A stretch of DNA of 64,000 bases, from the NCBI GenBank assembly GCA_964414985.1, contig CAYPXA010000002.1:2710-66709 (forward strand), given 5' to 3'. Below are positions 1-64,000 of this stretch, piece after piece. Every line of letters starts with the position of its first letter. Positions within the stretch are counted from its first letter, which is position 1. The position numbers and the translations under genes are program-made. The DNA is from an uncultured Methanosarcinales archaeon. GTDB taxonomy: Archaea; Nanobdellota; Nanobdellia; Woesearchaeales; JAGWAF01. A model generated the notes under the pieces. That model was given only the letters and a program-made list of their open reading frames with translations, made no database searches and was not told the DNA's origin.

Positions 1-3000
1 GAAATTTCTGAAGAGCCTGCTGCTGAAGAGCCATTATTTGAGGTGCAGGAATTGCCTGAAACACAGCCAGAACAGCAGTATTCTGCGCAGGCAACAACAA
101 TAGCTTCATGCCCATACACAATCAGCTCATCTGGAGATTATGACCTTTCTGCAGACTTGTCAACTACCGGAACATGCATTACTATCAGCATTGCAAATGT
201 AAGCCTTGACTGCAAAGGGTATAAACTTAGGGGAGATTATAGTGGAACCGATTATGGAATCTATTCAACTACAAGCACAGCAGACAATATCACAATCAAA
301 AACTGCATGATTGCAAATTTTAGCACAGGAATTTATGCAAATTCAGCTACACAGGACACATGGTATATCTACAATAATTCAATAAAAAGAATGATTCAGC
401 ATGGAATCTACACAGTTGGAGACAAATTCTACATTGAGAACAACACAATAAACAACACAGGGCTTTCATTATCATATTATGGCATTTATTTTGGAGGGAC
501 TAATGCAGCTTACAGATCCAGGATTATCAACAACAGCCTTTCATCAGTAGGAACAGGAATCTATGTGAGAGGCAGCTACCACCAGATTGAAAGAAACAAG
601 ATTAAAACTTTTGCAGTAAAGGGAATAAATATGGATGGAACTTATGGCGCAGACAGAAGCAACATAACCTCTAATTTTGTAGAAAACGGACCAAGCAGTA
701 ATGTAGGAATTTATGTATACCCCAACGCAGACTACAACAGGATAATCAACAATACTGTAAAAAATGTAGGTATTGGAATTCAGGCATACAGCAGCTACAG
801 CCAGATACATAACAACACAGTATACAACATTTCCTCAAGTTATGGGCTGATTATTGATGGGGACAGGAACAACATAACTTCAAACAAAATTGAAAAAACT
901 ACATCTGGTATTGGGACCAAGTGGGGCATTTATTTAAGCGGGGCTTCAGATTATCTCCGGATTATTAACAACACAATAAAAAATTTCAATGACGGAATTT
1001 ATAATTATGGAAGCTACAACCAGATACACAATAACCGCATATACAACATTTCTAATTTATATGGCCTGCATGTATATCCCGGGAGCAGAAACAACATAAC
1101 CGGCAATATTATAGATGGCATGACTGGAACAGGGGCAGCTTATGGAATTTATCTTTCTTCTTCAAATTATAACAGATTAATAAACAATACAGCCCAAAAA
1201 CTGAAAAAATTTGGGCTGGGCATAATTGGCAGCAGCCATACCTATCTTTCAAACAACACAATAGAAAATGCAACATTTGGAATTGATTTAGGGGATATAA
1301 CATCCTCAAGTGCGGTATCAATCTTTAACATAACCACCGATGGCCAGACAAACAGGATTAATGGGAAATACCTTTACTGGCTAAGCAAAGAGCAGAACAA
1401 GGTTTATGATTTCAATAACATAAGCATGCTTGCCTGCACATATTGCAATAATATCACCTTAAAAGAAACCTTGATTTCAAACAACTCGCATGCGGTTATA
1501 TTCTATAACACCTCTAATTCTGTTATTAAGAATATTAATCCTAATGGAATCCTTCGTGGAAATATAATTGTTTTTAACGGAAGCAACGTAAGCATTGAAA
1601 ATGTGAATATCACCGGAAATATTACTTATTCAACAAGTTATGGCATACTTGCAAAATGGGTAAGCAGGTTAAGCATAAAAAATACGAGTGTCTCAAAAAC
1701 ATTCTATGGATACTATTTGTATGATTTAAAGGATTATTTTACTTTTTCTGAATCAACGCTAAAAGACTGCATCTCTAACAACCAGGCTTATGACTTTTAC
1801 ATGCTCAGTTCAAGTTCAAAGCATGGACTTATCAGAAACAGCCAGTTTTATGAAAGAGCCAGTATTGCGTCCGGAATTAATATGACTATCTATAACAACA
1901 CATTTAATGAAAGCGATCCCGGTGAAAATTATGCTCACTCTTTTGAGTTTAATGGCAAAGAAAGCAAAGTCTACAACAATACTTTTTATTCTTTGAAGGG
2001 CAGGGGCATGTCTTTTACAGACATAGAAAACACTGAGGTATTCAATAACACAGTCTTTAAGGCAGGGGATAGCACGGCAGATGACTGCATTTACATTAAT
2101 GCTGCAAGCAGCAACGCCAAGATCTACAACAACACTTTCAAGAACTGCGGAGACATGGGCATATATCTTTACAACAGCAACCCTGCAGTTGGAGTATTAA
2201 TCCAAAATAACACAGTGCAAAATTTTGGAACTGGAGTTTCAACAGAAGCAAATGGATACGGAATTTTTATTTCATCAGTAAACAAAGCAAAAGTTATCGG
2301 AAACAAAATACAAACAGGAGATTCATGCTATTGGATAAGAAACTCCCAAAATATTTACTTTTCAGGAAACAACTGCAGTTCAACATCAAGAGGATTTACT
2401 TTTTATGGATCTTCGACCATCCACAGCCAGTTTAACATAACAACAAACGGCCAGACAAACCTGATAAACGGAAAATATCTGTACTGGCTTCAGAAAGAGC
2501 AGAACAAAGTTTATGATTCCAGCAATATAAGCATGCTTGCATGCATCGGCTGCAAAAACATAACTGTCCAAAATTTAAATTTTGCAAACAACAGCCATGG
2601 AATAATCTTCTGGAAAACAAATGATTCAAAAATTGACAACATAACTGTCAAAAAAATAACAGCCCATGAAATTGATGCAAGCGGGATGATCCTTAATTCA
2701 CACAGAGTTCTGGTAAATAATTCTATTTTTGACAATTTAGGAGTAACCGAGAAATATGGAATTTACACTTCAGGAGCTTCATCTCCTGTTCAGAAAAATA
2801 TAACAGTTGCAAACAGCATTTTCAAATATTTTTCATATGGAATTTATGCACCTTATTCAGACCATATGATCATAGACAACTGCACTTTTTTAAATCAGGG
2901 AATTAATGGGATCAATCTTGTTTATGTACAATCGCATAATGCAACGATTAAGAACAGCTTCTTCAACAGCAGCGGCCAGTATGCAGTCAGCATGACTTCC

Positions 3001-6000
3001 TCAAACAATAGTTTGACTGGAAACTATTTTGAAAAAGGAGGGCTTTTGCTTTCCTCTACTTCAGCCAAGAACAAAATCAGGCAAAATAACTTTAACAAGG
3101 TCACATATAGCATTGCATTAAATTTAGGAATAGGGAGTTATAATGATGTTTCGCTAAATAATATTACCAATGCTCCTTCTACAAATGCAGTGAACATTTA
3201 TATTAACGGAGGAAGCTATAACCAAATAACAAACAATAGGATAAACGCCAAAGGTGTTGGAAGCAATATAATCTATTTGGCTTCACTCTCTAATTATAAT
3301 TTAATCAGCGGAAACCTTATCAATGATTCCACCAATGCAGGAATCTACCTTGAAGGCACCAATTACAACAATACACTCTTCAATAATACAATCACAAACT
3401 GTGATGATGACGGAATTTATTTTTATGGAAGCAATGCTTATTATAAAAGGCAGAACAAGATTATTGGGAACATAATCAACAATTCAGGAACAGACGGCTC
3501 TGGAAACGGAATTTACATTTCTGGGTTGGGCACTGTTTCGCCATATTCATACGGCAACAATATTTCAGGAAACATAATCCAGAATTCTGACGATTACGGA
3601 CTAAGCATAAGCTCGCAGTACTTTGACAATAATTACATCTACAACAACAAATTCAACAACACAAACAACGTTTATTCTGTTTCAGGAGCAGTAAACAAAT
3701 GGAATATTACCAAAACTGCTGGAACAAATATTATAGGCGGGCCTTTTATTGGAGGCAACTACTGGGACAATTACACAGGAGTTGATGGAAGCCCGCAGGA
3801 TGGGCTTGGCAGTACAACTTACACAGTTGCATCAGGCGAAATCGACTACCTGCCTCTTGTTGTTTTTATGGATACAAATGCGCCGACATTCAGCAATGCA
3901 GTAAACACTTCAATTGATTTTAGGGAAAACCATAATTTTACTGCGAACATCACAATAACAAACACTGCGCTTGATGCATATATATTCTCTACAAATGCAA
4001 GCGGAAGCTGGGTGAACACAAGTGCAAGGGATATTTCAGGAGCGCAGCATAATGCTTCAGAGCAGGAAAATGTAACAGTTGTTGCAGGAAGCACAGTCTG
4101 CTGGTACTACTGGGCTAATGACACTTCAAACAACAATGCAACTTCATCAACTTACTGCTTCACAGTTGCCGGCAGCGGAGCAAATGCAAACTATTCCAAT
4201 TATGACGGAGCAACAACAGACTTTGACAACCACCCAACTCCGGGAAATATCTACAATGCAATACTCGAAGTTTTAGGCAGCGGAAGAATAACCTGGCCTG
4301 GTCCTGTTAATGCAACAAACCAGGATTTTGACGCAAACATAAACATATCAGACAACTGGATTTTTGTAAACACTTCAGCATTGCACCCATCGTTCAACAC
4401 AAGCGCAAACATCTCGCTTTACGGGCTTTCATGGGCAGACCCAATAATAAAATTCAGCTATGACAATGTGAACTTTTTCATATGCAACGGAACAACAGAC
4501 CCGTCGTGCACTCCTTATTTCTGGAACGGAAGCACTCTTAACTTTACAGTGTCGCACTTTACAGCATTCACAACAGCAGAGGGCACTAATCTCACAATCT
4601 GGGATGACACAGACTACACTGCAAAATACCCTAATGAAAAAGTCAAGTTCTACGCAAACTACACAGATGCTGCAGACGGAAGCTCAATAAACGGAACAGG
4701 AGTATACTGCGAGTTCAGGGAAAACTCAACAGGAAGCTGGTCTTCAAAAGTCAATATGACATTTAATGCAACAAGCGAGCTTTACGAATACAACAAGAGC
4801 TTCAGCACTGGAGGCATATTCTACTTCAATGCAAGCTGCTTCAACAATTTGAGCTATGCAAACCTGACTTTGATTGATTCATTCAACATAACCGGAAACA
4901 GCGCCCCATCAATTGCGCAGGCCAAGGCCAATGCAACATACACAACAAATTACACAAATGAAGACTTGTTCTGCTATGCAAACGCGACAGATTCAGAAGG
5001 AGACAATGTAAGCTATTACGGCTACTGGTACAAGGACGGAGTGCAGCAGTTTTATGAAAGCTATAGCTCAATAAATGACGGCCAGGCAAGCACGAATGAT
5101 GAAGCATTTGCTGTTGCAGTTGATTCTGAAGACAACATTCTGATTGCAGGAAAGCTCGGCGGCAACCTTTCATTTGCAAAATACTATCCCAACTCAACTT
5201 TAGCTTGGTCTAAAACACTTAAGCGGGGCTCATATTCAGAAGAGGCAAAAGGGGTTGCTGTAGATTCTAATGATAACATCATCCTTACAGGAAAAAGGTC
5301 GGCAGGCACCAGCTTGGATTTATGGCTTCTGAAATTTGACAAAAACGGAAACCACATCTGGAATATTACAAATGGGGATTCAGGCTCGCTTCAGGATTTT
5401 GGAAATGCTGTTGCAATAGGCCCGGGGAACAGCATTTATGTTGCAGGAAAAAAGACTGACACTATACGAAGCAATTCTGAAATGTGGATTTTGAAATACG
5501 ATTCAAGCGGCAGCCTTTTGTGGAACAAGCTTTTTACAAACTATAATAATGATACTGAGGGAATGGGCATAGCGGTAGACAGCTATGGAAATGCATTTGC
5601 TGCAGGGTATGTATATGTCGGGCCTGGCAATTCACTTTTTGCAGTTGTTAAGTACAACTCTTCAGGAAGCCAGGTATGGAACACAACTTTTGGGGGTTCA
5701 GGAACAGAATCTGCTAAAAGCATAGCTCTTGACAATGCAGGAAATATTTATGTTGCAGGCCTTACAGGCTCATTCGGAAACGGAAGCTCATCATACAAGG
5801 ATGTATGGACTGTCAAGCTGAACTCTACAGGAAGCATTTTATGGAACAGGACATTTGGAGGGCTTAACTTGAATGATGAAGGAGACGGAATTGCAGTAAC
5901 TTCAGACGGCACCTCTTATGTTTCAGGAATTGCAGACTCGGCTTCAGGAAGCACTGCAAAACTTTTGCTTTTAAGATATAATTCAACAGGAAGCCTGATT

Positions 6001-9000
6001 TCTGCAAAAAAGAGATACTGGTATGGAAATGAAAGAGGATGGGGCATAGCGCTAAACAGCAAAGATGAGCCGGTTATAGGCGGAAGGCTTCTTTCATCTT
6101 CAGGAAGAAGCATGCTCATGCTGAAATACCACGGCTTTGAGCTTCAGAACCAGACAGAAGGAGAGCTTGCACTCATTGACACCATCGGCTCTGGCAACAC
6201 AACAAAGGGAGAAGACTGGTACTGCAGCGTTTCTGCATCTGACGGAGCAGGCGCATCAGGTTACAACTCAAGCAACATTGTGCATATCAGAGATTATTCA
6301 CCTGCTGTAACAAATGTATTTGTCAACTCAACAACTCAATACAACTATTCAAATGAAAACATAACCTGCTATGCAAATGCAACTGACATTGACGGAGACA
6401 ATATTACATATACTGGATTCTGGTTCAAGAATGGAGTCCAGCAGTTCTACGGCTGGAACAGGACTTTTGGAAGGGCATCAAATGATGAGGTTGCATATGG
6501 CATTGCAGTTGACAGCAATTCAAATGTTATTATGGCAGGAGAAAAAGACCCCAACCAGGGCGACCTTTTTACTGTCAAGTTTGATTCTCAAGGAAACTAC
6601 CTTTGGAATGTGACAGAGGATCCTTCAGGCTCTTCAGGACATGATGTTCTAAAAGATGCTTCTGTTGATTCGGAAGATAATGTAGTTGTTGCAGGAATGT
6701 CTACAAGCAGCTCGAACTGCGAGAGGATTTGGGTTGTAAAATACAATTCTTCAGGCGCAAAGCTGTGGAACAACACTCTTTATACAGGAGCATGCACAAC
6801 AGGATATTTGGAGACAAGCGCAGAAAGTGCTGCAATAGGGCCTAACATGATTGCTGCTGCAGGCACTATCCAAAACAGCACTTTAAGGAATATGCTTACT
6901 GTTGTTTACAACTCAAGCGGCAGCCTGCTCTGGAACAGGACAAAAGACTTCAACGGCAACAAGGATGATGCGACTGGAGTTGCAGTTGACAGCCAGGGCA
7001 ATGTATTTGTTGTGGGAATCACCAGCGCAGGAAACAACCAGGAAAACCCCAACATGACTCTGGTTAAGTACAATTCAACAGGCGCTGAAAAATGGGCAAA
7101 AATGTGGCCCAAAGCAAATGCTACTGGAAACTCAATTGTGCTTGATGAAGAAGGAAACTTAATTGTTGTTGGAAAAATATTCCTCCCAGGCAAGACCAGG
7201 GTGCTTGCAGTAAAATTCAACAGCTCCGGTTCAGAGATTTGGAACAGCTCTTACAACACAAGCTCTGAAGAAGTCTATGGCACAGATGCTGCTATCAGCC
7301 CTGAAGGCAGCATAATAATCTCTGCAACTTCAGGATTGGTTCTTGGAGGTGGCGTCGGCGGCTTAGCTCTTTCATTTGTTGAAACTGACAGCGATGAAAT
7401 TGGGATGCACGACTTTAATGTTATTTCAGTCTATCCAAACGGAACAAAGATTTGGAGCTCTTATTTTGGGACATTGCAGGATGACTTTGCAGAAGGCATT
7501 GCAGTTGATGATGAAGGCAGGATTTTTGCTGCAGGCTACACAAATGCAACAGACCCTAATTATTACGACTTAATGATTTACACTATTTATGGAATCAGGC
7601 TGGAGAACAACACGCAGGGTGTGCTTGCAAACGTCTCAACTATTACTTCAAATTACACAACTGCTGGAGACAACTGGAGCTGCTGGATTTCAGGATATGA
7701 CGGAGAAGTGCTGGGAGATTATGCAATGCGCAATAATCTGACAGTAAGGCCAAATGCTGTAGGCACTATTGGAAATGCAACAATCTTATTCCCTACAGGG
7801 AACATTGAAGTCAACCAGAGCCAGACTTTTGTTGTTAACGCAACTATTTATTGCACAGGAGACCCTGGCGGAGTGTGCACAAACCTCGGCGCAACTCTTG
7901 ACCCTCTGCAGAATGTTGCAAACCTCACAGGCCCAACTGATTATATTCAGGATGTGTATGCAGATGAGGATTACATTTATGCAGCAACAGACTGCAACAG
8001 CAACTGCGATTCACGAATTTACATGTGGCACAAGAACCTTACTTATTACACTATGCTGGGCCAGTCGTCAAACGGCCTGCAGGCAGTCTATGCTGATGAA
8101 AAATACATTTATGGAGGCGGCAGGTCAAGAGTGCTTCACATCTGGAACAGGACAGACTCTTCAACTCCTTTTGCATGGATTTACAACTCTTCAAATCTTG
8201 GGGGAAGCATTGCAAGCATAATCTCAGATGAAAATTATATTTATGCAAGCACAATGTGGGGTGCAATATCCCCCAGAATCAGGGTTTTCAACAAGACAGA
8301 CAGTCAGTTCAGGAATCTTTACAACCTGACAGGTGCTTCAGACTTTGGAAGAAGAATCACCCAGGACAACAATTCGCTTTATGTAGGCAGCATGGACTGC
8401 ACAGTCTATATCTACAACAAAAGCAATTTTGCACAGTCTGCAACAACACTTGCTGCTGATGCAGGGTGCGACGACATTATGGGAATTGATGTGGATGACA
8501 AATATATTTACATCACTGGAAGGCTTTCAGCGAATTGGGAAGGGTTTATGCAGGTTTTCAATAAAACAACGCATTCCCAGGTTTTCTACTGGAACGACAC
8601 CAACAATTCTTACGGCAACCCTTCATCTTACTATATGGGCATGGATATTCACAAAGGCGATGATTACTATACCTATCAGGGAGGATTTGATGACTGGTAT
8701 ACTGACGGATGGGTTATGCAAATCAACAAAACCGGATGGTCAATTGAAGACGTGTTTGATGCGCCGTTTGCCCAAGTCAAGAGCGTCTACTGCGATTCTG
8801 ACTGGCTGTATGCAGCTACTCAATACAACTGGACTAATGGCACAGTCATGATTTTCAACAACTCATGCGGAGGAGCTCAAGCCTTGCCAAACCCAATCAC
8901 AATCAGCCCAATAAACATAACTCCTTCAGACATTGGAAAGAACACAACCATAAACTGCATTGCGAATGTCACGTCTGCAACAACTTCAATCAGCTATGTC

Positions 9001-12000
9001 AATTTTACAATAATACTTCCTAACTCAACCCAAGTCAGCCTTGGCAACGGAACAAAAACAGGAACAATCTGGAATAGCTCATCTTATAAAATACCTACAA
9101 TTGGAAGCTACACCTGCAAGGTGGATGCAGGAGACAACGCAAGCAACACAAAAACAGCAACAAAGCAGTTTGATGCAGGAGACCCTGGAGTTGTTCCAAT
9201 GAATTCAGGAACTCCATTCTATACAACAAGCCAGAATCCAACAAATGGAACTTATGTTTCATGCCTTGCAAGCATGAATGTTGGAGAATCCTGCAATGTT
9301 TCCTGGGTTGTGAATGCAACAGGTGAAATAGGGACATCCTGGAAGATGTTTGCATATTTTACAGGAAGCTATGCAGAAACTCCAAGCTTTAATGTCACAA
9401 TCACAGGAGGCGCTTTTGCAAACACAGCTCCTGCCATAAGCACAGTATTTGTCAATTCAACAACAATTCAGAATTACACAAATGAAAGCATTACCTGCTG
9501 GGTGAATTCAACAGACGCAGATGCTGACAATGTTTCCTATAATGGATACTGGCTCAAGAACGGAGCACAGAACTTGACTTTCAACACAAGCCCTGCGAAT
9601 TACACTCCTTCAATGCTTGTCAATGTTTCAACGCTGAATTCATCATTCACACTGCCAGGAGAAAAGTGGGCGTGCAGGCTAAGAGCTTATGACGGAACAG
9701 CACAGGGAGCGTACAGCACTTCACAGAATATTACAATAAGGCAGCTGCCAGACCTAAATGCACCAGTTTTCAGCAACGCAGCTAACTATTCTGTGGATTT
9801 CAGGAGGAATCACAACTTTACTGCGAATATCACGATAACCAACAATGCACTTGATGCCTATATATTCTCTACAAATGCAAGTGGAAGCTGGGTTAACACA
9901 AGTGCAAGAAGCATTTCTGGAGCGCAGCATAATGCTTCTGAAAGTGCAAATGTGACTGCTGCTGCAGGAAGCGTTGTCTGCTGGTATTATTGGGCTAATG
10001 ACACTTCAAACAACAATGCAACTTCCTCAACTTACTGCTTTACTGTGCAGATAACTCCTGACACAACTGCGCCTGTATTCAGCAATGCAATAAACTACTC
10101 TGCAGGATTCAGGCAGGCGCAGAATTTTACTGCAAACATCACAATTGACAATCTTGCGCTGGACTCATACATATTCTCGACAAATGCAAGCGGAAACTGG
10201 ACCAATAAGACAGCAAGCATAAGCGGAGCCCAGTACAACGCATCAGAAACCTCATTCATCAACCTTTCAAAAGGAAGAAGTGTCTGCTGGCACTACTGGG
10301 CAAATGACACTTCTGGAAACTCAAACACTTCATCAACATACTGCTTTATTGTGCAGAACACAGCGCCTTCAATGCTTGATGCATATGCAAGGCCATTAGG
10401 CCCAGGCCCAAGAAACATTATTACCTGTTATGCAAGAGCTGAAGACTTTGACAATGACACTGTCAGGTATGAAGGAAACTGGTACAAGAACGGAGCAGTA
10501 AACAAGTCATTCAACACTTCGCCAACTTACTATTTATCAAATGCAACTGTGAATGTTTCTGTGCTTGATTCATCCTACACTCTTGAGGGAGAGAACTGGA
10601 GCTGCAAAGCAAGGGCTTATGACGGAACTGATTACAGCGCATACCTGCAGTCTTCAAATCTTACAATACTCAAGGACTCAAATCTTTCAATATGGGATGA
10701 GACAGACGCAAAGGCAGGCTCGCAGACAAGATATCTTGGAGACACTGTCCTGTTCTGGGCAAACTACACAAATGGAACAGTGCAGATTGCAGGCCAGTGC
10801 AGCATATTCTTCAACAGCTCTTCAGGAAGCTTAATGTCATTCAATTCAACATCAGGACTGCACGAATACTCAAGAACATTCAACCTTTCTGCAGTCCATG
10901 ACTGGAATGTGTCCTGCTCAAACTCAACTTATGCATGGCAGCAGGCAAATGACACAGTAAACATTGCATTAATCAATCTTACAGCATATGTGCTTATGAA
11001 AGTGCAGTTCTGGACAGGCTCTGCCTGGGTTGATGACTATCTTGTTAATTACACAGGGCCTGACAACATAAACCTAAGCGCTGACGGAAGAGTGGATATT
11101 GATGACTACTGGACTCCTTGGAACACAAGCCTAAACACGCACGGCGCAGGAACATACAGGGCATATGTTGCATTGGTTGATGACAATAATATAACCTTAG
11201 TCAGCAGGAACGGAGTGCTTCTTGAGGACAGCTACAATTTCACAATAGCTGAAGCGCCAGAGCCTTCAAGTGGAGGTGGCGGAGGAGGCGGAGTTCCATG
11301 CGAGCATGAGTGCGACAACCCAGGAGAAAGATACTGCTTAGGCGGAAATGTTGCACTTTGCGGCTCATTTGACAATGATTACTGCAGGGATATCGGCATT
11401 GTTGACGAGTGCGAGTTCATAGAAGAGTGCATTGAAGGCGAGTGCGTCTGCATTGAAAACTGGTGGTGCGATGCATGGGGATACTGCAACTCTTCAGGAA
11501 CACAGACAAGGCAATGCATGGACATGCACACATGCGGAACAGAAAATTCACTTCCACTGCTGGAGAGAAGCTGCGAATACATCCCAACCTGTTATGACAA
11601 TATCCTAAACCAGGGAGAAGAGGGAGTTGACTGCGGAGGCCCATGCATCAAATGCCCAGAAGTCGAGAAGCCAGGCATGGTGATAACTCTTGCGAGAAAA
11701 GTAATTGACTGGATAGGGCTTGCTGTGCCAATATTGATTTACCTGATGGTAATTGCATCATTTATGGTTTCAGGATATTATTCCTACCACAAGCTTGTGC
11801 GCGAAGAATGGGTCAGCTACAAGGTTTTGGCATGGGCATTGTCATTGTCAGGAATTGCAGCAGTGCTTGCAGCAGTCTTCCTGATAGCATTCGGAACATA
11901 CCTGCCGGTTGTTGCAGGCGGAGTTGCGTTCATTGCAGTTTATCTTGCATGCCTTGAATGGTATGCCAAATCTTCAGGCCTGAACATGAGGCTTGAGATG

Positions 12001-12273
12001 TACAGGGCGCATGCAAGCATTGTCAAGGCTACAGGCCAGCTTGAGTCAATGAACTACAGGATGGGCATTGCATACAAGATAATGAGCCTGGCAAGGAATT
12101 TTGCAGGAAAGCTCAAGAGAACATTCAGCCTCGGAATGCTGAGAAATTTGAGGAGCATAAAGCGCAGTGCAGAACAAATGGGCGAAATAAGCGAATCTGC
12201 AAGCAAGGCAAAGCTGGATGACTTGAGGTCAAAGCTGAAGGAGCTTGAGCACCTTTACAGAATCAAGAAGTGA
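1..12273 (+). CDS. Giant membrane-anchored surface glycoprotein, 5' end outside the window (at least 4,090 aa visible). Contains parallel beta-helix repeats, Ig-like modules, beta-propellers, a Cys-rich stalk and 3 C-terminal TM helices.
   Basis: Frame 1 is open from base 1, so the track start at 43 is an internal GTG. There are many NxT/NxS-rich beta-helix rungs (NNTIxN, GIY motifs). SBBP-like propeller blades are present (GIAVDSxxNIxxAG). A Cys-rich block follows a poly-Gly linker. Three hydrophobic helices lie near 11707-11965, followed by a charged tail. Confidence 0.85.
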   Translation, partial: EISEEPAAEEPLFEVQELPETQPEQQYSAQATTIASCPYTISSSGDYDLSADLSTTGTCITISIANVSLDCKGYKLRGDYSGTDYGIYSTTSTADNITIKNCMIANFSTGIYANSATQDTWYIYNNSIKRMIQHGIYTVGDKFYIENNTINNTGLSLSYYGIYFGGTNAAYRSRIINNSLSSVGTGIYVRGSYHQIERNKIKTFAVKGINMDGTYGADRSNITSNFVENGPSSNVGIYVYPNADYNRIINNTVKNVGIGIQAYSSYSQIHNNTVYNISSSYGLIIDGDRNNITSNKIEKTTSGIGTKWGIYLSGASDYLRIINNTIKNFNDGIYNYGSYNQIHNNRIYNISNLYGLHVYPGSRNNITGNIIDGMTGTGAAYGIYLSSSNYNRLINNTAQKLKKFGLGIIGSSHTYLSNNTIENATFGIDLGDITSSSAVSIFNITTDGQTNRINGKYLYWLSKEQNKVYDFNNISMLACTYCNNITLKETLISNNSHAVIFYNTSNSVIKNINPNGILRGNIIVFNGSNVSIENVNITGNITYSTSYGILAKWVSRLSIKNTSVSKTFYGYYLYDLKDYFTFSESTLKDCISNNQAYDFYMLSSSSKHGLIRNSQFYERASIASGINMTIYNNTFNESDPGENYAHSFEFNGKESKVYNNTFYSLKGRGMSFTDIENTEVFNNTVFKAGDSTADDCIYINAASSNAKIYNNTFKNCGDMGIYLYNSNPAVGVLIQNNTVQNFGTGVSTEANGYGIFISSVNKAKVIGNKIQTGDSCYWIRNSQNIYFSGNNCSSTSRGFTFYGSSTIHSQFNITTNGQTNLINGKYLYWLQKEQNKVYDSSNISMLACIGCKNITVQNLNFANNSHGIIFWKTNDSKIDNITVKKITAHEIDASGMILNSHRVLVNNSIFDNLGVTEKYGIYTSGASSPVQKNITVANSIFKYFSYGIYAPYSDHMIIDNCTFLNQGINGINLVYVQSHNATIKNSFFNSSGQYAVSMTSSNNSLTGNYFEKGGLLLSSTSAKNKIRQNNFNKVTYSIALNLGIGSYNDVSLNNITNAPSTNAVNIYINGGSYNQITNNRINAKGVGSNIIYLASLSNYNLISGNLINDSTNAGIYLEGTNYNNTLFNNTITNCDDDGIYFYGSNAYYKRQNKIIGNIINNSGTDGSGNGIYISGLGTVSPYSYGNNISGNIIQNSDDYGLSISSQYFDNNYIYNNKFNNTNNVYSVSGAVNKWNITKTAGTNIIGGPFIGGNYWDNYTGVDGSPQDGLGSTTYTVASGEIDYLPLVVFMDTNAPTFSNAVNTSIDFRENHNFTANITITNTALDAYIFSTNASGSWVNTSARDISGAQHNASEQENVTVVAGSTVCWYYWANDTSNNNATSSTYCFTVAGSGANANYSNYDGATTDFDNHPTPGNIYNAILEVLGSGRITWPGPVNATNQDFDANINISDNWIFVNTSALHPSFNTSANISLYGLSWADPIIKFSYDNVNFFICNGTTDPSCTPYFWNGSTLNFTVSHFTAFTTAEGTNLTIWDDTDYTAKYPNEKVKFYANYTDAADGSSINGTGVYCEFRENSTGSWSSKVNMTFNATSELYEYNKSFSTGGIFYFNASCFNNLSYANLTLIDSFNITGNSAPSIAQAKANATYTTNYTNEDLFCYANATDSEGDNVSYYGYWYKDGVQQFYESYSSINDGQASTNDEAFAVAVDSEDNILIAGKLGGNLSFAKYYPNSTLAWSKTLKRGSYSEEAKGVAVDSNDNIILTGKRSAGTSLDLWLLKFDKNGNHIWNITNGDSGSLQDFGNAVAIGPGNSIYVAGKKTDTIRSNSEMWILKYDSSGSLLWNKLFTNYNNDTEGMGIAVDSYGNAFAAGYVYVGPGNSLFAVVKYNSSGSQVWNTTFGGSGTESAKSIALDNAGNIYVAGLTGSFGNGSSSYKDVWTVKLNSTGSILWNRTFGGLNLNDEGDGIAVTSDGTSYVSGIADSASGSTAKLLLLRYNSTGSLISAKKRYWYGNERGWGIALNSKDEPVIGGRLLSSSGRSMLMLKYHGFELQNQTEGELALIDTIGSGNTTKGEDWYCSVSASDGAGASGYNSSNIVHIRDYSPAVTNVFVNSTTQYNYSNENITCYANATDIDGDNITYTGFWFKNGVQQFYGWNRTFGRASNDEVAYGIAVDSNSNVIMAGEKDPNQGDLFTVKFDSQGNYLWNVTEDPSGSSGHDVLKDASVDSEDNVVVAGMSTSSSNCERIWVVKYNSSGAKLWNNTLYTGACTTGYLETSAESAAIGPNMIAAAGTIQNSTLRNMLTVVYNSSGSLLWNRTKDFNGNKDDATGVAVDSQGNVFVVGITSAGNNQENPNMTLVKYNSTGAEKWAKMWPKANATGNSIVLDEEGNLIVVGKIFLPGKTRVLAVKFNSSGSEIWNSSYNTSSEEVYGTDAAISPEGSIIISATSGLVLGGGVGGLALSFVETDSDEIGMHDFNVISVYPNGTKIWSSYFGTLQDDFAEGIAVDDEGRIFAAGYTNATDPNYYDLMIYTIYGIRLENNTQGVLANVSTITSNYTTAGDNWSCWISGYDGEVLGDYAMRNNLTVRPNAVGTIGNATILFPTGNIEVNQSQTFVVNATIYCTGDPGGVCTNLGATLDPLQNVANLTGPTDYIQDVYADEDYIYAATDCNSNCDSRIYMWHKNLTYYTMLGQSSNGLQAVYADEKYIYGGGRSRVLHIWNRTDSSTPFAWIYNSSNLGGSIASIISDENYIYASTMWGAISPRIRVFNKTDSQFRNLYNLTGASDFGRRITQDNNSLYVGSMDCTVYIYNKSNFAQSATTLAADAGCDDIMGIDVDDKYIYITGRLSANWEGFMQVFNKTTHSQVFYWNDTNNSYGNPSSYYMGMDIHKGDDYYTYQGGFDDWYTDGWVMQINKTGWSIEDVFDAPFAQVKSVYCDSDWLYAATQYNWTNGTVMIFNNSCGGAQALPNPITISPINITPSDIGKNTTINCIANVTSATTSISYVNFTIILPNSTQVSLGNGTKTGTIWNSSSYKIPTIGSYTCKVDAGDNASNTKTATKQFDAGDPGVVPMNSGTPFYTTSQNPTNGTYVSCLASMNVGESCNVSWVVNATGEIGTSWKMFAYFTGSYAETPSFNVTITGGAFANTAPAISTVFVNSTTIQNYTNESITCWVNSTDADADNVSYNGYWLKNGAQNLTFNTSPANYTPSMLVNVSTLNSSFTLPGEKWACRLRAYDGTAQGAYSTSQNITIRQLPDLNAPVFSNAANYSVDFRRNHNFTANITITNNALDAYIFSTNASGSWVNTSARSISGAQHNASESANVTAAAGSVVCWYYWANDTSNNNATSSTYCFTVQITPDTTAPVFSNAINYSAGFRQAQNFTANITIDNLALDSYIFSTNASGNWTNKTASISGAQYNASETSFINLSKGRSVCWHYWANDTSGNSNTSSTYCFIVQNTAPSMLDAYARPLGPGPRNIITCYARAEDFDNDTVRYEGNWYKNGAVNKSFNTSPTYYLSNATVNVSVLDSSYTLEGENWSCKARAYDGTDYSAYLQSSNLTILKDSNLSIWDETDAKAGSQTRYLGDTVLFWANYTNGTVQIAGQCSIFFNSSSGSLMSFNSTSGLHEYSRTFNLSAVHDWNVSCSNSTYAWQQANDTVNIALINLTAYVLMKVQFWTGSAWVDDYLVNYTGPDNINLSADGRVDIDDYWTPWNTSLNTHGAGTYRAYVALVDDNNITLVSRNGVLLEDSYNFTIAEAPEPSSGGGGGGGVPCEHECDNPGERYCLGGNVALCGSFDNDYCRDIGIVDECEFIEECIEGECVCIENWWCDAWGYCNSSGTQTRQCMDMHTCGTENSLPLLERSCEYIPTCYDNILNQGEEGVDCGGPCIKCPEVEKPGMVITLARKVIDWIGLAVPILIYLMVIASFMVSGYYSYHKLVREEWVSYKVLAWALSLSGIAAVLAAVFLIAFGTYLPVVAGGVAFIAVYLACLEWYAKSSGLNMRLEMYRAHASIVKATGQLESMNYRMGIAYKIMSLARNFAGKLKRTFSLGMLRNLRSIKRSAEQMGEISESASKAKLDDLRSKLKELEHLYRIKK
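3871..4167 (+). repeat. Ig-like module, copy 1 of 3 (xAPxFSNA...FTANITI...SGSWVNTSA...CWYYWANDTSNNNATSSTYCF)
   Basis: Shares long identical nucleotide runs with 9751-10050, for example tgggctaatgacacttcaaacaacaatgcaacttc. Confidence 0.85.
9751..10356 (+). repeat. Ig-like module, copies 2 and 3 (tandem), homologous to 3871-4167
   Basis: Protein and DNA alignment by eye. Copy 2 is nearly identical to copy 1 over about 300 nt; copy 3 is more diverged. Confidence 0.85.
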
Positions 12274-12310
12274 TGAATTCAAGTTGAATCAAAATTAACC
12301 AAAAAAGGTT

Positions 12311-12334
12311 TAGTGTGTATCTATACACACACTA
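12311..12334. promoter_or_regulatory. Inverted repeat (TAGTGTGT/ACACACTA, or GTGTGTAT/ATACACAC in a second register) upstream of the RHH gene
   Basis: The palindrome was read directly. It lies between the giant ORF stop (12273) and the ATG at 12367. Confidence 0.45.
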
Positions 12335-12366
12335 AAAATAATCATAATAAAAATAATCAGAACAAC

Positions 12367-12543
12367 ATGGCAATCAAAAAATCAGGCAAAAACAGGTACA
12401 ACTTCCTGATAGACAGCGATGTCTACAATGATTTTTCCAGAATTTGCGACGAGCTTGGGCTTGTCAGGTCAAAGAAGCTTGAGATTTACATGAGGGATTT
12501 CATAGCGCAAAACACCAGATTAATTCAGAGGGCCAAAAGATGA
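12367..12543 (+). CDS. Ribbon-helix-helix (CopG/Arc-like) small DNA-binding protein, 58 aa
   Basis: MAIKKSGKNRYNFLIDSDVYNDFSRICDELGLVRSKKLEIYMRDFI fits a strand-helix-helix layout. I prefer the internal ATG to the track start at 12313. Its TGA overlaps the next ATG (ATGA). Confidence 0.6.
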   Translation: MAIKKSGKNRYNFLIDSDVYNDFSRICDELGLVRSKKLEIYMRDFIAQNTRLIQRAKR

Positions 12544-13382
12544 GGCATATCCCTCTTCTTGCTTTTGCATTCTTGATATTTGCATGCAGTGCTGCGGCAT
12601 CACTAAATGAGATACAGGCTGAAATTGACAAGGACATCAGCATTGGGCTAAGGCCTGGCAATGAGCCTTTTTTTGCTGGAAATGAAAGCGCAAAATCAGC
12701 AGTGCTTCTCATGCACGGATTTACAGCATCTCCCTGGGAAGTGAAGGAGCTTGCAGAACACCTTGCATCAAAAGGATTTTTTGTCTACAGCCCTCTGCTT
12801 CCAGGCCATGGAACATCTCCTGAAACTCTCAAGGATATAAAATGGGAAGAATGGCATTCAAAGGCAAACTCCAGCCTTGCACTCCTAAACAAGGATTTTA
12901 ATTGTGTTTTTGCTGCAGGCATGTCAGCAGGAGCTGCGCTTTCACTTATGCTTGCAGAGAATGAGGATTTGTGCGGAGTGATTTCAATAGGCGCTCCGAT
13001 TTTCTTTCAGGACTGGAGAGTAAAATTTGCCTGGCTTGGCAAATACTTTGTTGAATATTCTGAAAAAGAGATTGAAGAATCAATTGAGCCCTACTATTAT
13101 AGCAGGAGGCCGACAGCAGCAGCTGCAGAGCTTGCCAGCATGGTAAGCCTGATGAAGAAGTCGCTTTCAGAAATAGATGAACCTGCAATTATAATCCAGT
13201 CTATGGAAGATGCTACAGTCAAGCCTGAAAGCGCAGATTACATATTCAATAAAATAAGCTCATCCAGCAAGGAGCTTGTCTGGGTTGAAAAAGGAAGCCA
13301 CGTGCTTATTGCAGGCGAGCAGAAGGATGAAATCTTTGCTGTAGTTGAAAATTTTATTGAGCAAACATCATCTCAAAGGTGA
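12540..13382 (+). CDS. Secreted or anchored alpha/beta-hydrolase, Est30-like carboxylesterase/lipase
   Basis: Has an N-terminal hydrophobic signal, an HGFTASP oxyanion motif, a GMSAG nucleophile elbow and a PGHG motif. Confidence 0.75.
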   Translation: MRHIPLLAFAFLIFACSAAASLNEIQAEIDKDISIGLRPGNEPFFAGNESAKSAVLLMHGFTASPWEVKELAEHLASKGFFVYSPLLPGHGTSPETLKDIKWEEWHSKANSSLALLNKDFNCVFAAGMSAGAALSLMLAENEDLCGVISIGAPIFFQDWRVKFAWLGKYFVEYSEKEIEESIEPYYYSRRPTAAAAELASMVSLMKKSLSEIDEPAIIIQSMEDATVKPESADYIFNKISSSSKELVWVEKGSHVLIAGEQKDEIFAVVENFIEQTSSQR

Positions 13383-13693
13383 TGCTTCTTAACATACTCT
13401 TTCTGGATAAGGACTATGTAAATGAATATTATAATTATTGCAAACTCAAAGAATGCGTTGAAATGCTGAGGTATAAATTTAAGCATGCCAGCAGCCCTTG
13501 CAATTGTGAGGACTTCTTCAGCAATAAAAAGGCATATGCACGCAAAGAATAGGTGCCATGGCCTCATGAAAGCCTTTCTGCTTGGAGTATTGAACAGCAC
13601 TGCAAAAAGCGCAATGGTTATTATGACAAGCGCAAGATTGTAGAAAGGCGCAACAGTTCCCAAGGCAGCATAAAAATCAGCCATCAGGCGCAC
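13373..13693 (-). CDS. Small 3-TM membrane protein (106 aa), paralog of the gene immediately upstream
   Basis: Three hydrophobic segments. Shares the motif W[HR]xFxxAxxLFxxEE with 13684-13998. Confidence 0.55.
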   Translation of the reverse strand: MRLMADFYAALGTVAPFYNLALVIITIALFAVLFNTPSRKAFMRPWHLFFACICLFIAEEVLTIARAAGMLKFIPQHFNAFFEFAIIIIFIYIVLIQKEYVKKHHL

Positions 13694-13998
13694 CCCTTAT
13701 TGATGTATATCTGATTCACAATTGCTGCAATCATCGCTGCAAGAATAAACCCTGGAATTACATGTGTGAGGTGGGGAGTTGAGTATATGCCGAAAATCTT
13801 CAGCGCTCCAACTGCCTCTTCAACTGCAAAAAGCACAAGTGCAATTATAAGGAATCTCCATGCTTTCAGCTCTTTGCTCCTGAAAGACGACTTGAATAAA
13901 GAGATTGCAAGAGCGCCTGCAACTATTGATAGAAAAACAACTGCAATTGTGGCAGTGCCGTAAATCCAGTCATATGTTGTAAGTGCTATAATGTTCAC
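13684..13998 (-). CDS. Small 3-TM membrane protein (about 104 aa, start uncertain, GTG proposed)
   Basis: The track ORF extends to 14328, but that N-terminal part is a translation of the intergenic repeat. A TATA-like aaatttatatat lies near 14020-14031. GTG at 13998-13996 is preceded by AAAGAG. Confidence 0.45.
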   Translation of the reverse strand: MNIIALTTYDWIYGTATIAVVFLSIVAGALAISLFKSSFRSKELKAWRFLIIALVLFAVEEAVGALKIFGIYSTPHLTHVIPGFILAAMIAAIVNQIYINKGCA

Positions 13999-14095
13999 CT
14001 CTTTGCCTGAAATCTCCCTCCTGCATATATAAATTTTATGATTTTGGTGATGTGCATAAAATAAAGGCCAGCCGGAATTGAGTTCTGGGAAATTT

Positions 14096-14330
14096 GCATT
14101 GCCGCCAAGCGGAGTACTTGTTCTGGACATTTCTCGAAAGGTGGCTCCTGCAAAGAAGTAGTTCAATAAACAACACGAAGCGCGGCAATGCTCAACAATC
14201 AGTGTACTTTTGCCTTGCTCCAAAACTCCTGCCCTTAAAAAACAGGGTTCTGCGTTCCCGTAGGGAGCATCCCCTCGCGACGAACTCGCACAAGAATAAG
14301 GTTTGAGTTTTGGCCTTAAGCAAGGCAATG
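14096..14330 (+). mobile_element. MITE-like repeat copy A: module 1 (14096-14191) plus module 2 (14210-14330)
   Basis: Module 1 termini are GCATTGCCGCC...GCGCGGCAATGC. Module 2 termini are TTGCCTTGCT...AAGCAAGGCAA. Homologous to the copies at 45241, 18229 and 34953. Confidence 0.75.
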
Positions 14331-14332
14331 CT

Positions 14333-16006
14333 TCAGTACGGCTCTCTCTTGAAATATCTTGTGTGCAGGTATTTGTGCGCCTTTTTGCTCAATGGCTCTC
14401 CAAGGAATTCAGCGTAAATCTGCTTCACCACAGGGTTTTCATGAGACTTTCTAAGAGGCATAAGCGAGTCCTGCTTGTATATTGCCTGCATTCTTTTCTT
14501 GATTATTTCTTTTGTAGAAGGTATTGGCTGGCCTCCTCCGCCTATGCACCCTCCAGGGCATGCCATAATCTCAATGAAGTGGTATTTTTCCTTGTTATTA
14601 AGAAGCCGCACAGCATTTCTTAGGCCGTTTGCAGCTGCAAACCTTATCTCTTTTCCCTTGATTATTATTGTTCCTGCTTTTATTCCGTCCATTCCCCTAA
14701 GCTGGTCAAACTCAATCTTGGAAAGGGTTTTTCCTGAAGCCAGCTCGTATGCAGTCCTCAATGCTGCTTCCATCACTCCGCCTGTAGCTCCAAATATGAC
14801 TCCAGCGCCTGTTGAAACTCCAAGCGCAGGGTCAAACTCTTCATCAGGAAGATTTTTGAAATCAATCTTGAAGTGCTTTATCAGCCTTGCAGCCTCCCTT
14901 GTAGTCAACACGTAATCAACACCGCTCTTGAGCTCAGGCCGTGTAGACTCAAACTTCTTTGCAGTGCATGGCATTACGCTCACAACAACTATTTTTTCAG
15001 GATTTAGCCCGTTTTTTTCTGCAAAATATGTCTTTGTAAGCATTCCAAGCATCTCATGCGGGCTTTTGCAGGATGACATGTTGCTGATAAGCTCGTGGTG
15101 GAAATGCTCCATGAATTTAATCCACGCAGGGCAGCACGTTGTTATCATTGGGAAAGGCCCGCCTTTTTCAGCCCTTTCAAGAAGCTCTGATGCCTCTTCC
15201 ATGATTGTGATGTCTGCTCCGAGGTCTGTGTCAAACACTTTGTCAAATCCGCACCTTCTTAGCGCAGCAACCATCTTGCCTGTAACAAGAGTGCCTGGAG
15301 GCATGCCAAACTCCTCTCCAAGAGCAGCCCTCACTGAAGGCGCAGTCTGCACAATAACATACTTTCTGTGCTCTTTGAGAGCCTTCAGCACCTCTGAAAG
15401 ATGCTCTCGCTCGCTTATTGCCTGAACAGGGCATGCTGCAATGCACTGGCCGCATTTGGTGCACGCAACTTCAGAAAGGTCATGCTCTGAATATGGAGTT
15501 ACGTGCTCCTTATTGCTTCTTCTCGCAAAGTCAATTGCATAAGTTGCCTGGACTTTTGAGCAGACTGCAACGCACCTTCCGCAGTTTATGCATTTATTGT
15601 CATCCCTTATGACTGCAGCACCAAGGTCAACCTTGTATTTCTTTTTAGGGTCAAACCTTGCGCTTGCAAGCCCAAGCTCCTGTATTATCTGGCACAGCTC
15701 ATGGTCTGTATTTTCAATAAGGCAGGTTTTTGTGTCATTTGAAAGCAGAAGCTCAGCATTAATCTTTCTTGCCTTGAGAACCTTCTCTGATTCAGTCAGT
15801 ATTTCCATCCCCTCCTGGGGGAATTCAGTGCATGAAGTTACAAGCTTTCCCTTGATTTCTACTATGCACAGCCTGCATCTTCCTTCAGGCTCAAGCCCCT
15901 CCTGATAGCACAATGTAGGTATTTTTATGCCTTTCTCGCGGAGGTTTGCAAGCAGGGTTTTGCTTCCATCAAACTCCATTTCCTTTTTGTTGACTGTTAC
16001 TTTCAT
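14333..16006 (-). CDS. hydA: [FeFe]-hydrogenase catalytic subunit, clostridial M3-type
   Basis: All three H-cluster motifs are present: TTCCPAW, MPCTAKKFE and EIMACPGGCIGGGGQP. Also has an N-terminal 2Fe-2S Cys pattern and two CxxCxxCxxxCP ferredoxin motifs. Collinear with C. pasteurianum CpI as I recall it. Confidence 0.9.
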   Translation of the reverse strand: MKVTVNKKEMEFDGSKTLLANLREKGIKIPTLCYQEGLEPEGRCRLCIVEIKGKLVTSCTEFPQEGMEILTESEKVLKARKINAELLLSNDTKTCLIENTDHELCQIIQELGLASARFDPKKKYKVDLGAAVIRDDNKCINCGRCVAVCSKVQATYAIDFARRSNKEHVTPYSEHDLSEVACTKCGQCIAACPVQAISEREHLSEVLKALKEHRKYVIVQTAPSVRAALGEEFGMPPGTLVTGKMVAALRRCGFDKVFDTDLGADITIMEEASELLERAEKGGPFPMITTCCPAWIKFMEHFHHELISNMSSCKSPHEMLGMLTKTYFAEKNGLNPEKIVVVSVMPCTAKKFESTRPELKSGVDYVLTTREAARLIKHFKIDFKNLPDEEFDPALGVSTGAGVIFGATGGVMEAALRTAYELASGKTLSKIEFDQLRGMDGIKAGTIIIKGKEIRFAAANGLRNAVRLLNNKEKYHFIEIMACPGGCIGGGGQPIPSTKEIIKKRMQAIYKQDSLMPLRKSHENPVVKQIYAEFLGEPLSKKAHKYLHTRYFKREPY

Positions 16007-16026
16007 TTTTAATTTTGTTTTTAAAT

Positions 16027-17151
16027 TTATTTTTTAATCCTTGCCTCAAATTCTTCCCTGAAAAACTTAAGGCCGTTTAGTATGTGGTGCGATGCTGTCT
16101 GGCCAAGCCCGCAGAATGAAGTGTCTCTCATTACTTCGCCAAGGTCCTGGAGTGTCTGAAGGTCTTCCTGCCTTCCTTTTCCAAGGCTTATCCTTTCAAG
16201 TATTGCAAGAATCCTCATTGTGCCTTCCCTGCATGGAGTGCACTTCCCGCAAGACTCAAACTCATAGAACTTTGCTATATTTGTTGAAATCTCCAGAATT
16301 GATTTTGACTCATCTGCAACAATCAGTGTACACGACCCAAGCATGCAGTTTTCTCCGCAGACATTTTCAGGGTTTAATGCCATGTCTTCATTGCCTTTGT
16401 AAGGCATGCATCCGCCGAAGCACCCGAAATAAACTGCCTTGGGCCTTAGCTTTGGCTCTGCCATTTCCATTATCTCTGAAAGCTTTGTGCCCATCGGAAG
16501 CTCATAAACTCCCGGCTTGTTCACATCTCCTGAAATGCAGTGCAGCCTTAGCTTGTCTGTCCAGTCTTCAAAAACAAGAAGATGAGGAACATTTGCAAGA
16601 GTTTCAACATTATTGACAACTGTGGGCTTTCCAAACAGGCCTTCTGTTGTTGGGTAGGGAATTTTCAATCTTGGCTGGCCCCTTAATCCTTCAATTGAGG
16701 AGATTATTCCTGTTTCAGACCCGCAGACATAAGCGCCTGCTCCCAGGAAGATTTCAATATCCAAATCTGCCTTTGATTCCTTCAGCACTTTTGACACTGC
16801 TTTTTGAAGGCTTTTCATAAGGCAGGTGTATTCTGCCCTTAGGTAAATGTAGGCTTTTTTTGCCCGGACTGCATATGCGCAGATTATTATCCCTTCAACA
16901 AGTGTTTCAGGATTCTTCTCAATTATCAGCCTGTCCTTGAATGTGCCTGGCTCTCCCTCGTCTGCATTGCAGATTACATACCTTTCTTTTTCAGGCTGGG
17001 ATGCAACAGCTGCCCATTTTTGGCCTGCAGGAAATCCTGCACCTCCTCTTCCAGTAAGTCCTTTTTTCTTTACTAATGAGATGACGCTTTCAGGCCCGAG
17101 CTGCTTTGCCTTCTTCCATCCTTTAAGTTCAGTCTTTCTTAATATCTGCAT
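16027..17151 (-). CDS. hydB: NuoF-like flavoprotein subunit (NAD(H)/FMN-binding, one 4Fe-4S), core domain only
   Basis: Motifs GRGGAGFPAGQKW, GEPGTFKDR and ESCGKCTPCREG. At 374 aa it lacks the extra Fe-S domains of long HydB proteins. Confidence 0.85.
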   Translation of the reverse strand: MQILRKTELKGWKKAKQLGPESVISLVKKKGLTGRGGAGFPAGQKWAAVASQPEKERYVICNADEGEPGTFKDRLIIEKNPETLVEGIIICAYAVRAKKAYIYLRAEYTCLMKSLQKAVSKVLKESKADLDIEIFLGAGAYVCGSETGIISSIEGLRGQPRLKIPYPTTEGLFGKPTVVNNVETLANVPHLLVFEDWTDKLRLHCISGDVNKPGVYELPMGTKLSEIMEMAEPKLRPKAVYFGCFGGCMPYKGNEDMALNPENVCGENCMLGSCTLIVADESKSILEISTNIAKFYEFESCGKCTPCREGTMRILAILERISLGKGRQEDLQTLQDLGEVMRDTSFCGLGQTASHHILNGLKFFREEFEARIKK

Positions 17152-17576
17152 TTTTTCAGCAGCTCCAGCACTTTAGCTTCTGTCAAATTGGTGTATATCT
17201 TCTTGTTAATCATCATTGCAGGCGCCTTGTCGCAGCAGCCTATGCATGAGCCTATGTGAAGAGAAAACCTGCCATTCTTTGTTGTCTCTCCTGATTTTAT
17301 TTTCAGCTCCCTCTCAATTATTTTTATTATGTCAATTGAGCCGTTGAGGTAGCATGACGGAGAGTTGCATATCTCAATCAAATATTTGCCCTGCTTCTGC
17401 GTGTAGATGTTTGCATAGAATGATGCAGCAGCATAAATTCTTGAGACAGGCATTTTAAGCTCCCTGCTTATCTTTTTCATTGCTTCTTCTGAAACATAGC
17501 CTTTCCTATTCTGCTCTTTGTGAAGCCTTGGAAGAAGCTCAGGGCATGCCGGGTAAGTCTCGTAATCCATAGCCAA
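17139..17576 (-). CDS. hydC: NuoE-like thioredoxin-fold [2Fe-2S] subunit
   Basis: Cys pattern CNSPSC ... CIGCCDKAP. Overlaps hydB by 13 nt. Confidence 0.8.
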   Translation of the reverse strand: MAMDYETYPACPELLPRLHKEQNRKGYVSEEAMKKISRELKMPVSRIYAAASFYANIYTQKQGKYLIEICNSPSCYLNGSIDIIKIIERELKIKSGETTKNGRFSLHIGSCIGCCDKAPAMMINKKIYTNLTEAKVLELLKKCRY

Positions 17577-17662
17577 AACTCTGCAAAATCCTTATATAAT
17601 GTTTAGTAATTCCTGGGGAGAAGTGATAATTTTATTTAAACTAACCTTGCTTAGCCAGGATT

Positions 17663-18220
17663 ATGGAATACCTAAACAAATACATTGAAAGAATCAGCCT
17701 GCTTCAGGATTATGCAGTTGGAAGGGTTTGCCAGAACATAGAGCTTTTCTTTTATTCTGCACTGTGCTTTTTCATGCCTTTCTTTATAGGCCATCCGCAG
17801 TTTATTGTAGGAACAGCAGTCAATGCAGCAATAGTCCTTGCAGCGCTTAACCTGAAAGGATACAGGATTCTTCCAGTGATTATGCTTCCTTCTTTGGGAG
17901 TGCTGTCAAGAGGCATTGTATTCGGGCCTTTTACAATATTTCTTGCATACATGATTCCATTTGTTTGGGTTGGCAATGCGATTCTTGCGCTGTCTTTCAA
18001 GCACTTCAGGCTTGAGATGAAGAAAAGCTATGCATTCACACTTGCCTTTGGCGCATTTGCAAAGGCATTGTTCCTTTTTGCATCCGCATTTGTGCTTTAT
18101 GAGATTGGCATTGTGCCTTCAGCATTGGTTATTGCAATGGGGCCTTTGCAGCTTGCAACTGCACTTAGCGGAGGCGCACTTGCATACGCAGTCCAGGCAG
18201 CAAAGAAAAAATTTTATTGA
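17663..18220 (+). CDS. Polytopic membrane protein (about 5 TM), function unknown (ECF S-component-like is only a guess)
   Basis: Hydrophobic profile and a GHPQFIVGTAVNA motif. Divergent from hydCBA. Confidence 0.5.
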   Translation: MEYLNKYIERISLLQDYAVGRVCQNIELFFYSALCFFMPFFIGHPQFIVGTAVNAAIVLAALNLKGYRILPVIMLPSLGVLSRGIVFGPFTIFLAYMIPFVWVGNAILALSFKHFRLEMKKSYAFTLAFGAFAKALFLFASAFVLYEIGIVPSALVIAMGPLQLATALSGGALAYAVQAAKKKFY

Positions 18221-18228
18221 TGCTAATT

Positions 18229-18354
18229 CATTGCCGCCAAGCGCATTTCAAACAAAAGCATTGCCGCCAAGCGAAGTAATTCTTGTGTGACATTGCTCAA
18301 AAGGTGACTCCTGCAAAGAAGCGGTGCAATAATAGTCACGGAGCGCGGCAATGC
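18229..18354 (+). mobile_element. MITE-like repeat copy C (module 1 only, with the left terminus duplicated at 18229-18243 and 18259-18273)
   Basis: CATTGCCGCCAAGCG occurs twice, then the core GGTGACTCCTGCAAAGAAGCGG, then GAGCGCGGCAATGC. Confidence 0.75.
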
Positions 18355-18537
18355 TGTTTGCAGTTTAGCGCTGCATTTTCATCAATTTTCTTATTTTTTC
18401 TGCATTCGAAAAGTATATAAATCAGTGCTGGAAAAGAAGCAGTTAGGGGTGTAAATTTTTTGGTTGGAAAGATGGTGATAGAAATAGTTTTAGCCAGTTT
18501 GTTTTCCAGGCAGCGCTCTCTTCTTCAAACAGAAACA

Positions 18538-18607
18538 TTTATATACCTTAATGAAGGAATTAGTACTAATTTGATAATAAAGTAATACTATATTAGTACT
18601 AATTTGA
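18538..18607 (+). promoter_or_regulatory. TATA-like box (18538-18545) followed by two palindromic operator-like sites
   Basis: AATTAGTACTAATT at 18558-18571 is a perfect 14-bp palindrome. ATTAGTACTAAT lies at 18592-18603. The 16-nt ATTAGTACTAATTTGA is repeated exactly, 33 nt apart. Confidence 0.55.
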
Positions 18608-18638
18608 ATACCGCAGCGAAAAAAAAGAGAAGCCAAGA

Positions 18639-18815
18639 ATGGTTAATGTAGTTGTCAATAATGGCCAGTACAAGATTACAATACCTAAAGATATTGCTCT
18701 CGAAAAAGGCTGGGATTCAAAGACAAAATTAAGGTTTGTTGAAGACGCAGAAGGAAACATAATTCTAAGGGAAATTGTTGATGCTCAAAGCAAGGCAAAG
18801 GGTGGGAGAAAATGA
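18639..18815 (+). CDS. AbrB/SpoVT-type (swapped-hairpin) small DNA-binding protein, 58 aa
   Basis: MVNVVVNNGQYKITIPKDIALEKGWDSKTKLRFVEDAEGNIILREI matches the xxITIPKxIxxxLG...GDxL...ILR pattern. It is not in the ORF track because it is under 60 aa. Its TGA overlaps the ATG of the giant ORF. Confidence 0.6.
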   Translation: MVNVVVNNGQYKITIPKDIALEKGWDSKTKLRFVEDAEGNIILREIVDAQSKAKGGRK

Positions 18816-21800
18816 AAAAATCCTTCCTGACTGGAGTCTGCTTGATTTCTGCACTAATGATTCTTGCATTTGCATCAATAGCTGCATCTGCGCAGACTGC
18901 AGATGAAAGCCTTAATGAACTGTTTGCAGCAGAGCTTTCGTTTTCCGCAACTGAAACAGGAATAGAAGGGACCTTGCTTGATGAGTATGTCTCACAGCAG
19001 GCAGTGTTCACTGAAAAAACTGATTCATCAAATGAAGAAAGCCTCATGAACATTCTTGCAGATGGATTGAAAGAAGAAAGTGAAAGCAGGTATTCAGCTT
19101 CAGCTAAAGCTTCAATTTTTTCAAATGGGTTTGAGGATTCAACAGGCGAAGGAATAAGCGGGTTCAACTCAAGCGTATGGACAGCACTTTACGGAACTGA
19201 CGGAGATGAAGCCTACATACAGACTGCAATGAAGCATTCAGGAACTTATGCTGCAAGGCTTGAGGAAGGAGATGAAGGAGATGTTGAGCTTATTACTGCT
19301 TCAGGCGCAATAAATCTTGAAGGAAAGGAAAACTGCACTCTTTCATTCTGGATGAGGCAGGAGTCTGTTGAAGGTGGAGAATACTGCTACATTGACATCT
19401 ACAACGGAACCTGGCAGAATTCAGTGCTCTCATTTACTGACACTGAAAATGAGGGGTCCTGGAATGAAGAGGAAATTTCGCTTGGTGTGTTTAATCCCGG
19501 AAGCAATTTCAGGCTTAGGTTCAGAGTGGAATACGGCCAGGACAATGATTACCTTGTTGTAGATGACATTGAAATAAGCTGCAATGAGGGTGCTGATACC
19601 ACACCTCCTGGAAAAGCAACAAAGCTTGACTCTGCTTTTGTATCGCAGGAATGGATTTACTGGAACTGGACAAACCCATCTGATGCTGACTTCAGCCACG
19701 CAATTGTATATATAGACGGAGACTGGAAAGCAAATACAACCTTAAATTATTACAATGCAACAGGGCTTGAGCCTTTCACAAACTGCAAAATTGATGTATA
19801 CACTGCTGACACAAGCGGAAATGTTAACCCTTCAAGCTCAACAAAGACAAAAAGGACTGCAAAATCCGAGATAAATGTAAGCGCTACAGTTTCAGACCCT
19901 GACAACAAAGTTGTCAACACCACTATTATAATATCAGATGAAAACGGCACAGTAAGCTACAATGAGACTGGAGATTATCACGAATTAAATATTCTGCAGG
20001 GCATATATAATATCCAGGTTCAGCCTGCCTCCCATCCTGTAAAAAGCATTTCAATAAAGAATGCCGAGCTTGTGGAAGAAAATTCAAACATTGTGCTGCT
20101 TGACATACCTCCCAACCTGAAAGGAACAAAGAATTATGTTATTAACCCTTTAATTAATTTCACAAATGCAACTATAGTTTCTGTTGCAGAAGACATCTAT
20201 CTCTACAAGTGCGCGTCGTGGAATTTTACAGCAAGGGAATGCCCTGATGGCTGGGAAAAGTTAATGAACCTTACAATCGGCGAGGAATACTCATTCACAA
20301 TTACTCCTGGAGATCCGGCATATTCTGAAAACGGCTCTGTTCCGGTCATCAACTCGATTTCAGACTCGCCTGACCCTGTCAACCAGAGCAAAAATATTGT
20401 GATAACTGCAAACGTTACTGACGAATACAAAGTCAGTAAAGTATGGGTGAAGATTAGCGGCACAAACTATACAATGCAGAAAATCAATGCAAACGTCTCA
20501 AAGCTGTTTACTGACGGATTTGAAAGGGCAACGCTGGGAGCAAACTGGACAACTTCAGGAGCAGGGGCTGCATGGACTACAACACAATGGGAAGGAGGGC
20601 CTTACCAGGGCAGCTATTCAGCATATACTGAAAATACGGGTGGAGAAAGCATAGTGACCTCTTCAAGAAGCACGGCAAACTATGAAAACGTCACCTTCAG
20701 CTTCTACGCGCTGACAACTGGAATGGATACTGGAGAGTATATTGCAGCAGACTGGTACAACGGCACTGCATGGGTCAACCTGCTTAACACGCAGACAATT
20801 GCAGCTTATACGTTGTACAGCTATCCATTAGGGACTGCTTCAAGAAACAATGCAAACTTCCAGGTTAGGTTCAGATGCTCATCAAACGCAAACAATGAAA
20901 GGTGCCACGTTGACAATGTAAACATAACTGCAAGAAAGATTTATCCGATTTATAGGTATGCATACAACACTTCTAACCTGATTGGAGGACTGCACTATTA
21001 CACAGTCTATGCAAACGACACTGGGGGGAATAATGCAGCTCCAAAGACTGGAAACTTTACAGTCAAGGAATACATCAAGCCAAGCGTATTTGGCTTAATC
21101 CCTGTTGCAGGAACATCATACCAGACAAACATAACAATACAGATTGCAGCAAATGCAACAGACTTTTCAGGAATAAGCAAGGTAATTGCAATGATTGATT
21201 ATCCTAACAGCACAAAGTACAATCTGACATTAACAAATGCTGCTGGCGCAAAATACAATGCGTCATTCACAATCCCAATGCTTGCAGGAAGGTATAATAT
21301 TACCATATTTGCAAATGACACTGGAAACAACATAAACAACACCCAAAAAACATATTTTACTGCAACAGGAAATGCAGACTTAAACCCAACTTCAAACTCG
21401 CCTGCAGACCAGCAGGTTGAGCTCGGCTCAATTGCATCAATCCCCTGGATTCTGTATGATGATGTAAGCCCAGGCTATTATTATGTAAAAAGGAACGGCA
21501 CTTTGTTTTACGGGCCTGAAGCATGGACAAACGGAAGCATATTGAACATAAAGCCAAACACATTCTTCCTTGGAAGCTGGGCTTATACTATTTATTACAA
21601 TGACTCTTACGGCAACAACGGCACTTCAGACACTGTGATAATTACAGTAGTTGACAACATAACTGCAAACTGCTCTGACCTGCCTTTTGCAGATTCAGGC
21701 GCTCCGCTTCTGAAAAGCATAACAGTAAACGGCGAAATGTCAGACTGGGATTCTGTGCTTGAAGACCCTGCAAACGTAATGACCGACTTAAGCACTATTG

Positions 21801-24800
21801 CAGGAGACCTTGACATTGTAGGCACTGCAGACAGGGACATCACCCTGTTTTCTTACACGTGGAATGAAAGCCATCTTTTTACATTGTGGAACAGGGTTGC
21901 TACAGGAAAGAACATTGCATCAATGCTGATGTACATTGATTACGGCAATGACGGCTACATGAACTCAACAGACAAAGTGCTGAAGTTTACATGGTCAGGC
22001 TCAAACAGGCAGTATGATGCTGACATTTACAATTATATTCCTGCAGGAGGAACTCCTGACTTGATGAACGGCTCTGGCTATGACATGCCTGGCTCAATAA
22101 CCAACAACAAGAGCATTTCAACTGGTATTTTAGGGGGTGCAATTTCAGGAATTGCGCTTGAGACAATGGTCAAGTGGTCAGACATTTTCCTTTCAGGTCC
22201 GGAGCCTTTGACAATACAGCCAGGCTCTGCACTGTCAACAGGAACAAACCTTCCTTCGCAGCTTGAAGACAATATTAATGTTGTCCAGACTAACTACCCT
22301 GCGCTTTTGTTTAGGCCTGCAACAACTTCAAAGTCAGCGCAAAACGGAACTTCAGCTTATTACTTGCATGAGCTTGTTGGATGCGGATTGACGCATGACA
22401 CATTTGATTTGGCAAATACCTCAACCCAGGGATGGGCTATAACCTATTATTATCCAAACGGAACATTAGTTTCAGATACCAACAGCGACGGAAAGCCAGA
22501 TGTGCACCTTGACTACAACGACTATACTGCCCTCATTGCAAAGATTGATGTGCCTGGAAGCACTTTATTCGGCACAACAGACACAACAACAATAACTGCA
22601 ACTTCAGAATTCAGGCCATCTTACTACAGGCAGGTTCAGGACATCACTACAGTCGGAGACATAACAATAACTCCAAACCAGATAATAACCTGCGGAGTCA
22701 ACGGAAGCAATTCTTCATTCAGCTATACAGTATCCAACTTCCAGGGCTTTGCAGACACAATTGAGATTTCAGGAACTTCCTCTTACGGATGGAATGTGCT
22801 TCTGTATGATGAGAATATGACCATTTATACAGACACTGATGGAGACAGCCACATAGATTTGGGCAATATGTCTGCAGGCTCTGAAAAAACAGTCAATGTT
22901 ATTCTTCAGATACCTGCAGCAGCATCAAGAGGCACAAACGATACTGTTACAATGAGGATTAACTCTTCAGTTTCTCCTTCAATGACTGCAACTGCAACAG
23001 GCAAGGCTACTGTCAGCAAGAGAGTTGAGATTTATCCTGACTATAATGTTTCAGTTGGAGTGCTGTCAGGAACTTTCTTTGAGCTTAATGTCAAGAACTG
23101 CCAGTGCAAGCCTGATACTATTGATATAACCTACTGGGCAAGAGTTGGATGGAACACTACTTTTTACCAGACTGACAAGACAAACCTGCTCTTGGATACA
23201 GACTTTGATTCAGTGCAGGATGTTGGGAACTTAAGCTCATGCGGAGGAACATACAAAATGTATGCCAAGATAGTAGCGCCTCCAAATCCTCCATCAAATG
23301 ATACAATCCTTGTTTATGCAAACACCTCGCGAATGCCTATGGCGTATGATACTTCAACTATCAACCTATTTGCGCAGAAAGTCACAACTTACTCAAATGC
23401 TGCAAGGACAACACCTTCTGCAGTGTTTGAAGTAAAAAGCACAGTGTATGCAAAAGCAAGCGGCCTTGAAAGCATAAACAATGTCTATTTTGTATGGGTC
23501 GATCCTGACAGCGTAATCAAAAGGGTCAGCCCTGACCTGCCAGTATCTTCGCAGGACGAAGCAGATGATGCTTTGGCAACAAACATCTCGCTTGTGCTTG
23601 GCAACTGGACAATAATAGTCTACGATGCACAGAATGATGACGAACTTGGCAGGAACATATTCCTCTTGAGAGACACCCAGAAGCCAAAGATAACTCTTAA
23701 TGAGCCGCCGCTGAATTATAAGACCAGAAATGGAACTATAAAGTTCAACTGGACTGCAACTGACAACTATGATATGAACCTTTCCTGCAACCTTACAATA
23801 AACTCAATGGTTTATGCTTCAAATGTCAGCTCTCCAAACGGAACAAAGACAAGTTATACTGTTTCAGGCCTTGCAGACGGCTATTACAGATGGAATGTTA
23901 CATGCATTGACGATTCAAGGAACAAGAACACTTCAATTACAAGAAACTTTACTGTAGACCACACAAATCCAAAGCTTTACCTTGCAAGCCCTGTGAATTA
24001 CTACAACACTTCGCTTACATCTGTCAATTTCACTTGGAACGCAACAGACAATGTAGACCCCTGGTTGTCATGCAATTTGAGCATTGACGGAAAAGTTAAT
24101 GTTTCAAACATTGCATCGCAGAATTCAAAGCTGAAGACTCAGGCTGTTTCAGGCTTCATTGAGGGATTGCACAACTGGAGCGTTGTTTGCTGGGATGACT
24201 TAAACAATAAGAATTATTCGCAGACAAGGTATTTCACTGTAGACAACACAAAGCCTAATGTTGTGCTTAACTATCCTCCAAACCAGTTTAACACAACTTT
24301 ATCCACAATTAATTTCAATTGGACTGCAACAGACAATTTAGACCCTGTGCTTAAGTGCAATCTTACAATTAACGGCACAGTGTATGCCGCGAACAGGAAC
24401 TCGCCTTCAGGCGTTCCGACTAATTATACTGTTACAGGAATTGCGGACGGAACTTATTACTGGAATGTGACCTGCGCTGATGACTCTGGAAACAAAAACA
24501 CATCAATCACAAGAATATTCACAAGGGATACAAAAGCGCCGCAAATCCAGTTTGTTTATCCAACAACTGAAACAGGCAACTACTCGCAGAGCTGGATTTA
24601 TACAAATGTTACAGCTTATGACAAAAACCTGAAGAACATAACAACCTACTTGTACAACACAACAGGATTGGTTTCAGCGCAGTCAAGCACAGCTTCGCCA
24701 TTGCAACACAATTTCACATCGCTTCCAGAAGGAAAATACTACATAAACGCAACAGCTTATGATTACACCGGCAATAAGAATTCGACAGAGACAAGAGTGA

Positions 24801-27800
24801 TAATACTTGACAGGACAAAGCCTAGCGTTGTTCTTAACTATCCTCCAAACAATTACAACAGCTCATCAGGCACAATCAATTTCAACTGGACTGCTTATGA
24901 CAACATGGATGCAATATTAGTTTGCAATCTTACAATAAACGGAACTGTCTACGCAAGCAACATCAACAGCCCGAATGCAACTCCGGTTAATTATACAGTC
25001 AGCGGTTTAAGCGACGGCCACTATTCCTGGAATGTAACATGTATAGACAATGCAAACAACAAAAACACTTCAGAGACAAGGACTTTTACAGTCGACAGTG
25101 TGAAGCCTTCAGTAGCGCTGAACTGGCCTCCAAACAGCTACAACACTTCATCAACATCAATTAATTTCAACTGGACTGCAACAAACGGAATAGACCCTGT
25201 GCTTGACTGCAACCTTACAATAGACGGAGTTGTAAACAAGTCAAATATTGCATCGCCTGCCGGAGCCCCAACCAATTACACAGTAAGCGGCTTTGCACAA
25301 GGCTACCATTCATGGAATGTTACGTGCAGGGATGACTCTGGAAACTACAACACTTCAGAAACAAGAACATTCCTTGTTGATTACACAGCGCCAAGCATAG
25401 CCCTGAACTATCCTCCGAACTACTTCAACACTTCATCAAGCTCAATTAATTTCAACTGGACTGCAGCGGATAATTACGATGCTTTGCTAAGGTGCAACCT
25501 CACAATAAACGGAACAGTGTATGCCTCAAACAGGAACTCTCCTTCAGGAACTCCAACTAATTATACAGTCAGCAGCCTTGTGGACGGAACTTATTACTGG
25601 AATGTAACCTGCGCTGATGACTCTGGAAACTACAACACTTCTGAAACAAGGATTTTCACAAAGGACACAACTAAGCCGAATGTTGTGCTTAACGCACCAA
25701 TCAACAACTATAATACTTCATCTGCTGCAATCAGCTTCAACTGGACTGCTTACGACAATCTTGATCCTGTGCTTAAGTGCAATCTTACAATTAACGGCAC
25801 AGTGTACGCAAGCAACATCAACAGCCCAACAGGAATTGCAACAAACTATACAGTTACAGGTCTTGCAGACGGTGTATACACTTGGAATGTAACCTGTGCT
25901 GACAATCTTGGAAACTACAACACTTCTGAAACAAGGATTTTCACAAAGGACACCACAAATCCAACAGTGATACTGAATTCGCCTGCTGCAAACTATTATG
26001 AGAACATCTCAACTGCTTCAAAGCTCATGGCTTTCAACTGCTCTGCAACAGACAACATTGCATTAAAGAACATTTCATTATACCTTACAAACAGCAGCAA
26101 CCAATCATTTATGTTCAACAGCACTTCTGCGCTAAGCGGAACATCGGATTCTGCGCAGTGGCAGATAAGCCTAAAACCTGGCAACTACACCTGGAATTGC
26201 ATTGCCTATGACAGGCTGGGCAATTATGATTGGGGTGTGAACAGGACAATAAGAATAAGGTATGTGCCAATGGTAAACCCTTATGTTGACCTGCTTGCGC
26301 CTGCAAACAACTCGTACGATTCAAACGGCCAGGTCACTTTCAAGTACAATGTTACAAACACGTATCCAATAAGCAACTGCACATTATACCTTAATGGCAC
26401 AGCATACATGACTGATTTCAGCGTTACAAGAAACATATCAGAGTCTTTGCAGATAACAAACCTTGGAGAAGGAGTCTGGAACTGGGTTATATCCTGCACC
26501 AATAACATGGGCAGCACAGGAAACTCAAGCTCCGGAGTAATAATAGTGCAGTTCCCTTACAATTGGACAAATGCAACTCTCATAATCAATGAGACCATAA
26601 TGAATGCAGACGGCCAGCCAATTTCAGCAGTAATTGAGCTTATTGACTCAAGGTCAGGCGAGATTGACACAAACACAACTTCAGGAACACTGCAGAACAT
26701 AACCTCTGGAACTTATGATATTGTGATAAAGCCAAGCATCCTTAACATAACAAGCATCATTTTGGCAAATGTCAGCGTGACAGCAAACATTACAGACATA
26801 ATTGACATTGACAACTTCACAACTTCAGAATACAGCTTTGCAAACACATTTGCAATCAGCCCGCTGATTGATGATTATGATTTCATAAACATAACCAGGC
26901 AAGCGGAAACAGGAGACATATTCATATGCGATGAATGGAATTTTACAAACCAGAGCTGCACAGGAGAATGGCTGAAGACAGGAAACTATAATCCTGGAGA
27001 CAACTACAGCATTGCATATTACGGAAATGGCTCATTTGCATTTGTCGAGAGCAACTACACAATAAACCTGCTCAACCAGAATAATTTCCTGATAAGGAAC
27101 AGCCAGACTGAGACAAGCCAGGCAGGCTCAATAGTTGATGTACTGCTGGTGCCTGTGGACAGCAGTGTTTTCAGGAACATAACCGTAACTGCGCACAACA
27201 CATTAAGCGTAAGCAACGACCTGAAGATAGACATAATTCCAAACAGGACAGGATTTGTTCAGTCCTACCTCATAGACCCAGCAGCGCTTAATTTCATTAA
27301 TGCAACATTGTACAAGAATGCATCCAACAGAAGCGTTTCAGTATGGAAGTGCCTCAACTACAGCTATGAAGAAGAAGCGTGCATGGAAGACCTCATATTT
27401 GTCAGCAGCATAGCTTCAAACAGCGATTACATGATTTTCTTCAATGCAACAGACCCAGTCTTTATCGAGCAGCCAGGGCCATTAGACGGAAAAGACTCAT
27501 ACATCAATGAGCAGGCTCCAACTACAAACTATGGCAATGCAGACGAGTTCAGGCTTGACAACAGGAATGCAAGAACGCAGAGGGCAATAATTGAATGGAA
27601 CCTTTCAGGCATACCAAGCGGAGTGCAGATTACAAGCGCAGTAATGGGAATGTATTTGCATACCCAGACAGGCGGAGCGATGAGCACTCAGGCTGTAAGA
27701 GTCAACCAGACCTGGGCTGAAGCAACAGTCACATGGAACAACAGGCCTACATTTGATGCAACAGCTTATGACACAGTAAGCGTCTCAACAATTGGATGGA

Positions 27801-30800
27801 ATTATTGGAACATAACAAGCCTTGCTGCATCCTGGTACAACGGAACTTTTGCAAATCAGGGATTATACATAAAGCCGGCAACAGAGCAGGCAGGAACAAC
27901 AAACCTCCTCAAGAGGTTCTATAGTTCTGATTATATTACAGACATAACTCTAAGGCCTAAGCTGAACATAACATGGATGGACATAACGCCTCCAAATGTA
28001 ACTCTAAATTATCCTCCTGCAAATTTTGTAAACACAACAAGCGGCCAGAATATTAATTTCAACTGCTCTGCAACAGACAATGTCAATCTCACAAACATCT
28101 CTCTTTACATCACAAACAGCCAGAACCTTTCATTCAGCCTTAATCAGACTTCATCAATAACAGGAACAGCAAATGAATCAACTTGGACTGTTTACCTTGG
28201 AGCAGGAAACTACACCTGGAACTGCAAAGCATATGACACTCAAGGATTATATGACTGGGGAATAAACAGGACAATTAAGCTGACTCCAATGATGGACAAT
28301 ACTCCTCCATCAGTAATAATCACAAGCCCGCTGAATGACACTTTGTTCAACCAATCCTCAAACATAAGCATAAAGGCAAATGTGACTGATGATTATGGAG
28401 TAAGCACTGTCTTTGCAAATGTGACCTGGGACAGTGCTTATGAAACAATAACGCTTTCTTATAATGGAACAAGCGGATTGTGGGAAGGAGTATTCACAAA
28501 CACCACATTTATAGGATTTTACAACATAACCATATGGGCAAATGACACAAGCAGCAACATAAACAATACAGAATATGTTTCAGTTAGGGTTGGAAAGTAC
28601 AAGATAAAAGGATACATAACCAATTCAAACTATTCAAATGTGCCGTCTGCAGTCTACCTGTACAACCTGTCAGGAGCGCTTCTCGCCCAGGACAATGAAG
28701 TTTATGAGTTTTTCATGGACCAGGGCAAGATGTATAATCTAAGGGTTGTGCCTTCAGCAGGAAGCCTTAAGGAATTGTATTTCTTCAATGCAACTGTTTC
28801 AGCAGATGTCATAAACTTCACAAGGCTGGAAGACACAAACAACAGCATAGCATCAAGGCCTTACTATGACTTCAACTGGACAGAGCTGGTTTCATGGCTG
28901 CCGCATCCTAATCTTGAGTTCAGCTATGTGAGGCTCAATATGACTTACGGCGCAGGCTCAAACCTTTCACTGTTTAAGTGCGCAGCGTGGGACTTTGACA
29001 GCCAGAACTGCACAAATCCCCAAAACTGGACTGTAATTTCACAGATAGCTGACGGGCCTTCATACATACTTTATAATTTCACAAAAGGAGACCCTGCAGT
29101 AGGAGCAGGCCCAGGAGACCAGATTCCAACAACAACATTGAATTATCCGCCAGACAATTACGTGAACAGCACAGCAAGCCCTGCAAATGTAACATTCAAC
29201 TGCTCTGCTTCAGACACAACAGGAACAAACAAGGGCATAGTCAACATCAGCCTTTACATAACAAATTCAAACAATGCATCATTCAGCCTTAACCAGACTT
29301 ATTACAGCCCAACAAACGGCACAACACTGACAGGAATTTTCAGCTTGCTGCTCGGAACAGGAAACTATACCTGGAACTGCATTGCTTATGACCTTGGAGG
29401 AAACTATGACTGGGCAGACCAGAACAGGACTTTGAAAGTGAATTACACTTCAATGGACAATACTGCTCCGTCAGTAATACTTGTAAGCCCCACTCCAGGC
29501 CAGAACTTCAACCAGACAAACTATGTGCTTATTGCAGTAAACGCAACAGACGATTATGCAGTTGACACTGTCCTTGCAAATGTTACCTGGGATTCAACAT
29601 ACCAGCAGATTGCGCTTGTCTACAACAGCGGAACAGGCCTGTACGAGGCAAACTTTACAAACACAACTTATGTAGTTTCAATTCCTGAAAGGTACAACAT
29701 AAGCATTTTTGCAAACGATACTTCAGGAAATGTAAACAATTCCATCACTGGATACTTCTATGTGAATGACATTACTCCGCCTTACATCAGCATAATCCAG
29801 CCTGCAAACAACTCGAACTATGCCCTTAACCAAAACGTTTCAATCAGCGTTAATGTAACAGACTATTATTATGACAATGTAAATGCTGTTTATGCAAACA
29901 TCACCTGGAGCGGAGGAACCCAGACAATATCTCTTACAGAAACAGGAAACACCCAGATTTTCACAGGAACTTTCACTAATACAACTGCATTCGGCATTTA
30001 CAACATTACGGTTTTTGCAAACGACACATCTTCAAACAGCAACACTAAGAAAGGCTACTTTAATGTGATACAGGCAACAGTAATTATTTCAGGAATAACC
30101 TGCTCGCTGACTGAATCTCCGCAGGTTGTTGAGTCTGGAGAAAAGATACTGTTCCAGGGAGACTTCTCTTACAGCGACGGAAAACCTGCAGCGCAGGCAA
30201 ATGTAAGCCAGGCAAACATAACTATCTACAGGGTAAACAGCACAAACACAACAATAGTGCACACAAGCACAATGGCGTTCCTCCAGAGCGGAATATGGTA
30301 TTACAACTGGGATGCAGGAGCTTATGAAAATGCAAACTACATGGCAGTTGCAAATGTAAAGACAAATGCTGTTCCTCCAGGATATGCATCCTGCTCTGCA
30401 TTGTTCACAATTTCAGGAAGAGGCGTTTTCAAGGTTCTTGGAATAAGCCCGGACCTCACAAATGTAAACCAGACTGTCAAGCTTGGAGTTGAAGTCACTT
30501 TCAATGGAGAGGATGTTGACAGCTCAAAAATTACAAATCCTGAACTTTGGGTTGCAAAAGTAAACGGCTCAACGCAGCACTACAACAGCTCAACAGGGCT
30601 TTCAGTAGCTGACGGCCTGATTTATCTTGACGGCCAGTTCAATGAAACAGGAGTATACTATCTCAACTGGAGCTTCACATACTACAACAGGACAAAAACT
30701 GCAAAGGAAATTGTTGTTGCAAAAGACTGGGATGAAAAATTAAGCAACCTGTCAATGAACAGCGAAGTATACCAGCTTGTGCTTGAGAACAAGCAGAGGC

Positions 30801-32548
30801 TTATCGAAGTCCTTAAGGAGATGGAGCAGCAGCAGGAATTTTCTGAAGAGGAGATTTTCCTTGTGACAGACGCAGTCAACAGCATGTCAAGGGTTGCAAA
30901 CCTGCTTGCAGAAGGCCAAATTTCAGACCAGGATGCAATGGACGAAATGAGCAGGATAAATTCAAACCTAAAGGGAGGCGGCTCAAGGCTTACTGGAAGG
31001 CTTGCAGGAGTGCTTGATGAAGAGGATGATGAATTCGGAGTTTTGGCAATGCTGATGATTGCAGCAATAGTCATCCTGATAGTTGCTATTGCTGTGAGAA
31101 CAAGAAGTGCTGGCAGAAAAAAAGCTTCAGCAGGAGGAAAAGAAAGAAACACTCCAAGAAGGTTTGAGCTTGCTGCATCATGGGTGTCGAGGAAGATTGC
31201 AGGCATCAGGAATAAAAACAGGCAGAAGCAGTTCAGCCATGAAAAGAATGTTCCGCTGACAAGATTCTTTGAAAAGAAGGCATCTTCAGAAAGGCAGAAA
31301 ACCCTTGTTGAAGGGATTGCATCAGAAGCAGCAAGGGTGCAGAACAAAATCAGGCAGAATTCATATGCTCCAAGGCGCGAAAGAAGGTACAGGGCGATAA
31401 TAAGAAAGATGCTTTCAGCTGCTGAAGAAAAGAGAATGGCAAGGATAAACAGGCTGAATGATGCCAAACAGAATGCGGTTGAAAAAGAGCTGAATTTCAG
31501 GAAGGCTGTTCCAGAAGACTTCCTTGCAGTCCCAAGGGATTTGGAAACAGCAAAAAAAGCAAGAATTTTAATATTAATAGCATCATTTAAAAAGAAACTG
31601 CACGAAAACATGATGAGAAGGAATGCAATGAAGAATGTACACTCTGAAAAAGTCAGGGAAAACGGCCGCACAATCACAAAGATGAAGGCTTCTGAGCTGT
31701 TTTCCGCAATAGACAGCTATAAGACCCAGGAAGACACCTGCAAGGGCATGATAAGCAATGCAAAAGACTACAGCATTGCAGACGATTATGAAAAAGGCTC
31801 AAGGTATTCTTCAGTTGAGGAGAGCAGGGCTGTTGTAGGCATAAGGAACACAATCAACGCAATAAGCGAAACTGAAACTGCAAAAAGCATTATGGAAAAG
31901 GCAAGGCAGATTCCAAAGCCAAGCATAAGGATGATAACAAGAAGGCTTCCGAGAATAAGAATGCCTGATGTTAATGCAGGAGCTGCAATTGAGGGAATAA
32001 AAGCTGCAGCTGCAGACAGGGCGCAGAAAGGAATTGAAAATGCAAGAAGCGCAGTGTCAAAGGCAGCTGATGCAGTAAGGAGCTCAAGGCTCCTGAACAA
32101 GGAAGAGGACAGCAGCCTCGGAATTGAGTTTGATGAAAAAGGAATGAAGAAGCATGTTCCAAAGCCTGCAGCAGCAAAGCCCAGGCCAGGAAAGAATTCA
32201 AAAAGAAGATACCAGTCAATAATCTCAAGCATAAAGAGGAACTACCTGCCCAAAAAAGAGAACGGCATGATTGAGCTTTTAAAAGACGCTGCAGAAAAGG
32301 AAAATGTAGAAGAAAGGCTTGATGTCATCGAAGGCAGGAAGGAGCTGCTTGAAAATGACAAGATAAAATACTTTGCATGGAACTGGGGCAGGAAGAAAAG
32401 CATGCCCAGCAGCGTGATAAGAAAAGCATATCCTTCAGAAAAGGATGCAGAGGCATTCCAGAGCACTGATTCAGAGATTGACGCAGTTGCCAACGACAAG
32501 AAGCAGGCAATGCAGAAGCTCAAGGACATTTACACGAAAAGCGAGTGA
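18812..32548 (+). CDS. Giant surface glycoprotein (4,578 aa): signal peptide, jelly-roll/MAM-like domains, FN3/Ig-like arrays, DNRLRE-type domain, single TM, roughly 480-aa charged cytoplasmic tail
   Basis: Signal peptide MKKSFLTGVCLISALMILAFASIAASA. Nine 95-aa tandem repeats. A TWNNRP/FRLDNRNARTQRA block is present. TM helix VLAMLMIAAIVILIVAIAV lies near 31038-31100. NxS/T sequons are very dense. Confidence 0.9.
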   Translation: MKKSFLTGVCLISALMILAFASIAASAQTADESLNELFAAELSFSATETGIEGTLLDEYVSQQAVFTEKTDSSNEESLMNILADGLKEESESRYSASAKASIFSNGFEDSTGEGISGFNSSVWTALYGTDGDEAYIQTAMKHSGTYAARLEEGDEGDVELITASGAINLEGKENCTLSFWMRQESVEGGEYCYIDIYNGTWQNSVLSFTDTENEGSWNEEEISLGVFNPGSNFRLRFRVEYGQDNDYLVVDDIEISCNEGADTTPPGKATKLDSAFVSQEWIYWNWTNPSDADFSHAIVYIDGDWKANTTLNYYNATGLEPFTNCKIDVYTADTSGNVNPSSSTKTKRTAKSEINVSATVSDPDNKVVNTTIIISDENGTVSYNETGDYHELNILQGIYNIQVQPASHPVKSISIKNAELVEENSNIVLLDIPPNLKGTKNYVINPLINFTNATIVSVAEDIYLYKCASWNFTARECPDGWEKLMNLTIGEEYSFTITPGDPAYSENGSVPVINSISDSPDPVNQSKNIVITANVTDEYKVSKVWVKISGTNYTMQKINANVSKLFTDGFERATLGANWTTSGAGAAWTTTQWEGGPYQGSYSAYTENTGGESIVTSSRSTANYENVTFSFYALTTGMDTGEYIAADWYNGTAWVNLLNTQTIAAYTLYSYPLGTASRNNANFQVRFRCSSNANNERCHVDNVNITARKIYPIYRYAYNTSNLIGGLHYYTVYANDTGGNNAAPKTGNFTVKEYIKPSVFGLIPVAGTSYQTNITIQIAANATDFSGISKVIAMIDYPNSTKYNLTLTNAAGAKYNASFTIPMLAGRYNITIFANDTGNNINNTQKTYFTATGNADLNPTSNSPADQQVELGSIASIPWILYDDVSPGYYYVKRNGTLFYGPEAWTNGSILNIKPNTFFLGSWAYTIYYNDSYGNNGTSDTVIITVVDNITANCSDLPFADSGAPLLKSITVNGEMSDWDSVLEDPANVMTDLSTIAGDLDIVGTADRDITLFSYTWNESHLFTLWNRVATGKNIASMLMYIDYGNDGYMNSTDKVLKFTWSGSNRQYDADIYNYIPAGGTPDLMNGSGYDMPGSITNNKSISTGILGGAISGIALETMVKWSDIFLSGPEPLTIQPGSALSTGTNLPSQLEDNINVVQTNYPALLFRPATTSKSAQNGTSAYYLHELVGCGLTHDTFDLANTSTQGWAITYYYPNGTLVSDTNSDGKPDVHLDYNDYTALIAKIDVPGSTLFGTTDTTTITATSEFRPSYYRQVQDITTVGDITITPNQIITCGVNGSNSSFSYTVSNFQGFADTIEISGTSSYGWNVLLYDENMTIYTDTDGDSHIDLGNMSAGSEKTVNVILQIPAAASRGTNDTVTMRINSSVSPSMTATATGKATVSKRVEIYPDYNVSVGVLSGTFFELNVKNCQCKPDTIDITYWARVGWNTTFYQTDKTNLLLDTDFDSVQDVGNLSSCGGTYKMYAKIVAPPNPPSNDTILVYANTSRMPMAYDTSTINLFAQKVTTYSNAARTTPSAVFEVKSTVYAKASGLESINNVYFVWVDPDSVIKRVSPDLPVSSQDEADDALATNISLVLGNWTIIVYDAQNDDELGRNIFLLRDTQKPKITLNEPPLNYKTRNGTIKFNWTATDNYDMNLSCNLTINSMVYASNVSSPNGTKTSYTVSGLADGYYRWNVTCIDDSRNKNTSITRNFTVDHTNPKLYLASPVNYYNTSLTSVNFTWNATDNVDPWLSCNLSIDGKVNVSNIASQNSKLKTQAVSGFIEGLHNWSVVCWDDLNNKNYSQTRYFTVDNTKPNVVLNYPPNQFNTTLSTINFNWTATDNLDPVLKCNLTINGTVYAANRNSPSGVPTNYTVTGIADGTYYWNVTCADDSGNKNTSITRIFTRDTKAPQIQFVYPTTETGNYSQSWIYTNVTAYDKNLKNITTYLYNTTGLVSAQSSTASPLQHNFTSLPEGKYYINATAYDYTGNKNSTETRVIILDRTKPSVVLNYPPNNYNSSSGTINFNWTAYDNMDAILVCNLTINGTVYASNINSPNATPVNYTVSGLSDGHYSWNVTCIDNANNKNTSETRTFTVDSVKPSVALNWPPNSYNTSSTSINFNWTATNGIDPVLDCNLTIDGVVNKSNIASPAGAPTNYTVSGFAQGYHSWNVTCRDDSGNYNTSETRTFLVDYTAPSIALNYPPNYFNTSSSSINFNWTAADNYDALLRCNLTINGTVYASNRNSPSGTPTNYTVSSLVDGTYYWNVTCADDSGNYNTSETRIFTKDTTKPNVVLNAPINNYNTSSAAISFNWTAYDNLDPVLKCNLTINGTVYASNINSPTGIATNYTVTGLADGVYTWNVTCADNLGNYNTSETRIFTKDTTNPTVILNSPAANYYENISTASKLMAFNCSATDNIALKNISLYLTNSSNQSFMFNSTSALSGTSDSAQWQISLKPGNYTWNCIAYDRLGNYDWGVNRTIRIRYVPMVNPYVDLLAPANNSYDSNGQVTFKYNVTNTYPISNCTLYLNGTAYMTDFSVTRNISESLQITNLGEGVWNWVISCTNNMGSTGNSSSGVIIVQFPYNWTNATLIINETIMNADGQPISAVIELIDSRSGEIDTNTTSGTLQNITSGTYDIVIKPSILNITSIILANVSVTANITDIIDIDNFTTSEYSFANTFAISPLIDDYDFINITRQAETGDIFICDEWNFTNQSCTGEWLKTGNYNPGDNYSIAYYGNGSFAFVESNYTINLLNQNNFLIRNSQTETSQAGSIVDVLLVPVDSSVFRNITVTAHNTLSVSNDLKIDIIPNRTGFVQSYLIDPAALNFINATLYKNASNRSVSVWKCLNYSYEEEACMEDLIFVSSIASNSDYMIFFNATDPVFIEQPGPLDGKDSYINEQAPTTNYGNADEFRLDNRNARTQRAIIEWNLSGIPSGVQITSAVMGMYLHTQTGGAMSTQAVRVNQTWAEATVTWNNRPTFDATAYDTVSVSTIGWNYWNITSLAASWYNGTFANQGLYIKPATEQAGTTNLLKRFYSSDYITDITLRPKLNITWMDITPPNVTLNYPPANFVNTTSGQNINFNCSATDNVNLTNISLYITNSQNLSFSLNQTSSITGTANESTWTVYLGAGNYTWNCKAYDTQGLYDWGINRTIKLTPMMDNTPPSVIITSPLNDTLFNQSSNISIKANVTDDYGVSTVFANVTWDSAYETITLSYNGTSGLWEGVFTNTTFIGFYNITIWANDTSSNINNTEYVSVRVGKYKIKGYITNSNYSNVPSAVYLYNLSGALLAQDNEVYEFFMDQGKMYNLRVVPSAGSLKELYFFNATVSADVINFTRLEDTNNSIASRPYYDFNWTELVSWLPHPNLEFSYVRLNMTYGAGSNLSLFKCAAWDFDSQNCTNPQNWTVISQIADGPSYILYNFTKGDPAVGAGPGDQIPTTTLNYPPDNYVNSTASPANVTFNCSASDTTGTNKGIVNISLYITNSNNASFSLNQTYYSPTNGTTLTGIFSLLLGTGNYTWNCIAYDLGGNYDWADQNRTLKVNYTSMDNTAPSVILVSPTPGQNFNQTNYVLIAVNATDDYAVDTVLANVTWDSTYQQIALVYNSGTGLYEANFTNTTYVVSIPERYNISIFANDTSGNVNNSITGYFYVNDITPPYISIIQPANNSNYALNQNVSISVNVTDYYYDNVNAVYANITWSGGTQTISLTETGNTQIFTGTFTNTTAFGIYNITVFANDTSSNSNTKKGYFNVIQATVIISGITCSLTESPQVVESGEKILFQGDFSYSDGKPAAQANVSQANITIYRVNSTNTTIVHTSTMAFLQSGIWYYNWDAGAYENANYMAVANVKTNAVPPGYASCSALFTISGRGVFKVLGISPDLTNVNQTVKLGVEVTFNGEDVDSSKITNPELWVAKVNGSTQHYNSSTGLSVADGLIYLDGQFNETGVYYLNWSFTYYNRTKTAKEIVVAKDWDEKLSNLSMNSEVYQLVLENKQRLIEVLKEMEQQQEFSEEEIFLVTDAVNSMSRVANLLAEGQISDQDAMDEMSRINSNLKGGGSRLTGRLAGVLDEEDDEFGVLAMLMIAAIVILIVAIAVRTRSAGRKKASAGGKERNTPRRFELAASWVSRKIAGIRNKNRQKQFSHEKNVPLTRFFEKKASSERQKTLVEGIASEAARVQNKIRQNSYAPRRERRYRAIIRKMLSAAEEKRMARINRLNDAKQNAVEKELNFRKAVPEDFLAVPRDLETAKKARILILIASFKKKLHENMMRRNAMKNVHSEKVRENGRTITKMKASELFSAIDSYKTQEDTCKGMISNAKDYSIADDYEKGSRYSSVEESRAVVGIRNTINAISETETAKSIMEKARQIPKPSIRMITRRLPRIRMPDVNAGAAIEGIKAAAADRAQKGIENARSAVSKAADAVRSSRLLNKEEDSSLGIEFDEKGMKKHVPKPAAAKPRPGKNSKRRYQSIISSIKRNYLPKKENGMIELLKDAAEKENVEERLDVIEGRKELLENDKIKYFAWNWGRKKSMPSSVIRKAYPSEKDAEAFQSTDSEIDAVANDKKQAMQKLKDIYTKSE
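23669..26262 (+). repeat. Nine tandem Ig-like coding repeats, period 285 nt (one interval is 282)
   Basis: The D-x-T-K/N-P repeat starts were read at 23672, 23957, 24242, 24527, 24809, 25094, 25379, 25664 and 25949. Confidence 0.9.
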
Positions 32549-32641
32549 ACCGCAATAGTTAAGTTTATATACCAAAAAAGAACAATGCACAGGATACAAT
32601 AATATTTCGCATATTGCTATTATTAAAAAAAAGGTGAGCAA

Positions 32642-34855
32642 ATGAAAAATATCAGCAGTCTACCAAAGATTTTAACATTCTTTATTCTGGCATTTATTTC
32701 AGCGGCATCAGCATTTGCAGCAGGCGAAATAGTGCAGACAGCTGACCCTATTAATTATTGGGATGCAGCAAACCATACTGTTTATGTAACAAACAACGGC
32801 AACCAGTCAGTAAACGTGACTATTGCAATTCCTTCAGGATTCACATGGGTTTCAGGAGGCAATCCATGCACCCAGTCAGGCTCAAACATACAGTGCATAC
32901 TTGCTGCATCAGCCACAGGAACATACATTGTCCAGTCTCCAGGAACTTCAGCTGCAGAATACCAGACAAACAAGTTCATAATCACAACAAACAATTCATA
33001 CACTGGAAACAATGTCTCAATGCTTAGGATACAATGCTCAGAGATATTCCACACATTGGTTGAATTCGGAAGGGGCAGGGGCAATTATTTCTACAACAGC
33101 AATTCAGGAGCTGCAGGCTCAGGCCAGACAGAAACAGGATGCGCCTACCTTCCAAGCAGCTCGTTTGTCGAGCTTAATTTCCTCCATAAAACATACAATA
33201 TCAAGCAGTACTTCAATGTTGTTGCAAACGCATACAACGCATCTTACACATGCACTTACCCAAATGACACTATAGTCAGGCAGCACCTTGACACAAGCAT
33301 TTTAAGGAGCAGCGTCTGGACAGTTGATTTTGCAATCGACGAAATCGGCGGCTCCTGGGAAAGGTTTGGCTACATCGGAATGCAGTTTGATTCAGGAGAC
33401 TATGCAGTAGGCCAGAACATCACAATAAACTGCACAGACATACAATATTATCTTCCTGCTGCAGGCGGCAACATAAGCTGCGGAGAAGACTCATTCACCC
33501 TTGAGTTTAGGGACAGGGAGCCATTCAATGCAACAGCAACAGCATCATCAACTATATATAACGGAACCCAGGAAGTCCTTATTACTTATACAATTACAAA
33601 TATTGAGCAGTACACAGCAAGCGATGTAATGATACAGATAGAGGCTCCTCAATACGCCCAGTTCATAGGCACAAGGGCAGAGCTTTGGGGAACAGCCCAG
33701 GACGTTTATGTGCTTGAAGCAAGCGACTTCCTGCCAGGCGAATCAACATCAGTTACGCTTGTTGCAAGGTTCAACACAAGCACTGCTCCTGCAATGACTT
33801 CGCTTAACCTTACTGAAGGAATAAGCATACAATATGTTACATGCTGGGAGTACAATGCATACAATCCTGCAGAATACATACAGGACCTTTACGCTGTTGG
33901 AACAGGCACAGTGAACATGGCCCAAAGCTCGCAGATAACCAATTTTATTGATGTCCTCAACCAGATATACAACCTGACTGTAGTCATCAACAGGACAACA
34001 ACGCAGATAAACTCAACAGTAAACCAGATTTACAATTTGAGCCTGATAATCAACAACACAGTGTACAGGATAAATGCAACTGTAACACAGATAAACAATA
34101 CAGTAACTTCAATTTATGCAGACACCCAGCAGATTCTTGACCTGCTGAACTGCAACGGCACTGTCGACACTCCAATCTGCAATTATGTTGCAAACATCAA
34201 TGCAACAGTAACACAGATATGGAATTTGACAAATGTGATTAATGCAACAACAGCAAACATTTGGAACAATGTGGTTTACATAAACAACACTGTTAATGCG
34301 ATTTCAGGCAATGTCTCAATTATCCTGAACAACACCTACACGCTGATGGATTTGATAAACTGCACAAACATAACAGCGCAGTGGCAGAACTCAACATGCA
34401 ACAGGCTTAACAGGATAGAGAATTATTCAGTGCAGATACTCAACAATATTACCTACATATGGGGCAACTACACTGCAGCAGACATACTGAATGCAATAGG
34501 CAATATCAGCGTTAACATAAGCTCAAGCCAGATTACAGAGATACTTACAGAAATCCAGAGGCTAAGGCAGTTTGATGAGGAGCTTGTATTCCTTGTAACA
34601 GACGCGTTTAACATGCAGCAGAGGGCTACAGACGCAGCTTCAAGAGGCGATATGAGCACTGCAATGCAGGAGCTCAATAATGCAAACAGCAACCTCAAGG
34701 CAGCTGCAGACAGGATTGAGACTCTCAAGCAGCAGGAAACAGAAACCGGAAAGTGGTGGATGTGGCTGCTTGTCGGAACACTTGTTGCAGTCCTTTCAAT
34801 CTACCTTTTCCAGAGGGTTCCTGAAGACAGCGAAGAGCCCAGGATTAAGCAGTAA
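32642..34855 (+). CDS. Anchored surface protein (737 aa): signal peptide, globular N-domain, sequon-rich coiled-coil stalk, C-terminal TM
   Basis: Signal ...ISAASAFAAGE. Repeats of the NxTVTQIxN type. Pre-anchor motif ELVFLVTDAFN, then the hydrophobic WWMWLLVGTLVAVLSIYLF. Confidence 0.8.
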   Translation: MKNISSLPKILTFFILAFISAASAFAAGEIVQTADPINYWDAANHTVYVTNNGNQSVNVTIAIPSGFTWVSGGNPCTQSGSNIQCILAASATGTYIVQSPGTSAAEYQTNKFIITTNNSYTGNNVSMLRIQCSEIFHTLVEFGRGRGNYFYNSNSGAAGSGQTETGCAYLPSSSFVELNFLHKTYNIKQYFNVVANAYNASYTCTYPNDTIVRQHLDTSILRSSVWTVDFAIDEIGGSWERFGYIGMQFDSGDYAVGQNITINCTDIQYYLPAAGGNISCGEDSFTLEFRDREPFNATATASSTIYNGTQEVLITYTITNIEQYTASDVMIQIEAPQYAQFIGTRAELWGTAQDVYVLEASDFLPGESTSVTLVARFNTSTAPAMTSLNLTEGISIQYVTCWEYNAYNPAEYIQDLYAVGTGTVNMAQSSQITNFIDVLNQIYNLTVVINRTTTQINSTVNQIYNLSLIINNTVYRINATVTQINNTVTSIYADTQQILDLLNCNGTVDTPICNYVANINATVTQIWNLTNVINATTANIWNNVVYINNTVNAISGNVSIILNNTYTLMDLINCTNITAQWQNSTCNRLNRIENYSVQILNNITYIWGNYTAADILNAIGNISVNISSSQITEILTEIQRLRQFDEELVFLVTDAFNMQQRATDAASRGDMSTAMQELNNANSNLKAAADRIETLKQQETETGKWWMWLLVGTLVAVLSIYLFQRVPEDSEEPRIKQ

Positions 34856-34952
34856 GCTGGCTTAATATTTTTATTTTTTAGAGTGTTCTTTATTTTAATG
34901 AATTTTTTTAATTTAACTTTGTTTCTGCTTTTTTGAATTTCTGCTAAGTTTA

Positions 34953-35049
34953 AGCATTGCCGCGCTCCGTGCAGATGATTGAACTTCTTCTTCAAAGGAG
35001 TCACGTGCTAAACAATCTCAAACAAGAATTACTGCGCTGGGCGGCAATG
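34953..35049 (-). mobile_element. MITE-like repeat copy D (module 1, inverted orientation)
   Basis: Its reverse complement aligns with copy C end to end (GCATTGCCGCCCAGCG...GTGACTCCTTTGAAGAAG...GAGCGCGGCAATGC). Confidence 0.75.
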
Positions 35050-35115
35050 CATTCACTTGCGCTTCAGTTAAGGTGTTTGGATGCTGTTAAGCCTAAACAG
35101 AAACCTTTAAATAGG

Positions 35116-35166
35116 ACTACATACTAAGTAATCATAAATAGGATATATACATATTAAGTATGTAGT
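35116..35166. promoter_or_regulatory. 10-bp inverted repeat (ACTACATACT/AGTATGTAGT) flanking a TATA-like box, plus the direct repeat CATAYTAAGTA 30 nt apart
   Basis: Read directly: arms at 35116-35125 and 35157-35166, GGATATATAC at 35141-35150, direct repeats at 35120-35130 and 35150-35160. Confidence 0.5.
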
Positions 35167-35192
35167 TGTTCGACGAGAGCTGGAGAGGCATC

Positions 35193-35342
35193 TTGAAAGA
35201 GAGGATTACAGTAACAATCGACAAGGACCTTCTGAAATGGGTAGACGAAGGAGTCAAGGAAAAGGTTTTTGCCAATAGGAGCCACGCTCTTGAGTTCTTA
35301 ATCAAGAAAAAGATGAGGGAGGATGAAGCCAATGAAAAGTAA
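35193..35342 (+). CDS. Ribbon-helix-helix (CopG/NikR-N-like) small DNA-binding protein, about 49 aa (TTG start proposed)
   Basis: The translation KERITVTIDKDLLKWVDEGVKEKVFANRSHALEFLIKKK fits RHH. GGAGAGG lies 4 nt upstream of the TTG. It overlaps the start of the next gene. The start codon is uncertain (an in-frame TTG at 35166 is also possible). Confidence 0.5.
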   Translation: MKERITVTIDKDLLKWVDEGVKEKVFANRSHALEFLIKKKMREDEANEK

Positions 35343-37209
35343 GCCTCTCCTCTGGATGATTGCTGCATTTGCAATGCTAATCCTGACTGCATTCACAGCT
35401 TCTGCGCTCGAATACTACTTTTCCTACAGGATGAACTTTGAGCCAGGCGCACAGGAATACCACCTGCAAAAAATCAGGTTTTCAGGAAACTTTACAATGA
35501 CTTTGCCGAGCAGTTTTACTTTCACAAACAGCACAATGTCCTACAGCCAGAGCGGAAGCAACTACACCTGGAGCTCATCAAACTCGACAGAAATGCATTA
35601 CACAATAAGGTCTCCGTCAAGCTGCACAGAAGGAGACTTATACAAATCGCAATTGTACGAGAGCGGAAACAAAGTGGATGAGTTTGTCTATGTCTGCATT
35701 GATGACTCCAAAATAGTAGACTACAAGGTTGAGTACGGCCACGGATGCGGAAACTACCTTGCAGAAGACGAGCCTTACATCTCAAATGAGCCTGCTGCGC
35801 TCTTCAACCTTGTAAGGGTCTGGAACATCGGAAGCTACCTTGACCCTGATGAAGACGCCCTTAATGCAGAAATCAGCTGCTTTTACGAGGATTACCCTGT
35901 GAGGACTTACGGCAGGGTTGAAGTAGGCTATCCTCCAAACGGAGTTAACGGCACATTCCTGTGGGACATAATCTACGGCGGATACTGGTTCAGGATAGGA
36001 GTTCTTAGCCAGGAAGTGTCAGGAAAAAGCATAGGCAGCACCTACAGCGTGAACTGCACAGAGCTAACCTACAACTTCAGCCACCAGAGGGTTGTTGCAT
36101 CTTTCCCCAACTACAGCCTTGAAGCAAGGTCAGTATCGCCATTAACCAAGAACACCACAACAATCGGAGGAAAGGACAGGGTTGTGATAACAAACAATGA
36201 AAAATATCCAGTGTACAGCCTTACACTCAACTTTGTTGCAGACGGATACATAGAATCCAATTTTGTAGGCATATTGGGGCCTGGAGAATCAGCAATTTTC
36301 TTTGCAGACCCAGGCACAAACACAACTGCAACATTCATACCCAGCTGGCAGAGAAACTGCTTCAGCCCTGTCTATTACATGCAGACTCTTTCCAACACAA
36401 GCAGTGCAGTAAACCAGGCGCCTTCATACACCAATATTCCAAGCCAGGCATGGGCTGAAAACACATCAAACAATAATGCATTTGACCTTGACAATTATTT
36501 TTCAGACGCTGAAAACAATACGCTCACATTCGGCTACACAGGAAACGTGAACATCACAGTGTCAATAAACAGCACAACGCACGAAGTGAGCTTTTCGCAG
36601 CCTGCAGGCTGGACTGGAATTGAATATGTCAAATTCTATGCGAATGACGGCAACAGCACAACCTACAGCAACAATGTAACTTTAGTTGTGTTTCCTGCAA
36701 CTGTAGTGCAGAACGCTTCAGGAACAACAACAGTCATAGAATACAAGTCCAAGAAAAAGACTGTTTATGTCTATGTCAACCAGACTCAGAATGTAAGCGT
36801 TTCAGAGCCATTATGCAAAGAGCTTTGGCTCTGCTCTGAATGGTCTGAATGCATGCCTGATGAATCAGGAAGCAAAGTTCTTTTCAGGACACGAAGCTGC
36901 GAGGAAGTGAACAACTGCCTAATTTCAATGTTCAGCCCTCCTGAAAGCGAGCCCTGCGAAGTTGAGTGCGAGTCATGCGGGCCAGGCATAGAGATTCCAG
37001 GAGTGATAGATGGACAGCCTGAACTCCAAAAGTGCAGGCTCTGCACAATAATCCCAGCATCGCTGCTGATACTGCTCATAATCCTGCTTATTTTGATTTT
37101 AACAGACAGGCAGAATGAAAAAGAGTCAGCTTACCGCGAAGATTACCGGAAGCTGCATGAAAATTGCAAAAATGAGGTGGAAAAATGGAAAAGAAAGGAA
37201 AATCTATAG
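35332..37209 (+). CDS. Anchored surface protein, paralog of 32642-34855 in the N-domain; Cys-rich TSP1-like stalk and C-terminal TM
   Basis: Signal MKSKPLLWMIAAFAMLILTAFTASA (the track start 35323 is 3 codons upstream). Shared blocks with the paralog: QSGSN, VE[FY]G[RH]GxGNY, NAxxxCxYxxxxVR. TM helix IIPASLLILLIILLILILT. Confidence 0.8.
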   Translation: MKSKPLLWMIAAFAMLILTAFTASALEYYFSYRMNFEPGAQEYHLQKIRFSGNFTMTLPSSFTFTNSTMSYSQSGSNYTWSSSNSTEMHYTIRSPSSCTEGDLYKSQLYESGNKVDEFVYVCIDDSKIVDYKVEYGHGCGNYLAEDEPYISNEPAALFNLVRVWNIGSYLDPDEDALNAEISCFYEDYPVRTYGRVEVGYPPNGVNGTFLWDIIYGGYWFRIGVLSQEVSGKSIGSTYSVNCTELTYNFSHQRVVASFPNYSLEARSVSPLTKNTTTIGGKDRVVITNNEKYPVYSLTLNFVADGYIESNFVGILGPGESAIFFADPGTNTTATFIPSWQRNCFSPVYYMQTLSNTSSAVNQAPSYTNIPSQAWAENTSNNNAFDLDNYFSDAENNTLTFGYTGNVNITVSINSTTHEVSFSQPAGWTGIEYVKFYANDGNSTTYSNNVTLVVFPATVVQNASGTTTVIEYKSKKKTVYVYVNQTQNVSVSEPLCKELWLCSEWSECMPDESGSKVLFRTRSCEEVNNCLISMFSPPESEPCEVECESCGPGIEIPGVIDGQPELQKCRLCTIIPASLLILLIILLILILTDRQNEKESAYREDYRKLHENCKNEVEKWKRKENL

Positions 37210-38003
37210 GCATCATCTCCATCAAGGGGGGTGTCGGCAAGACTACAACAGTCTCAAACCTGGGAGCTGTTCTTGCAAAGAAGTTCGGCAAAAAGGTGCT
37301 GATAGTTGATGCAAACTTCAGCGCGCCAAACCTTGCGCTGCATCTTGGCTTCATAAACCCTGAAGTTACGCTTGCAGACGCATTGATGGACAAGGTGGAC
37401 ATAACTGAGGCAATATACGAGCATGATTTGGGATTCCACATACTGCCGACATCGCTTGTGCACAGGAAGCTAAACCCATTCAAGCTAAGGGCAAAGCTGA
37501 ACAAGCTGAAGAGCCAGTACGATGTGATACTGATTGACTCTTCGCCAACACTTAACGAGGAGATGCTTTCAACAATCGTTGCATCAGACCAGCTTTTTGT
37601 GGTTACATCGCCGGACATTCCGACTTTGAGCTGCACAATGCACGCAATAAAGGTTGCAAAGAGGAAGAAAACCCCAGTTGCAGGAATGATAATCAACAAG
37701 GTAAGGAATAAGAACTTTGAGCTCAAGGCGCAGGACATCCAGGACAGCACAGGCGTTCCTGTAGTCGCAATAGTGCCTGACGATGTTAAAGTGCTCCACG
37801 CCCTTGCAATGTCGACGCCTGCATCTGTATTCACTCCGAAAAAGGATTTTGCAGTCGAGTACCACAAGCTTGCAGCATCAATTGCAGGAGAGGAATATAA
37901 TGACAGCAGGCTGATGAGTAGGCTGAAGAACTTCATTGCTCCTGAAAGCTCGCTCCAGCACATGAACAGGCAGGTGCTCAAGGAAGAGTCAAAGAAGAGG
38001 TGA
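37185..38003 (+). CDS. MinD/ParA-family P-loop ATPase
   Basis: Deviant Walker A SIKGGVGKTTT and Walker B-like VILIDSSP. A possible amphipathic C-terminal segment (LMSRLKNFI). Overlaps the upstream gene by 25 nt. Confidence 0.85.
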   Translation: MEKKGKSIGIISIKGGVGKTTTVSNLGAVLAKKFGKKVLIVDANFSAPNLALHLGFINPEVTLADALMDKVDITEAIYEHDLGFHILPTSLVHRKLNPFKLRAKLNKLKSQYDVILIDSSPTLNEEMLSTIVASDQLFVVTSPDIPTLSCTMHAIKVAKRKKTPVAGMIINKVRNKNFELKAQDIQDSTGVPVVAIVPDDVKVLHALAMSTPASVFTPKKDFAVEYHKLAASIAGEEYNDSRLMSRLKNFIAPESSLQHMNRQVLKEESKKR

Positions 38004-38302
38004 TTTGCTTGGCAAGCAGGCTGAAAGAGGTTGTTGACCTTCTTGAATACGAAGAGCTCTTGAAGGTGAAGAATGACCTTAACAAGGGAGGCAACGGAGT
38101 CAGGATACTGATAGACAACAGGCTCAAGGAGGAAACCAAAAAGAGGAATGAGTTCTGCGCTGTCTGCGCTTCAAAGATAGACTCATCAAGCGAAACAAGG
38201 TTTTCAATGACAATCGGGCCTGAAGACTTTGAGAGGAAGGTTTCGTTCTGCGCAATGGACTGCCTGCAGTATTTCCTTGAGGAGATGAAGAAGAGGGACT
38301 GA
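38000..38302 (+). CDS. Small protein (100 aa) with a TRASH/YHS-like CxxC...CxxxC motif
   Basis: The GTG start overlaps the MinD stop (GTGA). Motifs CAVC and FCAMDCLQYF. Confidence 0.55.
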   Translation: MICLASRLKEVVDLLEYEELLKVKNDLNKGGNGVRILIDNRLKEETKKRNEFCAVCASKIDSSSETRFSMTIGPEDFERKVSFCAMDCLQYFLEEMKKRD

Positions 38303-38382
38303 CTCATGCACTGGTGGCATGATGTTCATAACAACCCAAGATGATTCAGGAAAATCAGCAAAATCAGTAAATCAGTAAAAAA

Positions 38383-41058
38383 ATGCTGGACACAGAGGAA
38401 TACTGGGCAGAGGATGCTGGAGAGCTGATAAGGCAGCTGCGCACTTCAGAAAATGGAATTTCAGAGCCTGAAGCAGCCAAAAGGCTCAAAATATACGGCC
38501 CTAACGAGATAAAAGAAGAGAAAAAAACGCCAAAATGGGCAATCTTTCTTAGGCAGTTCAACAGCTTCATAATTTACATACTGATAGCTGCTGTAATCAT
38601 TTCTGCTGCAGTGCCTGCATTTGAGAAAGGGATTGGCGGGCTTTCTGCAGAGGATATAATAGACCCTGCTGCAATCTTCATTATACTGATTCTGAACGCA
38701 GCAATGGGCTTTGTGCAGGAGTACAGGGCTGAAAAAGCGATTGAGGCGCTGAAAAAGCTTGCCTCGCTCAAGGCAGTTGTAGTAAGGGATGGAAAAGAGA
38801 AGGAAATTGATTCTTCATATGTTGTTCCTGGAGATATAATATCCCTTTCAGTCGGCCAGAAGGTTCCTGCAGACTGCAGGATAATATCCATAAGCGGTCT
38901 TGAAACACAGGAGTCTGCGCTTACAGGCGAATCAACTCCTGTGCAGAAGTCTGCTGAAGCATTAAGCTCAAAAGCAGGAAAAGTGCTTGCACAAAGGATA
39001 AACACTGCTTTTGCAGGCACAATTGTAACAAAAGGAAGGGCTCATGCTGTTGCAGCAGGCACAGGCATGAAGACTGAAATAGGCAGGATTGCAAGGCAGA
39101 TTCAGGAAGCAGGCTCAAAAACAACTCCTCTTCAGAAAAAGCTTGCATCGCTTGGAAGAAATTTAGGGGTTATCACAATAATAATATGCATTGCAGTAGT
39201 TGCAGGCGGAATAGCAAAAGGCGGAAGCTGGCCTGAATGGCTTATGATAGGAATCAGCCTTGCAGTCGCAGCAATACCTGAAGGGCTTCCTGCAGTAGTC
39301 ACGATAAGCCTTGCTTTGGGAGTCCAGAAAATGGCAAGGAAGCATGCGCTGGTAAGAAAGCTTGCTTCTGTCCAGACTCTCGGAGCAACGACTGCAATAT
39401 GCACTGATAAGACAGGCACTCTTACAAAAAATGAGATGACTGTAAGAAGCGCATATGTCTGCGGAAAAATAATTGATGCTACAGGCAGCGGCTACATTGA
39501 AAAAGGCGAATTTCTCCACGATGGAAAAAAGTATTCTGGAGTTGAGCTTGAAACACTTCTTGAGATAGGCGCAGCATGCAACAACTCATCAATCAGCGGA
39601 AAAAAGGTTATTGGCGACCCTACAGAAGCCTGCCTTATTGTTTCTGCGAAAAAAGCAGGCCTTAATCCTGAAATGATTGCAAAAACCCACAAGAGGCTTG
39701 GCGAGATTGAATTTACAAGCGAAAGGAAGATGATGTCCATCCTTGTGGAAAAAAGCGGGAAAAAGCTGGTGTTCTCAAAAGGCGCTCCTGAAATCCTTGT
39801 TAAAAAATGCTCAAAAATACTTGAAGACGGAAAAGAAAGGGAAATCTCAAAAAATGACATAAAGAAAATTCTTGAAGCCAACAGGATGTTTGCTGAAAAA
39901 GCGCTTAGGGTGCTTGCATTTGCATACAAAAAATCAGCAAAGCTCGACGAAAAAGGGCTTGTGTTTGCAGGCCTGCAGGCAATGATGGACCCGCCAAGGC
40001 CTGAAGCAAAGGCAGCTGTAAAGAAATGCGAAAGCGCAGGCATAAGGGTGATAATGATTACTGGCGATTATGAGGTTACTGCAAATGCAATTGCAAAAGA
40101 GCTTGGAATCGGAGGAGAAAGCATCAGCGGAGACAAGCTAAGGGAGATAAAAGACCTGTCAAAAATAGTTGGAAATATTTCTATATATGCAAGAGTGAAT
40201 CCTGAAGACAAGATTAGGATTGTTGAGGCGCTTAAGAAAAAAGGAGAGGTTGTTGCAATGACTGGAGACGGAGTGAATGACGCTCCTGCGCTCAAGAAGG
40301 CAGACATAGGCATTGCAATGGGCAGAACAGGGACAGATGTTGCAAAGGAAGCATCAGACATGGTGCTTACAGACGACAATTTTGCATCAATCGTAGGCGC
40401 TGTTGAGGAGGGCAGGGCGATATTCGACAACATAAAAAAATTCGTCAACTACCTGCTGTCTTCAAATATGGGTGAGGTGCTTATACTTTTTACTGCAATG
40501 ATTATAGGTTTTACTTATGAAGGCGTGCCTGTTCTGCCGATAGCTGCAATACAGATATTGTGGCTTAACCTGATAACAGACGGCCTGCCTGCGCTTGCTC
40601 TTGGAATTGACCCTGCCAGCCCAGGAATCATGAAAAGGCCTCCAAGAAGCCCGAAATCAGGTATAATCTCAAAAAGCATGATGCTTAACATTGCACTTAT
40701 CGGAATACTGATGGCTGCAGCAGTCATCTCGCTGTTTAGCTTCTACCTTCCGCAGGGCCTTGCAAAGGCGCAGACAATTGCATTCACTTCTATTGTAATG
40801 CTTGAGTTTGCGAGGGTCTACATTGTAAGGGAAGGATACGGCCTCGGGTTTTTCAGCAATATCTACCTTCTTGGAGCAATAGCTGCGTCGCTTGGGCTTC
40901 AGGCGCTTGTGATTTACACTCCTGCCAGTGCAGTGTTCAGGACTATTCCTTTAAGCATTGCAGAATGGGGAGTGATTGCAGCAGTTACTGCTTCTGCTTT
41001 TTTCCTAGGAATGTTTATCCAGAAAATCATAAAGCTGGCAACTCATGAGATGGACTGA
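38383..41058 (+). CDS. P-type cation-transporting ATPase, type II (Ca2+/Mg2+-like)
   Basis: Motifs CTDKTGTLT, IPEGLP, MITGD and GDGVNDAPALKKA. No CPC heavy-metal motif. Confidence 0.9.
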   Translation: MLDTEEYWAEDAGELIRQLRTSENGISEPEAAKRLKIYGPNEIKEEKKTPKWAIFLRQFNSFIIYILIAAVIISAAVPAFEKGIGGLSAEDIIDPAAIFIILILNAAMGFVQEYRAEKAIEALKKLASLKAVVVRDGKEKEIDSSYVVPGDIISLSVGQKVPADCRIISISGLETQESALTGESTPVQKSAEALSSKAGKVLAQRINTAFAGTIVTKGRAHAVAAGTGMKTEIGRIARQIQEAGSKTTPLQKKLASLGRNLGVITIIICIAVVAGGIAKGGSWPEWLMIGISLAVAAIPEGLPAVVTISLALGVQKMARKHALVRKLASVQTLGATTAICTDKTGTLTKNEMTVRSAYVCGKIIDATGSGYIEKGEFLHDGKKYSGVELETLLEIGAACNNSSISGKKVIGDPTEACLIVSAKKAGLNPEMIAKTHKRLGEIEFTSERKMMSILVEKSGKKLVFSKGAPEILVKKCSKILEDGKEREISKNDIKKILEANRMFAEKALRVLAFAYKKSAKLDEKGLVFAGLQAMMDPPRPEAKAAVKKCESAGIRVIMITGDYEVTANAIAKELGIGGESISGDKLREIKDLSKIVGNISIYARVNPEDKIRIVEALKKKGEVVAMTGDGVNDAPALKKADIGIAMGRTGTDVAKEASDMVLTDDNFASIVGAVEEGRAIFDNIKKFVNYLLSSNMGEVLILFTAMIIGFTYEGVPVLPIAAIQILWLNLITDGLPALALGIDPASPGIMKRPPRSPKSGIISKSMMLNIALIGILMAAAVISLFSFYLPQGLAKAQTIAFTSIVMLEFARVYIVREGYGLGFFSNIYLLGAIAASLGLQALVIYTPASAVFRTIPLSIAEWGVIAAVTASAFFLGMFIQKIIKLATHEMD

Positions 41059-41177
41059 AAGAATAAGATAATGTGAAATAATGAGCTGGGCTGAATATCT
41101 GAATAATTGAATAATCTAAATCATGCATTTCAAGATTTAAAATCCAGTGCAAATCATTAAAAGCAGGCAAAGGATAT

Positions 41178-42944
41178 TTGAAAAAGATGGGAGCAAAAGA
41201 ATATTTTAGGGAGCTTGAAAAAGAGCTGATTTCCAGGATGCCTGACAAGGAGCAGACTGCAAGGCTTAAGGTCTCGCTGTGCAAAAAGCACGGCATGGTC
41301 CAGCCTCCAAAAGACATAGAAGTTCTTCTCAATGCAGGCAAAAAAAATATGGCTGTGCTCAAAAGCCTGCTTAAGACAAAGCCGATAAGGTCATCATCAG
41401 GAGTAAGCGTTGTTGCAGTAATGACAAAGCCGATAAAATGCCCTCATGGCGCATGCATAATGTGCTCGTCAATGGTTGATGAGGGAGTGCCTCAGTCATA
41501 CACTGGAAAGGAGCCTGCAACAAGGCGCGCTATAAGGAACAGGTTTGACCCCTACCTCCAGGTGTTCAACAGGCTTGAGCAGTATGCTGTTTTAGGCCAT
41601 GCATTTGACAAGGTTGAGCTGATAATAATGGGCGGCACATTCCCCAGCTTTCCAGAGGAGTATAAGAAAGAGTTTACAGCATTGCTTTTCAGGGCGCTTA
41701 ACGACTTTTCAAGGATGTTCTTCAGGAAGGGAGAGTTTGACTTTGCAAAATTCAAGGAATTCTTCCTCCTGCCAGGCAGGGTTGGAGATGAAAAAAGGAC
41801 TATTGAAATACATAAAAAGCTGATGAAGATTGAGGCAAATGCGCGAGCTGGAAAATCCTATTCAGAAATGCTGATTGAAGAGCAGGAGTACAATGACAGA
41901 AAGTCAATGATTAAATGCGTCGGCCTGACAATTGAAACAAGGAGCGATTATGGCAAGCTTAAGCAGGGCAATGAGCTTCTCCAGCTTGGGTGCACAAGGA
42001 TTGAGCTGGGCATACAGTCAGTCTATGAAAGCGCGCTCAAGAGGATTAAGAGGGGGCATACTGCAAAAGATAATATTGAATCCATAAGAATCCTGAAAGA
42101 TTTAGGGTTCAAGCTTAATTTCCATTACATGCCAGGGCTTCCGGGAGTAAGCCTGAAAGACGACCTCAAGGGAATGATAAGCCTTTTTGAAGACGAAAGA
42201 TACAGGCCTGACATGCTGAAGATTTACCCGTGCATGGTTGTAAGGAACTCAAAGCTTTATGACGACTGGAAAAAAGGCAGGTTCAAGCCATTGTCAACAG
42301 CAGCAGCTGCAAAGCTGATTGCCAGCTTCAAGAGGCATGTTCCTGAATACTGCAGGATAATGAGGGTGCAGAGGGACATACCAACATATGCAACTGAAGC
42401 AGGAGTCGGAATGACAAACCTAAGGCAGCTTATCCAGCGGGAGATGGCAGCAAAAGGAATAGAATGCAGGTGCATCAGGTGCAGGGAGATAGGCGCAAAA
42501 TCGCCTGGCGGAGCCCATGCAATAAAAGTCATGCATTATCCTGCATCAGGCGGAATCGAATTTTTCATATCAGCAGAAATAGGAGGGTATATTTTAGGTT
42601 TCTGCAGGCTTAGGTTTCAGTCGCAGCAGCTTAGGAAGGAGATTACTGAAAGCTCTGCACTTTTGAGGGAGCTTCATGTGTACGGGCCTGCTGTGCAGAT
42701 TGGGGGAAAAGGTTCAGTCCAGCACACAGGTGTTGGGAAAGCGCTGCTTGCAGAGGCTGAAAAAATCTGCAGGGACTACTACAAAGACAAGATTGTTGTG
42801 ATTTCAGGAGTAGGTGCAAGAGGCTATTACAGAAAGCTCGGATACAGGAATGACGGGCCTTATATGTCAAAGCATCTGTCCGGGAAAGTTAATCAGCATT
42901 TTAAGAACAAAGTTAAAAGCAAAGCCAAGAACCAACGCCCATAA
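41178..42944 (+). CDS. elp3: Elp3-type radical SAM / GNAT tRNA-modifying enzyme
   Basis: A radical-SAM region (CPHGACIMC) is followed by a GNAT-like C-terminal half (QHTGVGKALLAEAE). The true start may be the ATG at 41187. Confidence 0.8.
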   Translation: MKKMGAKEYFRELEKELISRMPDKEQTARLKVSLCKKHGMVQPPKDIEVLLNAGKKNMAVLKSLLKTKPIRSSSGVSVVAVMTKPIKCPHGACIMCSSMVDEGVPQSYTGKEPATRRAIRNRFDPYLQVFNRLEQYAVLGHAFDKVELIIMGGTFPSFPEEYKKEFTALLFRALNDFSRMFFRKGEFDFAKFKEFFLLPGRVGDEKRTIEIHKKLMKIEANARAGKSYSEMLIEEQEYNDRKSMIKCVGLTIETRSDYGKLKQGNELLQLGCTRIELGIQSVYESALKRIKRGHTAKDNIESIRILKDLGFKLNFHYMPGLPGVSLKDDLKGMISLFEDERYRPDMLKIYPCMVVRNSKLYDDWKKGRFKPLSTAAAAKLIASFKRHVPEYCRIMRVQRDIPTYATEAGVGMTNLRQLIQREMAAKGIECRCIRCREIGAKSPGGAHAIKVMHYPASGGIEFFISAEIGGYILGFCRLRFQSQQLRKEITESSALLRELHVYGPAVQIGGKGSVQHTGVGKALLAEAEKICRDYYKDKIVVISGVGARGYYRKLGYRNDGPYMSKHLSGKVNQHFKNKVKSKAKNQRP

Positions 42945-42991
42945 TCTTCAAAATCAATAAACCCAATTTTAATGTTTTTAGGATTTTTGGA

Positions 42992-44182
42992 TTACTTCCT
43001 TTTTTGCTTGTTTGCCTCAATCAGCTTCTTCAGCTTGGGGTTTCTTATGTCAAAAACACTGAAAAGCCTGCTGACATTCTGCTTTGTAACCTCTACAAAA
43101 GGGCAGGTTGCCTCATAGACTTTTGAAACAGGCACTCCAGCCCTGCTGATCTGTCCTGCAGCCTGCTCAAGAACCTCATTGTCCCTTGAGCAGAACCTTA
43201 CAGCCCCCCTTGCATTGTGCGGAGTTCCTTTGATTGAAATGAATCCGCTCATAAAAGGAATGTAGGCATGCTCGCCAAGCACTATTTTGGGAAAATGCTT
43301 GCCGCTGTTCCTGGTTTGCGCATTTGGAAATCCCAGGTCATAGGCAAGCCATGACGCAACTGCCATTGAGCTTATCACAATTGAAGGCAGTGAATATGTC
43401 GAGTCCCTGTATCTTGTGGGCCTATTCTCATTGAAGCAGCTGTCTGAAACATTGAAGCATGAGTCGATTGTAAGCTGAAGCCCGTTCTCGAATAAAGGAA
43501 CATCTTTCTTGTCTCCCCTGATAAACAGCCTGCACGGGTGCTTTGCAGTTTTTGCTCCTGAAATAAATGCTCCGCCATATATTATGCCCAGCGCAAAATT
43601 AACTTCATCAGCAAGCCTTTGGCTGCTTGTGTTTGGCATTGGAGTAGGTATTCTGACGCTCTCCCTGAAATCAGTCTCTGAAGGTACAAAACTCTTCCAG
43701 TACTCCCTTGCTTCATAAAAATTGCCTGAATAGTTGCCTGATGTCTCCCTGAGAATTTGTATGCTGCTGACATGCATGCCGTATTTTTCAGACTTGAATT
43801 TTGCCTCGTCTCCGAACATTTCAGAAAGGCACCTTGTGTTTCTTGTCCTGTAATTTTTTGAAGTTTCAGGGCTCCATGTTTCTGAAAAAAGGAGCATCGC
43901 AAGCTCAGGCCCTGAAAAATCATTGATTTTGCAGTGCTTGAAAATCTTTGCAGCCTTCATTATGCCTGTTGCAAGATTTGTCCCTCCTGAAACATCGCAG
44001 TCTCCCAAAGTGTCTATGCAGTCTGAATTGAGCCCTCGTGAAAGAAGCGCTTTTCTTACTTCATTTGCCCTGAAAGAATTGTACAGGTCAAAGCTGGTAT
44101 AATCTGAGTTGGAATCTCCGACAATCTCATTTTTGCAGATGGGAATATAGCTGCTTCCAGAATTATCTAAAGGCTCTGCCAT
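42992..44182 (-). CDS. Hypothetical protein with two degenerate LAGLIDADG-like motifs
   Basis: FALGIIYGGAF and FMSGFISIKG lie about 118 aa apart, each followed by a strand-then-helix pattern. The catalytic acidic residues are absent. ATG at 44182 (the track start is the GTG at 44191). Confidence 0.4.
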   Translation of the reverse strand: MAEPLDNSGSSYIPICKNEIVGDSNSDYTSFDLYNSFRANEVRKALLSRGLNSDCIDTLGDCDVSGGTNLATGIMKAAKIFKHCKINDFSGPELAMLLFSETWSPETSKNYRTRNTRCLSEMFGDEAKFKSEKYGMHVSSIQILRETSGNYSGNFYEAREYWKSFVPSETDFRESVRIPTPMPNTSSQRLADEVNFALGIIYGGAFISGAKTAKHPCRLFIRGDKKDVPLFENGLQLTIDSCFNVSDSCFNENRPTRYRDSTYSLPSIVISSMAVASWLAYDLGFPNAQTRNSGKHFPKIVLGEHAYIPFMSGFISIKGTPHNARGAVRFCSRDNEVLEQAAGQISRAGVPVSKVYEATCPFVEVTKQNVSRLFSVFDIRNPKLKKLIEANKQKRK

Positions 44183-44267
44183 TTTCTTCACTCAAGCATG
44201 AGTCAGGATTAGGCAATTTAAAAAGCTTCGGCATATATTTAAATAGAAAGCAGGACATATCATTTTT

Positions 44268-45218
44268 ATGCCAAAGATAATGCCAAATGCTGCTGAAATA
44301 GAATTCAAGAAGGGCTTCATCGACAGGTACAGCAGGATTACAGACTTTGAAAAGTTCAAGGAGTACTCAACTTCATTCTTAAGAAGGTCGATAAGGGTCA
44401 ACACCCTCAAGATTTCAGTTGAAGAGCTGAAGAAGAGGATTGAAAAAGACTGGAAGCTCGAGCAGGTTCCGTGGTGCAGCGAGGGCTTTTGGATTGAGCA
44501 CAGGACTGAAGACCGAAGGGACATAGGAAACCTCATCGAGCACTGCCTGGGCTATTTTTACGTTCAGGAAGCTGCAAGCATGATACCTCCAGTTGTGCTT
44601 GGCCCAAAGCCTGGAGAAGCAGTGCTGGACATGTGCGCATCTCCAGGAAGCAAGGCATCCCAGATTGCGCAGTACATGCAGAATAAAGGAGTTATTGTTG
44701 CAAACGACTACAAAGGCATAAGGCTTGCTCCTCTTGGAATAAACATGCAGAGGATGGGAGTGTCAAACTGCGTGCTTTCGCTCATGCACGGCCAGTGGTT
44801 TGCAAGGGCTGGAATTGAATTTGACAGGATACTTCTTGATGCACCCTGCTCTGGAACAGGTACTATAAGGAAGAGCATAAAAACCTTAAGGATATGGAAT
44901 CCTGGAATGGTCAGGAAGATTTCGTTCGAGCAGAAAAGGCTGCTGGAGTCTGCATTTGCAGTGCTCAAGAAAGGAGGCACTCTTGTCTATTCAACATGCT
45001 CGCTTGAGCCTGAAGAGGATGAGGGAGTGATAAGCTGGCTGCTTAACTCTCACGCTGATGCAAAAATCGAGGATATCACTCTTGAAATCAATCGGGGAAA
45101 GCCGGTCATGGAGTTTGACGGAGAGAAATACAATCCTGGAGTAGGCAAGTGCCTCAGGATTTGGCCGCAGGACAATGACACTGAAGGGTTTTTTGTTGCA
45201 AAGATAACTAAAATTTAA
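44268..45218 (+). CDS. NOL1/NOP2/Sun-family RNA cytosine-C5 methyltransferase
   Basis: Motifs FYVQEAASM, DMCASPGSK, DAPCSGTG and YSTCS. Confidence 0.85.
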   Translation: MPKIMPNAAEIEFKKGFIDRYSRITDFEKFKEYSTSFLRRSIRVNTLKISVEELKKRIEKDWKLEQVPWCSEGFWIEHRTEDRRDIGNLIEHCLGYFYVQEAASMIPPVVLGPKPGEAVLDMCASPGSKASQIAQYMQNKGVIVANDYKGIRLAPLGINMQRMGVSNCVLSLMHGQWFARAGIEFDRILLDAPCSGTGTIRKSIKTLRIWNPGMVRKISFEQKRLLESAFAVLKKGGTLVYSTCSLEPEEDEGVISWLLNSHADAKIEDITLEINRGKPVMEFDGEKYNPGVGKCLRIWPQDNDTEGFFVAKITKI

Positions 45219-45240
45219 GGTTTATTCAGAATTCTTATAA

Positions 45241-45487
45241 TTATTGCCGCCCAGCGCAGTACTCCATTTGGACATTATTCAAAAGGTGACTCCTGCAAAG
45301 AAGCGGTTCAATAAGCAACACGAAGCGCGGCAATGATGCATTGCAGTGGTGTTTTGCATTGCAACGATTTGCCTTGCTCCAAAACTCCCTCTGTTATTTT
45401 TGAGAGTTCTGCGTTCCCGTAGGGAGCATCCCCTCGCGACGAACTCGCACAAGAAGAAGGTTTGAGTTTTGGCCTTAAGCAAGGCAA
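45241..45487 (+). mobile_element. MITE-like repeat copy B: module 1 (45241-45333) plus module 2 (45367-45487)
   Basis: Near-identical to copy A over both modules. Lies between convergent genes. Confidence 0.75.
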
Positions 45488-45548
45488 TGTCTTTAATTTA
45501 GCAATATTCCTAATCTGAAAAAACCATCTAAGAATCAAATCTAAAAAA

Positions 45549-46298
45549 TTACTTCTTTGCTGCTGCTGGTGCAGCTGCTGCTGCAGCGCCGGTTGCAGCC
45601 TTTGCTTCAGCAGGCAGAAGCTCCTGGATAATCTGCTCTGGAATCTTGAGCTCGTGCAGCTTGTTCTTGATTGCGCTCTTCTCCCTTCCAGCCATCTCTG
45701 CAATGACTCTCTTGGCTGTAGCTTCGAACTCTGCCCTTCTCTTCTCAATATCTTCCTGCAGCCTCTTCTTCTCTGCCTCAAGCTGCTTCAGCTCCTCTGC
45801 TGTCAGCTCTGTCTTTCCGGACTTTATCTCCTTGTCATACTTGCCTGCATTGATATCTTCAATAGTTTCAAATGCAGCTTTGCCCTCGACCATGACGCCC
45901 ATGCTGTTGCATGTGCCGCATACTTCCTTGACTTTTGCGAAAGTGTCCTTTCCGAGAAGCGCGTCTGACTTCATCTTTGCAATCTTGATGACCTGCTCAA
46001 TCTTGAGGTCTGCAATCTTGTCTGCAAGAGGATTGCCTGAACCCTTCTGGATTCCTGCCTCCTTCTTGATAAGCGCAGATGATGGAGGAGTTCCAACAGT
46101 AATCGAGAATTCTTTTGTTTCAGTGTCGACTGTTACCTTTACAGGAACCTTCATTCCCTTGAAATCAGCTGTTTTCTTGTTTATTTCAGTAACAACCTGG
46201 CCTATATTGACTCCCATTGGCCCTAAAGCAGGTCCTAGCGGCGGAGCTGCTGTTGCCTTTCCGCCTTCAACAAGCTGTTCAATAGTCTGTTTTGCCAT
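45549..46298 (-). CDS. rpl11: Ribosomal protein uL11 with a roughly 85-aa C-terminal extension
   Basis: [25 protein letters not shown]...KGSGNP is a canonical L11 core. It is followed by a coiled-coil-like, Ala/Pro-rich tail. Confidence 0.85.
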
Positions 46299-46363
46299 TT
46301 TTTGACCTTAATGCAGTTACGGAAATTCAGTTGATTTAAAAAACTTCGTTTTTTATCAGGGCA

Positions 46364-46855
46364 TTACTCGTCTGCCTTGCTTTCTGATGACTCTCTTCTG
46401 ACGACCTTTACAGAGTCAATTTTGACAGTAATTGGGATTGGGACTGCAGACTCAAGAAGCTCGACAACAACCTCTTCCTTGGTCTGGTCTATCCTTGTGA
46501 CCTTTGCCTGCTCCCTCCTGAACGGGCCTGAGATAATCTCAACAATGTCGTTCTTCATGATGCTTACTTCCCTCTTGACCTGCTCAAGCATGTGCTCGAT
46601 TTCAGCATAGTCGATTGGCTGGGGCAGTATTCCCCTTGCGTAAGGCACTCCGAATGACACCTGCTCTGCAGCCTGCCTGTCCTTGGATTCTATAAATATG
46701 TAGCCCCTCATTCCGTGAGGCCTTATAATTGTGTATACATCCTGGCCCTTTTTCTTTGCCTTGCTGAACACGAAGTCCATAACCTGGTCTTCCCTGTTTG
46801 CAGTAGTCCTCAAAGCAAAAATCTTTCCTTCGCTTCCTTCCTTTTCATCAGCCAT
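46364..46855 (-). CDS. spt5: Transcription elongation factor Spt5 (NusG homolog)
   Basis: NGN plus KOW layout. Conserved position between secE and L11. Confidence 0.8.
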   Translation of the reverse strand: MADEKEGSEGKIFALRTTANREDQVMDFVFSKAKKKGQDVYTIIRPHGMRGYIFIESKDRQAAEQVSFGVPYARGILPQPIDYAEIEHMLEQVKREVSIMKNDIVEIISGPFRREQAKVTRIDQTKEEVVVELLESAVPIPITVKIDSVKVVRRESSESKADE

Positions 46856-46867
46856 TTTTTCCTCTTG

Positions 46868-47059
46868 CTAAAACAATATCTGCTTCATCATGTTGATAAG
46901 GAACCCCAAAAGCCCGATGATTGCAATGCCCAGGCCTGAAACCTTGACAATTGTTTTGAACTCGTCGCTGCCAGGCTTCTTTGTAACTTTCAAAACCCTC
47001 CAGCATTCCTTCAGGTAGCTCTTGAACCTTGCTTTCCTTGTCGGCTTTTCAAATTCCAT
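46868..47059 (-). CDS. secE: Protein translocase subunit SecE/Sec61-gamma
   Basis: 63 aa with a basic N-terminus and a single C-terminal TM. Conserved ftsZ-secE-nusG-L11 order. Confidence 0.75.
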   Translation of the reverse strand: MEFEKPTRKARFKSYLKECWRVLKVTKKPGSDEFKTIVKVSGLGIAIIGLLGFLINMMKQILF

Positions 47060-47199
47060 ATTTATCCTTGGTTCTCTTCAAACTACCTCTCATTTTCCTT
47101 AAGAAGCAGTATGATGCTAGGGAATCATGCTTATTTATAAAGGTTTTGATTTTTCAGATTAATCTTCATTCAAAAAAAAACAAAAAATAATCCCGGCTT

Positions 47200-48387
47200 T
47201 CAGTCAACGAATTCTATTCCGAGCTCAGTCTCCATCTCCTTCCTCTGCTCTGAAGAATGAGTTCTCTGCGGCCCGAATATCTGCGCTGACTTTACGCCTG
47301 TCACAATGAGCATAACCCTTATCGTGCTTTCCAGGTCGTCGTAAATCTGGGCTCCCCAGATAATCCTTGCGTCGTCAGAAAGCCTTTCAGAGACAGCCTC
47401 GACAATCTTTTTTGCCTCGCTCAATGAGAGGTTCTTGCCTCCTGCAATGTTGATAAGGGCTCCGTTTGCGCCTGTTATGTCAACATCCAGCAGAGGGTTG
47501 TTTATCGCCTTTTCAACAGCTTCTGCTGCCCTGTTCTCTGTGTCAGACTCGCCAACTCCTATAAGCGCAACTCCTCCCTTGCCCATGACAGCCCTGATGT
47601 CTGCAAAGTCAAGGTTGACAAGGCCTGCCTTTGTGACAAGCTCTGCAATTCCCTTGACTGCATTTGTAAGAATCTCATCAGCAACCTTGAATGCAGTCTG
47701 CAGAGGAAGCTCTGGCGCAAGCTCAAGAAGCTTGTCGTTTGGAATCACAATAAGGGTGTCAACAATGTGCTCAAGCTTTTCAAGCCCGATTACAGCGTTT
47801 TCATACCTCCTGTGGCCTTCCATTGTGAAGGGCATTGTGACAACACCTACAGTAAGCGCCCCAAGTTTTTTGGAGACCTCTGCAATGACCGGCGCAGAGC
47901 CTGTTCCTGTTCCTCCGCCCATTCCGCATGTTATGAAAACCATGTCAGAGTTCTGCAGCGAGTTCTTTATGTCAAGCTCGCTTTCCCTTGCAGCCTGCTC
48001 GCCTACTTTTGGGTCTGAGCCTGCGCCCATTCCCTTTGTCATCTCCCTTCCAAGAAGGATTTTCTTGTCTGAATTTGTGTAAAGAAGATCCTGCGCGTCT
48101 GTGTTTGCAGCAATAGTCTCTGCTCCTATGATTCCTATTTCAGTCATCCTGTTGATTGTGTTGTTTCCGCCGCCGCCAGCGCCTACAACCTTTATCGATG
48201 CGCGCTGCTTGGTTAAGAACTGCTCAAGCTCTGCATCAATGCCTGAAGAGGTCTTTATCTTGTTCAGGTCAACGCCTTTTGCATTGTTTGCCTGCTTTTC
48301 TGTTGCAGGCTGTGCAGGGCTCTGGCCTGAAGGCCTGCTTCCAAAGCTTCCAGAATTTCCATTTTTATTAATATAAAAATCTTCCAA
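47200..48387 (-). CDS. ftsZ: Cell division GTPase FtsZ (TTG start after GAGGTGG)
   Basis: Motifs GAGGGGNNTINRM and GMGGGTGTGSAPV. Confidence 0.92.
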   Translation of the reverse strand: MEDFYINKNGNSGSFGSRPSGQSPAQPATEKQANNAKGVDLNKIKTSSGIDAELEQFLTKQRASIKVVGAGGGGNNTINRMTEIGIIGAETIAANTDAQDLLYTNSDKKILLGREMTKGMGAGSDPKVGEQAARESELDIKNSLQNSDMVFITCGMGGGTGTGSAPVIAEVSKKLGALTVGVVTMPFTMEGHRRYENAVIGLEKLEHIVDTLIVIPNDKLLELAPELPLQTAFKVADEILTNAVKGIAELVTKAGLVNLDFADIRAVMGKGGVALIGVGESDTENRAAEAVEKAINNPLLDVDITGANGALINIAGGKNLSLSEAKKIVEAVSERLSDDARIIWGAQIYDDLESTIRVMLIVTGVKSAQIFGPQRTHSSEQRKEMETELGIEFVD

Positions 48388-48454
48388 TTTTCCACCTCAA
48401 AAACTCTTTTGACTCCCTGAACAAGGGTTATCAATGAAATATTTAAATTTTTCT

Positions 48455-49111
48455 CTATTGCGCAGTAAGTTCAACTTTGGAGAACCCGCACAGCGCCTTA
48501 ATCTTGGCCTCAATGTGGGGAAGTATCTCCTTCGGGAACTTCTTTTTAATCTTTACAGCGCACTCATTTCCATTGATTTCAACTTCAGAATCCGCCTTTC
48601 CAAGCGAGACTGTCACTTCAAGGATTGACTGGACCTGCTCCTTTTTGTCTGTGACAATCCTAAGCACATTAAAGTCATAGGCAAGCTCCTTTCCTGCAAG
48701 AGGGTGGTTGAAATCCACAAGCACCCTTCCGCCGGATACTGTCTTGATAAGCCCGACCATTCCGTCGATGTTGACATTCAGCCCAGGCACAGGCCTTATC
48801 TCATGCTCTGCAAACTTTCTTGCAGGTATCATCTGTATGAGCTTTGCATTCTTCTTTCCAAACGCATCTTCAGGCTTTATTTCGATTTTGTACTTCCCAG
48901 GCTCTTTTCCGACTATAAAATCATCAATGCCCTTAAGGACATGCTTTTCTCCTGCGCATATTATGATTGGGCCGTAGTGCGCACCCTTCCTGTAGAGGTG
49001 GTGCTCCTTTGCAATGCTCTCGTCTGTAGTGTCAAAGACAGCGCCCTCCTCCTTCAGCCTTCCAGTGTACTCAACTTCGATAAAGTCATTCTTTTTTATC
49101 TGCATTTTCAC
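48455..49111 (-). CDS. FKBP-type peptidyl-prolyl isomerase, long archaeal (SlyD-like) type
   Basis: FDTTDE...GPIIICAGEKHVLKGIDDFIVG...LAGKELAYD pattern with an IF-domain insert. Confidence 0.8.
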   Translation of the reverse strand: MKMQIKKNDFIEVEYTGRLKEEGAVFDTTDESIAKEHHLYRKGAHYGPIIICAGEKHVLKGIDDFIVGKEPGKYKIEIKPEDAFGKKNAKLIQMIPARKFAEHEIRPVPGLNVNIDGMVGLIKTVSGGRVLVDFNHPLAGKELAYDFNVLRIVTDKKEQVQSILEVTVSLGKADSEVEINGNECAVKIKKKFPKEILPHIEAKIKALCGFSKVELTAQ

Positions 49112-49647
49112 ACCCTCTCCTTAACAAGCTTGATTATTTCTGCAACAACATCATTCACAGGCTTTTCTGTGGTGTCTATCACCAAATCATAATTGTCCGG
49201 ATTTGTGTAGTCGATATTGTAGTACTGCATGTACCTTCTTTTTTCAGACTCCTTTCTTTGCTTTACTGCCTCAAATGTAGCTCCCTGCGTGGAGTTTTCC
49301 TTCTCCTCCTTCCTAAGGTCTTTGAATATCCTCCTTGCAGCCTCGTCGTCTGATACGTCAAGAAACACCTTTATTGAGTCTGGTATGAAATTGAAGCCGA
49401 GCCTTGAGTCCATCACAAAGTTGTCGTCAGCCTCTCCTGTATCAACAACCCACCCGTCGACTTTCTTGTCTATTTCAGGGTCTGATTCAGCCATATTTGA
49501 GAGCTTTAATGGAGTAACTCCCATCTTCTCGGCAAGCTTCCTGTAAAAGTCTCCTGAAGAGAAATGCCTCATCTTCAGCTCTTTTGCAACCTGCTTTGCA
49601 ACAGTGCTTTTTCCTGAGCCTGGAGTTCCGGAAATTGTTATTTTCAT
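49108..49647 (-). CDS. cmk: Archaeal-type cytidylate (CMP) kinase
   Basis: P-loop GTPGSGKST. Overall similarity to archaeal Cmk as I recall it. ATGA-type overlap with the FKBP gene. Confidence 0.7.
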   Translation of the reverse strand: MKITISGTPGSGKSTVAKQVAKELKMRHFSSGDFYRKLAEKMGVTPLKLSNMAESDPEIDKKVDGWVVDTGEADDNFVMDSRLGFNFIPDSIKVFLDVSDDEAARRIFKDLRKEEKENSTQGATFEAVKQRKESEKRRYMQYYNIDYTNPDNYDLVIDTTEKPVNDVVAEIIKLVKERV

Positions 49648-49770
49648 GATGATTGTGGAGGATAGATTGTATTTAAGCTTATCTGTTGGAAAGTGGCACT
49701 TTTTAAGCAGAAAATTGAATTATATATCCAAATTAGAAAATTTATTAAATTAACCTTGTAATATTCTTGC

Positions 49771-50565
49771 ATGCTCGGAAGACATCACCTATTGCTGTCA
49801 TTGTTTACAGCTATACTAATTATTCTTCCTTATTTTGAAGAAAATACTGAATTAACTTTAATACTCTTGATGGGAATTGCAATTGGCTCTTTGATACCTG
49901 ATGCTGATAGTCCTGATGCAGCAATATTCCATGAAAAAATAAAGGGAGTTAAAGGTGATTTAGGTAAACTCATTAATCACTTTTTTGCGCCTATATTTCC
50001 TTTATTTGGGTATGTTACAAAATATGCAATCTATAGGCCATCTATCTTTATATTTGGTCGAACTTTTCTAAAAAAGTATAATGTTAAGGAGAGACACAGG
50101 GGATTTTTGCACTCATTTATTGGAATTGGAACATCTGCTTTATTAACCTCAATTTATCTTATTATTATACTATATTTGTTAGATGCTTTAAATTGGATTT
50201 TCTTTCTTGGGTTTGTATGCGCATATATCGTCGGAGCCTTGTTGCACCTTTTAGAGGATAGTGCTACTGTAACAGGAACCCAATTTAATTATCCTTTTTC
50301 TAAAATTGTCTTGAAAGGGCAGTTAGTCACAAGACCGGATAGTACAATAAAACCGGATCTATTCACAGGGTTTATGGGCATCTTAGTTGTAGGGCTCTTT
50401 TTTGCTATCGACTTAGATTATTTGCCTTATGCTGACTGGCTAATTACTTTAATGTCTATTTTTGTTTTAATTGTTGTCTGGTTAACCTTTTTAATAGGTT
50501 TGGCAAAAGTCAGATTTGAGAAAGGAGAACTTAAGTCCTATTCTAATGTTAAAAGTTTTTTTTAG
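49771..50565 (+). CDS. YdjM-type membrane-bound metal-dependent hydrolase
   Basis: N-terminal GRHH, a PDADSPD motif, HxxxD near the C-terminal half, and multiple TM helices. Visibly more AT-rich than its neighbours. Confidence 0.6.
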   Translation: MLGRHHLLLSLFTAILIILPYFEENTELTLILLMGIAIGSLIPDADSPDAAIFHEKIKGVKGDLGKLINHFFAPIFPLFGYVTKYAIYRPSIFIFGRTFLKKYNVKERHRGFLHSFIGIGTSALLTSIYLIIILYLLDALNWIFFLGFVCAYIVGALLHLLEDSATVTGTQFNYPFSKIVLKGQLVTRPDSTIKPDLFTGFMGILVVGLFFAIDLDYLPYADWLITLMSIFVLIVVWLTFLIGLAKVRFEKGELKSYSNVKSFF

Positions 50566-50699
50566 CAGTAATCCTATACTTAAGCCCCAAAACTGTTTTA
50601 AGCCCTGCGGATGCAGAATTCAGCGTTTCCAGCCTTTCCAATAGCAAAGCTTATAAAGTTGGGTTCAGACATTAGATTTAGCAAAAAAAGAGGTTTGAT

Positions 50700-52982
50700 A
50701 TGGCATTTCACAGCCTTACTGAGCTGTTTGACAGCGTTCCTGACGGAGTTTCAATAATAAACCGGGATATGCGGATTGAATGGGTAAACAGAGCGCTCCA
50801 GAACAAGGGATTTCTTTGCGAAAACGTCAAGGGCCAGAAGTGCTATTTTGCATACAAGAAGAGCAGCAGCATATGCAGGAACTGCCCGACGCTCAAAGTT
50901 TTCAACACAGGCAAGACAATAAGGATTTATGAGAGGGGCGCTGACGGAAAGCACTATGAGGTTACTGCAATCCCTGTCTTCGGCGAGAACAAGGCTGAAA
51001 AAAAGGTAGAGAATGTTGTTGAGATTGTAAGGGAGATAAAGAAGAAGACGCCTTTTGCAGTCTCGCTGTCATCAATTTCAGTAATGGCTTTCATAGCAGA
51101 CCCTGAAGGAAAGATTGTTGCATCCAACAAGGCTGCTGAAAGCATTCTTGGCTACAGCGAAAAGGAGCTCGCAGGAAAATCATTTTCGTCAATTGCGCCA
51201 AAAATAGAGTCTGAACATTTCATGAAAATATTCAGGGATGTAATTGAGGGAAGGCATTTTCCTTCATTCAGGGCTGAAATCTCAAAAAAATCAGGCGGCT
51301 CAATCCATGCAGAGCTAAGCTGCAATCCGTTCTATTCAAACGGCTCAACTCTTGGAGTTGAGGTTATAGCAAGGGACATAACAAGCCAGGTTGAGTCTGA
51401 AAATGCGCTGAAGGAAAGCGAAAAAAGGTACAGGGATTTTGTAAAAAACCTTAAGGGAATAGCCTACAAGGGAGAGATAAAAAGCTCTGTGCCTGTATTC
51501 TTCCACGGCTCTGTTAAGGAAATAACAGGCTACACTGAAGACGAGCTTGTCAAGGGAAGGATAAAGTGGAAGCACATAATACACCCAGACGACTTCAGCA
51601 GCATAAGCGCAGGCTGGAAAAGCCTTGCATCAAAGCCCGGATTTTCAGCTGAAAGGGAATACAGGATAATAAGGAAGGACAAGTCTGTAAAGTGGGTTCA
51701 CGAGTCTGTCCAGAATGTCAGCATAGACGGAAAGCCTGCATTTGTTGAGGGAGTCATAACAGACATAACTGAAAGGAAGCTTCTTGAAAAGCAGAAGCAC
51801 GAAGCAGAGTCAAAATACGAGCTCATTGCAAAAAACTCAATTGACGGAATAGGTATAGCCCAGGACGGAAAGATTGCATATGCGAACCCTGCTGCAAGCC
51901 ATATTTTTGGCTATAAGGAAGGCGAGATTGCAGGAAAAGAATTCATCAAGTTCATAGCTCCTGAAGACCGTGATTTTATCATCAGGAGGTACAAGAAAAG
52001 AATTTCTGGAAAAAATGTTCCGCAGAGATACATGTTCAAAGGCCTGAAAAAGAACAGGTCAAAGATTGACATAGAAGCCTCGTTTTCAGAGATGTTTGAC
52101 TATATGGGCAGGCCTGCGCTTCTCACAATTCTAAGGGATGTTACATTGAGGACACTGTCTGAAGAGGCGCTTAGGCAGAGCGAGAACAGGTACAAAGAGG
52201 AAAAGGAAACAGCTGCAAAATACCTTAACCTTGCAGGCAGCATAATTGTTGCGCTTGACAGCAGTGGAAGGATAGCGCTAATGAACAGAAGGGGATATGA
52301 GGCTTTGGGCTATCCTGAAGGAAGCCTTGAAGGCAAAAGCTGGTTTGATATGTGCATACCATCCAGGCAGAGAAGGGAAGTCAAGGAAGTGTTTGCAAAG
52401 TGCATGGCGCAGAAGCTCAATCTTGTCGAGCATTATGAAAACCGGGTAATCGCAAAAGACGGTGAAGAAAGGGCTATAAGATGGCACAACATAATTCTTA
52501 AGGATGACAATGGCAGAGCAACAGGTACATTAAGCTCTGGCGAAGATATAACAGACAGGCTTGTTGCAATGCACGCTGTGAATGAAGCCAAGAAAAAGTA
52601 CAGGCTGATATTCGAGCTTTGCCCTGCTGCAGTCATTGTGCTGGACAGCAGCGGAAATATCATTGAGGCGAATGAGAGAGTATACACCTGGCTTGGCTAT
52701 GGAAGGCACAGCCTTAACGGCTTGAGCCTTGCGAAAGTGCCTTTTTACAGCGAAGAGAGCAGGAAGAGGGCTGCAGCAAACTTTAAGGAAAGGATGAAGG
52801 GAAAAGAAATAAAGCCTTATGAAGTCGAGCTTAGGACAAAAAAAGGCGAGAAGAAGGTAGGCATTGTTGATGCAACTGCAATTACAGATGAATCAGGAGC
52901 AGTTTCCGGAGTAGTCTGCGTGATTTCTGACATAACAGCTTTTGCAGCTCCATCCGGAAAGAATAGCTCTGGCCGCAAATAA
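50700..52982 (+). CDS. Multi-PAS-domain sensor protein with no recognisable output domain
   Basis: Repeated PAS S-box patterns (about five). N-terminal Cys cluster C-x7-C-x10-C-x2-C. Confidence 0.75.
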   Translation: MAFHSLTELFDSVPDGVSIINRDMRIEWVNRALQNKGFLCENVKGQKCYFAYKKSSSICRNCPTLKVFNTGKTIRIYERGADGKHYEVTAIPVFGENKAEKKVENVVEIVREIKKKTPFAVSLSSISVMAFIADPEGKIVASNKAAESILGYSEKELAGKSFSSIAPKIESEHFMKIFRDVIEGRHFPSFRAEISKKSGGSIHAELSCNPFYSNGSTLGVEVIARDITSQVESENALKESEKRYRDFVKNLKGIAYKGEIKSSVPVFFHGSVKEITGYTEDELVKGRIKWKHIIHPDDFSSISAGWKSLASKPGFSAEREYRIIRKDKSVKWVHESVQNVSIDGKPAFVEGVITDITERKLLEKQKHEAESKYELIAKNSIDGIGIAQDGKIAYANPAASHIFGYKEGEIAGKEFIKFIAPEDRDFIIRRYKKRISGKNVPQRYMFKGLKKNRSKIDIEASFSEMFDYMGRPALLTILRDVTLRTLSEEALRQSENRYKEEKETAAKYLNLAGSIIVALDSSGRIALMNRRGYEALGYPEGSLEGKSWFDMCIPSRQRREVKEVFAKCMAQKLNLVEHYENRVIAKDGEERAIRWHNIILKDDNGRATGTLSSGEDITDRLVAMHAVNEAKKKYRLIFELCPAAVIVLDSSGNIIEANERVYTWLGYGRHSLNGLSLAKVPFYSEESRKRAAANFKERMKGKEIKPYEVELRTKKGEKKVGIVDATAITDESGAVSGVVCVISDITAFAAPSGKNSSGRK

Positions 52983-53034
52983 CAAAAATTTATAAACCTC
53001 TCATTAAATATTATGCCCACAACGAGGTGAAACA

Positions 53035-53196
53035 ATGATAGTGGTCAAGGCGAAGATAAAGGAGATTGCCGGAGAATTCAATGTTTCAGGCGATTTTGCG
53101 GATGCACTCAACACAAAGGTTGAGCAGATGGTCAAGGATGCATGCGCAAGGGCTGAAGCAAACGGCAGAAAGACAGTAATGGCAAAAGACATCTAA
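53035..53196 (+). CDS. Small histone-fold-like protein (DUF1931-like), 53 aa
   Basis: MIVVKAKIKEIAGEFNVSGDFADALNTKVEQMVKDACARAEANGRKTVMAKDI. GAGGTGA lies 5 nt upstream. Under 60 aa, so absent from the track. Confidence 0.55.
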   Translation: MIVVKAKIKEIAGEFNVSGDFADALNTKVEQMVKDACARAEANGRKTVMAKDI

Positions 53197-53299
53197 GCAT
53201 TGTTTGAATTTTTTATTGTTTTATTTTTTTGGATTTGCATCACAAATTTATATCTATTATATCCAATAATATTCAAGATAAGAATCAGAATTTGGCAGC

Positions 53300-53830
53300 C
53301 TACCTTTTCTTTGCAAGCCTTTCCTTGAGAGCCTCAATCTTTGACTTCACTTCATGAAGCTCTGACTTTGTATGGGTCTTCTCGCTGCTTATCTGCTCAT
53401 AGAGCCTTTCAATGTTGAGGATTTGCGCTTCAAGAATTTCTATCTCCCTCTGCTCTGCAGCAAGCTTCTTTCTTACAGACTCCTCGATTCCGGCAATCCT
53501 TGCCTCGCGCTTCTTCTTTGATTCAAGATAAGCTGTAAGCTTCTTTTCAAGAGCCTCAACCTTTTCCCTCATCCTTGCGTTCTGCGCTTCCCTTGCCTTA
53601 TGGCTCCTGATAAGCTCATTCTCCCTTGTAATGACTTCTGAAATGTGCATCTCCAGCTTTTTTATCTCCTGCCTGTGCTGCTTTGATTTTGACGAGCACT
53701 TCATCTTTTCTATGTGCTCCTGCAGCCTGCTCTTTGAATCCTCCTTTGACTTTGCTTTTGATGCAGCCCTGCTTAGGTGCGATAGAAAAAGCTGCGTTTT
53801 CTCAGCATCAATATCTGGAGGAAGAATCAT
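53300..53830 (-). CDS. Coiled-coil protein, function unknown
   Basis: Heptad-rich K/E/R sequence. The ATG at 53830 sits one base after the upstream stop. Confidence 0.55.
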   Translation of the reverse strand: MILPPDIDAEKTQLFLSHLSRAASKAKSKEDSKSRLQEHIEKMKCSSKSKQHRQEIKKLEMHISEVITRENELIRSHKAREAQNARMREKVEALEKKLTAYLESKKKREARIAGIEESVRKKLAAEQREIEILEAQILNIERLYEQISSEKTHTKSELHEVKSKIEALKERLAKKR

Positions 53831-53831
53831 T

Positions 53832-54599
53832 TTACCTTCCGAACATTCCCTTCTTTGCATTCATCGGCGCAGGAGGGGCTGGCATTGGGCCTGGTGAAGG
53901 AACTCCCATTCCTCCAAAATCAGGCATTTGAGGCATTCCCATAGGCATAGGAGGCGGATTCATCCCTCCCTGAAACTGCTGCCTGGGCTGGCCGAACCCT
54001 TCAAGGCCTGGAATAGGCGCTTCAGGCTTTGGCTCAAACATAGGCATTTGGCCTGGCATGCTTTCAGCCATTGGAGGAAGCTGCTCGCCAAATCCGAAAT
54101 TATTTGAAGGCTGCGCTGGAGCAGGCTTCTGCTTTTGGAAAGAAGGCATTGGCTCAACCCTTTCGCCCTCCTTTGACTTGTATATGACTCCAACTTCAAG
54201 CTTTTCCTTTATTTCGCCCATGATGTCGGCAAGAGCAACAATTCCTTCTGCAATTTCAGAATTCTGCTGGAGGATTGTGTTCATCTTCTCGATTATTGGA
54301 GCCATCTTCTCCTTGAATGATGCAGCGCCTTCCTCAAGCTTGACTGATTTTTCAGCCTCTTCAAATATCTGAGTCAGCCTGTCCATCTTTTTAACAAGCT
54401 CTTCAAATGATGCAGACGCATGCGAGCCTGCTTCAGAAGGCATTGACTTCATCTTCCTAAGCTCTTCCCTCAACTCAACAATGTCCTTGTGGGGGAGAAG
54501 CTCATACTCTTCATCTGAAGCTTCAGAAGAATCCGGATTGCCTGAGCTGCCTTTTGCTTCAGCATCTTTTTTAGCAGCAGTCTTGATAGGATTAACCAT
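53832..54599 (-). CDS. Coiled-coil protein with a Met/Pro/Gly-rich low-complexity C-terminus
   Basis: Long ORF with a promoter-like upstream region. Tail PPMPMGMPQMPDFGGMGVPSPGPMPAPPAPM. Confidence 0.55.
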   Translation of the reverse strand: MVNPIKTAAKKDAEAKGSSGNPDSSEASDEEYELLPHKDIVELREELRKMKSMPSEAGSHASASFEELVKKMDRLTQIFEEAEKSVKLEEGAASFKEKMAPIIEKMNTILQQNSEIAEGIVALADIMGEIKEKLEVGVIYKSKEGERVEPMPSFQKQKPAPAQPSNNFGFGEQLPPMAESMPGQMPMFEPKPEAPIPGLEGFGQPRQQFQGGMNPPPMPMGMPQMPDFGGMGVPSPGPMPAPPAPMNAKKGMFGR

Positions 54600-54737
54600 T
54601 GTGTATCGCCTCTTTTTTTTGGTTTTTGGCCTGCAACCATCGCTGATTGCTATTTATTGCTATCCCAATTATTGCTTGTTTTATTCATATACTGCTATTT
54701 AAATGTTTTCCTATTTGAAGGGATTTAATGAGGTTCA

Positions 54738-55154
54738 TCATTTAGCCTGGCTGCAGGAATAGATATTTTTTGAGAAGTAGCCTGCGATTGCATCATAAAT
54801 TTCATCAGGCTTTGAAGCATATTTTCTGAACATCCTGTTTTCAAGCATTTTTCCAATAAGCGGCTTGACAACTTTTTCATCAAGAGATTCAGCATGGGAA
54901 AGCACATCATGGATTGTGTCATGGTTGACTTCAATCCTGCGCTTTATTGCCTTGGGAATTATGACATTCATCACAGCCCTGCCTGCAAGCGAGCCTGCGC
55001 TCTGCTCTGCCATCTCATGAATTGCGCTCATCACGCTTATTTTGGGCCTTCTGGTTCTCCTGTCTTTTGGCACTGAGTTTACATAATCTTTCAGAACGTG
55101 AAAAAGCGAGGGGGATTTCAAGCAGGGATTATAATAAGGCTGGCTGTCGTACAT
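54738..55154 (-). CDS. Hypothetical protein (138 aa from the ATG)
   Basis: ORF with GAGTGA followed by a 5-nt spacer before the ATG, and a TATA-like box about 35 nt upstream. Confidence 0.5.
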   Translation of the reverse strand: MYDSQPYYNPCLKSPSLFHVLKDYVNSVPKDRRTRRPKISVMSAIHEMAEQSAGSLAGRAVMNVIIPKAIKRRIEVNHDTIHDVLSHAESLDEKVVKPLIGKMLENRMFRKYASKPDEIYDAIAGYFSKNIYSCSQAK

Positions 55155-55210
55155 TTTCTTCACTCACTCTTAAACTAAATTATATTTAAAAATATAAAAA
55201 ATTAAACTGG

Positions 55211-56842
55211 CTACATCATAGGCGGCATTCCTTCGCCGCCAGGAGGCATTCCCCTCGGAGCATGGTTTGAGCCGCCTGAAATGACATCATCAATCCTCAA
55301 AATCATTACCGCAACTTCTGAAGCTGACTTTACAGCCTGGGTCTTTATCTTGAGAGGCTCAATTACCTTGTTCTGCCATGAGTCCATGACTTTTCCTGTA
55401 AACACATTGATGCCTGCCCATTTCTGGCCCTTGTCATGCGCTGCCTTCAGCTCTGCCATCTTGTCAATCGGGTCAAGGCCTGCGCTCTCAGCAAGTGTTA
55501 TCGGCACAACTTCAAGCGCTGAAGCGAATGCCTGCACTGCAAGCTGCTCCTTTCCGCTCAATGAGTCTGCAAACTTCTTAAGCCATTTTGAGACTTCGAT
55601 TTCTACAGCACCTCCGCCTGCAACAACCTTTCCAACCTTGATTGCTGCAATAAGGTCTCCTACAGAGTCGTCAAGCGCCCTTTTTATTTCATCAGCAACA
55701 TGCTCTGTTCCGCCCCTTACAAGAATAGTGACTGCCTTGGGGTTCTTGCAGCCCATGACATAAGTCATCTGCTCATCACCTACTTTCTTTTCCTCTACAG
55801 TTCCTGCATTTCCGAGGTCTGAAGAATTCAGGTCTTCAATGCTTGTAACTATTTTTGCGCCTGTCGCCCTTGCAAGCTTTTCCATGTCAGACTTCTTTAC
55901 TCTCCTGACTGCATAAATGCCTGCCTTTGCAAAGAAGTGCTGGGCCATGTCGTCTATGCCTTTCTGGCACACCAAGACATTTGCTCCGCTCTGTATTATC
56001 CTGTCAACAAGCCCTTTTATCATCTTCTCTTCCTGGTCAAGGAATGCCTGCATCTGGGCTGGGTCTGTTATCTGTATTTTTGCGTCAATTTCTGTATCTT
56101 TCACTTCGATTGCTGCGTCAATAAGTGCAACCTTTGCGTTCTGAAGGGATTTGGGCATGCCTGAATGGACCCTTTCCTTGTCAAGGACAATGCCTTCAAC
56201 AAGCTCTGTGTCTTCAACTCCGCCGCCCACCTTCTTCTCAATCTTGATGTCGCTTGCATCAATTGACATCTTTCCGTCAACCTCTTCTGCAACCATTGAG
56301 ACTGCATTTACTATCATTTCAGCAAGTATTTCCTTGGATGCGTCAGCGCCCTTTCCAGTCATTGCTGTTGTTGCTATGTTTTTGAGGAGCTCCTTGTCCT
56401 TTATGTTTATGCTTTCTGCAATCTCATTGAGAATTTCGAGTGACCTGTCTGCAGCAAGCCTGTACCCCTTGGCAATCATTGTAGGGTGTATGTTCTGCTC
56501 AAGAAGCCTTTCTGCATTCTTCAGAAGCTCTCCTGCAAGTATTACAGCGGTTGTTGTGCCGTCGCCAACTTCAGCTTCCTGGGTTTTTGCAATTTCAACA
56601 ATCATTTTTGCAGAAGGGTGCTCGATGTTCATCTCCTGCAGTATAGTGACTCCGTCGTTGGTTATTGTTACGTCTCCCAGCGAGTCCACTATCATCTTGT
56701 CCATGCCCTTCGGGCCCAGCGTAGTCCTCACCTGGTCTGCAACAAGCTTTGCAGCCTCGATGTTCATCTTCTGCGCATTCTTGCCTGAAGTCCTCTGCGT
56801 GCCTTCAGGAAGTATGAATATAGGTTGTATTTGATTAGCCAT
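55211..56842 (-). CDS. ths: Thermosome (group II chaperonin) subunit
   Basis: Motifs [16 protein letters not shown] and VAGGGAVE, with a Met/Gly/Pro-rich C-terminal tail. Confidence 0.95.
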
Positions 56843-56944
56843 TTTTTATCCCCCCAAATTGATTTTTTACAGGTAAAAGCGAATAAAAAGCTGTATATAA
56901 ACATTGCGGTTGTTTGCCTGCAACGAATTGATTCTTCCAGCTTC

Positions 56945-58642
56945 CTAGTTGTGCGTGAACCAGAATTCCAGCTTTGAAGGCGATTTTTTGTCAAGCCTTG
57001 CAAACGCAAGCCTTTCCATCTGGACTACATCCCCTTCTTTTGCCTTTGAAAGCCCTTCTTCAGCTATGCCTTCAATTATGCTGTTGTCAGGCATCCTTAT
57101 GCTTGCCTTAACAACAGGAGTGTCTCTTGAAAGCCAGTGGACTATCACATTGCCTGCATCTTTGTACTTCTCATACTCCACGCTGTGGAATATGAAGTTT
57201 TGGCCCTTCTTCACAAAATTGAGGCAGTCCATGAGCCTGTAAATATTTCCCTCGCTGAATTTCTTCAGGTCATCCCTTTCAACATAAAACCTTTCCTTGA
57301 CTTTGAAATTTCTCCCGCCTTTTTTTGTTTCAGGGTGCAGGTCAAGCTCAATCTCCTGTTCAGGAGCTCCTTCTATGTCAAGTTCAACAGGGTCTTTTAT
57401 GAAAAAATACCTCTGCGCACTTTCGTCAAGTATCTTCCTGTTTATTGCTGCAAGCACGCTGAAGTCAAGGTTTGTCTGGGTCTTTGACATTCCGCACGCT
57501 ACAGCAAGCTCGTAGAATGCATCCTTTACAATGCCCCTTCTCTTAAGCGCCCTTAGGGTGATAAGCTTCGGGTCGTCCCATCCGCTTGCTTCGCCGCTTT
57601 CAATCATCGCCCTGATTTCCCGTCCCTGTGTTACAGCGCCTGTTATGTTGAACCTTCCGTACTGCCTTATCTCCTGGTGCTGCAGGCCAAGAAGGTCCTG
57701 GATGTGCCTGTGGAGCTCAATCCTGTCCTGGAACTCATTGCTCCTAAGGACATGAGTTACTCCGCACAGCGCATCTTCTATAGGATTCTCAAAATCATAC
57801 ATTGGCCAAACCTTGAACTTTTTTCCCTGCCTGTAATGCTCTGCATCAACAATCCTCATTATGACAGGGTCCCTCATTACTGCATTCTTATGGTCCATGC
57901 TTACCTTGAGCCTGAGCGAGCATTCTCCTTCCTTGTACTTTCCTTCTTTCATGCCTTCCCAAAGCTCTTCAGTGTTTTTCTGGGCTCTGCATTTGCATTC
58001 CTCCATGCTTCTTCTCATTCTGGAGATGTCCTCGCTTTTGCAGAAGCAGACATATGCATTTCCTTTCTTAATCAGCTGCTCGGCATATGCATAGTACTTG
58101 GGCATGTTGTCTGATGCATAAACAGTCCTGTCAGGCTTTATCTCAAGGTATTCCAGGACATCCTTGTTCATTGCATCAACAAATTCCTGGCTTTCCTTTT
58201 CAGGGTTTGTGTCCTCAAACCTAAGGACAGCTTTTCCATTGTACTTTTTTGCATAAAGATAATTTATAAGAAAGCTTAGCGCGTGGCCAAGATGGTTGTA
58301 TTTTGACGGCTCTGGAGGAATCCTTGTCACAACCTTTCCATCTACTGCATTTGGCAGCTCAGGCAGCTCCTTCCTTTTCTCCTTCCTTTCCTTCTTCTGC
58401 TGCTTCTGCTCGTCAAAGTAATCCGGGTTTAGCTTGAGGATTTCTGCCTTCTGCTTTTCAAGCCCGAGCGAATTGACTTCCTTTACAATCTCTGAAATCA
58501 GCTTCATTGCAGCCTTTGCGTCCTTCCTAAGCTCTTCATGGCTTCCCATCAGCTTTCCGACTATTGCTCCAGGGTTTGCCTTTCCGCCGAACTTGACTGC
58601 GTTTTCAAGTACATGCTTCCTAATCTCAGATTCAATTGCCAT
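56945..58642 (-). CDS. gltX: Glutamyl-tRNA synthetase, archaeal/eukaryal type
   Basis: Motifs PEPSKYNHLGHA (HIGH) and RFEDTNPEKE. Archaeal-style N-terminal helical domain. Confidence 0.88.
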   Translation of the reverse strand: MAIESEIRKHVLENAVKFGGKANPGAIVGKLMGSHEELRKDAKAAMKLISEIVKEVNSLGLEKQKAEILKLNPDYFDEQKQQKKERKEKRKELPELPNAVDGKVVTRIPPEPSKYNHLGHALSFLINYLYAKKYNGKAVLRFEDTNPEKESQEFVDAMNKDVLEYLEIKPDRTVYASDNMPKYYAYAEQLIKKGNAYVCFCKSEDISRMRRSMEECKCRAQKNTEELWEGMKEGKYKEGECSLRLKVSMDHKNAVMRDPVIMRIVDAEHYRQGKKFKVWPMYDFENPIEDALCGVTHVLRSNEFQDRIELHRHIQDLLGLQHQEIRQYGRFNITGAVTQGREIRAMIESGEASGWDDPKLITLRALKRRGIVKDAFYELAVACGMSKTQTNLDFSVLAAINRKILDESAQRYFFIKDPVELDIEGAPEQEIELDLHPETKKGGRNFKVKERFYVERDDLKKFSEGNIYRLMDCLNFVKKGQNFIFHSVEYEKYKDAGNVIVHWLSRDTPVVKASIRMPDNSIIEGIAEEGLSKAKEGDVVQMERLAFARLDKKSPSKLEFWFTHN

Positions 58643-58749
58643 GCTTTTTAGTTATATGCCGTGTTTTATAAACTTTATTGAAAACATTAAATCAAAAAGT
58701 ATATAAACAGAATGAAGAACTAAACTTCATCAATATTTGAAGGTGCAAA

Positions 58750-58968
58750 ATGGCTCAAAAAAGGAACACGCTCATACCAAGGGCTCCTGCAGCAAGAATT
58801 CTGATTAAGGCAGGCGCGAAAAGGGTTTCTGCAGAGGCTGCAGAGGCGTTTGCAGCATACCTTGAGGAAGCAGGGCTCAAGATTGCAGAAGACTCCATCA
58901 AGGCAGCAAAGCATGCAGGCAGGAAGACAGTGCATGATTCTGACATAAGGCTTGCAGCAAGGCGATAG
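58750..58968 (+). CDS. Archaeal histone (HMf family)
   Basis: IPRAPAARILIKAGAKRVSAEAAEAFAAYLEEAGLKIAEDSIKAAKHAGRKTVHDSDIRLA matches the histone fold consensus. Confidence 0.88.
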   Translation: MAQKRNTLIPRAPAARILIKAGAKRVSAEAAEAFAAYLEEAGLKIAEDSIKAAKHAGRKTVHDSDIRLAARR

Positions 58969-58977
58969 TTCAGTTAG

Positions 58978-58987
58978 TTTTATAATA
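58978..58987 (+). promoter_or_regulatory. TATA-like box for tRNA-Ala
   Basis: TTTTATAATA lies about 25-30 nt upstream of tRNA position 1. Confidence 0.45.
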
Positions 58988-59011
58988 CTGCCATGTTTCT
59001 GCTTTTCACAC

Positions 59012-59100
59012 GGGCTGGTGGCGAAATGGTATCGCGCCGCATTGGCTAACTAAACAATCCAAACATGCGGAGGCTCCGGGTTCGAATCCCGGCCAGTCCA
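59012..59100 (+). tRNA. tRNA-Ala(GGC) with a 17-nt intron (59048-59064) at 37/38
   Basis: Cloverleaf folded by hand. Contains the G3:U70 alanine identity pair and the T-arm CCGGG-TTCGAAT-CCCGG. Anticodon stem is CCGCA/TGCGG. Exon TTGG pairs with intron CCAA. Confidence 0.85.
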
Positions 59101-59107
59101 TTTTTTT
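59101..59107 (+). terminator. Oligo-T terminator after tRNA-Ala
   Basis: A T7 run lies immediately 3' of the discriminator base. Confidence 0.5.
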
Positions 59108-59250
59108 GCCATGCTTTTTGCGCATGGATTTTTGATTTTAAGTTTTACATCAAGAAGCCGGGTGCATTTTGCTAATTGCATGCTATTCCATACATTTTAT
59201 TCCACAAAATATTTATAGTATCCTCCTTTTCTTTTTTAAGGGTGGTTTAA

Positions 59251-59733
59251 ATGAAGATACTGACTGTAGTTGTGCCGATAGTCGTGCATGAAGGAAAAGT
59301 CCTTATGCTTAAGAGAATCAAGCCGCCTTATGCAGGATACTGGTCTTTGCTCGGCGGAAAAATAGACTTTGGCGAGCATCCCGAGCAGTCTGCTGTCAGG
59401 GAGATAAGGGAGGAGGCAGGGATTGAGACAGAGCTTGTCAAGTTCAGGGGGATACTTTCTGAAGTAGTTAAAGACAAGGCTACAATGGAGAATGTCGAGC
59501 ACTTCATACTTTTTGTTTCTGAAATGAGGCCTAAAACTTTGGACATAAAAAGCTCTGAAGAAGGCGAGCTGAAATGGTTTGACATTGCAACTCTTGAGCA
59601 GAACAAGGGCATTGCTCCCAGCGATATAGAAATAGTAAGAAAGATACTCCAAAAAGAGGAAGGCATTCCTGTGCACAAGTCTGACGTGCTGAAGGATGGA
59701 CTTGCCTACTACTGCGAGGCGTTTGGGAAATGA
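59251..59733 (+). CDS. Nudix hydrolase
   Basis: Nudix box GGKIDFGEHPEQSAVREIREEAGI. Confidence 0.85.
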   Translation: MKILTVVVPIVVHEGKVLMLKRIKPPYAGYWSLLGGKIDFGEHPEQSAVREIREEAGIETELVKFRGILSEVVKDKATMENVEHFILFVSEMRPKTLDIKSSEEGELKWFDIATLEQNKGIAPSDIEIVRKILQKEEGIPVHKSDVLKDGLAYYCEAFGK

Positions 59734-60413
59734 ACCTTTACCTTTTTGATATGGATGACACTCTTTTGAATGTGCAGCATGTACATAAGGAGGCGTTTGA
59801 AACTTTTTTTAAGGAGGCTACAGGGACTGACAGCTCTTTCCAGAGAATGTTTGGGACTGAAGGTGAATTTGGAATTCCTCCAGGCATTGAAAGAACCACC
59901 CACAATCTCATAAGGCACGCTCTCAATGGAAGAGTGCCAGGCATAGAAATTGAGAGGAGCATGCAGAATGCAGTCGACTCAATGGTTTACTTGTACATGT
60001 CAAAGGTAAACCCTCTTTTCCTGCATTCAAATGTGCCTCATGTGCTTGACAGCCTCGGAGAATATGGGATGGTTGCAATGTTTACAGGAGGCGCAAGAAA
60101 AGTGACGCATGCAATACTGCAGAAGACAGGCATCCGCTCAAAATTCCAGCACATCTCAACATGCGATGACGCTCCAACAAGAAATGAGATTGTTGCGCAC
60201 GCAATAAAAAATGCATCGCTAGGGGTGAAATTTGACAAGATATTTGTAATAGGGGATGACATTGCAGATATTGAGGCTGCAAAGGCAAACAATGCAGTTG
60301 CAGTCGGTGTAGCAATGGGATTCAGCTCAAAGGAAGAGCTAAAGCAGGCAGGCGCAGACATAATAATTGAAGACTGGAAAGACTCGAAATGGGTCATGGA
60401 GAAGCTGAAATGA
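59730..60413 (+). CDS. HAD-superfamily phosphatase
   Basis: Motif I FDMDDTLL and motif IV IGDDIADIEAA. ATGA overlap with the upstream gene. Confidence 0.8.
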   Translation: MNLYLFDMDDTLLNVQHVHKEAFETFFKEATGTDSSFQRMFGTEGEFGIPPGIERTTHNLIRHALNGRVPGIEIERSMQNAVDSMVYLYMSKVNPLFLHSNVPHVLDSLGEYGMVAMFTGGARKVTHAILQKTGIRSKFQHISTCDDAPTRNEIVAHAIKNASLGVKFDKIFVIGDDIADIEAAKANNAVAVGVAMGFSSKEELKQAGADIIIEDWKDSKWVMEKLK

Positions 60414-60787
60414 AAGACTCTTTTGAAAATCTTGTTTTGAACATAAGGAAGTGCAGGAAGGAATGCCCCTGGATGAAAATGCAGACTCTTGAGAAGCATT
60501 CCAACGAGCTTTTTGATGAGCTAAATGAGGTTGTGCAGGCAATCAGAAACAATGACCCTGAAAATTTGAAGGAAGAGCTTGGCGACCTTCTCCACGATGT
60601 TCTCTGCCTTGTTGAATTTGCTTCTGAAAAATTCGGGTTTACTGCAAAGGATGTAATGGACGGAGTAACAAAGAAAATGGTCAGGAGAAAGCCATGGGTT
60701 TTCGGGAATGAGAAGGCAGAAACTCCTGAAGCAGCTGTAAAAAGATGGAATGAAATCAAGAAGCTTGAGAAGGAGGGAAAAATATGA
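60410..60787 (+). CDS. mazG: MazG-type nucleoside triphosphate pyrophosphohydrolase
   Basis: CPWMKMQT...ELFDELNEVVQAI...EELGDLLHDV...RRKPWVF. The ATG at 60410 forms an ATGA overlap (the track start 60389 is less likely). Confidence 0.8.
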   Translation: MKDSFENLVLNIRKCRKECPWMKMQTLEKHSNELFDELNEVVQAIRNNDPENLKEELGDLLHDVLCLVEFASEKFGFTAKDVMDGVTKKMVRRKPWVFGNEKAETPEAAVKRWNEIKKLEKEGKI

Positions 60788-61245
60788 TTATTCCTGCACA
60801 TTCAGAAGTTACCCGTGATTTTGTTGTTACAGTTTATATTGTAAACAACGAAAAAGTGCTTTTGATGCACCACAAAAAGCTGGGCATGTGGCTTCCTCCC
60901 GGAGGGCATATTGACCCAAATGAGCTTCCGACAGAAGCTGCGATAAGGGAGGCAAAGGAAGAAACCGGCCTTGACATTGACCTTGCCGGCGAGCAGACTG
61001 ACTACGGGCCTGTTGTTGTGCTTCATCATCCCAAATTTTTAAAGCTGGAAGACATCAAGCCCGGCCACCAGCACATAGACCTTGTTTATTTTGGCAGGAT
61101 GAAAGACCCTAAACAGAAGATTGTATTCAATGAGCACGAGTCAAATGACCTTAGGTGGTTTTCAAGGGATGAACTGGATGCTGTTAATACAGTTGACCCT
61201 ACTATTTCTATACAGGCAAAAAAGGCAATGGATGAATTAAAATGA
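60784..61245 (+). CDS. Nudix hydrolase (second copy, different subfamily)
   Basis: Nudix box PGGHIDPNELPTEAAIREAKEETGL. Confidence 0.85.
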   Translation: MIIPAHSEVTRDFVVTVYIVNNEKVLLMHHKKLGMWLPPGGHIDPNELPTEAAIREAKEETGLDIDLAGEQTDYGPVVVLHHPKFLKLEDIKPGHQHIDLVYFGRMKDPKQKIVFNEHESNDLRWFSRDELDAVNTVDPTISIQAKKAMDELK

Positions 61246-61796
61246 AGATTGCATTTGTTACAGGAAACAGGAACAAGTTTGAGGAAGACAAGGAGATTCT
61301 TGCGCAGCACGGCATTGAAATAGAGCATATCCAAATGGACCTGCCAGAGCTTCAGGCAGACCCCCAGGAGATTGCAAGGCACAAGGCAAAGTTTGCAGCT
61401 GAAAAGGCTGGAGTTGCCTGCTTTGTTGACGATACTGCACTCTGCTTCAATGCCCTTAACGGGCTTCCAGGAGAATACATCAAATTTTTTGTAGAAAAGC
61501 TGGGCCTTGATAACCTGGTCAAGCTGCTTGCAGGCTTTGAGGACAAGACTGCAAAGGCAATGGCAGTTATAGGATACTGTGAGCCTGGCAAAGAGCCTGT
61601 TGTTTTTGAGGGAGTTGTCAAAGGCACAATTGTTGCTCAGCGCGGGAAAAGGTTTGCATGGGACCCTATTTTTGTGCCTGAAGGATTCAGCCAGACCTAT
61701 GCTGAAATGCCTGTCTCCGAAAAGAATAAAATATCCCACAGGAAAAAGGCAGTCGACAAATTTGCAGAATATCTTAAGAAAGAGGTGCTGAAATGA
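61242..61796 (+). CDS. Ham1/ITPase-family non-canonical purine NTP pyrophosphatase
   Basis: Motifs FVTGNRNKFEE, DDTALCFNALNGLPGEYIKFF, FAWDPIF and KNKISHRKKA. Confidence 0.88.
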   Translation: MKIAFVTGNRNKFEEDKEILAQHGIEIEHIQMDLPELQADPQEIARHKAKFAAEKAGVACFVDDTALCFNALNGLPGEYIKFFVEKLGLDNLVKLLAGFEDKTAKAMAVIGYCEPGKEPVVFEGVVKGTIVAQRGKRFAWDPIFVPEGFSQTYAEMPVSEKNKISHRKKAVDKFAEYLKKEVLK

Positions 61797-62209
61797 ATGA
61801 TGCCAGCAAATGCTTGTTTTGCAGGATAATAAAAGGAGAGATTCCGTGCTCAAAGGTTTATGAGGATGAGAATTCCATTGCATTCCTTGACATCAGCCCT
61901 GTCAATAAAGGCCATGTTCTTGTCCTGCCAAAAAGCCATTTTGAAACAATCATAGATATTTCTGATGATGCGCTTTGTGCAGTATCAAAAGCATCAAAAA
62001 AGGTTGCAGCTGCTGTCCAGAAGGCGACAGGCTGCGATGGAATATCAATTTTGCAAAGCAACCTCCAGGCAGCAGGACAGGCTATAGACCACTATCACGT
62101 TCATGTCATTCCACGCTTTCATTCAGACGGGCTGAAGCACTGGCCGCAGGGAAAGTATGCCGAAGGAGAGGCAGCTGCTGTTGCTGACAAAATAAGGGGC
62201 AGATTATAA
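61793..62209 (+). CDS. HIT-family (histidine triad) nucleotide hydrolase
   Basis: Motifs CLFCRII and HYHVHVIPR. Confidence 0.88.
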   Translation: MNDASKCLFCRIIKGEIPCSKVYEDENSIAFLDISPVNKGHVLVLPKSHFETIIDISDDALCAVSKASKKVAAAVQKATGCDGISILQSNLQAAGQAIDHYHVHVIPRFHSDGLKHWPQGKYAEGEAAAVADKIRGRL

Positions 62210-62255
62210 AATTAAAATTGCGAGTGGGATACTTTTAAAATTCAGCTTTAACAAA

Positions 62256-62537
62256 ATGAAAAAATTAAAATTAATTTTAGGGGCTTTTGCTCTTTTTTCA
62301 GCAATGTTCATAATTTTTCTTTTTGAGATTTCATCAGGCAATAAGCCTGAATGCCATATCGATGAGATGGGCAGTGTTGATGAAGCCTGCCCTGGAGAGC
62401 TTTACTGCAACGAGGCCACTTTGAATGAAAGGACTGGCAAGGCAGAATGCCATACCTACCAGCAGTGCGTGGATTCAGGTGCGCCTTCAACAGGAGGGCC
62501 GGATTACCGCCCAAGAACATGTTTTGCAGGCATATAG
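62256..62537 (+). CDS. Small secreted or anchored Cys-rich protein (93 aa)
   Basis: N-terminal hydrophobic segment, with six Cys in the mature part. Confidence 0.5.
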   Translation: MKKLKLILGAFALFSAMFIIFLFEISSGNKPECHIDEMGSVDEACPGELYCNEATLNERTGKAECHTYQQCVDSGAPSTGGPDYRPRTCFAGI

Positions 62538-62563
62538 CCCTATTAGTTTTATTTAACAAAAAC

Positions 62564-62573
62564 TTTTATAAAT
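62564..62573 (+). promoter_or_regulatory. TATA-like box for tRNA-Met
   Basis: TTTTATAAAT lies about 26-35 nt upstream of tRNA position 1. Confidence 0.45.
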
Positions 62574-62598
62574 GAAACCCTGTTCTCATTGGTTAAAT

Positions 62599-62723
62599 GC
62601 CGCTGTAGCTCAGCCTGGTTTAGAGCGCTACGCTCATATGTTTTTGAGCGATGAGGCGAAAGCCGATGATTACAGCTTTACTGAGGCACGTAGAGGTCGT
62701 GGGCTCGAATCCCGCCAGCGGCA
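62599..62723 (+). tRNA. tRNA with CAU anticodon (elongator Met, or Ile2) carrying a 49-nt intron at 37/38
   Basis: Acceptor GCCGCTG/CAGCGGC, D-arm GCTC/GAGC, anticodon stem CTACG/CGTAG, loop CTCATA|intron|A, T-arm GTGGG-CTCGAAT-CCCGC. It is not initiator-like (G1:C72, and no 3xGC in the anticodon stem). Confidence 0.85.
62639..62687 (+). ncRNA. tRNA intron containing a K-turn (box C'/D'-like) motif and a D box
   Basis: AUGA (62651-54), then a GGC-GAAA-GCC hairpin, then GAUGAUU (62665-71), with CUGA at 62681-84. See the findings. Confidence 0.45.
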
Positions 62724-62810
62724 CTATTTTTCTTTTGTTTTCTTTTATTTTAGTTTTCTTTATCGCTTTTATTTTTTTCTTGCTTTGTTTTTTTGCTGTT
62801 TTCTTTTTTT
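62724..62810 (+). terminator. Long T-rich tract downstream of tRNA-Met (multiple oligo-T terminators)
   Basis: Nearly pure pyrimidine/T runs (tttttcttttgttttcttttattttag...). Confidence 0.45.
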
Positions 62811-62968
62811 TGCAAAACCAAACATTTATAAACAGCCCCCTTGCCCTTTCCGCTTCGTGAGTGAAGACAGCTGCGTACCTTTGGATTGATTCTGGGTATT
62901 TTCAGCGTCTTAAATGAAGGCTTGAAATAGCTAAAGCGATGAAAATATTCGGGAAAAGGTTCGAATGA

Positions 62969-63139
62969 ATGGATGAGAAGCGCAGCACAGCAAAAGGCAG
63001 GTTTTGGACTGCGCTGGTCTATATCCTTTGGCTGCTCACTGCTGCAAACTGGCTTAGGTCAGGCAAGATTGACTTAAGCGTTCTTGCAGTCACTTTCGGC
63101 GCGACATACATGATTGCAAAAAAGCATAATTTCAGCTAA
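62969..63139 (+). CDS. Possible small membrane protein (56 aa)
   Basis: MDEKRSTAKGRFWTALVYILWLLTAANWLRSGKIDLSVLAVTFGATYMIAKKHNFS has two hydrophobic segments. The RBS is weak. Confidence 0.3.
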   Translation: MDEKRSTAKGRFWTALVYILWLLTAANWLRSGKIDLSVLAVTFGATYMIAKKHNFS

Positions 63140-63153
63140 AACGGAGGGGAAGC

Positions 63154-64000
63154 ATGAATGGTATATGGATGTCAGAACATTTCAGGTCAAGAAAGCCGTC
63201 AGCAATCAGGCTGGCGCAAATTGAATTTGCAAAAAGAAAAGATAATGTGAGGGAAATAAATACTGCTATAGGCAATGTCTCACTGCCGATGCATCCTTTG
63301 CTCCAAAAAAGGATGTTCAGCCTTAATTCTGCGGAAAGCCCTTTTAATGCAGGAGTTGTCAAGTATTCTGCAACAGTCGGTATGCCTGAGGCAAGAGACG
63401 CTTTCTTAAACATAATCAGGGCGAGCGGGTGCAGCACAGACAGGCTTTTTGCGCAGATAACAGACGGAGGCTCACAGGCGATGGAGCTTTTGATTATAGG
63501 TTGCTGCGGGCCTGCAGGCACTGATGAAAAGCCATTGCTTTTGATTGATGCTGCATACACAAACTACAAGGCGATGGCATCAAGGCTTGGAAGAAGCATA
63601 ATCTCAATAGCCAGGCGCCTTGAGGACAATGGCAAATTCACGCTTCCGGAGCTTAGTGAAATAAAAAAGATTATAGCAGAGAAAAATCCTGGCGCTATTG
63701 TGGTGATACCTTATGACAACCCAACAGGCCATTTTTACGACCACAGCACAATGGTGGAGCTGGGAAAGCTCTGCGTTGAAAAAAACATATGGATGATAAG
63801 CGACGAAGCATACAGGGAGCTTTTTTATACAGGCTCAAAACCTTCGAGCATATGGGCATTGACAGAAGAGGAAGTGCCTGGAATAACCGGAAGAAGGATA
63901 AGCATAGAAACCTCCTCCAAGGTATGGAATGCATGCGGCCTTAGAATAGGCGCTCTTGTTACAGACAGCCAGGAATTTCATGAAAAATCTGTTGCAGAAA
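63154..64000 (+). CDS. Class I/II PLP-dependent aminotransferase (3' end outside the window)
   Basis: GGAGGGG RBS. Patterns NPTGHFY, SDEAYREL and SSKVWNACGLRIG (PLP-lysine context). The frame is open to the window end. Confidence 0.8.
   Translation, partial: MNGIWMSEHFRSRKPSAIRLAQIEFAKRKDNVREINTAIGNVSLPMHPLLQKRMFSLNSAESPFNAGVVKYSATVGMPEARDAFLNIIRASGCSTDRLFAQITDGGSQAMELLIIGCCGPAGTDEKPLLLIDAAYTNYKAMASRLGRSIISIARRLEDNGKFTLPELSEIKKIIAEKNPGAIVVIPYDNPTGHFYDHSTMVELGKLCVEKNIWMISDEAYRELFYTGSKPSSIWALTEEEVPGITGRRISIETSSKVWNACGLRIGALVTDSQEFHEKSVAE

What the first reader, a model, noticed from the sequence alone, without database searches (positions are those of the whole stretch)
1..38302. 38-kb cell-surface island: two proteins over 4,000 aa, two paralogous anchored proteins, mini-regulators and a MinD-type ATPase
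About 60% of the window encodes four signal-peptide or TM-anchored, sequon-dense extracellular proteins.

- All four are on the plus strand, and the transcription units are tightly coupled.
- One unit runs AbrB-like, giant 2, then the 737-aa protein.
- The next runs RHH, the 626-aa paralog, MinD/ParA, the CxxC mini-protein, then the P-type ATPase.
- Giant 1 is followed by an RHH gene and a secreted esterase.
- The combination points to a regulated and possibly spatially organised adhesion or host-contact apparatus, rather than isolated S-layer genes. It includes huge adhesin-like ectodomains (beta-helix, beta-propeller, Ig/FN3 arrays, DNRLRE-type domain), long cytoplasmic tails, a positioning-type ATPase and dedicated tiny DNA-binding proteins.

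Symbiotic small-genome archaea are known to carry very large surface proteins. This particular gene combination is not one I can map to a described system.
Basis: partly seen in the sequence, partly recalled or inferred. Interest (0 to 1): 0.7.

Follow-up and report, generated by a model that had tools for sequence, protein, structure and literature searches.

The report
Conserved Woesearchaeota surface-protein cassette with mini-repressors
Part of the reported 38-kb "island" is a gene cassette shared by many Woesearchaeota (tiny uncultured archaea): a tiny repressor gene followed by three membrane-anchored, sugar-coated surface proteins that probably build the cell's outer coat, while the other genes listed are ordinary neighbours.

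Summary
The genes are real, but the 38 kb are not one apparatus. The window comes from a Woesearchaeota (DPANN) archaeon.

**Conserved core, 18.5-37.2 kb**
- It runs: AbrB-type mini-regulator, giant type-I glycoprotein (G2, 4578 aa), p737, a second mini-regulator, p628.
- This order recurs in 11 of 12 Woesearchaeota genome loci and in three metagenome contigs.
- p737 has a SlaB-like build: three beta-sandwiches, a sequon-rich helical stalk and a C-terminal TM helix.
- p628 shares p737's head. G2 and p737 share a roughly 70-aa helix next to the membrane.
- The AbrB promoter carries two ATTAGTACTAAT palindromes 33 bp apart, conserved in five divergent genomes.

**Not part of the core**
- MinD, the CxxC protein and the Ca-ATPase adjoin the cassette only in close relatives. 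Elsewhere the CxxC gene sits beside the ATPase or RNA-processing genes.
- G1 is a separate mosaic giant.
- A hydrogenase operon on the minus strand interrupts the "island".

**Best reading:** an autoregulated, S-layer-like envelope cassette with a hypervariable outer giant. An adhesion role for the giant is not excluded. It is a new variant of a known kind, of moderate interest.

The parts
18533..18602 (+). Promoter and operator of the cassette: BRE/TATA AAACATTTATATA (18533-18545), then two copies of the 10-bp palindrome TTAGTACTAA (18560-18569 and 18593-18602), 33 bp apart and upstream of the AbrB start codon.
   Evidence: Sequence. The same TATA plus two ATTAGTACTA(A/T)T sites at 33-bp spacing lie upstream of the AbrB orthologs in L003, L004, L006 and L013. 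In 626 kb of window plus loci the 9-mer occurs almost only in these pairs.
18639..18815 (+). AbrB/MazE-type mini-regulator (58 aa). It is the leader cistron and overlaps the G2 start by 4 nt.
   Evidence: Pfam MazE_antitoxin E = 1.7e-3 and TIGR01439 AbrB E = 4.5e-3. The L013 ortholog passes the Pfam cut-off (26.1 against 24.7 bits). Orthologs sit directly upstream of the giant gene in 5 of 7 loci that have upstream sequence.
18812..32548 (+). G2, a giant type-I membrane glycoprotein (4578 aa). It has a signal peptide and a variable Ig-rich ectodomain (Big_7, Big_13, CBM96, 95-aa tandem repeats at 24026-25897). A conserved membrane-proximal module follows (about aa 3760-4070), then a TM helix (aa 4071-4101) and a 477-aa basic cytoplasmic tail.
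   Evidence: In relatives only the C-terminal 300-600 aa are conserved (33-52% identity), while total length ranges from about 1200 to more than 3200 aa. Independent assemblies match at 100%.
30797..31006 (+). Juxtamembrane helical module of G2 (aa about 3996-4065, motif EFSEEEIFLVTDAVNSM), homologous to the equivalent module of p737.
   Evidence: BLASTP E = 1e-13 at 38% identity. hhalign of A4 against A1 gives 98% probability, E = 1.2e-13. The motif occurs in 20 of 561 ORFs, all of them giant or p737-type cassette proteins, in both genes wherever both are complete.
32564..32571 (+). TTTATATA box 71 nt upstream of the p737 start codon, followed by a GGTGA ribosome-binding site. It is a probable internal promoter.
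   Evidence: TATA-like boxes lie in the same intergenic spacer in L004, L005, L012, L013 and L015. Function is inferred.
32642..34855 (+). p737: signal peptide, three beta-sandwich domains (aa 30-430), a roughly 265-aa sequon-rich alpha-helical stalk (aa 435-700), a TM helix (aa 705-722) and a short tail. This is the SlaB-like architecture.
   Evidence: AF2 model with pLDDT 85-93 in the head. Homologs are 36-63% identical, nearly all Woesearchaeota or Nanoarchaeota. About 50 full-length representatives at 50% clustering.
35101..35166 (+). Promoter and operator of the second unit: AAACCTTTAAATA (35101-35113), then the inverted repeat ACTACATACT / AGTATGTAGT (35116-35125 and 35157-35166).
   Evidence: The same TATA plus TACATACTnAGTATGTA sites are conserved upstream of the RHH2 orthologs in L015 and L016.
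35166..35342 (+). RHH2, a ribbon-helix-helix mini-regulator. It is probably 49 aa starting at TTG 35193. It is the leader cistron and overlaps the p628 start.
   Evidence: NikR N-terminal RHH domain E = 6e-8. PDB NikR E = 0.014. The 49-aa orthologs in L015 and L016 are 65% identical.
35323..37209 (+). p628 (625-628 aa): signal peptide, a three-beta-sandwich head paralogous to that of p737, an Ig-like (Big_9-like) domain, a Cys-rich CxxxWxCxxWxxC module, a TM helix and a short tail.
   Evidence: (head pLDDT above 90). Orthologs lie downstream of p737 orthologs in all 13 loci that extend that far.
1..12273 (+). G1, a separate giant surface glycoprotein of at least 4090 aa, open at the window edge. 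It has a beta-helix/NosD region, SBBP propeller repeats, Ig-like modules, a Cys-rich pre-TM module like that of p628, two or three TM helices and a roughly 100-aa tail. It is not part of the conserved cassette.
   Evidence: Homologs are mosaic (8-56% coverage), lie in tandem paralog arrays (L054) and lack the RHH and esterase neighbours. The Cys-rich module is shown.
12309..13382 (+). A separate small unit: palindrome TTTAGTGTGT...ACACACTAAA (12309-12336), RHH1 (12367-12543) and, overlapping it by 4 nt, an exported alpha/beta-hydrolase (12540-13382).
   Evidence: An RHH1-like gene (65% identity) with a GTGTGTAT...TACACAC element precedes the p628-type gene in L007. RHH family hits are weak (E = 0.02-0.08).
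37185..41058 (+). Clade-specific neighbours, probably co-transcribed from the RHH2 promoter: archaeal MinD-type ATPase (37185-38003), a 4-Cys mini-protein (38000-38302) and a type-II Ca2+-type P-type ATPase (38383-41058).
   Evidence: The adjacency is conserved only in L015-L017 and L020. In wider relatives the order is beta-CASP RNase - CxxC - ATPase or a KH-domain gene, without MinD. No consensus TATA box lies between 35113 and 41058.
13373..18220 (-). Interrupting block that is not surface-related: two small membrane ORFs, [FeFe]-hydrogenase-like HydA (14333-16006), NuoF-like (16027-17151), NuoE-like (17139-17576), and a 185-aa membrane protein on the + strand (17663-18220).
   Evidence: Translations. 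In L016 the same hydrogenase genes lie on the other side of the cassette. Trimeric group A3 [FeFe]-hydrogenases are already reported in Woesearchaeota (PMC11606122).

Best explanation
The window comes from a Woesearchaeota (DPANN) archaeon. The real unit is a cassette of about 18.7 kb (18533-37209) that encodes three C-terminally anchored, heavily N-glycosylated surface proteins under two tiny autoregulated repressors.

**Shown**
- The order [AbrB-type gene] - [giant] - [p737] - [mini-regulator] - [p628] is conserved across divergent Woesearchaeota.
- The distal ectodomain of the giant is hypervariable in length and content. Its membrane-proximal 300-500 aa are conserved.
- G2 and p737 share a homologous helix of about 70 aa next to the membrane.
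- p737 and p628 share a three-beta-sandwich head.
- Each mini-regulator gene is a leader cistron preceded by a TATA box and conserved palindromes specific to its regulator type.

**Inferred**
- p737 acts like SlaB of Sulfolobales: a coiled-coil stalk anchored in the membrane, holding beta-sandwich heads away from the cell.
- The giant joins the same stalk bundle through the shared helix and forms the variable outer face. That face could act as canopy, adhesin or both.
- p628 is a head paralog with a different, disulfide-rich anchor that completes the layer.
- The AbrB-type protein binds the two ATTAGTACTAAT sites between the TATA box and the start codon and represses its own operon. RHH2 does the same at its palindromes for p628 and whatever lies downstream.

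MinD, the CxxC protein and the Ca-ATPase are recent neighbours that may ride on the RHH2 transcript in this sub-clade. G1, RHH1 plus esterase, and the hydrogenase operon are separate units.
For: **Synteny**
- 11 of 12 genome loci and L015-L017 keep giant - p737 - p628.
- Flanking genes differ or are shuffled between loci. Elp3, the Nsun methyltransferase and the hydrogenase operon sit on different sides.

**Shared modules**
- G2 and p737 helix: BLASTP E = 1e-13 and hhalign 98% probability.
- The motif is found only in giant and p737-type proteins, 20 of 561 ORFs.
- p737 and p628 heads: E = 7e-11, and both AF2 models show three beta-sandwiches.

**SlaB parallel**
- SlaB has three beta-sandwich domains, a long glycosylated C-terminal helix and a TM helix. 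It is less variable than its larger partner SlaA (PMC10903991).
- Ig-rich, TM-anchored S-layer proteins of about 290 kDa with basic tails exist (bioRxiv 10.64898/2026.08.21.746120).

**Topology**
- Sequons are enriched 2.4-fold in the ectodomains and absent from the tails.

**Regulation**
- The operator pair is conserved in five genomes whose AbrB proteins are 35-63% identical.
- The RHH2 operator is conserved in three loci.
- Operator sequence changes with regulator type.
- A mini-regulator leads the p628-type gene in 8 of 13 loci, with non-orthologous displacement among RHH2, RHH1-like and DUF2080 proteins.
Against: - There is no sequence or fold match to SlaB or to any solved S-layer protein. 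Foldseek finds only generic tandem beta-sandwich hits with TM-scores around 0.15. The profile search of the PDB finds only coiled-coil hits.
- All three proteins carry their own TM anchor, unlike SlaA.
- A giant that varies from about 1200 to 4600 aa is unusual for a lattice-forming protein and fits an adhesin better.
- A dedicated repressor is unexpected for a constitutive S-layer gene.
- No expression, abundance or imaging data were available.
- The family was detected in about 12 species genomes and about 50 clusters at 50% identity. It may therefore cover only part of the Woesearchaeales.
- Physical interaction between the three proteins is not shown.
Confidence: 0.55

Rival explanations
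1. The conserved trio is a dedicated adhesion or host-contact complex rather than the general envelope. The giant is a fibrillar adhesin whose variable tip recognises a host or substrate. p737 and p628 are its membrane platform. The mini-repressors switch it on upon contact.
For: - The distal part of the giant is hypervariable, while its base is conserved.
- It carries a carbohydrate-binding CBM96 domain and Ig arrays.
- It has dedicated repressors with conserved operators.
- Giant membrane-anchored proteins of other DPANN are interpreted as host-interaction devices (PMC10266531).
Against: - p737 is well conserved for a surface protein (36-63% identity) and has the architecture of an S-layer stalk protein.
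- The cassette sits among housekeeping genes.
- No secretion ATPase or VirB4-like domain is present, unlike SPEARE-type giants.
- This reading is not mutually exclusive with the best explanation.
Confidence: 0.25
2. The whole 1-38302 region is one regulated, spatially organised surface apparatus, in which the MinD-type ATPase and the CxxC protein position the giants through their cytoplasmic tails.
For: - In this genome and its close relatives, p628 - MinD - CxxC - ATPase overlap or abut. No consensus TATA box lies between the RHH2 promoter and the end of the ATPase gene.
- The long (about 470-aa) basic tail of the giant is seen only in the window and in L015, the same sub-clade that has MinD next door.
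Against: - MinD, CxxC and the ATPase are absent from the cassette neighbourhood in the more distant loci.
- CxxC homologs travel with the P-type ATPase, a beta-CASP RNase or a KH-domain gene, without MinD.
- G1 has no conserved linkage to the rest.
- A cytoplasmic hydrogenase operon splits the region.
- Genes in these compact genomes are tightly packed whatever their function.
Confidence: 0.1
3. There is no functional unit. These are unrelated surface-protein genes that remain neighbours through shared ancestry, and the small ORFs are orphan antitoxin-like genes.
For: - AbrB/MazE and RHH folds are typical antitoxins.
- General local synteny (Elp3, Nsun) is also partly conserved.
Against: - The trio persists while its flanks are reshuffled.
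- The three proteins share modules pairwise.
- No toxin gene follows any mini-regulator. Instead each overlaps the start of an exported-protein gene.
- The operators are conserved.
Confidence: 0.07

Closest known systems
SlaA/SlaB (and Saci_1846) S-layer of Sulfolobales; SlaB homolog of Nitrosopumilus
   Same: [quoted passage not shown] It is encoded next to a larger and more variable partner, and a further anchoring component is present (PMC10903991; bioRxiv 10.64898/2026.08.21.746120).
   Different: No sequence or fold match was detected. The stalk is about twice as long (265 aa against 132 aa). The large partner has its own TM anchor and shares a juxtamembrane helix with the stalk protein. 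The third component is a head paralog with a Cys-rich anchor. The operon is headed by a mini-repressor.
Colossal Ig-rich, TM-anchored S-layer proteins of Thermoproteota (PySLP, 292 kDa)
   Same: G2 is a very large single polypeptide made of tandem Ig-like domains, with a C-terminal TM helix and a basic cytoplasmic tail.
   Different: G2 is larger (about 500 kDa before glycans). Its distal part is not conserved between relatives. It has a 477-aa tail. It comes with two partner proteins. Homology to PySLP was not tested.
Giant membrane-anchored 'SPEARE' proteins of Nanohaloarchaeota
   Same: These are also giant Ig/FN3-rich, cell-bound proteins in a DPANN lineage, thought to mediate host contact, and an ATPase gene lies nearby (PMC10266531).
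   Different: No VirB4/TraG-like ATPase domain or any other Pfam domain is found in the cytoplasmic parts of G1 or G2. The nearby ATPase is of the MinD type and is not conserved in position.
AbrB/SpoVT-MazE and CopG/NikR-type ribbon-helix-helix autorepressors
   Same: These are single-domain proteins of 49-58 aa with palindromic or repeated sites overlapping their own promoter.
   Different: Here they are not paired with toxins. They are leader cistrons translationally coupled to genes for exported or surface proteins, and different folds replace each other at the same position.
Archaeal MinD homologs (TIGR01969; for example Haloferax MinD4, from my own knowledge)
   Same: Best family hit with E = 1.6e-53, and a deviant Walker A motif KGGVGKT.
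   Different: The score is below the curated cut-off (181 against 202 bits). The linkage to surface genes is restricted to one sub-clade. No functional data exist.

Membership tests
SlaB-type S-layer stalk/anchor proteins | Signal peptide followed by three N-terminal beta-sandwich (Ig-like) domains | tested here: met
   The AF2 model of p737 shows strands only in aa 30-430, forming three domains with pLDDT 85-93. The same head is seen in p628 with pLDDT above 90.
SlaB-type S-layer stalk/anchor proteins | Long C-terminal alpha-helix (coiled coil) bearing N-glycosylation sequons and ending in a TM helix | tested here: met
   Helices span aa 435-701 and the TM helix aa 705-722. Heptad-like INxT repeats are visible in the sequence. 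Oligomeric state was not tested.
SlaB-type S-layer stalk/anchor proteins | Encoded next to a larger, more variable outer-layer partner | tested here: met
   A giant gene lies directly upstream in the window and in 10 related loci (L003-L007, L009, L011-L013, L015). Its length ranges from about 1200 to 4600 aa and only its base is conserved.
SlaB-type S-layer stalk/anchor proteins | Detectable sequence or fold homology to SlaB (PDB 8QOX) | tested here: not met
   SlaB is not among the 50 best Foldseek PDB hits of either model, nor among the 60 best profile hits. The output lists are truncated, so a weak match cannot be excluded.
SlaB-type S-layer stalk/anchor proteins | Forms trimers that hold a 2-D lattice above the membrane | not testable with these tools
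   This needs cryo-ET or multimer modelling.
AbrB/SpoVT-MazE swapped-hairpin DNA-binding proteins | Match to the family profile at the curated threshold | tested here: inconclusive
   The window protein scores 18.7 bits against a cut-off of 24.7 (E = 1.7e-3). The L013 ortholog scores 26.1 bits and passes. The best PDB profile hits, at E = 0.07-0.11, are small archaeal plasmid/virus proteins.
AbrB/SpoVT-MazE swapped-hairpin DNA-binding proteins | Cognate repeated or palindromic operator in its own promoter | tested here: met
   Two ATTAGTACTAAT sites 33 bp apart follow the TATA box in five genomes. Binding itself was not tested.
Ribbon-helix-helix (CopG/NikR N-terminal) regulators | Profile match to an RHH domain, with N-terminal strand plus two helices | tested here: met
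   RHH2 matches the NikR RHH domain with E = 6e-8. Its ortholog matches RHH_1 with E = 0.003. RHH1 has only weak hits (E = 0.02-0.08), so RHH1 alone is inconclusive.
Archaeal MinD (TIGR01969) | Score at or above the curated cut-off, and deviant Walker A motif | tested here: inconclusive
   The score is 181.4 bits against a cut-off of 201.75, though this is the best hit by far. KGGVGKT is present.
SPEARE-type giant proteins of Nanohaloarchaeota | Cytoplasmic VirB4/TraG-like ATPase domain within the giant protein | tested here: not met
   No ATPase domain is found in G1 or G2. The G2 tail has no Pfam hit with E below 0.2.
Type II (Ca2+-type) P-type ATPase | Cation_ATPase_N and Cation_ATPase_C domains, E1-E2 domain, and an NCBIfam equivalog score | tested here: met
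   Pfam domains are all present. TIGR01517 scores 547 bits against a cut-off of 507, and TIGR01116 scores 703.0 against 703.4.
DUF7576 / zinc-ribbon mini-proteins (CxxC gene) | Four invariant Cys residues (CxxC ... CxxxC) and a profile match | tested here: inconclusive
   C53, C56, C84 and C88 are invariant in 14 homologs. DUF7576 scores 23.4 bits against a cut-off of 27. There is no PDB match.

The most novel reading that the evidence does not exclude
In this Woesearchaeota sub-clade the envelope cassette may have been extended into a spatially controlled organelle. The RHH2 transcript would co-express p628 with a MinD-type ATPase. That ATPase would use the unusually long (about 470-aa) basic cytoplasmic tail of the giant as its partner and cluster the giant/p737/p628 complex at one site of the cell, such as a host-contact or division site. 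The adjacent Ca2+ pump would supply the cation for the acidic juxtamembrane helices.
Probability: 0.08. Interest if true: 0.75.

Novelty: new variant of a known kind. Interest (0 to 1): 0.5.

Why it matters
No Woesearchaeota has been cultured, and I found no description of their cell envelope in the papers I searched (four searches in all). All homologs found are annotated as hypothetical proteins.

- **Candidates for imaging and proteomics.** A conserved, recognisable cassette gives concrete candidates for the envelope or host-contact layer. These can be targeted in metaproteomes, cryo-ET and antibody or FISH enrichment.
- **Independent origin of a familiar design.** It suggests that the design of a variable outer protein plus a beta-sandwich/coiled-coil stalk arose outside the Thermoproteota, without detectable homology.
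- **A testable regulatory rule.** Mini-repressors of 49-58 aa act as leader cistrons of surface-protein genes. Their operators are conserved, and different folds replace each other at the same position. Both points can be tested in vitro with two short oligonucleotides and a 58-aa protein.

Tried and rejected
- **Whole-G1 homology search.** It timed out. The C-terminal 900 aa gave only mosaic partial hits, and G1 itself is not in the protein database. The full length of G1 and independent assembly support for it therefore remain unknown. Only a 1.7-kb independent contig covers the esterase.
- **Foldseek.** The p737 model was searched against the PDB and BFVD and the p628 model against the PDB. 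All returned only generic tandem beta-sandwich hits with TM-scores of 0.1-0.2.
- **Profile searches of the PDB.** p737 gave only coiled-coil noise. The CxxC protein gave nothing.
- **Homology between RHH1 and RHH2.** None was detectable.
- **Homology between G1 and G2.** Only weak similarity between shared Ig-like modules.
- **Bacterial sigma-70 and terminator scan.** It is uninformative for an archaeon, with counts equal to the shuffles.
- **Low GC of the first 3.6 kb of G1 as a sign of chimerism or horizontal transfer.** The drop lies mostly in codon positions 1 and 2, so it reflects amino-acid composition. I rejected it as evidence.
- **Rfam.** There is no family for the dispersed 95-nt repeat.

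Full report
**1. What is in the sequence**

- G1 has no stop codon between base 1 and 12273. It is therefore truncated by the window edge, has at least 4090 aa, and its N-terminus is unseen.
- G2 (18812-32548, 4578 aa) has an N-terminal signal peptide, one TM helix at aa 4071-4101 and a 477-aa basic tail.
- p737 and p628 each have a signal peptide and a C-terminal TM helix.

Sequons are strongly enriched in the ectodomains. There are 211 in G1, 227 in G2 and 36 in p737, against shuffle means of 88, 91 and 15 (z = 15.1, 16.8 and 6.6). There are none in the cytoplasmic tails. This fixes the N-out, C-in topology.

Pfam confirms Beta_helix/NosD and SBBP in G1 and Big_7, Big_13 and CBM96 in G2.

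The four proteins cover 47% of the window, not about 60%.

The stretch 13373-18220 is not surface-related. It holds two small membrane ORFs, a minus-strand [FeFe]-hydrogenase/NuoF/NuoE operon and a membrane protein of unknown family.

**2. Is G2 an assembly artefact?**

Independent Logan assemblies from four sequencing runs reproduce 18301-24373, 25924-35016 and 34999-45009 at 100% identity. The only part without independent support is 24374-25923. That is exactly the array of 285-bp tandem Ig-like repeats, whose copies are 63-73% identical. G2 is real, though its repeat number rests on one assembly. G1 could not be checked in this way.

**3. Organism**

Homologs of p737 come almost only from Woesearchaeota or Nanoarchaeota metagenome-assembled genomes. 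The right half of the window holds ordinary archaeal housekeeping genes: L11, Spt5, FtsZ, thermosome, GluRS and Elp3.

**4.

A profile of p737 homologs retrieved 12 loci from species-representative genomes. Eleven of them show the order giant - p737 - p628 as far as the contig allows; the twelfth (L014) ends inside the p737 homolog. In L010 the giant lies inverted on the far side of p628, and in L008 the gene upstream of p737 is a different large surface protein.

The gene upstream of p737 ranges from about 1200 to more than 3200 aa. It matches G2 only in its last 300-600 aa, at 33-52% identity.

A 47-58-aa AbrB-type gene overlaps the start of the giant in the window, L003, L004, L006 and L013. 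An RHH gene takes that place in L007.

MinD, the CxxC protein and the ATPase do not follow p628 in any of these loci, including the five with at least 6 kb of downstream sequence.

Three metagenome contigs from closer relatives do keep the full order p737 - RHH2 - p628 - MinD - CxxC - ATPase - Elp3. In these, MinD is 78% identical, Elp3 70% and p737 39-63%.

A metagenome scan with the CxxC family found 36 loci. At 57-66% identity MinD is upstream. At about 45-49% identity the order is beta-CASP RNase - CxxC - P-type ATPase. At about 32% identity the CxxC gene is followed by a KH-domain gene.

So the extended arrangement is a property of one sub-clade, and the CxxC gene belongs with housekeeping neighbours.

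The homologs of G1 are mosaic. In L054 they lie in a tandem array of paralogs, with no RHH or esterase.

**5. The three cassette proteins are linked by shared modules**

- p737 and p628 share their N-terminal 350-400 aa (E = 7e-11). AF2 models built with alignments show three beta-sandwich domains in both, with pLDDT 85-97.
- In p737 the head is followed by about 265 residues of helix and then the TM helix.
- The conserved base of the giant ends in a helix, [EQ]F[ST]EEE[IV]FL[IV]TD[SA]VNSM. This is homologous to the segment of p737 just outside the membrane, EFDEELVFLVTD[SA]FGLQ. BLASTP gives E = 1e-13 and hhalign gives 98% probability, E = 1.2e-13.
- In 561 ORFs from the window and the loci, this motif occurs 20 times, always in a giant or p737-type cassette protein and in both genes wherever both are complete.
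- p628-type proteins and G1 instead carry a Cys-rich module, CxxxWxCxxWxxC, before their TM helix.

**6. Regulation**

Upstream of the AbrB gene lies AAACATTTATATA, followed by two copies of TTAGTACTAA 33 bp apart. The same layout is present in L003, L004, L006 and L013: a TATA box, ATTAGTACTA(A/T)T, a spacer of about 23 nt, a second ATTAGTACTAAT, then the start codon. The AbrB proteins of these loci are only 35-63% identical to the window protein. In 626 kb of held sequence the 9-mer is otherwise seen only twice.

RHH2 has AAACCTTTAAATA followed by TACATACTnAGTATGTA-type sites, conserved in L015 and L016. RHH1 has a GTGTGTAT/ATACACAC palindrome that recurs upstream of its relative in L007.

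Thus operator sequence changes together with regulator type.

A mini-regulator overlaps the start of the p628-type gene in 8 of 13 loci. It is RHH2 in three of them, RHH1-like in one and a DUF2080 protein in four. This is non-orthologous displacement at a fixed position.

That these proteins bind these sites and repress transcription is inferred, not shown.

p737 has its own TTTATATA box at 32564. No consensus box lies between 35113 and the end of the ATPase gene. MinD, CxxC and the ATPase may therefore be read from the RHH2 promoter in this genome.

**7. Comparison with known systems**

[quoted passage not shown] It forms a trimeric coiled coil and is less variable than its larger partner SlaA (PMC10903991). 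Saci_1846 is a third component, and Nitrosopumilus has a SlaB homolog (bioRxiv 10.64898/2026.08.21.746120). The same preprint shows that an Ig-rich protein of 292 kDa with a C-terminal TM helix and a basic tail can itself be the S-layer.

p737 reproduces the SlaB architecture, and G2 reproduces the 'colossal' type. However, no sequence or fold match to SlaB or to any S-layer protein was found. I therefore claim analogy, not membership.

The giant 'SPEARE' proteins of Nanohaloarchaeota contain a VirB4/TraG-like ATPase domain (PMC10266531). G1 and G2 have none.

**8. Verdict**

- There is a conserved and regulated surface-protein unit, but it is the cassette of about 18.7 kb at 18.5-37.2 kb, not the full 38 kb.
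- It most likely builds the envelope layer. p737 and p628 would form the conserved base, and the giant would form a variable outer face that may also serve adhesion.
- MinD, CxxC and the ATPase are clade-specific neighbours.
- G1 and the RHH1-esterase pair are separate units.
- I put about 0.55 on the envelope-cassette reading, 0.25 on a dedicated adhesion complex, and about 0.1 on the MinD-organised apparatus.
- It is a new variant of a known kind, and the interest is moderate.

Noticed in passing
window 14098-14190, 18261-18353, 45243-45335 (+) and 34955-35050 (-); longer copies at 14098-14330 and 45243-45489: A dispersed intergenic repeat of about 95 nt (up to about 245 nt) whose ends form a stem of 10-11 bp (CATTGCCGC...GCGGCAATG). 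Copies are 66-90% identical. It has no Rfam match and is absent from the related loci. Independent short-read contigs break exactly at these copies, which suggests many copies in the genome. It may be a MITE or a small structured RNA.
   Followed up: partly
window 14333-17576 (-): A trimeric [FeFe]-hydrogenase-type operon (HydA-like 557 aa, NuoF-like 374 aa, NuoE-like 145 aa). It lies on the other side of the cassette in relative L016. Group A3 hydrogenases of this type are already reported in Woesearchaeota (PMC11606122).
   Followed up: partly
L024, L028, L040, L044, L045, L051 (CxxC homolog loci); window 38000-38302: The 4-Cys mini-protein (weak DUF7576 hit; C53, C56, C84 and C88 invariant) is a conserved small gene. 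In wider Woesearchaeota it sits directly downstream of a beta-CASP/RMMBL RNase (about 425 aa) and upstream of either the type-II P-type ATPase or a two-KH-domain (Pno1/Krr1-like) gene. This hints at an RNA-processing or metal-related role unrelated to the cell surface.
   Followed up: partly
L003 16765-16908, L004 13335-13478, L005 4150-4296, L006 13114-13257: A 47-48-aa DUF2080-family protein (MKVEVE.VEEVI.KKVDSYSTSTRIIIPKKYANRKVKVLILK), which passes the Pfam cut-off, overlaps the start of the p628-type gene. In the L005 and L006 sequences examined it is preceded by TACATT/AATGTA palindromes. It occupies the position held by RHH2 in the window.
   Followed up: partly
window 59251-62209 (+): A run of six nucleotide 'house-cleaning' genes in one orientation: NUDIX, HAD hydrolase, MazG, NUDIX, Ham1 (ITPase) and HIT.
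   Followed up: no
window 50700-52982 (+): A 760-aa protein made of about six PAS domains, with no recognisable output domain in Pfam.
   Followed up: no
window 59012-59100 and 62599-62723 (+): Two tRNA genes longer than normal (89 and 125 nt) score as tRNA in Rfam. ARAGORN finds only the first, with an odd four-base anticodon call, and misses the second. These are probably intron-containing archaeal tRNAs.
   Followed up: no
window 1-3600 (G1 beta-helix part): GC content is 34-37% against 42-46% in the rest of G1. The drop is mainly in codon positions 1 and 2, so it mostly reflects amino-acid composition rather than foreign origin.
   Followed up: yes
L003 10757-15346: In this 636-kb Woesearchaeota contig the p737-type gene is duplicated in tandem. 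My ORF caller read the two copies as one 1529-aa ORF, and a 1557-aa representative, P0120, shows the same doubling.
   Followed up: no
window 47200-48387 (-) and 42992-44191 (-): ftsZ lies 9 kb from the MinD gene on the opposite strand, with its own TTTAAATA box. A 399-aa ORF between Elp3 and the Nsun methyltransferase has no Pfam match, and the L016 relative carries a DUF502 gene in that position instead.
   Followed up: no

What the first reader, a model, noticed from the sequence alone, without database searches (positions are those of the whole stretch)
62599..62723. The tRNA(CAU) intron carries a K-turn/box C'D'-like motif and an antisense element that puts wobble C34 at the +5 methylation position
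The 49-nt intron (62639-62687) sits at 37/38 in a canonical BHB. Exon CUCA (C32-A35) pairs with intron UGAG at 62682-62685. The bulges are UA|U and GC|A.

Inside the intron:
- AUGA (62651-54), then the GGC-GAAA-GCC hairpin (62655-64), then GAUGAUU (62665-71). This has exact K-turn geometry: the GA of AUGA abuts the canonical stem, the opposite strand has a 3-nt bulge then GA, then U.U. The fourth pair is U-A where the box C/D consensus (UGAUGA/CUGA) has G-C, so it is changed on both strands.
- A consensus D box CUGA lies at 62681-84, and a C-like GCGAUGA at 62648-54 offers an alternative pairing.
- The 12 nt from the 5' splice site to AUGA (UGUUUUUGAGCG) end in UGAGCG, the perfect complement of tRNA C30-A35 (CGCUCA). 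Counting from AUGA as a D' box, the fifth guide nucleotide pairs with C34.

Intron-encoded box C/D guides for Cm34 are established for archaeal pre-tRNA-Trp. Cm34 of elongator tRNA-Met is guided by a stand-alone sRNA in Haloferax. A compact cis-encoded version in a tRNA-Met intron would be a different solution. The same exon bases pair with either UGAG copy, which implies a guide/BHB conformational switch.
Basis: partly seen in the sequence, partly recalled or inferred. Interest (0 to 1): 0.65.

Follow-up and report, generated by a model that had tools for sequence, protein, structure and literature searches.

The report
Self-targeting methylation guide in tRNA-Met intron
The intron of this archaeal methionine tRNA gene carries a small protein-binding kink (K-turn) next to a short stretch complementary to the tRNA's own anticodon loop, an arrangement conserved in distant archaea that most likely directs 2'-O-methylation of the wobble base C34 before the intron is spliced out.

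Summary
The tRNA(CAU) at 62599-62723 has a 49-nt intron at 37/38 in a canonical bulge-helix-bulge. The intron reads guide UGAGCG, AUGA, GGC-GAAA-GCC, GAU bulge, GAUU. This fits a K-turn of the box C'/D' type, and the fifth nucleotide upstream of AUGA pairs with C34.

It is not chance. The same module sits in tRNA-Met introns of three metagenomic relatives with otherwise unalignable introns, one with a GluRS only 37% identical. It also occurs in a Nanohaloarchaea MAG, two Hadesarchaea MAGs and Nanoarchaeum equitans. C34 is at N+5 in all of them. Guide position 2 covaries with tRNA nucleotide 31, and the K-turn stem shows compensatory changes.

The N. equitans intron was published in 2012 as a stable C/D-like RNA with no predicted target, so the element is not new. 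The self-target assignment and its breadth appear to be new.

It is only the splice helix, so there is a single K-turn ("half-mer").

Methylation, L7Ae/Nop5/fibrillarin binding and presence of those genes in this genome remain untested.

Verdict: probable cis-encoded Cm34 guide; new variant of a known kind.

The parts
62599..62723 (+). Intron-containing tRNA(CAU) gene, most likely elongator tRNA-Met. G1-C72, anticodon stem CUACG/CGUAG, discriminator A, unusual C54 at 62704.
   Evidence: Rfam RF00005, 52.7 bits; sequence read. It is not an initiator: there is no A1-U72 and no three G-C pairs in the anticodon stem. Met rather than Ile2 is inferred from homology of the intron module with N. equitans, which has no tRNA-Ile2(CAU).
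62639..62687 (+). 49-nt intron at the canonical 37/38 position.
   Evidence: Read. The anticodon stem closes only if 62639-62687 is removed.
62631..62636 (+). Target strand C30 G31 C32 U33 C34 A35. C34, the predicted 2'-O-methylation site, is 62635.
   Evidence: Perfect Watson-Crick complement of 62645-62650. This hairpin is part of the unconstrained minimum-energy fold. The local hairpin has a predicted energy of -9.2 kcal/mol.
62637..62644 (+). 8-nt loop (U36 A37 plus UGUUUU) between target and guide in the cis hairpin. It includes the 5' splice site, 62638|62639.
   Evidence: It is the only part of the tRNA that differs in a near-identical variant found in another sequencing run (62643 T>A, 62644 deleted).
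62645..62650 (+). Antisense (guide) element UGAGCG. G62646 is the fifth nucleotide upstream of the D'-like box and pairs with C34.
   Evidence: (U)UGAGCG is invariant in relatives L123, L124, L126, L127, L129 and L132. The same register holds in L045, L060, L112 and N. equitans.
62651..62654 (+). D'-like box AUGA, the non-bulged strand of the K-turn. A54 and G53 form the sheared pairs, U52 the U.U pair, A51 the 4n position.
   Evidence: It is AUGA in the six metagenomic relatives and consensus CUGA in the Nanohaloarchaea MAG, the Hadesarchaea MAGs and N. equitans.
62655..62664 (+). K-turn canonical (C) stem GGC/GCC capped by a GAAA tetraloop.
   Evidence: Compensatory variants are GAC/GUC, GAU/GUC, CCC/GGG and GCCC/GGGU. 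Pair 38-49 reads GC x5, CG x1, GU x1; pair 39-48 reads AU x3, CG x2, GC x2.
62665..62672 (+). C'-like box. It comprises the 3-nt bulge GAU (62665-67), then G68 A69 (sheared G.A and A.G with A54 and G53), U70 (U.U with U52), U71 (pairs with A51) and A72.
   Evidence: NAU-GA-Y is conserved in every lineage.
62646..62678 (+). Intron-internal helix GAGC (62646-49) with GCUU (62675-78). In the splice-competent fold it carries the K-turn hairpin at its tip and sequesters most of the guide.
   Evidence: RNAfold of the intron alone and the fold constrained to the bulge-helix-bulge.
62682..62685 (+). Second UGAG copy. It forms the central 4-bp helix of the bulge-helix-bulge with C32-A35. The 3' bulge is G62686 C62687|A62688.
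   Evidence: The equivalent positions in relatives read UGGG or similar, which keeps the pairing but not a CUGA box.
62564..62573 (+). TATA-like TTTTATAAAT, about 30 nt before the first base of the tRNA; the probable promoter.
   Evidence: Sequence only. The same spacing is seen for the second tRNA. Inferred, not tested.
62724..62816 (+). T-rich tract after the tRNA; probably oligo-T terminators.
   Evidence: Sequence only.

Best explanation
The intron of this elongator tRNA-Met encodes a minimal box C'/D'-type methylation guide with a single K-turn, aimed at the tRNA's own wobble nucleotide.

Proposed steps:
1. In the primary transcript the 5' part of the intron folds back, and UGAGCG (62645-50) pairs with C30-A35.
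2. The adjacent K-turn (AUGA / GGC-GAAA-GCC / GAU-GAUU) binds L7Ae, which recruits Nop5 and fibrillarin.
3. By the N+5 rule the methyltransferase acts on the 2'-OH of C34, giving Cm34.
4. The anticodon loop then re-pairs with the downstream UGAG copy (62682-85). This forms the bulge-helix-bulge, and the splicing endonuclease removes the intron.

Shown here: the sequence anatomy, its conservation and covariation across lineages, and the near-equal predicted stability of the two folds.

Inferred: L7Ae/Nop5/fibrillarin binding, the methyl transfer, the order of events, and whether the guide acts within one molecule or between two.
For: 1. Anatomy fits K-turn and C'/D' rules base by base, with C34 at N+5.
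2. The same module occurs in tRNA-Met introns of L124 and L129, of L123, L126 and L132, and of L127, while the rest of each intron is unalignable. The L123 organism is distant: its GluRS is 37% identical.
3. The same layout, with consensus CUGA and C34 at N+5, occurs in a Nanohaloarchaea MAG (L045, 7 bp) and two Hadesarchaea MAGs (L060 11 bp, L112 10 bp). In the Hadesarchaea the pairing runs into the first intron nucleotides, so the target must be the unspliced precursor.
4. The published N. equitans tRNA-Met intron reads CUAUGAGCU-CUGA-CCC-GAAA-GGG-GAU-GAUC. It is a stable, abundant RNA (coverage 31500) in an organism with 26 listed C/D sRNAs and a fibrillarin gene, NEQ125.
5. Covariation: nt31 with guide position 2 is G:C x6 and A:U x2. 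Two of three C-stem pairs have changes on both sides. 83% of cells are paired, against 46% or less when partners are slid. 0 of 500 shuffles reach the observed covariation score.
6. Specificity: an in-register guide occurs in 9 of 15 distinct introns with a K-turn-like motif and in 0 of 64 without.
7. The guide and splice folds score -36.2 and -36.3 kcal/mol.
8. Precedent: Cm34 of elongator tRNA-Met is made by C/D RNPs in Haloferax, predicted in Pyrococcus, and made by C/D RNPs in humans. The pre-tRNA-Trp intron guides its own Cm34.
Against: - There is only one K-turn. No terminal box C/D pair exists, and CUGA 62681-84 is not conserved. From my own knowledge, not checked here: efficient archaeal methylation normally needs juxtaposed C/D and C'/D' motifs (Tran et al. 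2003), so a natural half-mer is non-canonical.
- The duplex is only 6 bp here, plus U.U and one A-U. Curated archaeal predictions usually ask for about 9 bp.
- Pairing must open two base pairs of the anticodon stem.
- The D' box is AUGA, not CUGA.
- Close lineages with the same C54 tRNA lack the module (Woesearchaeota MAG L058; L125, L128, L130). It is therefore dispensable or replaceable.
- Some introns without a K-turn also carry a second complement to nt 30-36 (6 of 79, rich in G.U pairs). Complementarity alone is therefore not diagnostic.
- No fibrillarin, Nop5 or stand-alone C/D sRNA was found in the 64-kb window.
- No RNA or modification data exist for this organism.
Confidence: 0.7

Rival explanations
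1. The K-turn is an L7Ae-binding structural element that stabilises or chaperones the intron, for example to help form the splice motif, to time splicing, or to protect the excised and possibly circular intron. The nearby complement to the anticodon loop only provides an alternative fold. No methylation occurs.
For: - The K-turn sits at the tip of an intron helix in the splice-competent fold.
- The N. equitans intron is unusually stable.
- There is only one K-turn, which is all L7Ae binding needs but is atypical for a methylation RNP.
- Introns without a K-turn (L125, L128, L130) also keep a complement to nt 30-34.
Against: - This reading does not explain why the spacing between the K-turn and the nucleotide paired with C34 is exactly five in DPANN-like, Nanohaloarchaea, Hadesarchaea and N. 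equitans introns, while duplex length (6 to 11 bp) and the distance to the splice site (11 to 22 nt) vary.
- It does not explain why guide position 2 covaries with nt31.
Confidence: 0.15
2. The excised intron is a trans-acting guide for another RNA, such as rRNA or another tRNA. The match to its own anticodon loop is incidental.
For: - The pre-tRNA-Trp intron RNP can act in trans.
- The N. equitans intron accumulates as a free RNA.
Against: - The only sequence the guides share is the complement of the tRNA-Met anticodon loop. The Hadesarchaea guides extend into their own intron's first nucleotides.
- The published target search of N. equitans rRNAs returned 'no prediction'.
Confidence: 0.05
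3. The gene is tRNA-Ile2(CAU), whose C34 becomes agmatidine. The intron pairing then has some other role, such as shielding C34.
For: - The anticodon CAU and A73 fit both isotypes.
- No isotype-specific model could be run here.
- Some intron-bearing tRNA(CAU) genes in the survey have GGGCCC acceptor stems and may be Ile2.
Against: - The homologous module is in N. equitans, which has no tRNA-Ile2(CAU) at all and whose gene is described as elongator tRNA-Met.
- All module-bearing genes have GCCG... acceptor stems like the intron-bearing tRNA(CAU) of Methanobacteriaceae.
Confidence: 0.04
4. It is a chance resemblance in an ordinary intron.
For: K-turn-like hairpin patterns are common: 5 in the window against 8.8 expected.
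Against: - The joint pattern is rare in shuffles (0.2%). The consensus pattern is expected 0.22 times per window yet lies exactly in the intron.
- It is conserved across very divergent introns, with compensatory changes.
Confidence: 0.02

Closest known systems
Nanoarchaeum equitans elongator tRNA-Met intron RNA (Randau 2012, PMC3491384)
   Same: It lies in the 37/38 intron of elongator tRNA-Met. The order of elements is the same: complement of the anticodon loop, D'-type box, 3-bp stem with GAAA tetraloop, GAU bulge, GAU(Y). C34 is at N+5.
   Different: - N. equitans has consensus CUGA where the window has AUGA.
- Its stem is CCC/GGG, against GGC/GCC here.
- Its intron is 66 nt and has an extra GC-rich 3' hairpin.
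- The paper called the boxes C and D and reported no target.
- N. equitans is a hyperthermophile; the window comes from a sediment metagenome.
Box C/D guide in the pre-tRNA-Trp intron of Euryarchaeota (Clouet d'Orval 2001; Singh 2004)
   Same: The guide is intron-encoded and targets C34 of its own tRNA. The guide and splice conformations are mutually exclusive.
   Different: - tRNA-Trp carries a complete sRNA with C, D', C' and D boxes and two guides (Cm34 and Um39), in an intron that I recall as roughly 100 nt for Haloferax volcanii (my own recollection, not checked).
- Here there is one K-turn, one guide and a 49-nt intron, in a different tRNA.
Stand-alone guides for Cm34 of elongator tRNA-Met: Haloferax sR-tMet (Joardar 2011), the Pyrococcus sRNA, human SNORD97/SCARNA97
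   Same: The target nucleotide and the chemistry are the same. According to the Joardar 2011 title (cited) and my recollection of its abstract, which could not be read here, sR-tMet targets the intron-containing elongator pre-tRNA-Met, as the Hadesarchaea guides do.
   Different: Those guides are separate genes acting in trans with full C/D architecture. Here the guide is built into the substrate.
K-turn / K-loop L7Ae-binding motif
   Same: The C stem with a C-G pair next to the bulge, the 3-nt bulge, the tandem G.A/A.G pairs and the U.U at 3b.3n are all present in the sequence.
   Different: The 4b-4n pair is U-A where box C/D has G-C. In L123 and L126 these positions are C.U and A.A.

Membership tests
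Archaeal box C/D sRNA (2'-O-methylation guide) | Terminal box C (RUGAUGA) and box D (CUGA) forming a K-turn | tested here: not met
   There is no free C box. GCGAUGA 62648-54 overlaps the guide and D'. CUGA 62681-84 reads CUGG or GUGG in relatives and is the splice helix.
Archaeal box C/D sRNA (2'-O-methylation guide) | Internal D'/C' motif forming a K-turn or K-loop | tested here: met
   AUGA, GGC-GAAA-GCC, GAU-GAUU at 62651-62671. It is conserved, with compensatory stem changes.
Archaeal box C/D sRNA (2'-O-methylation guide) | Antisense element directly upstream of D/D', with the target nucleotide opposite position 5 | tested here: met
   UGAGCG pairs with C30-A35, and G62646 pairs with C34. 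The register is the same in all lineages.
Archaeal box C/D sRNA (2'-O-methylation guide) | Guide-target duplex of about 9-12 bp | tested here: inconclusive
   The duplex is 6 bp here, 7 bp in the Nanohaloarchaea MAG and 10-11 bp in the Hadesarchaea MAGs. The usual prediction criterion is about 9 bp. Pairing within one molecule may relax this.
Archaeal box C/D sRNA (2'-O-methylation guide) | Assembly with L7Ae, Nop5 and fibrillarin; genome encodes them | not testable with these tools
   None of these genes is in the 64-kb window. The rest of the genome could not be reached. N. equitans has fibrillarin NEQ125.
Archaeal box C/D sRNA (2'-O-methylation guide) | Target nucleotide is 2'-O-methylated in vivo | not testable with these tools
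   No RNA or modification data exist for this organism.
Intron-encoded tRNA self-guide (pre-tRNA-Trp type) | Guide lies in the 37/38 intron of the tRNA it targets and competes with the bulge-helix-bulge fold | tested here: met
Intron-encoded tRNA self-guide (pre-tRNA-Trp type) | Complete dual-guide sRNA (C, D', C', D) within the intron | tested here: not met
   A single K-turn and a single guide.
N. equitans-type tRNA-Met intron K-turn RNA | Anticodon-loop complement, then D' box, then short stem with GNRA loop, then NAU bulge, then GAY, inside an elongator tRNA-Met intron | tested here: met
   Aligned column by column with the published sequence.
N. equitans-type tRNA-Met intron K-turn RNA | Excised intron accumulates as a stable RNA | not testable with these tools
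   No transcriptome was found for this organism.
K-turn | Watson-Crick C stem, 3-nt bulge, tandem sheared G.A/A.G, then a non-canonical stem | tested here: met
   Met at the sequence level only. The kinked three-dimensional geometry was not tested.
Archaeal bulge-helix-bulge tRNA intron | Two 3-nt bulges separated by a 4-bp helix, with cleavage after the second bulge nucleotide | tested here: met
   CUCA/UGAG helix, with bulges UA|U and GC|A.
Elongator tRNA-Met (as opposed to initiator or tRNA-Ile2) | Isotype-specific sequence features | tested here: inconclusive
   Initiator is excluded: G1-C72 and no GGG/CCC in the anticodon stem. Met over Ile2 is inferred from homology of the module to N. 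equitans, which lacks Ile2(CAU). No isotype model was available.

The most novel reading that the evidence does not exclude
A natural C/D guide with one K-turn, built into its own substrate, is an old and widespread way of making Cm34 in archaeal elongator tRNA-Met. It would be found in DPANN lineages including Nanoarchaeota and Nanohaloarchaea, and in Hadesarchaea.

If so:
- Fibrillarin/Nop5 can be targeted in vivo by a half-mer, perhaps with two pre-tRNAs sharing one Nop5 dimer.
- It would give a selective reason why tRNA-Met keeps its intron.
- The K-turn-less introns with relic-like GUGCUCUGAC (Methanobacteriaceae) and the trans-acting sR-tMet of haloarchaea could be later replacements of this cis system.
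Probability: 0.35. Interest if true: 0.7.

Novelty: new variant of a known kind. Interest (0 to 1): 0.55.

Why it matters
- It assigns a concrete, testable target (the tRNA's own C34) to an intron RNA that was published in N. equitans without one.
- It shows the same device in several deep archaeal lineages, including mesophilic, uncultured DPANN-like organisms.
- If it works, it is the smallest natural C/D-type guide known: one K-turn and a 6- to 11-nt guide, acting on the molecule that carries it. That bears on how much RNA architecture fibrillarin/Nop5 really needs.
- It also bears on why elongator tRNA-Met so often keeps an intron.
- It links the three known routes to Cm34 of tRNA-Met: a guide in cis, a guide in trans, and the eukaryotic snoRNAs.
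- Practically, a covariance model of the module would improve annotation of archaeal tRNA introns.

Tried and rejected
1. Complete C/D sRNA reading (C = GCGAUGA 62648-54, D = CUGA 62681-84). Rejected: the C candidate overlaps the guide and D', there is no room for a C', and the D candidate is not conserved.
2. First genome contigs pattern, with the exact D-loop and variable arm: 0 hits.
3. Viral-contig scan: 2 irrelevant loci.
4. Search of the window for stand-alone C/D sRNAs as indirect evidence of the machinery. There was no convincing intergenic candidate, and the one regex hit lies inside a ParA-like gene.
5. Pfam scan of 20 window proteins for fibrillarin, Nop5 and L7Ae: none found.
6. 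Rfam at E <= 10 over 58500-64000: no C/D family overlaps the intron.
7. RNA-seq evidence: none. The one run found holds only a near-identical DNA-like contig.
8. Acceptor-stem typing (GCCG... against GGGCCC...) to separate Met from Ile2. Judged suggestive only, because haloarchaeal GGGCCC genes may themselves be Met.
9. Joardar 2011 and Clouet d'Orval 2001 could not be read.
10. The other two hits to the consensus pattern in the fetched loci (L009, L060 at 4874) are unstructured and look like chance.

Full report
**What is there**

Rfam's tRNA model places a gene at 62599-62723 on the + strand, at 52.7 bits against a gathering score of 29. ARAGORN does not find it.

Reading the sequence gives the following layout:
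- Acceptor stem GCCGCUG/CAGCGGC, discriminator A.
- D arm GCUC/GAGC.
- Anticodon stem CUACG/CGUAG.
- Anticodon loop C32 U33 C34 A35 U36 A37, then a 49-nt insert (62639-62687), then A38.
- T arm GUGGG/CCCGC with an unusual C54.

It is not an initiator. It has G1-C72 and lacks the three G-C pairs at the base of the anticodon stem.

The insert sits in a canonical bulge-helix-bulge. C32-A35 pair with UGAG 62682-85, flanked by the 3-nt bulges U36 A37|U and G C|A38.

**The module**

From its 5' end the intron reads:
- UGUUUU, a linker.
- UGAGCG (62645-50).
- AUGA (62651-54).
- GGC-GAAA-GCC (62655-64).
- GAU (62665-67).
- GAUUA (62668-72).

The rest is a helix partner (GCUU 62675-78) and the splice helix.

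AUGA followed directly by a Watson-Crick stem is the non-bulged strand of a K-turn. On the other strand the stem is followed by a 3-nt bulge, then G-A, then U. This gives the pairs G68.A54, A69.G53, U70.U52 and U71-A51. That is the box D'/C' arrangement, with U-A where the consensus has G-C.

UGAGCG is the perfect complement of C30-A35. Counting upstream from AUGA, the fifth nucleotide (G62646) pairs with C34.

The unconstrained minimum-energy fold of the precursor already contains this hairpin. The local hairpin has a predicted energy of -9.2 kcal/mol. Explicit guide and splice conformations score -36.2 and -36.3 kcal/mol.

**Is it more than chance?**

- A K-turn-hairpin pattern on its own is common: 5 in the window against 8.8 expected.
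- The K-turn together with an in-register guide of 6 bp or more appeared in 0.2% of shuffles of the intron.
- A consensus pattern derived from all lineages occurs once in the window, exactly here, against 0.22 expected per window.
- The decisive evidence is comparative, set out below.

**Relatives**

The window comes from sediment metagenomes. Identical contigs occur in four runs of one study. Another run holds the same tRNA in different flanks, with changes only in the U-rich linker.

A C54-specific version found 10 metagenome contigs.

C54 is shared with only one of the 119 genome hits, a Candidatus Woesearchaeota MAG (L058) whose exons resemble the window's. Other contents of the window are:
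- two ORFs of more than 4000 aa;
- an FeFe-hydrogenase cluster;
- FtsZ, a histone and a thermosome.

Together these point to a DPANN-type archaeon, but that placement is an inference.

**Conservation**

Six metagenome contigs carry the module in three variants:
- L124 and L129: UUGAGCG-AUGA-GGCGAAAGCC-GAUGAUU.
- L123, L126 and L132: CUUGAGCG-AUGA-GA(U/C)GAAAGUC-AAUGACA.
- L127: the same as the previous group but ending in GAUU.

The remaining intron sequence cannot be aligned between these groups or with the window. L123 encodes a GluRS only 37% identical to the window's, so these organisms are distant.

Outside this group the same layout, with a consensus CUGA box, occurs in:
- a Nanohaloarchaea MAG (L045): CUAUGAGCU-CUGA-GCCC-AUUU-GGGU-UAU-GAUC;
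- two Hadesarchaea MAGs (L060, L112)...CUAUGAGUG-CUGA-CCGAAAG-AUGAUGU, a K-loop.

In every case the nucleotide paired with C34 is the fifth upstream of the box. The Hadesarchaea duplexes are 10-11 bp and run into the first intron nucleotides, so the substrate must be the unspliced precursor.

**The published precedent**

Randau (2012, PMC3491384) reported that the 66-nt intron of N. equitans elongator tRNA-Met is a stable RNA with C/D-box features.

The paper's Additional file 2 gives the sequence GCATGGGCTATGAGCT-CTGA-CCC-GAAA-GGG-GAT-GATC-..., with coverage 31500 and 'no prediction' of a target. This is the same module, element for element. Its fifth nucleotide upstream of CUGA again pairs with C34.

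N. equitans has no tRNA-Ile2(CAU). The carrier there is therefore tRNA-Met, and by homology I read the window's gene as elongator tRNA-Met.

**Covariation**

On a nine-sequence alignment (A1) the guide helix plus the K-turn stem pair in 83% of cells, against 19-46% when partners are slid.
- nt31 with guide position 2 is G:C in six sequences and A:U in the two Hadesarchaea MAGs.
- The K-turn stem pairs read GC/CG/GU and AU/CG/GC.
- No shuffle of 500 reached the observed covariation score. These sequences are related, so this count is not a probability.

Among 79 distinct introns, the in-register guide is found only where a K-turn or K-loop is present: 9 of 15, against 0 of 64.

**What does not hold**

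- Relatives have CUGG or GUGG at the first site, which preserves pairing with C32-A35 but not the box.
- The second candidate is just guide plus D'.

So there is a single K-turn. That fails one defining feature of archaeal C/D sRNAs. It makes this a half-mer guide rather than a miniature copy of the tRNA-Trp intron sRNA.

**Cautions**

- The duplex is short here (6 bp plus U.U plus A-U), whereas curated predictions usually require about 9 bp.
- Two anticodon-stem pairs must open.
- Lineages with very similar exons lack the module (L058; L125, L128, L130). The latter three instead share GGGUCAG, complementary to nt 30-34, in a hairpin loop.
- Second-site complementarity without a K-turn occurs in 6 of 79 introns.
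- No fibrillarin, Nop5, L7Ae or stand-alone C/D sRNA lies in the window, and the rest of the genome was out of reach.
- No transcript or modification data exist.

**Mechanism**

The best-supported account has four steps:
1. The nascent precursor forms the guide-target hairpin.
2. L7Ae binds the K-turn and brings in Nop5 and fibrillarin.
3. C34 is 2'-O-methylated.
4. The anticodon loop switches to the downstream UGAG, forms the bulge-helix-bulge, and the intron is excised.

The anatomy, the conservation, the covariation and the energetic plausibility of the switch are shown. Every protein step is inferred. The inference rests on the N+5 rule and on the established C/D-guided Cm34 of elongator tRNA-Met in Haloferax and humans, together with the self-guiding tRNA-Trp intron.

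The main rival is an L7Ae-binding structural K-turn with no methylation. It cannot explain the fixed five-nucleotide register while duplex length and position vary.

**Comparison and novelty**

The element works like the tRNA-Trp intron guide and belongs to the N. equitans-type tRNA-Met intron RNA. It is not a full member of the box C/D sRNA family, because it has no terminal C/D pair.

In the searchable literature I found no statement that this intron targets its own C34, and no report of it outside N. equitans. A 2024 review lists only tRNA-Trp for intron-embedded guides. Two key papers could not be read, so this negative is provisional.

I rate it a new variant of a known kind, with interest 0.55.

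Noticed in passing
window 43-12273 (+) and 18812-32548 (+): Two giant ORFs of 4076 and 4578 aa. Such proteins are typical of DPANN and other ultra-small organisms. They were not scanned against any library.
   Followed up: no
window 59012-59100 (+): A second intron-containing tRNA. It has G3:U70 and anticodon GGC, so it is tRNA-Ala. It has a 17-nt intron at 37/38 (helix UUGG/CCAA) and an unusual U at position 37. ARAGORN reports it as an undetermined tRNA with a 4-base anticodon. Its intron has no K-turn.
   Followed up: partly
window 62704 (C54 of tRNA-Met): The T loop reads CUCGAAU instead of UUCGAAU. Among 119 genome hits only a Woesearchaeota MAG (L058) shares C54. The neighbouring tRNA-Ala has the normal U54, so the oddity is specific to tRNA-Met in this lineage.
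   Followed up: partly
window 62564-62573 and 58978-58987: TATA-like boxes (TTTTATAAAT and TTTTATAATA) lie about 30 nt before the first base of each tRNA. This implies very short or absent 5' leaders, reminiscent of the leaderless tRNAs of N. equitans, which lacks RNase P.
   Followed up: no
window 62724-62816: A tract of about 95 nt that is very T-rich follows the tRNA; probably stacked oligo-T terminators. Many short low-complexity contigs from other runs pile up here.
   Followed up: no
L125 1681-1764 (-), L128 3053-3142 (+), L130 649-725 (-): tRNA(CAU) genes with the same GCCGG... acceptor stem and C54 but no K-turn. Their otherwise different introns share GGGUCAG, complementary to nt 30-34, which is predicted to sit in a hairpin loop. 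Its function is unknown.
   Followed up: partly
L004, L016, L067 and about 70 other Methanobacteriaceae loci: Their 35-37-nt tRNA-Met introns conserve GUGCUCUGAC. This resembles the GAGCUCUGAC (guide plus D') of N. equitans and Nanohaloarchaea, but they have no C' box and no in-register guide. It may be a relic of the module.
   Followed up: partly
window 14333-17576 (-): A cluster resembling a trimeric FeFe hydrogenase: a HydA-like large subunit, a NuoF-like subunit and a thioredoxin-like 2Fe-2S subunit, in an archaeal genome.
   Followed up: no
window 56945-58642 (-) and L123 5216-6916: GluRS lies about 4 kb from tRNA-Met both in the window and in the distant relative L123 (37% amino-acid identity). 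This is a trace of conserved gene order.
   Followed up: no
L131 12037-12113 (+): The intron contains AAUGAUG ... CUGA, like C and D boxes only 8 nt apart. The 5' half of the gene is not tRNA-like, so it may be a multi-intron or split tRNA on an 817-kb contig.
   Followed up: no
L009, L039, L080 (Thermoproteota MAGs): Their tRNA(CAU) introns share GGAGUCG, complementary to G30-C34 of their own anticodon arm, followed by a GAAA-type or GAUA-type sequence but no UGA box.
   Followed up: no
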